NCBI GenBank assembly: GCA_037440825.1 | Contig: JBBITJ010000017.1 | Span: 1-18,141 of the forward strand | From: Candidatus Micrarchaeota archaeon | GTDB taxonomy: Archaea > Micrarchaeota > Micrarchaeia > Anstonellales > Bilamarchaeaceae | Reading direction: 5' to 3' | Length of the DNA stretch: 18,141 bases | Shown here: one piece after another, positions 1 to 18,141 of the stretch | Layout: each line of letters begins with the position of its first letter | Position numbering within the stretch: the first letter of the stretch is position 1 | Translations under genes and position numbers: made by a program | Notes under the pieces: generated by a model | What the model was told of the DNA's origin: nothing | The model's input: only the letters and a program-made list of their open reading frames with translations | The model's database searches: none

Positions 1-37
1 CCGCATCCACCGTTCCTTCACGAATAATCTTTTGCAT
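1..37 (-). CDS. 5' end of a gene running off the left edge (MQKIIREGTVDA...)
   Basis: ATG at 37 on the minus strand with a GGTGAT RBS at 42-47; frame is open to the window edge. Too short to identify. Confidence 0.55.
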   Translation of the reverse strand, partial: MQKIIREGTVDA

Positions 38-129
38 CCTTATCACCATTTGTTTTTTGTTTTTCAACGCTGCAGCTGAAGCTGGAAATTTCGCAGAAAT
101 TGTCAGGGGGAAATAAGATGGCTGGCTGG

Positions 130-198
130 CTAAGCCAATACAGGCACGGCAGCTACGCTGGCTGAAAGAAGAAGTGTGGATGTTTCAACGCATGCCAT
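130..198 (-). CDS. Putative 22-aa leader peptide MACVETSTLLLSASVAAVPVLA
   Basis: ATG at 198, TAG at 130-132; AT-rich TATA-like TTTTTTAAT about 25 nt upstream; CTT-CTT-CTT Leu run; pyrimidine tract after the stop. Confidence 0.35.
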   Translation of the reverse strand: MACVETSTLLLSASVAAVPVLA

Positions 199-229
199 GA
201 TTAGATTGGATGGGGAAAGGATTAAAAAA

Positions 230-721
230 TTACTTAATAAGCCCGAGCTTCGCCTCAAGCGCCTTTTTCTCGCTCTCGCTCAGGAATGCGTTGTTCTTGA
301 AGAACGCGGAGTAGAAATCCTTCAGGAGCGAGGAGGTCTTCGCCTTGTCCAGCGAATAGGCGAGCCGGAGGTGCTTCCGGCTGCCCGGATCGTCGAGGAA
401 CATCAGGCACATGAAAGCGAGGAAATGGGATTCCGCGTCATCCTTGAGCTTGAGCGACTCTTCCAAGCACTCGAATGCTGATTTGTAGTCCAGCGTCTCC
501 ATGAGCACGAGCGCCTTCACCTTCAGGTAGTCGGGATCGCGCTTGGACATGAGGGCGCGCTCCAGCATCTCCAGCGCATGGTCGTAGCTCCTGAGCTTGT
601 AGGAAACGACTGCGCGGAGGTAGAAGAGGCGGTCGTTTCCGCCCTTGCCCAGCTCAGCGTCCATGAGCTTGCCTGCCTCGGCGTATTTGCCCCTGGCGAG
701 CAGGTTTTCGTAATCGGCCAT
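230..721 (-). CDS. Tetratricopeptide repeat (TPR) protein
   Basis: Repeated helical TPR-like motifs: GKYAEAGKLM, YLRAVVSYKLRSYDHALEMLERAL, KALVLMETLDYKSAFECLEESL. Confidence 0.8.
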   Translation of the reverse strand: MADYENLLARGKYAEAGKLMDAELGKGGNDRLFYLRAVVSYKLRSYDHALEMLERALMSKRDPDYLKVKALVLMETLDYKSAFECLEESLKLKDDAESHFLAFMCLMFLDDPGSRKHLRLAYSLDKAKTSSLLKDFYSAFFKNNAFLSESEKKALEAKLGLIK

Positions 722-835
722 GGCGGATTTTCAGCACGCAAATTAAAAACCGTTTGCTGTTTATTTTGATGGTTTAAAGTGGAAGGTATATAAACGTGTG
801 CAGCTATAAATACCTTTGCAGATATAGTGGTAGAT
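722..835. promoter_or_regulatory. AT-rich divergent promoter region
   Basis: TATATAAA (787-794) and TATAAATA (805-812) between divergent genes. Confidence 0.5.
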
Positions 836-1087
836 ATGAAAGAATTCTTGCAGAAAGCGAAAAAAGCCGAATTGCCGCAGGAGAGGCCGGAGATGAATGG
901 AATACCTAAGCTGGCTTCAGCTGAGCAGAGGCTCGTACAGGAGGCGGTTCCCCGGCTCTCGGACTCGTTCAGGAGCGGATTGCTGAACGGCGAGATTTCC
1001 AGGTACGGCGGAATAGAGGACAACAGGGTTTTGCGCACCAATTTCGAATTCGCACTCAATGGAATAATAGAAAAGAAGCAGGCTTAA
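836..1087 (+). CDS. Small hypothetical protein (83 aa from ATG 836)
   Basis: ORF fills the gap, with upstream TATA, a GTGGT RBS-like motif and protein-like composition; no family recognised. Confidence 0.65.
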   Translation: MKEFLQKAKKAELPQERPEMNGIPKLASAEQRLVQEAVPRLSDSFRSGLLNGEISRYGGIEDNRVLRTNFEFALNGIIEKKQA

Positions 1088-1109
1088 TTTCGTCTTATTT
1101 CTGGCGCAG

Positions 1110-1151
1110 CCCTGAACAGGGAACTGAAGGCTGGGAACCACAAACTAAGCT
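1110..1151 (+). repeat. Degenerate heptamer array
   Basis: CCCTGAA CAGGGAA CTGAAGG CTGGGAA CCACAAA CTAAGCT, between convergent genes. Confidence 0.7.
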
Positions 1152-1161
1152 ACTGGACTGC

Positions 1162-2115
1162 CTACTCCAGCTCTATGGTGGCCGGCGGCTTGTTGGTTAT
1201 GTCGTAGGCCACGCGCCCCACTTCCCGTATCTCGTTCGTGATCCTTGTTGAAATGGTCTGGAGCACTTCGGCAGGGATGTGCGAGAAGTTCGCGGTCATT
1301 CCGTCCAGGCTTTTCACTGCCCTTACAACTATTGTGTATTTGTATGAGCGCTCGTCGCCCTTCACGCCCACGGTTTTGGACGGGAGGAGGGCTGCGAAAT
1401 ACTGCCATGGCTTCTCCATCTTCCCTTCCGCGCTGGCATTGTCAATTTCCTGCTCCACTATCGCGCAGGCCTCGCGCACTATGTGCAGCTTGTCCTCAGA
1501 TACCTCTCCTACCACGCGCACCGCGAGCCCGGGGCCCGGGAACGGCTGCCTCTCGTAAACATAGCGCGGAAGCCCGAGCGACTTGCCGACCATGCGCACC
1601 TCGTGCTTGTAGAGCTCCCTGAGAGGTTCGCAGAGCTTGAGCCCCATGTCCTTGGGCAGCCCTGCGACGTTGTGGTGGCTCTTTATAGTGTCCCTTCCAT
1701 GACCTCCGCTCTCTATCCAGTCCGGGGCGATAGTGCCCTGCACCAGGAACGTGGCGCCGCTCGCCTTTGCCTCGTGCTCGAAAACGCGTATGAACATCTC
1801 GCCCATGATTTTCCTTTTCTTCTCCGGCTCGTCAGCGCCTTTCAAAGCGGAAAGGAACCGGTCCTTTGCATCCACCACTTTGAGGTGGATACCCACTTCG
1901 TCAGCAGCCGCCTTCACCTTCTTCGCCTCGTCCTTGCGCATGCAGCCCGTATCCACGAAAACTGCCTGCAGGTCTATCCCGGATTTGGCGCACAGTGCTG
2001 CAGCTACGAAGCTGTCCACCCCTCCGGAAAGCGCGATTACCGCCTTTTCCTTTCCCACCAGGGATTTGATGTTTTTTTCAGCTGAAAGGATAAATTTGTC
2101 TGGGCTGAAGGGCAT
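1162..2115 (-). CDS. guaAB: GMP synthase (glutamine-hydrolysing) subunit B, ATP pyrophosphatase
   Basis: SGGVDS PP-loop, KRKIMG, LVQGTIAPDWIES, IKSHHNV, RQPFPGPGLAVR, YDITNKPPATIE; no fused glutaminase domain (split archaeal type). Confidence 0.97.
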   Translation of the reverse strand: MPFSPDKFILSAEKNIKSLVGKEKAVIALSGGVDSFVAAALCAKSGIDLQAVFVDTGCMRKDEAKKVKAAADEVGIHLKVVDAKDRFLSALKGADEPEKKRKIMGEMFIRVFEHEAKASGATFLVQGTIAPDWIESGGHGRDTIKSHHNVAGLPKDMGLKLCEPLRELYKHEVRMVGKSLGLPRYVYERQPFPGPGLAVRVVGEVSEDKLHIVREACAIVEQEIDNASAEGKMEKPWQYFAALLPSKTVGVKGDERSYKYTIVVRAVKSLDGMTANFSHIPAEVLQTISTRITNEIREVGRVAYDITNKPPATIELE

Positions 2116-2124
2116 AAAACAACC

Positions 2125-3567
2125 TCATGCAAGAAGCTTTTTCGCGGCATATGCGCTGAGAAGCCCGCCGCATTCCTTCATTAGCTCCGCGCCTTTATAT
2201 AATTTTGCGTATCTCACGGAAGAGAGGTGCGACGGCGCTGGAAGGGCGCGGATTTTCCCGAGCATTTCAGGCACCGTGCGCTCAGCCCTGCTCACGGCTA
2301 CGGCGAGCCTGCCTGCGTGGATGAAAGCGCCCTTGTGCTGCGCGGAGAATTTTTCGCAGTCCTTCGCGAAGTGGAGGGGCGGACCGTAAATTATCCTCTT
2401 TGCTGGAAGCGGCTCGTCCAGCACCTCGAAAATGATGGATATTGCTTCTCCCTGCCTGTCCATCGCGTGGCCGATGGTTTCGAAGCCCTCCTTTTTCAGC
2501 GCGGCTTCGAGAGTGGAATAGAACCTGCGCACCTGCCCCCAGAGCACGTCGTCCACGAGGAAAGGGGCTGCGAAGGAGAGGCAATAGAGATGCCTCCCTT
2601 TCAGGAACGAGCGCAGTTGAGCGGAATCGAATGCCCTCTTCTCAAAGAACGCGGCCTTTTTCCTTGATTTGAGGAATATGCGGCTGAGCGCGATGAGCGA
2701 GAAGTAGTTTTCCCTGCTGACAACTGCTGAGACGTTCCTTTCTGGATCAACAGGGTCTATGAAAACGAGGGGCGAATCGAATTTCGCAAGCAGTTCTTGA
2801 CTGGAAACAGGGAACTGGGAACCGCCTGTTGATTTCCGGATTGGACCATCTGCGGATTCATTGATGCTGAGGGCCGTGCGCTCGCCCCATTGGGAAATGG
2901 ATTTCAGCGCACCATAGAAAGTGCCGTATTTGAGTATGAGGAGCTCGCACAAATAGCCGGAAAAGCCCTGCACCTTTATCTCCGCGCCGTAGAGGCCGTT
3001 GGCTTTCAGGAATTTCTTCAGGAGCCGCACCTCGTCCTTCTGCCTGGAAGACATGTTTGCGAGCACGTATTCCGTGTGGAGCTGGCTGCGGTCCACTGCG
3101 CTCCTTAATTCGAAATGCCTGCCTTCGCCTATTTCGTATGCAGGAACTACATCTATCTTCCTCCCTTCGAGGAAGAGGCGCACGTAGGGGTGCTGGGCGT
3201 AGGATATCTGATATAATGGAGTAGATGAAGCTGCAGGGGTTTTGGATTTCCTGTTTCCGGTTCCGGGTTTCGAAACGCGAAACTCTGAACTCGAGGCTTC
3301 TCTTGCGCCGAATGCATTCTCGACCGCGGCCCTGACTATTCCTTCCAGCGCCTCCTTTTCCACATTGTGCCTGAACAGCACGAAGATGTCTATGTCCCTG
3401 TCGCCTTCCAAATAGGTGCCTTTGGCGAAAGAGCCTGCGAGCACGACCTTCTCGCCCCTGAGCTGGGAGCGCAGCTTCGCGAGCACGGAATCTATGAACC
3501 TGCGCTCCGCCGCTTCGCTGCCTTTCGCGGGCCTTATGCGGCTGAGCACGGAACCGAAGGAATCCAT
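2125..3567 (-). CDS. cca: Archaeal class I CCA-adding enzyme (tRNA nucleotidyltransferase) with two loop insertions
   Basis: GSFAKGTYLEGDRDIDIF, YAQHPY, IDVVP, SAVDRS, EVRLLKKFLK, YGAEIKVQGFSGYLCELL, DPVDPERNVSA. Confidence 0.96.
   Translation of the reverse strand: MDSFGSVLSRIRPAKGSEAAERRFIDSVLAKLRSQLRGEKVVLAGSFAKGTYLEGDRDIDIFVLFRHNVEKEALEGIVRAAVENAFGAREASSSEFRVSKPGTGNRKSKTPAASSTPLYQISYAQHPYVRLFLEGRKIDVVPAYEIGEGRHFELRSAVDRSQLHTEYVLANMSSRQKDEVRLLKKFLKANGLYGAEIKVQGFSGYLCELLILKYGTFYGALKSISQWGERTALSINESADGPIRKSTGGSQFPVSSQELLAKFDSPLVFIDPVDPERNVSAVVSRENYFSLIALSRIFLKSRKKAAFFEKRAFDSAQLRSFLKGRHLYCLSFAAPFLVDDVLWGQVRRFYSTLEAALKKEGFETIGHAMDRQGEAISIIFEVLDEPLPAKRIIYGPPLHFAKDCEKFSAQHKGAFIHAGRLAVAVSRAERTVPEMLGKIRALPAPSHLSSVRYAKLYKGAELMKECGGLLSAYAAKKLLA
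2801..2821 (+). repeat. Heptamer array inside cca (in frame)
   Basis: CTGGAAA CAGGGAA CTGGGAA = 21 nt; encodes part of GSQFPVSS. Confidence 0.7.
3240..3296. repeat. Mirrored heptamer element inside cca (in frame)
   Basis: TTTTGGA TTTCCTG TTTCCGG TTCCGGG TTTCGAAA CGCGAAA CTCTGAA CTCGAGG; 3265-3284 is the exact reverse complement of intergenic 16682-16701. Confidence 0.85.
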
Positions 3568-3612
3568 GAATAGAAAAACTGGGGCAACCTTTTAAATGGT
3601 ATAATCCGAATT
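3568..3612. promoter_or_regulatory. Compact bidirectional promoter (probably leaderless transcripts)
   Basis: TTTTAAAT at 3590-3597 inside a 45-bp gap between divergent ATGs. Confidence 0.5.
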
Positions 3613-5892
3613 ATGGCCATGCGACGGTTCACATCAGTAGCGTTAGTCTTCCTGCTGCTGTTTTCCTTAGGCTGCGTCGCGGAAAAGGACGTGAGCGTTC
3701 CGGAGAACGAGAAGGTGCTTTCGGCTAGCGCCGGAGATCTGGACCTGGACACGGTTACCGACTCCAAGAAATACGTGTTCAGACCGCTCATAATAGACGC
3801 CGGCCAGAATATAATGATGCAGAAGTCCGTGAGCGCTGCGCAGATAGGCACCGAGCTGAACGTGAAGAGCACCAAGGCGCTCAGCCCCAACGACGTCTCG
3901 AGGCTGGAGACGCTCATACTCGAATTCGAGAACGGGAAGAAGGAGAAGGAGCGGCAGTGCAAAGATGAGCTGGGCATAAGCGGGGCCATGTGCGCCAGCC
4001 CTGCGGAATGCGCCGAAGGCTGCAAGAGCGCAGGCTGCCAGAAATACGGCTACGCGAGCGAGGCTCTGGGCTACTGGATATACAAGTTCGGGAAGGACCT
4101 GCAGGCGCTCTCGGACTACGTCAGCGACATGCGCAACCTCATGATCATCATAAAGGACGCCACTCCGCAGGAGAAGGAGGTGATAATGAAGAAGCTCAAC
4201 TCCATCCTGGACAAGACCATAGAGATAAACAACAATCCCCTCCTGAGCGAGAACATGTTCGCGGTGTGCGCGCCCATAGACTACAATAACAATAAGATAA
4301 AGGAAATGCTGACGATAATGGGGCAGTACGAACGCGTGCCTTCCGCGTACGAGTACGTAGTGAACGTGAAGTTCGTGGTGAGCGGCAAGGATTACACCGA
4401 GCTGCAGGTCACGGACAGCGTCCCGCAGGCGATGCTGCTCACGCTCCAGAACATATCGCTCGTGGACAAGGGAAGCGGCTACGACAGAGAGAAGAACGAG
4501 ATAAGCTGGGAGCCGCTCAAGCTCAACTTCTACCCGGAATACATAATCGGCTATTCGTTCGTGAGCAGCCAGAACATGCGCGAGGACATATTCGCGAACT
4601 GGCCCACCCCGAGGGTGAGCACCAGGGTGATTTCGCTTTCCAAGAGCCCCACGCTCTCCTACCTCTACGAAGCGAGCAAGAACATATATGGCATAACCAG
4701 GGTGCTCGGCTACTACCCTGCGCTCGCGATCGTGCTGGGGTTCTGGGACATACTGTTCTTTTCCGCGCTCTTCGTAGGGCGGATAGGGTACGCTTTCATA
4801 CAGGCGACGCAATCCAAGACGGGAGTGATGGACAACATAATGAAGGTGTTCGGGGGCGCGAACCCCCATTGGAGGGAATACGCGATAGCGTACGTAGTCT
4901 TCATAGTGCTCGGGTACGTGGCGATGTTCATCGGCGCCCCGGTTTCAGAGGACAGCCTGAACGTGGACAGCATAGGCAGGAACATACTCGAGAACCCATT
5001 CGGCGCGCTCTCGCTCCTGTTCTTCTTCCTCTCTTTCCACGCGGCATATTCCATCGCAGAGGACAGGGTGAAGGGTCTCATAGTCGGCAGGAAATATTAC
5101 GAGAACATCATAGACCTCAGCCCCAAGGCGAACAGGCTGAGGTACCAGAAGCTCCAGGAGAAGATGGCCGAACTCACTGCGGTGATAAGCGCCGCGAAGA
5201 ACCTCGACGTGAGTGAGGAGAGGAACGCGCTCATCACGGTTCCGGCGGAGCGCATAGAGGCGATATTGTCCAGGGAAGGCGGGGAGAAGGCGGTGAAGGA
5301 GCTCATAGAGGCGTACACCGCGAAGGTGGAGAACGCGATAGTCCGCGTACACGAGAAGATGAAGATAACCGAGCAGTACTGGCCCGAATGGAAGAAGGAG
5401 ATCGCGGACAAGGTGTCGCAGTGCAACCTCGTCTCGTTCACTTCGCTCACCAACATACCCCCGGAATGGAGGCTGTGGGCCGCGAGTAAGTACGTGGCCG
5501 AGAATCCGGGAGAGGATCTCGTCGTGGAGAACGAGACGATAAAGAGCATGGAGGTCACCCCCGAGGCAAAGGCGGACCACCTGCTGAAGAGGCTGGTGAC
5601 CAACGGTCTTGCAGTGGGAGGAGCGGTGCTGAAACCCGAGGGGATAATGGCCATGAGCTCCAGCGTGGGCAACAAGGCAGTGGAGAGCGTGCTCGCCTGG
5701 AAAGTGTCGAATTACGCCAAGACACTGGGGCAGCGGCTTTTCGGCTCACCGTACAGGGCGATACTCATAGTGGGCTCCAAGAACGCAGTGATATTCGTGA
5801 AGGGCGCGGAGAAGGAAGGGGCTGTGTTCGCCCCGATAGACAAGGTGAAGGACGCGTTCCTGGAATTCGAGGGCAGGCTCAGGAAGATTTGA
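3613..5892 (+). CDS. Large membrane protein: signal peptide, Cys-rich extracellular region, about 3 TM helices, coiled coil, C-terminal Roadblock/LC7-like domain
   Basis: N-terminal RR plus hydrophobic stretch ending LGC; CASPAECAEGCKSAGC; hydrophobic segments mid-protein; C-terminal alpha-beta-beta-alpha-beta-beta-beta-alpha pattern. Domain calls are by eye. Confidence 0.8.
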   Translation: MAMRRFTSVALVFLLLFSLGCVAEKDVSVPENEKVLSASAGDLDLDTVTDSKKYVFRPLIIDAGQNIMMQKSVSAAQIGTELNVKSTKALSPNDVSRLETLILEFENGKKEKERQCKDELGISGAMCASPAECAEGCKSAGCQKYGYASEALGYWIYKFGKDLQALSDYVSDMRNLMIIIKDATPQEKEVIMKKLNSILDKTIEINNNPLLSENMFAVCAPIDYNNNKIKEMLTIMGQYERVPSAYEYVVNVKFVVSGKDYTELQVTDSVPQAMLLTLQNISLVDKGSGYDREKNEISWEPLKLNFYPEYIIGYSFVSSQNMREDIFANWPTPRVSTRVISLSKSPTLSYLYEASKNIYGITRVLGYYPALAIVLGFWDILFFSALFVGRIGYAFIQATQSKTGVMDNIMKVFGGANPHWREYAIAYVVFIVLGYVAMFIGAPVSEDSLNVDSIGRNILENPFGALSLLFFFLSFHAAYSIAEDRVKGLIVGRKYYENIIDLSPKANRLRYQKLQEKMAELTAVISAAKNLDVSEERNALITVPAERIEAILSREGGEKAVKELIEAYTAKVENAIVRVHEKMKITEQYWPEWKKEIADKVSQCNLVSFTSLTNIPPEWRLWAASKYVAENPGEDLVVENETIKSMEVTPEAKADHLLKRLVTNGLAVGGAVLKPEGIMAMSSSVGNKAVESVLAWKVSNYAKTLGQRLFGSPYRAILIVGSKNAVIFVKGAEKEGAVFAPIDKVKDAFLEFEGRLRKI

Positions 5893-5997
5893 ACGCCTGG
5901 AAGAGGCGGAACTGCGGGCGCTGAGCGCACCTTTATTAACCCTCTTGCAGATATAATTTCGGTCAATTTTACGAGATAAAAAACCAACTTTACTAAA

Positions 5998-6017
5998 CCC
6001 GAACTCTGAACGCGAAA
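5998..6017 (+). repeat. Short heptamer array in the gyrB 5' leader
   Basis: CCCGAA CTCTGAA CGCGAAA; the last two units are identical to units in the cca insertion. Confidence 0.6.
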
Positions 6018-6028
6018 CAGTGGTATTG

Positions 6029-7918
6029 ATGGCTGGGGAAAACGATTATACGGCTGAAAGCATCCAGGTCCTGGAAGGGCTGGAAGCGGTGCGCAAAAGG
6101 CCCGCGATGTACATAGGGGACACTGACAAGAAAGGGCTCCACCACCTCGTTTACGAGATAGTGGACAACAGCATAGACGAGGCGCTCGCAGGGTTCGCGA
6201 AGAACGTGGAAGTGGTGCTGAAGCCTGACGGAAGCTGCACTGTGCGCGACGACGGAAGAGGGATTCCGACTGAAAAACACAGCATGGGCAAGAGCGCGCT
6301 GGAAGTGGTCACCACGGTTCTGCATGCAGGAGGGAAATTCGAGAAGAAGGCGTACAAGGTGTCCGGAGGGCTGCACGGCGTGGGGATTTCCGTAGTCAAC
6401 GCGCTCGCGGAGTGGATGGAAGCGGAAGTCCATCGCAACGGGAAGATTTACAGACAGAGGTACGCGAGGGGAATCCCTACAACCGCTGTGGAGGAAATAG
6501 GGGAAACCGGCTACCGCGGAACCATAGTCAGGTTCAAGCCGGACGCGCAGATATTCTCGAATACGGAATTCGACTACGAGACGATAAAAGAGCGGCTGAA
6601 GGAGCTCGCGTTCCTGAACAGGGGCGTGCGCATAGGGATAAAGGACGAGCGCGCTAACCTCGAGGAAATTTTCTTCTTCGAAGGTGGCATAATCCAGTTC
6701 GTGGAGCACCTGAACAAGGCGAGGAACAAGCTCCATCACCCCATCTATTTCCACAAGGAAGTGGGCAACATAGAGGCAGAGGTGGCATTCCAGTACACGG
6801 ACGCGTACAGCGAGATGATATACTCGTTCGTGAACGACATCAAGACAATTGACGGTGGGACGCACGTGAGCGGGTTCAGGACCGGGCTCACGAGGGTGCT
6901 CAACGACTATGGGGAGGAGAACAAGATCATAAAAGACGGAAAGAAGATCAGCGGCGAGGACGCAGTGGAAGGCATCACTGCGGTCGTGAGCGTCAAGGTC
7001 CCCGAGCCGCAGTTCGAAGGCCAGACTAAGGGCAAGCTGGGCAACAGCGAAGTCAAGGGATATATGGACAGCTTCTTCTCCGCTGCATTCAAGCAGTACC
7101 TTGAGGAGAACCCGCAGATTGCGAAGACGATACTTGCGAAGTGCATGAGCGCGATGGAAGCGCGCGAAGCTGCGCAGAAGGCGAAAGACCTCATAAGGAG
7201 GAAGAGCATATTCGAATCCAGCGTGCTTCCTGGAAAACTGGCGGACTGCATCGAGGAGGATCCGGCCAAGAGCGAGCTGTTCATAGTGGAGGGCGATTCG
7301 GCAGGCGGCTCTTCGAAGCAGGGCAGGAACAGGCAGACACAGGCGGTGTTGCCCCTTAAGGGAAAAATTTTGAATGTTGAGAAGGCGCCGCTCAACAAAA
7401 TTTTGATGAGCAAAGAGATACGCAATGTGGTGCTCGCGCTCGGCACGGGGTTCGGGAACGAGTTCGACCCCAAGAAACTGAGATACCACAAGATAGTGAT
7501 AATGACTGATGCGGACGTGGACGGTTCGCACATACGCACGCTGCTGCTCACGCTTTTCTACAGGCATTTCAAGCCGCTCATAGAGAACGGCCACATATAC
7601 GCGGCCATGCCGCCCCTTTACAGGATAAAGAAGGGGAAGAACGAGAAATACGTGTACAACGAGGAGCAGCTCGCGAAGGAGGTGGCTGCATTAGGGGGGG
7701 ATGTGGAAATACAGCGCTACAAGGGTCTCGGAGAGATGAACGCCCAGCAGCTGTGGGAGACCACGATGAATCCCGAGACGAGGACGCTCAAGAAAATAAC
7801 CGTGGATGACGCGATGAAGGCTGACGAGATGTTCGCCCTCCTGATGGGAGATGCCGTTGAGCCCCGCCGCGCGTTCATAGAGCAGTACGCGAGGGAAGTG
7901 AAGAACCTCGACATCTAG
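6029..7918 (+). CDS. gyrB: DNA gyrase subunit B
   Basis: YTAESIQVLEGLEAVRKRPAMYIG, EIVDNSIDE, DDGRGIP, GGLHGVG, PGKLADC, VEGDSAGG, PLKGKILNV, MTDADVDG, QRYKGLGEMN, C-terminal NLDI. ATG 6029 follows a GTGGT RBS-like motif. Confidence 0.96.
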   Translation: MAGENDYTAESIQVLEGLEAVRKRPAMYIGDTDKKGLHHLVYEIVDNSIDEALAGFAKNVEVVLKPDGSCTVRDDGRGIPTEKHSMGKSALEVVTTVLHAGGKFEKKAYKVSGGLHGVGISVVNALAEWMEAEVHRNGKIYRQRYARGIPTTAVEEIGETGYRGTIVRFKPDAQIFSNTEFDYETIKERLKELAFLNRGVRIGIKDERANLEEIFFFEGGIIQFVEHLNKARNKLHHPIYFHKEVGNIEAEVAFQYTDAYSEMIYSFVNDIKTIDGGTHVSGFRTGLTRVLNDYGEENKIIKDGKKISGEDAVEGITAVVSVKVPEPQFEGQTKGKLGNSEVKGYMDSFFSAAFKQYLEENPQIAKTILAKCMSAMEAREAAQKAKDLIRRKSIFESSVLPGKLADCIEEDPAKSELFIVEGDSAGGSSKQGRNRQTQAVLPLKGKILNVEKAPLNKILMSKEIRNVVLALGTGFGNEFDPKKLRYHKIVIMTDADVDGSHIRTLLLTLFYRHFKPLIENGHIYAAMPPLYRIKKGKNEKYVYNEEQLAKEVAALGGDVEIQRYKGLGEMNAQQLWETTMNPETRTLKKITVDDAMKADEMFALLMGDAVEPRRAFIEQYAREVKNLDI

Positions 7919-7939
7919 CAAATAGCTGGACGCAAACCG

Positions 7940-9841
7940 CTAGCGCTGGTGCCTGGCGGCGAGCGCGTCCTTTTTCCTGTATTCCTGGTTCCCTTCCTTG
8001 TCTATCCTGAAGAACATCTCCCTATCCATGACTTCGGCGTTTATCCTGTCCAGGCTCTCCGGAATCCGGTAGACGCCGGAATTCTTCAGGCTCTCTATGA
8101 CAACCTCCACGCTCTTGCCGTTCCTCAAGGTTTTCTTGAGCTTATCCACTGTCGCCTTTATCTCCCTTCCCATCTGCTCCAGCACAAGGTACTCGAACCG
8201 CTCGTTCGAGGTATCGTAGTCCAGGCCGTTGGACTTGAGGAAGCTCTTGACTGAGCGCACCGGGCTCATGTAGAATCCGTTCGTGATATCGCCGACCATG
8301 AGCTTCCTGTCCCACATGTGCTTCACCGCGCGCTGGAAATCTGAGTGGGTTTCGCCGTCATTGAATTCTATGCCCTCGAAAAGCTTGAGGAATATGCCTT
8401 TGCTCTTAGCGAGCCCCAGCCAGTCCGCGATCTTCGCCATCTCGCTCTGCACCTTGCCCTTTTTCTCCGCCTCTTCCGCTTCCGCGAAAAGGTGGAGCTG
8501 CCCCTCGACCGGCTTGGGGGCAGGCGGGGCGATTATGCTCCATCCCTTCGCGATCTTCACGAGCGCGTCGTCTTCCGCGAACTCCCCTTTCACCATCGCG
8601 CCCAGGCTCTGCCAGACCTTCATGACGAAATCCCTCTTGTAGGGGTCTTTGTGCGCCTTGTTCAGCTCCTCGAGCATGTCGTCGAACGCAATTGCGGTCT
8701 TGGCGTAGCCGCAGCCTGTGTGCAGGCTCACCTTAAGGCTCTTGCTGAACTGGTTCTTTAGCGTGCGCTCGAGCTCTTTTTCTGAAGGGTATGCGCCTAT
8801 GACTTTTATCACTCCTGAAGCCGTCTTGTTCCCGCATCTCGCATCCACGCAGAATATGGATTTGCAGCACCGCCTTCTCCTTATGAGCTCTGTCGCCGCT
8901 GTGTTTTCAGGGGATTCGTGCTCCATTATGTTCTCCAAGTATTTCCTCGAAATCTCGTTGGAAGCGAGGCCGTTCTTCTCCGCGAATTCCACGAACGGCT
9001 CCTTCACTATTTTTCCCCCTTTCTTTGCGACGAAGTAGAGCTTCCTTGTCTGGATGTCGTGGACTATGGGCACGAGCCTGAACTGGTTGCCCTGGAAGTT
9101 CCAGGACTGCAGCCCTGTGGCCTTGTCCTTGGTTATGACGTGGCCGTGGTCTCTGGCTTTCTGCGCGAGCTTTTCCAGCCTTAGTATCGCCAGCCGCGCT
9201 ACTGCGTCGAAATCCAGCCCTTTCTTCTCCTCGGAATCGTAATCCCCTATGCACGGGATGTAGGGGGCGACATCAGAAGATATGGAGAACCGTTCCGCCC
9301 CTTCCGCGCGCTTCCTCTCGTGCTCGGCATGGGCGAGGTGGTTGAGCATGTACATTATGACCGTGAAATCCGAAGCCTCCTCCAATATGTGCTTCTCCTT
9401 CCTCATGCCGCTCGCGGTGCCGAACGCACCTCCCCTCGCAACGCCGTGCTCCACGGAATAGTCGTTCTTGCACCATATTCCGGCCACGTTGGTTTCTGAA
9501 GTATTTGATATGTAGATGATGCCCGGAAGCTGGTCCTTGCTCATGTCGGACCTGTTGGCCAGCGTGAATTCGCTCCTCTTGCGGTCGAAGAATTCGAATG
9601 CCTGGTTGTCCGCGACGCCTTCCGCGTTCGCGGCGTCCAAAAACGATAATATGAGCTTGTTCCTTTTTGCGATGTCTTTCATGGAGAAGATGTCCTTGGG
9701 CATTGTCTTTTCCCACACGTCCATGAGCGCCTTTGATCCTACCATCGTGCGCCCGAGCAAAGAGGTGCCCCTCATGGTGCGTCCGGACTGTATTACGCCT
9801 AGAATCTTCAACTTTTGCTCTTCTGGCGGCTTTCCTGTCAT
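7940..9841 (-). CDS. Hypothetical 633-aa protein with a beta-carbonic-anhydrase-like Zn motif
   Basis: Long ORF with a GGTGG RBS; C331-x-D-x-R and H374-x-x-C377-G motifs. The CDS is secure; the function is inferred. Confidence 0.7.
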   Translation of the reverse strand: MTGKPPEEQKLKILGVIQSGRTMRGTSLLGRTMVGSKALMDVWEKTMPKDIFSMKDIAKRNKLILSFLDAANAEGVADNQAFEFFDRKRSEFTLANRSDMSKDQLPGIIYISNTSETNVAGIWCKNDYSVEHGVARGGAFGTASGMRKEKHILEEASDFTVIMYMLNHLAHAEHERKRAEGAERFSISSDVAPYIPCIGDYDSEEKKGLDFDAVARLAILRLEKLAQKARDHGHVITKDKATGLQSWNFQGNQFRLVPIVHDIQTRKLYFVAKKGGKIVKEPFVEFAEKNGLASNEISRKYLENIMEHESPENTAATELIRRRRCCKSIFCVDARCGNKTASGVIKVIGAYPSEKELERTLKNQFSKSLKVSLHTGCGYAKTAIAFDDMLEELNKAHKDPYKRDFVMKVWQSLGAMVKGEFAEDDALVKIAKGWSIIAPPAPKPVEGQLHLFAEAEEAEKKGKVQSEMAKIADWLGLAKSKGIFLKLFEGIEFNDGETHSDFQRAVKHMWDRKLMVGDITNGFYMSPVRSVKSFLKSNGLDYDTSNERFEYLVLEQMGREIKATVDKLKKTLRNGKSVEVVIESLKNSGVYRIPESLDRINAEVMDREMFFRIDKEGNQEYRKKDALAARHQR

Positions 9842-9946
9842 GTTCCCACCTAGATAGGGCTGAGCGGTTTTTTTCGTATGTTTTAATTTATGGTATAAAG
9901 GTTTTTTAAACCCTTATTCATGCACGCCGCATGCGTTTCCACTATG

Positions 9947-9954
9947 TTTAAATA
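9947..9954 (+). promoter_or_regulatory. TATA box for the C/D sRNA
   Basis: TTTAAATA beginning about 23-30 nt before the sRNA 5' stem and C box. Confidence 0.6.
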
Positions 9955-9969
9955 CCGCCAAAGCGTAAT

Positions 9970-10055
9970 GGATGTATTGATGACATCGCTCCAGACTGAT
10001 TCCCGGAACTTGTTTCCTGGAACTTGATGATCGGAGTAGCTACTGACACATATCC
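9970..10055 (+). ncRNA. Archaeal box C/D 2'-O-methylation guide sRNA
   Basis: C box TTGATGA 9977-9983, 12-nt guide, D' CTGA 9996-9999, C' TTGATGA 10024-10030, 12-nt guide, D CTGA 10043-10046, terminal stem GGATGT/ATATCC. Confidence 0.88.
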
Positions 10056-10063
10056 TTTTTTTT
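10056..10063 (+). terminator. Oligo-T terminator of the sRNA
   Basis: T8 run immediately after the terminal stem. Confidence 0.6.
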
Positions 10064-10281
10064 AGAAAAAGAAAATATGTCGTCTAATTGACGACAATTC
10101 TTCGCGATACGCGAAGAAGGTCTAAGTGGTTCACCCCAAAAGAAAAACGTTGGGACTAAGGAGCAGCCGCAGGAAACAGTTCGAATGTACATGGAGACAG
10201 GCAACCTCGGATAGAGGGCATTTAAAAACGTTTACGTTCTATATTCAGCATTACCCCAGAAGCTTCTTTTAGGTGATACTC

Positions 10282-10911
10282 ATGGAAGAAGAAACTATGT
10301 CTAAGGCGCTGAAAACCGGAACGACCACCGTAGGTCTTGTGTGCAGGAACGCGGTCGTGCTTGCGAGTGACAGGCGCGCGACCATGGGATACCTGATAGC
10401 GAGCAAGGACATAGACAAGATCTACCCGCTGGCTGACAACATCGCGATGACCATCGCCGGAGGAGTGGGGGACGCGCAGACGCTCGTCAGGTGGATGCAG
10501 GCCGAGATAAAGCTCTACGAGCTCAGGCAGGGAAGGAAGATAACTGTCGAGGCGGCAGCTACGCTCCTTGCGAACATACTCGCGCAGTACAAGTATTACC
10601 CGTTCTTCGTCCAGCTCCTCGTAGGGGGCTTCGACGGAAAGGCAAGGCTTTTCAGCGTAGACATGCTCGGCGGAGTCACCGAGGAGAAATTGGCGAGCAC
10701 AGGAAGCGGCTCCCCGATAGCATACGGAGTTCTGGAGGAGCTGTTCAAGGAAGACGCGCCTGTGCAGGACAGCCTCAGGATAGCGGCAAAGGCAATAACC
10801 GCTGCAATGAAGAGGGATGCCGCGAGCGGCGAGCGCGTGGACCTCGTGCTAGTTGACGAGAACGGCTTCCGCAGGTATAGCAAGGAAGAGATCAGGCAGA
10901 TGGTTGCCTAA
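10282..10911 (+). CDS. psmB: Proteasome beta subunit
   Basis: Propeptide ending KTG followed by catalytic TTTVGL; ASDRRAT, AGGVGDAQ, STGSGSP, RDAASG; AGGTGA RBS at 10271-10276. Confidence 0.97.
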   Translation: MEEETMSKALKTGTTTVGLVCRNAVVLASDRRATMGYLIASKDIDKIYPLADNIAMTIAGGVGDAQTLVRWMQAEIKLYELRQGRKITVEAAATLLANILAQYKYYPFFVQLLVGGFDGKARLFSVDMLGGVTEEKLASTGSGSPIAYGVLEELFKEDAPVQDSLRIAAKAITAAMKRDAASGERVDLVLVDENGFRRYSKEEIRQMVA

Positions 10912-11011
10912 TCAAGTTAATTTTTCTCCCATCGCCTTTCCGGCGCGTGCGCAAGCATTTCCGAGGAAGGCGAAGCCATACAAGGCGCAATCAGGCAGAA
11001 AATCACAGGTG

Positions 11012-12916
11012 ATGAATTTGTATTACAAAGATATTGAAAAAACGGTCATGGAGATAATGCCCCGCGAATGCGAGGTCACCAAGGTCGAGCCGGAGGGGCT
11101 CGACATAATAGTCTATCTCAGGAACTTAAAGGCGTTCTATTCGAGCGACCAGCTCATAAAGCACATAGCAGGCGCGATAAAGAAGAAGGTGCTCATACGC
11201 GCGGACGCGAGCGCGCTCATGGGCATGGAGGAGGCGCTCAAGAGGATAAAATCGGTCCTTCCTCCGGAAGTCGAGGTCTCGAGCATACGCTTCGTGCCGG
11301 AGTTCAGCGAGGTGCACATCGAGGCCGTGAAGCCCGGCCTCGTGATAGGCAAGGGAGGCTCGATACTCAAGGAGATAATGCTCCAGACGAACTGGGCTCC
11401 GGTGGTGCTGAGGACTCCGACGATGGCGTCCTCCACGATAGAGGGAGTGCGCAAAAGCTTCGTCGTCGAGGCCGCAGACAGGAAGAGGTTCCTCTCCTCG
11501 GTCGGCAAGCACATCTGCCAGCCCATGCCCAAGAGCGACTGGCTCCGCGTCTCGTTCCTCGGAGGGTTCAGGGAAGTCGGAAGGAGCTGCATGCTCGTCC
11601 AGACGCCCCACAGCAAGATCCTCGTGGACTGCGGAGTGAACCCGGTCACAGGCGAGCCTACCAAGGCGTACCCCTACCTCAACACGATGGGGTTCTCGCT
11701 CGACCAGCTCGACGCGGTGGTGATTTCGCACGGCCACATGGACCACCAGGGCTTCCTTCCATATCTTTATGAATACGGGTACGAAGGCCCTGTTTATGCA
11801 ACGCCGCCCACCCGCGATTTCATGGCGCTGCTCCAGCAGGACTACATAAACGTCATGAAGAAGAGCTTCGGAGTGGAACCGCCTTACACCAAGAAGGGGA
11901 TACAGAAGGAGCTCAGGCACATCATCCCTGTGGATTACGGGGAAGTGGTGGACATAACGCCTGAGGTGAAGATGACGCTCTACAACGCGGGGCACATACT
12001 CGGAAGCGCGATGGTCCATCTCCACGTGGGGGAGGGGCTGCACAACCTCGTGTACAGCGGGGACATCAAATTCGGGTTCACGAGGCTGTTCGACCCTGCG
12101 AACATAAGCTTCCCCAGGGTGGAGACGCTGTTCGTGGAGAGCACGTACGGAGGGTGGGATGATACGACGCCTGCAAGGGCGGAGAGCGAGATGAACCTGA
12201 TACGCGTGATAAAGGAGACCGTGGACAAAAAGGGATGCGTGCTCATACCCGTGTTCGCGGTGGGAAGGAGCCAGGAGATACTGCTCGTGCTCGAGGACTT
12301 CTACAAGAGGAACCCGGACTTCAACGTGCCCGTTTACATAGACGGCATGGTGCTGGAGGCCAGCGCTATCCATACGGCGTATCCGGAATACCTGAGAAAC
12401 AACCTCCAGAAGCGCATACTATCAAACCAAAGCCCGTTCGAATCCCCGATGATAAAGGTCGCGAAGGGCGAGGACAAGCAGACGATTGTTGGAAACGGCG
12501 AGCCTGCGATAATACTCGCGCCTTCGGGAATGCTCAACGGCGGACCCAGCTACGAGTACCTCAGGAGAATGGCGCACGACGAGAAGAACACGCTCATATT
12601 CGTCGGGTACCAGAGCGCCCTTTCCCTTGGTGCGAAGATCCAGAAAGGCATGAAGGAGGTCCCGGTCACGGGGGAGGACGGAAGGACGGAATTGCTCAAG
12701 ATAAACATGCGCGTCGAAACCGTTGAAGGGTTCTCGGGCCACTCGGACAGGCCGCAGCTCATGGCTTTCCTGAAAAACGTGGCGCCGAGCCCGGAACGCG
12801 TGTTCACTATGCACGGCGACTGGAGCAAGACCGAAGACCTTGCGAAAGGCGCGAGCATGATGCTCAAGAGGAACGTGGGAGCCCCGCTGGACATGGAAGC
12901 GATAAGGCTCCGCTAG
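11012..12916 (+). CDS. fttA: Beta-CASP ribonuclease aCPSF1 / transcription termination factor FttA
   Basis: N-terminal KH domains (KPGLVIGKGG), LGGFREVGRS, SHGHMDH, AGHILGS, ESTYG, PVFAVGRSQE, GFSGHSDR, HG; conserved position after psmB. Start is ATG 11012 or TTG 11018. Confidence 0.95.
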   Translation: MNLYYKDIEKTVMEIMPRECEVTKVEPEGLDIIVYLRNLKAFYSSDQLIKHIAGAIKKKVLIRADASALMGMEEALKRIKSVLPPEVEVSSIRFVPEFSEVHIEAVKPGLVIGKGGSILKEIMLQTNWAPVVLRTPTMASSTIEGVRKSFVVEAADRKRFLSSVGKHICQPMPKSDWLRVSFLGGFREVGRSCMLVQTPHSKILVDCGVNPVTGEPTKAYPYLNTMGFSLDQLDAVVISHGHMDHQGFLPYLYEYGYEGPVYATPPTRDFMALLQQDYINVMKKSFGVEPPYTKKGIQKELRHIIPVDYGEVVDITPEVKMTLYNAGHILGSAMVHLHVGEGLHNLVYSGDIKFGFTRLFDPANISFPRVETLFVESTYGGWDDTTPARAESEMNLIRVIKETVDKKGCVLIPVFAVGRSQEILLVLEDFYKRNPDFNVPVYIDGMVLEASAIHTAYPEYLRNNLQKRILSNQSPFESPMIKVAKGEDKQTIVGNGEPAIILAPSGMLNGGPSYEYLRRMAHDEKNTLIFVGYQSALSLGAKIQKGMKEVPVTGEDGRTELLKINMRVETVEGFSGHSDRPQLMAFLKNVAPSPERVFTMHGDWSKTEDLAKGASMMLKRNVGAPLDMEAIRLR

Positions 12917-12932
12917 CTTTTCTTTTCCCTTT

Positions 12933-13490
12933 TCATCCCTTCTTTTTCGGCAATTCCCTTCCAAGGATGAATCCGTTCAGCATCGGAATCACGTAGAATG
13001 GAATCACTATTCCCGCGATGAATCCGGTGATGATGCGGAGCTCGTTCGTGCTCTGCCTCAATCCTATGAGCTGGGTTCCGCCGTCCAACCCTATCGGGAC
13101 GAGGGCCAGCAGAAAGTAGATAAGGGGAGGGACGCTTTTTTCGCCCATCTTCCTCACTAACGGGAACACCAAGCCGCCCAGGATCATAGCCCCGTAAATG
13201 GCGAGGTCGCGGGTGCACACTGGGAATTTGTATCCCAGGACGCCGTGGTCGTCCACTACCTGCTGCCGCGCAACAACGCTAACGTTGTCCCTGTCGCAAT
13301 CGCCTATCGTCCCATCCTGGAAATAACATAGTGAACGATTAGCGAGCTGGTGGCAGACAGGGGCATAGATTGCATGGATTGTTTCGAACAGCGCAGGAAA
13401 GCCTTCTGCCATGAGCGGGGTTATGAATATCGGACCCAGGAAAAACAGTGTTAATGCCATGTAAAGTGCGAATCCCAGGAATTTGCGCAT
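12933..13490 (-). CDS. DUF2085-family membrane protein
   Basis: CHQLANRS, FPVCTRDLAIY, LDGGTQLIGLRQSTNELRIITG with several TM segments. Confidence 0.85.
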   Translation of the reverse strand: MRKFLGFALYMALTLFFLGPIFITPLMAEGFPALFETIHAIYAPVCHQLANRSLCYFQDGTIGDCDRDNVSVVARQQVVDDHGVLGYKFPVCTRDLAIYGAMILGGLVFPLVRKMGEKSVPPLIYFLLALVPIGLDGGTQLIGLRQSTNELRIITGFIAGIVIPFYVIPMLNGFILGRELPKKKG

Positions 13491-13638
13491 AAGCGCATTT
13501 CAATTAGAAAAGATTTATTTGTTTGGATTCCTGTTCGCGAAGCGGCTTTCCGCGTGCAGGACGCGCGAAGCGGCTATTTTCTCAGGGCCTGTGAGCGGCT
13601 CCATAAGTGGATTTGAGTGTTAAAAAATAAGTATTTGG

Positions 13639-14121
13639 TTATGCCTTTTTCTTTGCCTTCTTGAGCTCGCGCCTAGTCTCCTCCACCTCCCAAGGGTAGA
13701 CTATCCACGCATCCGTGCTTTCCATGTAGAAATCCGGCTTCACCGCGCTCTTCGGCTTGTTGTGGAGGGTTGCAATTTTCACTTGCGAAGCTCCTGCCCG
13801 TTTTACGTGCTCCTTCGCCACCGCAAGGCTCCTTCCGGTGTCGGCAACGTCGTCCACTATGAGCACCTTCTTCCCTTTGACGTCCACCTGTATGGGCTGG
13901 CTTACAGTAGGGAAATCCTTGGTCTGCCCTATCGTCTTGTAGAATTCTATGCGCACAATCGCGACATTCGGGTTGTCAAGATAGTCAGAAAGCAGGCGCA
14001 CTGGAACCAGCCCCCCTCTGGATATGCCGACGAGCCAATCCGGCCTGAACTCCGAGACTTTCGCGGCCAGTTGCCTGCACATCTCTTCAACCTTCTTCCA
14101 GCTTGGCTTCACGAATTTCAT
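13639..14121 (-). CDS. Type I phosphoribosyltransferase, hypoxanthine/xanthine/guanine PRT-like
   Basis: GISRGGLVP, LIVDDVADTGRSL PRPP-binding loop, WIVYPWE; start reassigned to MKFVKPSW. Confidence 0.9.
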   Translation of the reverse strand: MKFVKPSWKKVEEMCRQLAAKVSEFRPDWLVGISRGGLVPVRLLSDYLDNPNVAIVRIEFYKTIGQTKDFPTVSQPIQVDVKGKKVLIVDDVADTGRSLAVAKEHVKRAGASQVKIATLHNKPKSAVKPDFYMESTDAWIVYPWEVEETRRELKKAKKKA

Positions 14122-14317
14122 GGCATCATCAGTTTTTCTCTGCGCTCGAGGCCGCCTTTGCGCCTTTCCGCTTATCGAAGAACTCCATCGCCTGGGCAAG
14201 CCCCTTGCGCTTTCCTGCCTTTCGATTCCCCTTCCTTCGCTGCCCTGCGTTTCGCCATGCGTTCACCTAGGAAGGTTTTTCATTAACGATTATATTCTTT
14301 TCTCCGGATAGAGGGCC

Positions 14318-14686
14318 ATGCTCAGGGCGAACGCGAAGACGCATCCGGAAACGCTCTACGCGAGGATGCACAACAGCGTGAGCCTCATCGCGAGGATAGA
14401 GAACGGCGGCGAAACCAGGTGGGTGGAGGCCGAGGTCCAGCTGCCTGAAAAGCTCTCGCTTGCAGCCGATACGCAGCTGCGCAAGGGGCGCATGCGGCTC
14501 GGGATAGTTGAAAAAGGCGAAACGCTGGAGAAGTCGGTGCGCATATACGGGAACCAGTACACTGATGCCCAGCTTTACAACTGCAAGCTCATTGTTTTCA
14601 CGTACGACAAGGACGGCACGATAGACAAAAGAATAGACGTGTCGTTCACCGTGAAATGCGAGGAGCAGAAGCCTCCGGTCATATAG
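14318..14686 (+). CDS. Hypothetical beta-rich (Ig-like?) protein
   Basis: 122-aa ORF with alternating hydrophobic beta-strand pattern; TATA-like TTATAT about 25 nt upstream. Confidence 0.7.
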   Translation: MLRANAKTHPETLYARMHNSVSLIARIENGGETRWVEAEVQLPEKLSLAADTQLRKGRMRLGIVEKGETLEKSVRIYGNQYTDAQLYNCKLIVFTYDKDGTIDKRIDVSFTVKCEEQKPPVI

Positions 14687-14692
14687 GCGCAG

Positions 14693-14720
14693 GACGAAAC
14701 CGGGGACTGGGAACAGGAGA
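14693..14720 (+). repeat. Heptamer array between convergent genes
   Basis: GACGAAA CCGGGGA CTGGGAA CAGGAGA; shares AACCGGGGACTGG with 16711-16723. Confidence 0.75.
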
Positions 14721-14743
14721 CCACTTATGCGTGCATGCCGGGA

Positions 14744-16165
14744 TTATTCGCTCCCGAGCAGCATACCGCGCCTTCCTTTTCTCAGCGCAGCGTGCGCCAG
14801 CTCTATCCCGTATTTGTGCTCGTATTCCAGCTTCGCGGCGACTTGCTTGGGATCGGCGTAGCCCCATTTCTTCAGCGCCTGCGCGAGCTCCTTGTGCTTT
14901 TTCGCGTACTGGGGTGCAGGGATGCACTTCATCGCCGCTTCCACCGCCTGCACCATGGATATTGCGCCCTTGCGCGTCCCTCCTGGGTGGCCGTGCACGC
15001 CTGCGCCTGCCTGTATGTTGATGTCCCTGCCGTGGAGGGCGAGAAGCGCGTCCACTTTCCCCGCGTCCAACCCTCCTGAGGCGATGGACAGCATGGGCTT
15101 TATGTGCGCCGCGAACTCCATGCTGAGCGAGCCGAAATAGAATTTCTCGTGTATCTTGTGCTGGTCCGCGATCTCGTGCAGCCGCGCGATTATCGCAGGC
15201 GCCCCTTCCATCTTCCCCACCCCTGTGCCTATGTGGAGCTGGTCGATCCCCAGCATGCGGTAGAATTTCTCGTACACCTGGAAATTGACGCCGAAGTTGG
15301 CGCGGTTGGGGGCTGCGAAGCCGGCGCGGTGGCCGTGCGTAGCGAACCCGTATTTCTTCGTCACGTCCAGGATGTCCTGGAGCGCGCTCATGCCCATCAC
15401 GTACGCGTCCAGCATCACCAACACGTGGTTCTGGAGCCCCATCTCGTTGAGGTAATCCACGCGCTCGACCATCCTTGAATAGCGGTCAGTTATGTTGCTG
15501 GAATAAAGGTGGTTCTGCCCCGTCTCCTTTCCTGCCTTCTCTATGGATTTCACCACTTCGTGCAGCCTGTCCTTCCACTTGCAGAATTCCTGGTCCACCA
15601 GGTTCTCGTCGTCTTTCACCAAGTCGAGGCCGCCGGCGTAAGCTTCGTAGGCGACGTGCGCCCATTCCTTCGCCGTGAGCCCGACCTTGGGCTTAACTAT
15701 CGTGCCTACATGAGGGCGCCTGCTCTTCAGCGTGCCTGCCATCTTCCTTATGCCTTCGAGCCCGCGGAGCGGGCCGGTGAACTGCTTCTGGTATTTCAGC
15801 GGGAAGGATATGTCGAATATGTACAGCTCCTCGAGTTCCTTGAGCCCGAATATGTTGCCGAGCACCGAGGCCTGGAACTGGCTTATGTTCTTGTAGTCGA
15901 AATGCTCCAGCGGGTACGCGATCTTTATGAAGCCCGCGTCCTTTCCCACCTTGTTTACCTGGAACACGCGCGCCCTGTAATGAGTCCAGACGAAATCGTT
16001 CATCGTCGTGAGCTTGGTCCAGGAGCCCACGCTGCTCTCCGCGGCTATCGCTTCGGCGATTTTTTCTATCGGCGCTTTTCCCTTCGCCCAAATGAAAACT
16101 ATGAAATCGCTCTCCTTGTCCGGCTTGTAATCGAAATCGAGATATCCGTAGCCTCCGTAAGCCAT
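14744..16165 (-). CDS. rbcL: RuBisCO large subunit, form III / III-like
   Basis: AAESSVGSWT, GNIFG, GTIVKPKVG, GGLDLVKDDENL, HGHRAG, LHIGT, GKMEG, ASGGL, GHPGG; ATG 16165 after a GGGTGG RBS. Confidence 0.93.
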   Translation of the reverse strand: MAYGGYGYLDFDYKPDKESDFIVFIWAKGKAPIEKIAEAIAAESSVGSWTKLTTMNDFVWTHYRARVFQVNKVGKDAGFIKIAYPLEHFDYKNISQFQASVLGNIFGLKELEELYIFDISFPLKYQKQFTGPLRGLEGIRKMAGTLKSRRPHVGTIVKPKVGLTAKEWAHVAYEAYAGGLDLVKDDENLVDQEFCKWKDRLHEVVKSIEKAGKETGQNHLYSSNITDRYSRMVERVDYLNEMGLQNHVLVMLDAYVMGMSALQDILDVTKKYGFATHGHRAGFAAPNRANFGVNFQVYEKFYRMLGIDQLHIGTGVGKMEGAPAIIARLHEIADQHKIHEKFYFGSLSMEFAAHIKPMLSIASGGLDAGKVDALLALHGRDINIQAGAGVHGHPGGTRKGAISMVQAVEAAMKCIPAPQYAKKHKELAQALKKWGYADPKQVAAKLEYEHKYGIELAHAALRKGRRGMLLGSE

Positions 16166-16181
16166 GCGCCCACCCAAACAG

Positions 16182-16210
16182 TTTCCGGTTCTGCGTTCCG
16201 GGCTTTCGCG
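16182..16210 (-). repeat. Heptamer array in the rbcL 5' leader
   Basis: Plus strand TTTCCGG TTCTGCG TTCCGGG c TTTCGCG, between the TATA box and the RBS. Confidence 0.75.
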
Positions 16211-16225
16211 TTCTGTTCCGTCTTA

Positions 16226-16237
16226 CATATTATAAAG
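16226..16237. promoter_or_regulatory. Bidirectional TATA element (rbcL / arrestin-like gene)
   Basis: CATATTATAAAG between divergent genes. Confidence 0.5.
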
Positions 16238-16266
16238 TTTTCCTTCGTTCAGTGTGCGGGATTCCC

Positions 16267-16671
16267 ATGGTGCTAGGAATAGGCGAAGGCAGGATAGACA
16301 TAACCACTGAACGGTTCTCTTACGGCCCTGGCGAGGAGGTGCGGGGCAGGGTAATACTCCAGCTCAACAAGCCGAAAAGTGCACGGGCGCTCAGGATCCG
16401 GTTCTACGGCGAAAAGAGGACGTTTAGCTATTCCTCTTCTGGAAAGAAAAGCGTCAAGACCGAGCAGATATTCTCGCAGGAGAGAATCCTTGGAGGGCAC
16501 AAGGAATACCCGGAGGGGATAAGCGAGTACCAATTCCAGTTCCGCATTCCCATAGTCGCGGAGCTGCGGGACACAGGCAGCATATTCAAATGGTACTTGG
16601 ACGCGTCGCTGGACCTGCCGCTGAGCTTTGACATAAGCAAGAGGCAGGTGCTGAACTTCACACTCAGATAG
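16267..16671 (+). CDS. Arrestin-N / SpoOM-like beta-sandwich protein
   Basis: YGPGEEVRGRVILQL, ALRIRFYGE, YQFQFRIP, KWYLDASLDLP pattern typical of arrestin-fold N domains. Confidence 0.75.
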   Translation: MVLGIGEGRIDITTERFSYGPGEEVRGRVILQLNKPKSARALRIRFYGEKRTFSYSSSGKKSVKTEQIFSQERILGGHKEYPEGISEYQFQFRIPIVAELRDTGSIFKWYLDASLDLPLSFDISKRQVLNFTLR

Positions 16672-16676
16672 CACGG

Positions 16677-16726
16677 TTTTCAGTTTCGCGTTTCGAAACC
16701 CAGAACACGGAACCGGGGACTGGAAA
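16677..16726. repeat. Mirrored heptamer element
   Basis: TTTTCAG TTTCGCG TTTCGAAA CCCAGAA CACGGAA CCGGGGA CTGGAAA. Confidence 0.85.
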
Positions 16727-16735
16727 CCATCTATC

Positions 16736-16743
16736 TTTAATAA
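16736..16743 (+). promoter_or_regulatory. TATA box for SRP RNA
   Basis: TTTAATAA about 25 nt upstream of the predicted 5' end. Confidence 0.55.
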
Positions 16744-16760
16744 GAGCAGATGAGTACTTA

Positions 16761-17033
16761 GTGCGGGCTAGGGCGGGGCTAGGGGCCCCGGAAGCGCAAG
16801 CTTCACTACCGCAATTCCCCTTCAGGCGGCCCGAATACCCGCAGCGTCCAGCTTTTTCGGAATGAACTTGGGCTTAAGCGCTGACGCCTTGCTCTGCATT
16901 GTGTTGCACTGTGCGAACCTGGCCAGGCCGGAAGGAGCAACCATAAGCATAATGCAGCGCGTCTGCAGAATTCAAGGCCGAGCAGATGCCGAAGGCCACA
17001 TTCCGGGGGAGCCCGGCAAAGCGGGGAGCCCAC
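16761..17033 (+). ncRNA. ffs: Signal recognition particle (7S) RNA
   Basis: Helix 8 motif TGG-CCAGG-CC-GGAA-GG-AGCAA-CCA (16920-16943); CTGCATTGTGT/GCATAATGCAG helix; 5' GGGCT pairs with 3' AGCCC; about 270 nt. Ends are approximate. Confidence 0.88.
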
Positions 17034-17041
17034 TCTTACTG

Positions 17042-17097
17042 TTTCCTGTCTTCGGTTCCGGGGCTTATGTTTTCGGTTTCGGGTTTGCAGTTCCGAA
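17042..17097 (-). repeat. Eight-unit heptamer array directly after SRP RNA
   Basis: Plus strand TTTCCTG TCTTCGG TTCCGGG GCTTATG TTTTCGG TTTCGGG TTTGCAG TTCCGAA. Confidence 0.85.
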
Positions 17098-17138
17098 TCC
17101 GAAGGCGGCTCAATACGCATCGTCGTGGTGCGCAAACC

Positions 17139-17246
17139 TCAGCAGCCGCACGGCGTTTCCTTCGATTTCGTAAATAGGACAAAGCACGAATCCACGTGCA
17201 CCCGCCTCGTCCCCTTAAGCACTTTGCGCAGCGGCTTGAAACCCAT
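17139..17246 (-). CDS. Putative 35-aa basic peptide ending in Cys-Gly-Cys
   Basis: MGFKPLRKVLKGTRRVHVDSCFVLFTKSKETPCGC; GGTTGG upstream and a TTTTATAA box shared with folD. Confidence 0.35.
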   Translation of the reverse strand: MGFKPLRKVLKGTRRVHVDSCFVLFTKSKETPCGC

Positions 17247-17307
17247 AAAACCAACCGATTCCGCATTCGCAGAAAATCCTTATAAAATATCCATTGGAAA
17301 TTGGAGC

Positions 17308-18141
17308 ATGCTTCTTTACGGGAAGGAGATTGCGGAAAGCATCATTTCGCGCATAAAGGCGGAAATCGATTCAGAAGGGCTGAAGCCGCGGCTAGGGATA
17401 GTTGTTGTAGGGGATTATCAACCCTCGCAGGTGTACGTGAAGAAGAAGATGGAGACTGCGAAACGCGCGGGGATAGAGGCGGAATTGTTCCACCTTCCAC
17501 ACAATTCCGAGGAGAAGGAGGTGCTCGCGCTTGTGGGGAAGCTGAACAAGGACAAGAGTATAGACGGGTACATAGTCCAGCTCCCCCTTCCGCCGCACAT
17601 AAACCTGGACAAGGTGCTGGAAGCGATAGACCCTTCCAAGGATGTTGACGGATTCCATCCTTCGAACATGGGCAAGATGCTCCTCAACCTTCGTGATGAC
17701 GTTTTCGAATCAGCGACCCCTGCAGGGATAATGGAGATGATAAGGCATTACAAAATCCCCATGGCAGGCGCAAATGCGGTAGTGGTGGGAAGGAGCAACA
17801 TAGTCGGAAAGCCCATAGCAATGATGCTGCTCCAAGAGGATGCCACTGTCACGATATGCCATTCCAAAACCCGGAACCTCGCTGAACATACGAAATTGGC
17901 AGATGTGCTCGTTGTTGCTGCTGGGAAGCCCGGGTTCATCAAGCCTGACATGGTGAAGGAGGGGGCCTACGTCATAGATGTAGGCACCACCCACGTCGAA
18001 ACCAGCGGCGGGAAACCGGGGACAGGAAAGGTCGTCGGGGATGTGGACCCTGAAGTGCAGAAGAAGGCGCACGTTTCCCCTGTTCCAGGCGGCGTGGGGC
18101 CCCTGACTGTGGCTATGCTGCTTCAAAATACGTTAAAAGCG
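17308..18141 (+). CDS. folD: Bifunctional methylenetetrahydrofolate dehydrogenase/cyclohydrolase (3' end outside window)
   Basis: Manual translation: SQVYVKKK, IVQLPLP, IDPSKDVDGFHP, TPAGI, VGRSNIVGKP, TVTICHS, IDVG, GDVD, PVPGGVGPLTVAML. Missing from the ORF track because there is no stop in the window. Confidence 0.96.
   Translation, partial: MLLYGKEIAESIISRIKAEIDSEGLKPRLGIVVVGDYQPSQVYVKKKMETAKRAGIEAELFHLPHNSEEKEVLALVGKLNKDKSIDGYIVQLPLPPHINLDKVLEAIDPSKDVDGFHPSNMGKMLLNLRDDVFESATPAGIMEMIRHYKIPMAGANAVVVGRSNIVGKPIAMMLLQEDATVTICHSKTRNLAEHTKLADVLVVAAGKPGFIKPDMVKEGAYVIDVGTTHVETSGGKPGTGKVVGDVDPEVQKKAHVSPVPGGVGPLTVAMLLQNTLKA
18009..18029 (+). repeat. Heptamer array inside folD (in frame)
   Basis: CGGGAAA CCGGGGA CAGGAAA = 21 nt; shares GAAACCGGGGAC with 14696-14707. 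Confidence 0.65.

Follow-up and report, generated by a model that had tools for sequence, protein, structure and literature searches.

Heptamer repeats and integrating elements already described

Cyanobacterial STRR sequences, the SDR repeats of Nostoc and the Rickettsia palindromic elements (RPEs) between them show a heptamer period, residence in stable RNA genes and in-frame insertion in protein loops. An STRR consists of tandem units that are almost exact copies of each other, and RPEs form copy families of 100-150 nt; the STRR in RNase P RNA is reportedly the topic of a published study. The arrays that we describe here, from an archaeon of the Micrarchaeota, are neither near-exact tandem copies nor a copy family, and their likeness to RPEs is limited to in-frame insertion.

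The arrays are close to bacterial heptamer repeats, as the original prediction had supposed. According to the available part of the report on Xanthomonas and Nostoc (PMC4692102), heptamers of the form GGGAATC or GGGANTN make up ~185 arrays per genome, mostly of four heterogeneous units; the arrays are mostly intergenic, many stand in close inverted pairs, and they are gained and lost between species. Number, four-unit mode, mixed units, intergenic placement, inverted pairs, presence on both strands and turnover are common to these and the Micrarchaeota arrays. In contrast, the bacterial arrays are G-rich, are read as quadruplex formers and include many perfect repeats, whereas the archaeal arrays are A-rich, almost never perfect and tied to att arms. 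We found no tie of the Xanthomonas and Nostoc heptamers to a mobile element or protein in that part of PMC4692102. The TAACTGA repeats of Beggiatoaceae, cyanobacteria and Bacteroidetes number 169 sets, each with 2-6 heptamers, some of which lie within ORFs; they are patchy, with "no mechanism evident", and were suggested to be protein-binding sites (PMC4679880, in part). Unlike the Micrarchaeota arrays, they consist of one exact unit in direct orientation before start codons, and the text available from PMC4679880 has no mention of four-helix, S23, IVP or archae-. The label "uncharacterised", given to the archaeal repeats, holds for archaea within the literature searched; the type is published for Xanthomonas, Nostoc and Beggiatoaceae.

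Two further systems resemble the islands described below. The intervening sequence of Coxiella 23S rRNA contains an S23p (PF05635) ORF with three to four heptamers next to the gene, upstream (PMC4990558, in part). S23p and the four-helix-bundle protein of the islands belong to one family (TIGR02436, PF05635), and heptamers adjoin both genes. In Coxiella the setting is RNA, a hairpin within the rRNA that has a complementary stem of 28 bp and is cleaved by RNase III; in Micrarchaeota it is tRNA-gene DNA islands, with arms that are not complementary and hundreds of gene-free arms. The suicidal integrases of SSV1, pTN3 and pT26-2 and the SNJ2 accessory-factor systems have a tRNA target and an att site inside the integrase gene, and are a precedent for small accessory proteins and relaxed-specificity recombination (PMC8371274 and PMC5861418, in part). 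The Micrarchaeota islands share with suicidal-integrase elements the tRNA target, the att core in the integrase frame and a gene split on integration. SSV1, pTN3 and pT26-2 integrases carry PF16795; the island integrase matches PF00589 only and has no PF16795 match. Neither heptamer arm arrays nor a four-helix partner was found in the available descriptions of these systems (PMC8371274, PMC5861418), and in the literature searched we found no paper that joins heptamer arms around four-helix genes with such islands.

Heptamer arrays in the window and across the genome

We analyzed an 18,141-nt stretch of a Micrarchaeota contig (the window) and then the genome. Runs of at least three consecutive C-N4-AA units numbered 4 in the window, compared to 0.05 in 100 order-2 Markov controls, and 137 in the genome, compared to 0, 6 and 4 in three order-5 controls. 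We built a unit profile, C-N-S-R-R-A-A, seeded on the predicted C-N4-AA motif, so that its fixed positions are partly ascertained. At a score of at least 20 it found 209 arrays in the genome (1, 9 and 2 in order-6 controls), and at a score of at least 25 it found 133 (0, 0 and 0). Near a score of 14.7 there were 326 real hits and 42-51 in controls. The arrays are real, and about 200 are spread across this small archaeal genome, confirming the prediction that they exceed controls and occur genome-wide. The modal form is NNCGAAA followed by three CNSRRAA units and a C, and the modal length is sharp (four units in 119 of 204 arrays). Arrays occur on both strands, and 155 of 204 are outside coding DNA (156 per 100 kb of non-coding compared to 6.4 per 100 kb of coding sequence). 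Units with GGGG are rare, and the arrays lack the G-tracts of a quadruplex.

The window contains ten arrays at a score of at least 20. Eight of the nine locations originally listed as clear hold, two of them as back-to-back pairs. An array 3' of the GMP synthase gene (1162-2115, minus strand) lies at 1110-1144 (plus; score 21.4) and points at the gene end; the relative G004 has other units and a partner arm at the same place and G005 has none. The gene for the CCA-adding enzyme (2125-3567, minus) has two insertions. That in loop 2 (15 codons, in frame, ~2806-2850 by alignment) has an array at 2801-2821 (plus; score 23.4) as a part and is missing from all 29 other aligned orthologues. That in loop 1 (28 codons, in frame, 3226-3309) holds a back-to-back pair, 3240-3274 (minus) and 3269-3296 (plus), with centre TTTCGAAA; 27 of the 29 other orthologues lack any insertion there, G005 has 20 extra codons with one arm, and G004 has 15 with no recognisable array. 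The FolD gene (17308 to the window end) has an 8-codon in-frame loop insertion with an array at 18009-18029 (plus); G004 has 10 extra codons with related units, and G005 and other same-genus orthologues have no insertion. Arrays are thus found in protein loops, as had been claimed.

Other arrays are intergenic. A 57-nt insertion between two convergent stop codons (14687-14743, plus), containing an array at 14693-14720 (plus), is missing from G004 and G001. An array upstream of the RuBisCO large-chain gene (14744-16165, minus) lies at 16182-16202 (minus; score 24.3); G005 has other units there, G004 a decayed array (score 15), and none was found in G001 or G002. The SRP RNA gene (16763-17033, plus; Rfam RF01854, 62 bits) has arrays on both sides that point at it and none inside. 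Its 5' pair at 16677-16726, made of 16677-16697 (minus; score 24.0) and 16692-16726 (plus; score 34.5) around centre TTTCGAAA, ends 10 nt before a TATA-like box (16736). Its 3' trailer has an eight-unit array at 17042-17097 (minus; score 43.3). The 5' layout recurs with other units in G004 and G005, as do shorter arrays at the 3' place. Colonised non-coding RNA, as proposed, is therefore not found in the window, where the array begins at 17042, beyond the SRP match (to 17033); arrays do occur inside tRNA introns elsewhere in the genome. The ninth listed location, 5997-6017 (plus) upstream of gyrB (6029-7918), is weak, with a score of 14.7 that is within background; G005 has an array at the same place and G004 has none. 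A probable array near 10002 was rejected: 10000-10026 is a 14-bp tandem duplication with isolated unit-like words out of register. This duplication adjoins a different, hairpin-cluster repeat. The window has no mobilising gene, as had been noted.

Comparison with relatives revealed empty sites and in-frame insertions at orthologous positions, the gain and loss that had been anticipated. Matches to the array pattern range from 0 to 163 per genome within one family and from 1 to 79 within the genus. Orthologous arrays share descent (unit distance 2.0 compared to 2.40 ± 0.11), and arrays were retained at 15 of 36 non-coding sites, compared to 2-3% in simulations. Host arrays are gained as short insertions and lost, and are kept longer than neutral DNA.

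Neighbouring units differ, as predicted. In 445 adjacent pairs the mean distance was 2.49, compared to 2.54 ± 0.05 for random pairs, and identical neighbours were rarer than chance (5 compared to 11.8 ± 3.3). Distant arrays do share exact units, because the unit vocabulary is small; two-unit strings common to distant arrays were at the shuffled level (68 compared to 64 ± 9). Random draws from the pool of units matched each other at least as well as neighbouring units, paired arms or distant arrays did, and we found no subfamilies or common strings above chance among the genome's arrays. This fits neither slippage nor the copying of a single master element; arrays that share a consensus without shared ancestry strings are not expected from either model. 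Simple repeats born by slippage and later decayed have next to no chance of being the source. The 7-bp period, a slight neighbour agreement at position 3 (z 3.7) and some homogeneous runs in the genome G046 agree with slippage, but the deficit of identical neighbours contradicts it, decay would not randomise position 2 yet spare positions 1 and 7, and polarity, modal length and fixed att-site placement are left unaccounted for. It is very improbable that a transposase moves a miniature copy-and-paste element (MITE, REP/REPIN or Rickettsia-type palindrome). This notion, one form of the selfish element first proposed, would explain short insertions with empty sites, in-frame insertions and hairpin-like pairs. 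It is largely refuted by the lack of subfamilies or common strings; in addition, no flanking or target-site duplication was found at host arrays, and the arms are not true inverted repeats.

Most arrays are single. Close inverted pairs have one polarity, back-to-back (28) rather than face-to-face (2). The outward rule is clear in gaps of middle size (42/51) and less so in short (20/35) and long gaps (28/48). At tRNA genes, whose flanks and introns are colonised, 23 of 24 flanking arrays are directed toward the tRNA, as are 20 of 21 in relatives. Pairs fold into stems of tRNA introns, one unit provides the helix and bulge of a bulge-helix-bulge motif, 12 tRNA 3' ends are followed by the pyrimidine-rich array strand, and the arms flanking SRP RNA pair in the predicted fold. 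All of these would suit elements acting as RNA, such as excised intervening-sequence stems, processing stems or U-rich terminators. We consider this quite improbable: swapped partners are as complementary as the true pairs (2.46 ± 0.11 compared to 2.56; folding energy -17.8 ± 0.7 compared to -16.7), arms enclosing genes show no excess complementarity either, there is no orientation rule relative to transcription at protein genes (56 compared to 44), the SRP 5' arm is upstream of the TATA-like box, and single arrays are the majority.

Arrays at the att arms of tRNA-integrated islands

Gene families that co-occur with the arrays, a search for which had been suggested, were found in a family of Micrarchaeota islands that integrates at tRNA 3' ends and has a self-split tyrosine integrase and a PF05635 four-helix-bundle gene. 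From end to end an island reads: att, one or more arms, the catalytic part of the integrase, cargo, the four-helix-bundle gene, an arm and att. The arms at either end are arrays that point outward at a GGGCCC core at fixed spacing. Among 102 distinct four-helix-bundle loci (of 117 fetched), an outward array was within 1 kb downstream of the gene in 48 of 72 and upstream in 4 of 67; from -2250 to -250, at most 1 locus had an array per 250-nt bin, and control loci had 0.08 arrays per kb. Anchoring on the att core rather than on arrays gave an array in 12 of 12 cases, of which 10 share a phase and 2 are offset by one base. At the other end, 20 of 23 loci had an inverted arm upstream of the catalytic part of the integrase, compared to 0 in the control window. 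These arms sit within the reading frame of the self-split integrase: in 24 loci the frame stays open for 79-182 codons before the catalytic part, and where a core was found it runs from there through the arm into the integrase. ORFs at the opposite island end also read into the att core.

In 24 tRNA-anchored arms, identity was 0.85 at positions 1, 6 and 7, a value raised somewhat by fitting the register within ±2 nt, and 0.42 at position 2; four-fold sites in the linked gene also gave 0.42, and the spacer gave 0.47. Arms keep the C..AA positions and vary at position 2 as freely as silent sites do. Repeats on both sides, oriented to the core at fixed spacing and with a conserved consensus, are the layout of arm-type or accessory-factor sites of a tyrosine recombinase.

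Host arrays match island arms in unit and size, and likewise point outward. Not all host tRNAs that have arms end in GGGCCCA, and the 172 host arrays away from tRNAs had no att-core remnant (GGGCC 6 compared to 7.6 ± 2.2). The genome that contains the window has a broken integrase, and a decayed island on its contig C9 reads tRNA, arm, integrase remnant, cargo, four-helix gene, arms, att duplicate. A mini-island in G035 has neither integrase nor four-helix gene and consists of att, arm, two genes, arm and att.

The four-helix protein matches PF05635 and TIGR02436 (NCBIfam), not the Avd model. Its fold matches 2RLD and 2GSC, the latter a pentamer (PMC4990558, in part), and resembles Avd (TM 0.77, E 0.19). 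Among the 18 four-helix loci listed, a reverse transcriptase-like ORF, broken by arrays, was noticed beside one. The island differs from a diversity-generating retroelement in that the 96%-complete genome of the window has no PF00078 (reverse transcriptase) match and its protein is TIGR02436, not Avd.

A proposed origin of the arrays, and alternatives

We give about even odds to the notion that the arrays are putative protein-binding att arms of tRNA islands that spread into the host. Each array, polar and of about four 7-bp units, would be a cis-acting candidate binding arm. The reader may be an oligomer of the four-helix-bundle protein, alone or with the integrase, and could serve as an architectural or directionality factor with about one unit per subunit; homologues are pentamers. 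The weakest step of the proposal is that recombination that is aborted or off target, as well as deletions inside islands, would leave arm pairs and single arms behind. These may remain where insertions are tolerated, in intergenic gaps, tRNA flanks, tRNA introns and protein loops, their near-consensus state perhaps maintained by binding or by exchange of units between arrays. Of the three options originally offered, the evidence favors binding sites, here tied to a mobile element; overall, the prediction was partly supported.

Templated addition, another of those options, has no enzyme in view. It belongs to a broader alternative, that arrays are written or rewritten unit by unit at DNA ends or recombination junctions (by telomerase-like or reverse-transcriptase synthesis with an Avd-like four-helix partner, or by gene conversion) and that island arms are products, not just binding sites. 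Every array does resemble an independent draw from the unit pool, and some whole units exceed the expectation for independent positions (CCCTGAA 13 compared to 2.1, CGCTGAA 9 compared to 1.1, CTGGAGA 17 compared to 5.1). Sharp modal length, likeness of the fold to Avd, a consensus kept in genomes without island genes, and back-to-back pairs that look like two extended ends joined at a palindrome point the same way. We nevertheless regard enzymatic writing as unlikely, given no PF00078 match, a reverse transcriptase-like ORF noticed beside only one of 18 listed loci, descent common to orthologous arrays, and variable arm positions that change at no more than the silent-site rate.

It is also possible, though rather less probable still, that a host protein, either a chromatin protein or one that binds RNA, binds the arrays, and that islands have taken over its sites for their att arms much as lambda does with those of IHF. 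Retention above neutral, the excess in non-coding DNA and array-rich genomes without island genes are as expected of host sites. The wide range of matches within the family and genus is not, and insertions in enzyme loops are difficult to see as regulation. In addition, islands retain arms in hosts with 3-9 matches, and array-rich genomes outside the family carry the island four-helix clade. Contiguous, non-palindromic 7-bp repeats, each bound by one dimer, are known from parS of pSM19035, where omega is the binding protein and function needs four or more; those are six plasmid sites read by a ribbon-helix-helix dimer in partition (PMC9499535, in part).

Returning to att arms read by a four-helix oligomer, we propose, tentatively and with some doubt, a broader version. 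PF05635 rings would recognise four-to-five-unit arrays by sequence, perhaps also helping to write them, with one unit to each subunit and a separate unit dialect for each protein clade. In Micrarchaeota they would serve a self-splitting integrase, and their sites would escape and colonise entire genomes, including tRNA introns and protein loops; Xanthomonas, cyanobacteria and Beggiatoaceae would owe their heptamer repeats to the same system. If so, a new class of recombination accessory factor would account for a decades-old repeat puzzle in two domains. Heptamer arrays of several bacterial groups are on record without an origin or binding protein (PMC4692102 and PMC4679880, in part), and PF05635 proteins have solved structures and no function (PMC4990558, in part). 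In Micrarchaeota, arrays are fixed recombination-site arms beside a four-helix gene, so a role can be guessed and tested: the case offers a substrate, a reaction and a protein that may be the reader, and suggests a source for long-unexplained repeats. In this reduced genome, the arrays also contribute sequence to tRNA introns and new loop segments to core enzymes (the CCA-adding enzyme and FolD).

The distribution of island genes bears on these proposals. Within the host's own family the association with arrays was not significant (13/14 compared to 18/25, p 0.22; kin are not independent), and neither island gene was found in the array-rich genomes G004 (77% complete), G005 (93%), G020 (86%) and G192 (90%). 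G150 has the four-helix gene and no integrase match. All 9 integrase carriers among 61 genomes have the array pattern, as do 14 of the 15 carriers of the island four-helix clade among 221 genomes. Among the 182 genomes outside the family, the sole array-rich genome is the sole carrier of that clade. The association recurs in another family, in G046.

Number, form and placement of the arrays

We found that a polar motif of four heptameric units is fixed at both att arms of tRNA-integrated islands, and that the same motif has been gained, lost, and retained at approximately 200 host sites. The genome under study (G000) is an 875-kb assembly of 45 contigs that is 96% complete; the window is the whole of contig C17. 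The window has 4 runs of three C-N4-AA units, where 0.05 are expected, and the whole genome has 137, where 0-6 are expected. A scan of the genome with a unit profile found 209 arrays with a score of at least 20, compared to 1, 9, and 2 in control sequences. Eight of the nine sites in the window originally considered clear were recovered with the unit profile and the ninth, at 5998, was weak; the probable array at 10002 is not an array. Tandem Repeats Finder detects almost none of the arrays.

Removal of five assembly duplicates left 204 arrays for analysis. The array has a polar form: a cap (NNCGAAA), then three units of the form C-N-S-R-R-A-A, and a final C; 119 of the 204 have four units. 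The profile was seeded on the motif first noticed in the window, and conservation of the C and AA in host arrays is therefore partly built in, unlike that in the tests anchored on att, which are free of this bias. Only 49 of the 204 arrays were within called genes (we used a simple gene caller, and start positions are approximate), a density of 6.4 per 100 kb vs 156 per 100 kb outside genes. Some of the coding matches are due to chance: one has an orthologue of the same length that is free of an array, and the controls permit up to ~9 of the 209.

Arrays were within 50 nt of 23 of the 40 tRNA genes called and 143 of 930 protein genes. Nearly all of the arrays flanking tRNAs (23 of 24) were directed at the tRNA. 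The same was true of 20 of 21 in related genomes, where loci were picked because they bear arrays and only the orientation is informative. The SRP RNA gene in the window (Rfam match at 16763-17033) is also flanked on both sides by arrays that point at it, as at tRNAs. The 3' array begins 9 nt past the Rfam match and is outside the RNA, contrary to the original placement of an array within non-coding RNA. In gaps of intermediate size, arrays tended to point at whichever gene edge is nearer (42 of 51); in short and in long gaps the tendency did not reach significance. We rejected a transcription rule (purine strand before starts and pyrimidine strand after stops; 56 vs 44 in tandem gaps). In raw counts, GGGC-type words were in excess after arrays (34 vs 9); the excess was gone when tRNA-adjacent arrays were left out and dinucleotide composition was controlled.

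Arrays are also present inside four anticodon-arm introns of G000, and in one T-loop insertion with an array, a unit completes a bulge-helix-bulge motif. The tRNA-Ile-like genes at C5:24779-24893 in G000 and at 1290-1490 of locus L314 from a relative have both an anticodon intron and an array-bearing T-loop (59/60) insertion. The G000 gene has a canonical bulge-helix-bulge at approximately the point of island recombination. For this reason we dropped the idea that its counterpart in the related genome G103, a pair of arrays at tRNA-Ile, is an island remnant; both pairs are better read as T-loop introns.

The protein genes in the window encode a TPR protein, GMP synthase, CCA-adding enzyme, GyrB (gyrA is absent from the window), a proteasome subunit, FttA/aCPSF1, a phosphoribosyltransferase, the RuBisCO large chain, and FolD. 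Two others, a 759-aa membrane-type protein (3613-5892) and a 633-aa protein (7940-9841), had no Pfam match, and a small protein is arrestin-N-like (16267-16671). Elsewhere in the assembly, contigs C42-C44 are deviant in GC content (0.59, 0.35, and 0.67), array-free, and possibly contamination from binning.

Arrays as arms of tRNA-integrated islands

The one PF05635/TIGR02436 (four-helix-bundle) gene found in G000 is at C9:375-734. The fold of its product resembles 2RLD and 2GSC and, more weakly, Avd, and its homologues are labelled Micrarchaeota. The gene is in a decayed island of 2.8 kb that contains, in order, a tRNA, an array, an internally deleted integrase remnant, cargo, the four-helix gene, arrays, and a duplicate of the tRNA 3' end. 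Intact versions of this type of island are present in relatives.

We fetched 117 loci of the four-helix clade, of which 102 were distinct after removal of near-duplicates. An outward-directed array was present within 1 kb downstream of the four-helix gene at 48 of 72 loci and upstream at 4 of 67, and the island cargo was almost without arrays. An inverted array preceded the catalytic part of the integrase at 20 of 23 loci. Island ends anchored on the GGGCC core alone had an array in 12 of 12 cases, 10 of them in one phase. In 24 tRNA-anchored ends, compared in pairs that are not independent, identity was 0.85 at unit positions 1, 6, and 7, and 0.42-0.47 at position 2, in the spacer, and at silent sites of the linked gene.

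The reading frame of the integrase runs uninterrupted from the att core across the arm, and at the opposite island end a short ORF runs across the arm into the att core. The integrase gene thus contains the att that splits it, and the arms are inside the gene. The arms are conserved with a period of 7 regardless of frame, indicating that conservation acts at the level of DNA.

The islands vary in content. A 1.3-kb unit in the related genome G035 (L302, 1075-2413) has the order att, arm, two small genes, arm, att, with neither an integrase nor a four-helix gene; the small genes resemble what we take to be a nucleotidyltransferase-HEPN pair. In G011, a minimal unit (L152, 5020-5700) has the four-helix gene alone between arms, and a direct repeat of ~29 bases marks its boundaries. 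One subgroup (L307, L313, L281) has the same arms and apparently uses a non-tRNA core (GACGTGCGGTCTGATAC). The island cargo of G023 (L149, 9225-10344) includes, next to the four-helix gene, a reverse-transcriptase gene that is broken in two, its pieces separated by a pair of arrays lying face-to-face. Inward of the arm, island ends have conserved CTAATT-like (approximately -64 to -57 from the core) and GACGT-like (approximately -53) motifs that are possibly further binding sites.

The original prediction suggested looking for gene families that co-occur with the arrays. The array pattern was present in 14 of 15 four-helix carriers (among 221 genomes) and 9 of 9 integrase carriers (among 61 genomes). 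Outside the family of G000 (182 genomes), the sole array-rich genome is the sole four-helix carrier, and G046 is a second non-family case of arrays with a four-helix gene. Twenty stretches from array-poorer genomes included several island ends; the rest were tRNA flanks, gene gaps, and protein loops. Other PF05635 clades from the same search have, by eye, different heptamers alongside (L002, L003, L014).

Gain, loss, and retention among relatives

Of 36 family members, 27 have the exact three-unit pattern, as do 2 of the 24 genomes of the order outside the family. Within the genus there were 1-79 matches per genome, and across the phylum 37 of 221 genomes had the pattern, with up to 163 matches. 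Orthologous sites lacking the insertions exist. Of two insertions in the gene for the CCA-adding enzyme (28 and 15 codons), the first is missing in 27 of 29 orthologues and the second in all 29. FolD has 8 extra codons in G000, 10 in the relative G004, and none in G005, and a 57-nt insertion at 14687-14743 is missing from G004 and G001. The inserted stretches hold ~20 non-array bases in addition to the array.

Loci fetched from G004, G005, and G001 (the window orthologues, plus the 30 matches listed first out of 79 and out of 48) contain 98 arrays. Of the 52 that could be mapped, 19 had a same-strand array in G000. The units of orthologous arrays were closer than shuffled units (2.0 vs 2.40 ± 0.11), although four-fold sites were near saturation (0.46 and 0.42 vs 0.33 and 0.29). 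An array was kept at 15 of 36 non-coding sites, a fraction somewhat overstated because mapping is biased to conserved neighbourhoods, vs 2-3% detectable after simulated neutral decay (22% at half rate). Retention of the arrays looks non-neutral.

In the comparison of contigs, in which rare variants are invisible, the single indel listed at an array adds 3 nt after position 16725, and changes of 7 nt were absent from the list. The SRP gene and its arrays (16677-17097) are inverted relative to the RuBisCO gene in G004, G001, and G002 (L079, L085, L088); the left breakpoint in G000 adjoins an array.

Origin of the host arrays

Neighbouring units differ, as originally noted: the distance between adjacent units (445 pairs) was 2.49, vs 2.54 ± 0.05 for random pairs, and identical neighbours were scarce (5 vs 11.8 expected). 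There was some agreement between neighbours only at position 3 (z 3.7). Two-unit strings common to different arrays were not in excess (68 vs 64 ± 9 after shuffling). Tight pairs were mostly back-to-back (28, 7 of them with an 8-nt centre; 2 were face-to-face), and their arms were no more complementary than those of swapped partners. The arrays are thus neither products of slippage nor copies of a master, nor are they perfect hairpins kept by selection. Arms that enclose a gene, which the SRP fold had suggested might be complementary, were not unusually so in any of the seven pair classes compared. Target-site duplications and closing stems were no commoner than in shuffled sequences, flanking duplications were not found, and of 13 candidate cargo genes tightly bracketed by arms in G000, none was convincing. 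Enzymatic rewriting of the arrays seems unlikely, and a search of G000 found no reverse transcriptase.

There is perhaps an even chance that the array is a protein-binding site whose reader would most simply be an oligomer of the four-helix protein, its gene travelling alongside, and that host copies would arise by off-target or truncated recombination. Archaeal integrases of relaxed specificity and small accessory factors are precedents, according to excerpts of two reports (PMC8371274, PMC5861418). The weak steps of this model are the presumed route of spread and the presumed force holding host copies near the consensus. No remnant of the att core was found at 172 host arrays away from tRNAs, and the association of arrays with island genes was not significant inside the family. 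Searches of four array-rich genomes (G004, G005, G020, and G192; 77-93% complete) found neither the integrase nor the four-helix gene. A host protein as the reader of the arrays is, in our estimate, still less probable than enzymatic rewriting.

This type of repeat is already known. Excerpts of published reports describe ~185 heterogeneous heptamer arrays in Xanthomonas, most with four units, and 70-75 inverted pairs (PMC4692102), a four-helix pentamer in Xanthomonas and heptamers upstream of the S23p gene of Coxiella (PMC4990558), and 169 heptamer sets with no evident mechanism in Beggiatoaceae (PMC4679880). Among the main texts of the best-ranked openly accessible matches in a literature search, none was on such archaeal arrays or on heptamer att arms. 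The arrays are real, and the puzzle of the heptamer repeats and that of an orphan four-helix protein family become testable in one assay.

A second dispersed family is made up of clustered short hairpins that are rich in GC (TCTTCG..CGAAGA type), found at 10080-10150 in the window, at ~110-160 on C9, and in the flanks of tRNAs on C12 and C15. There are several look-alikes in the relatives G001-G003.
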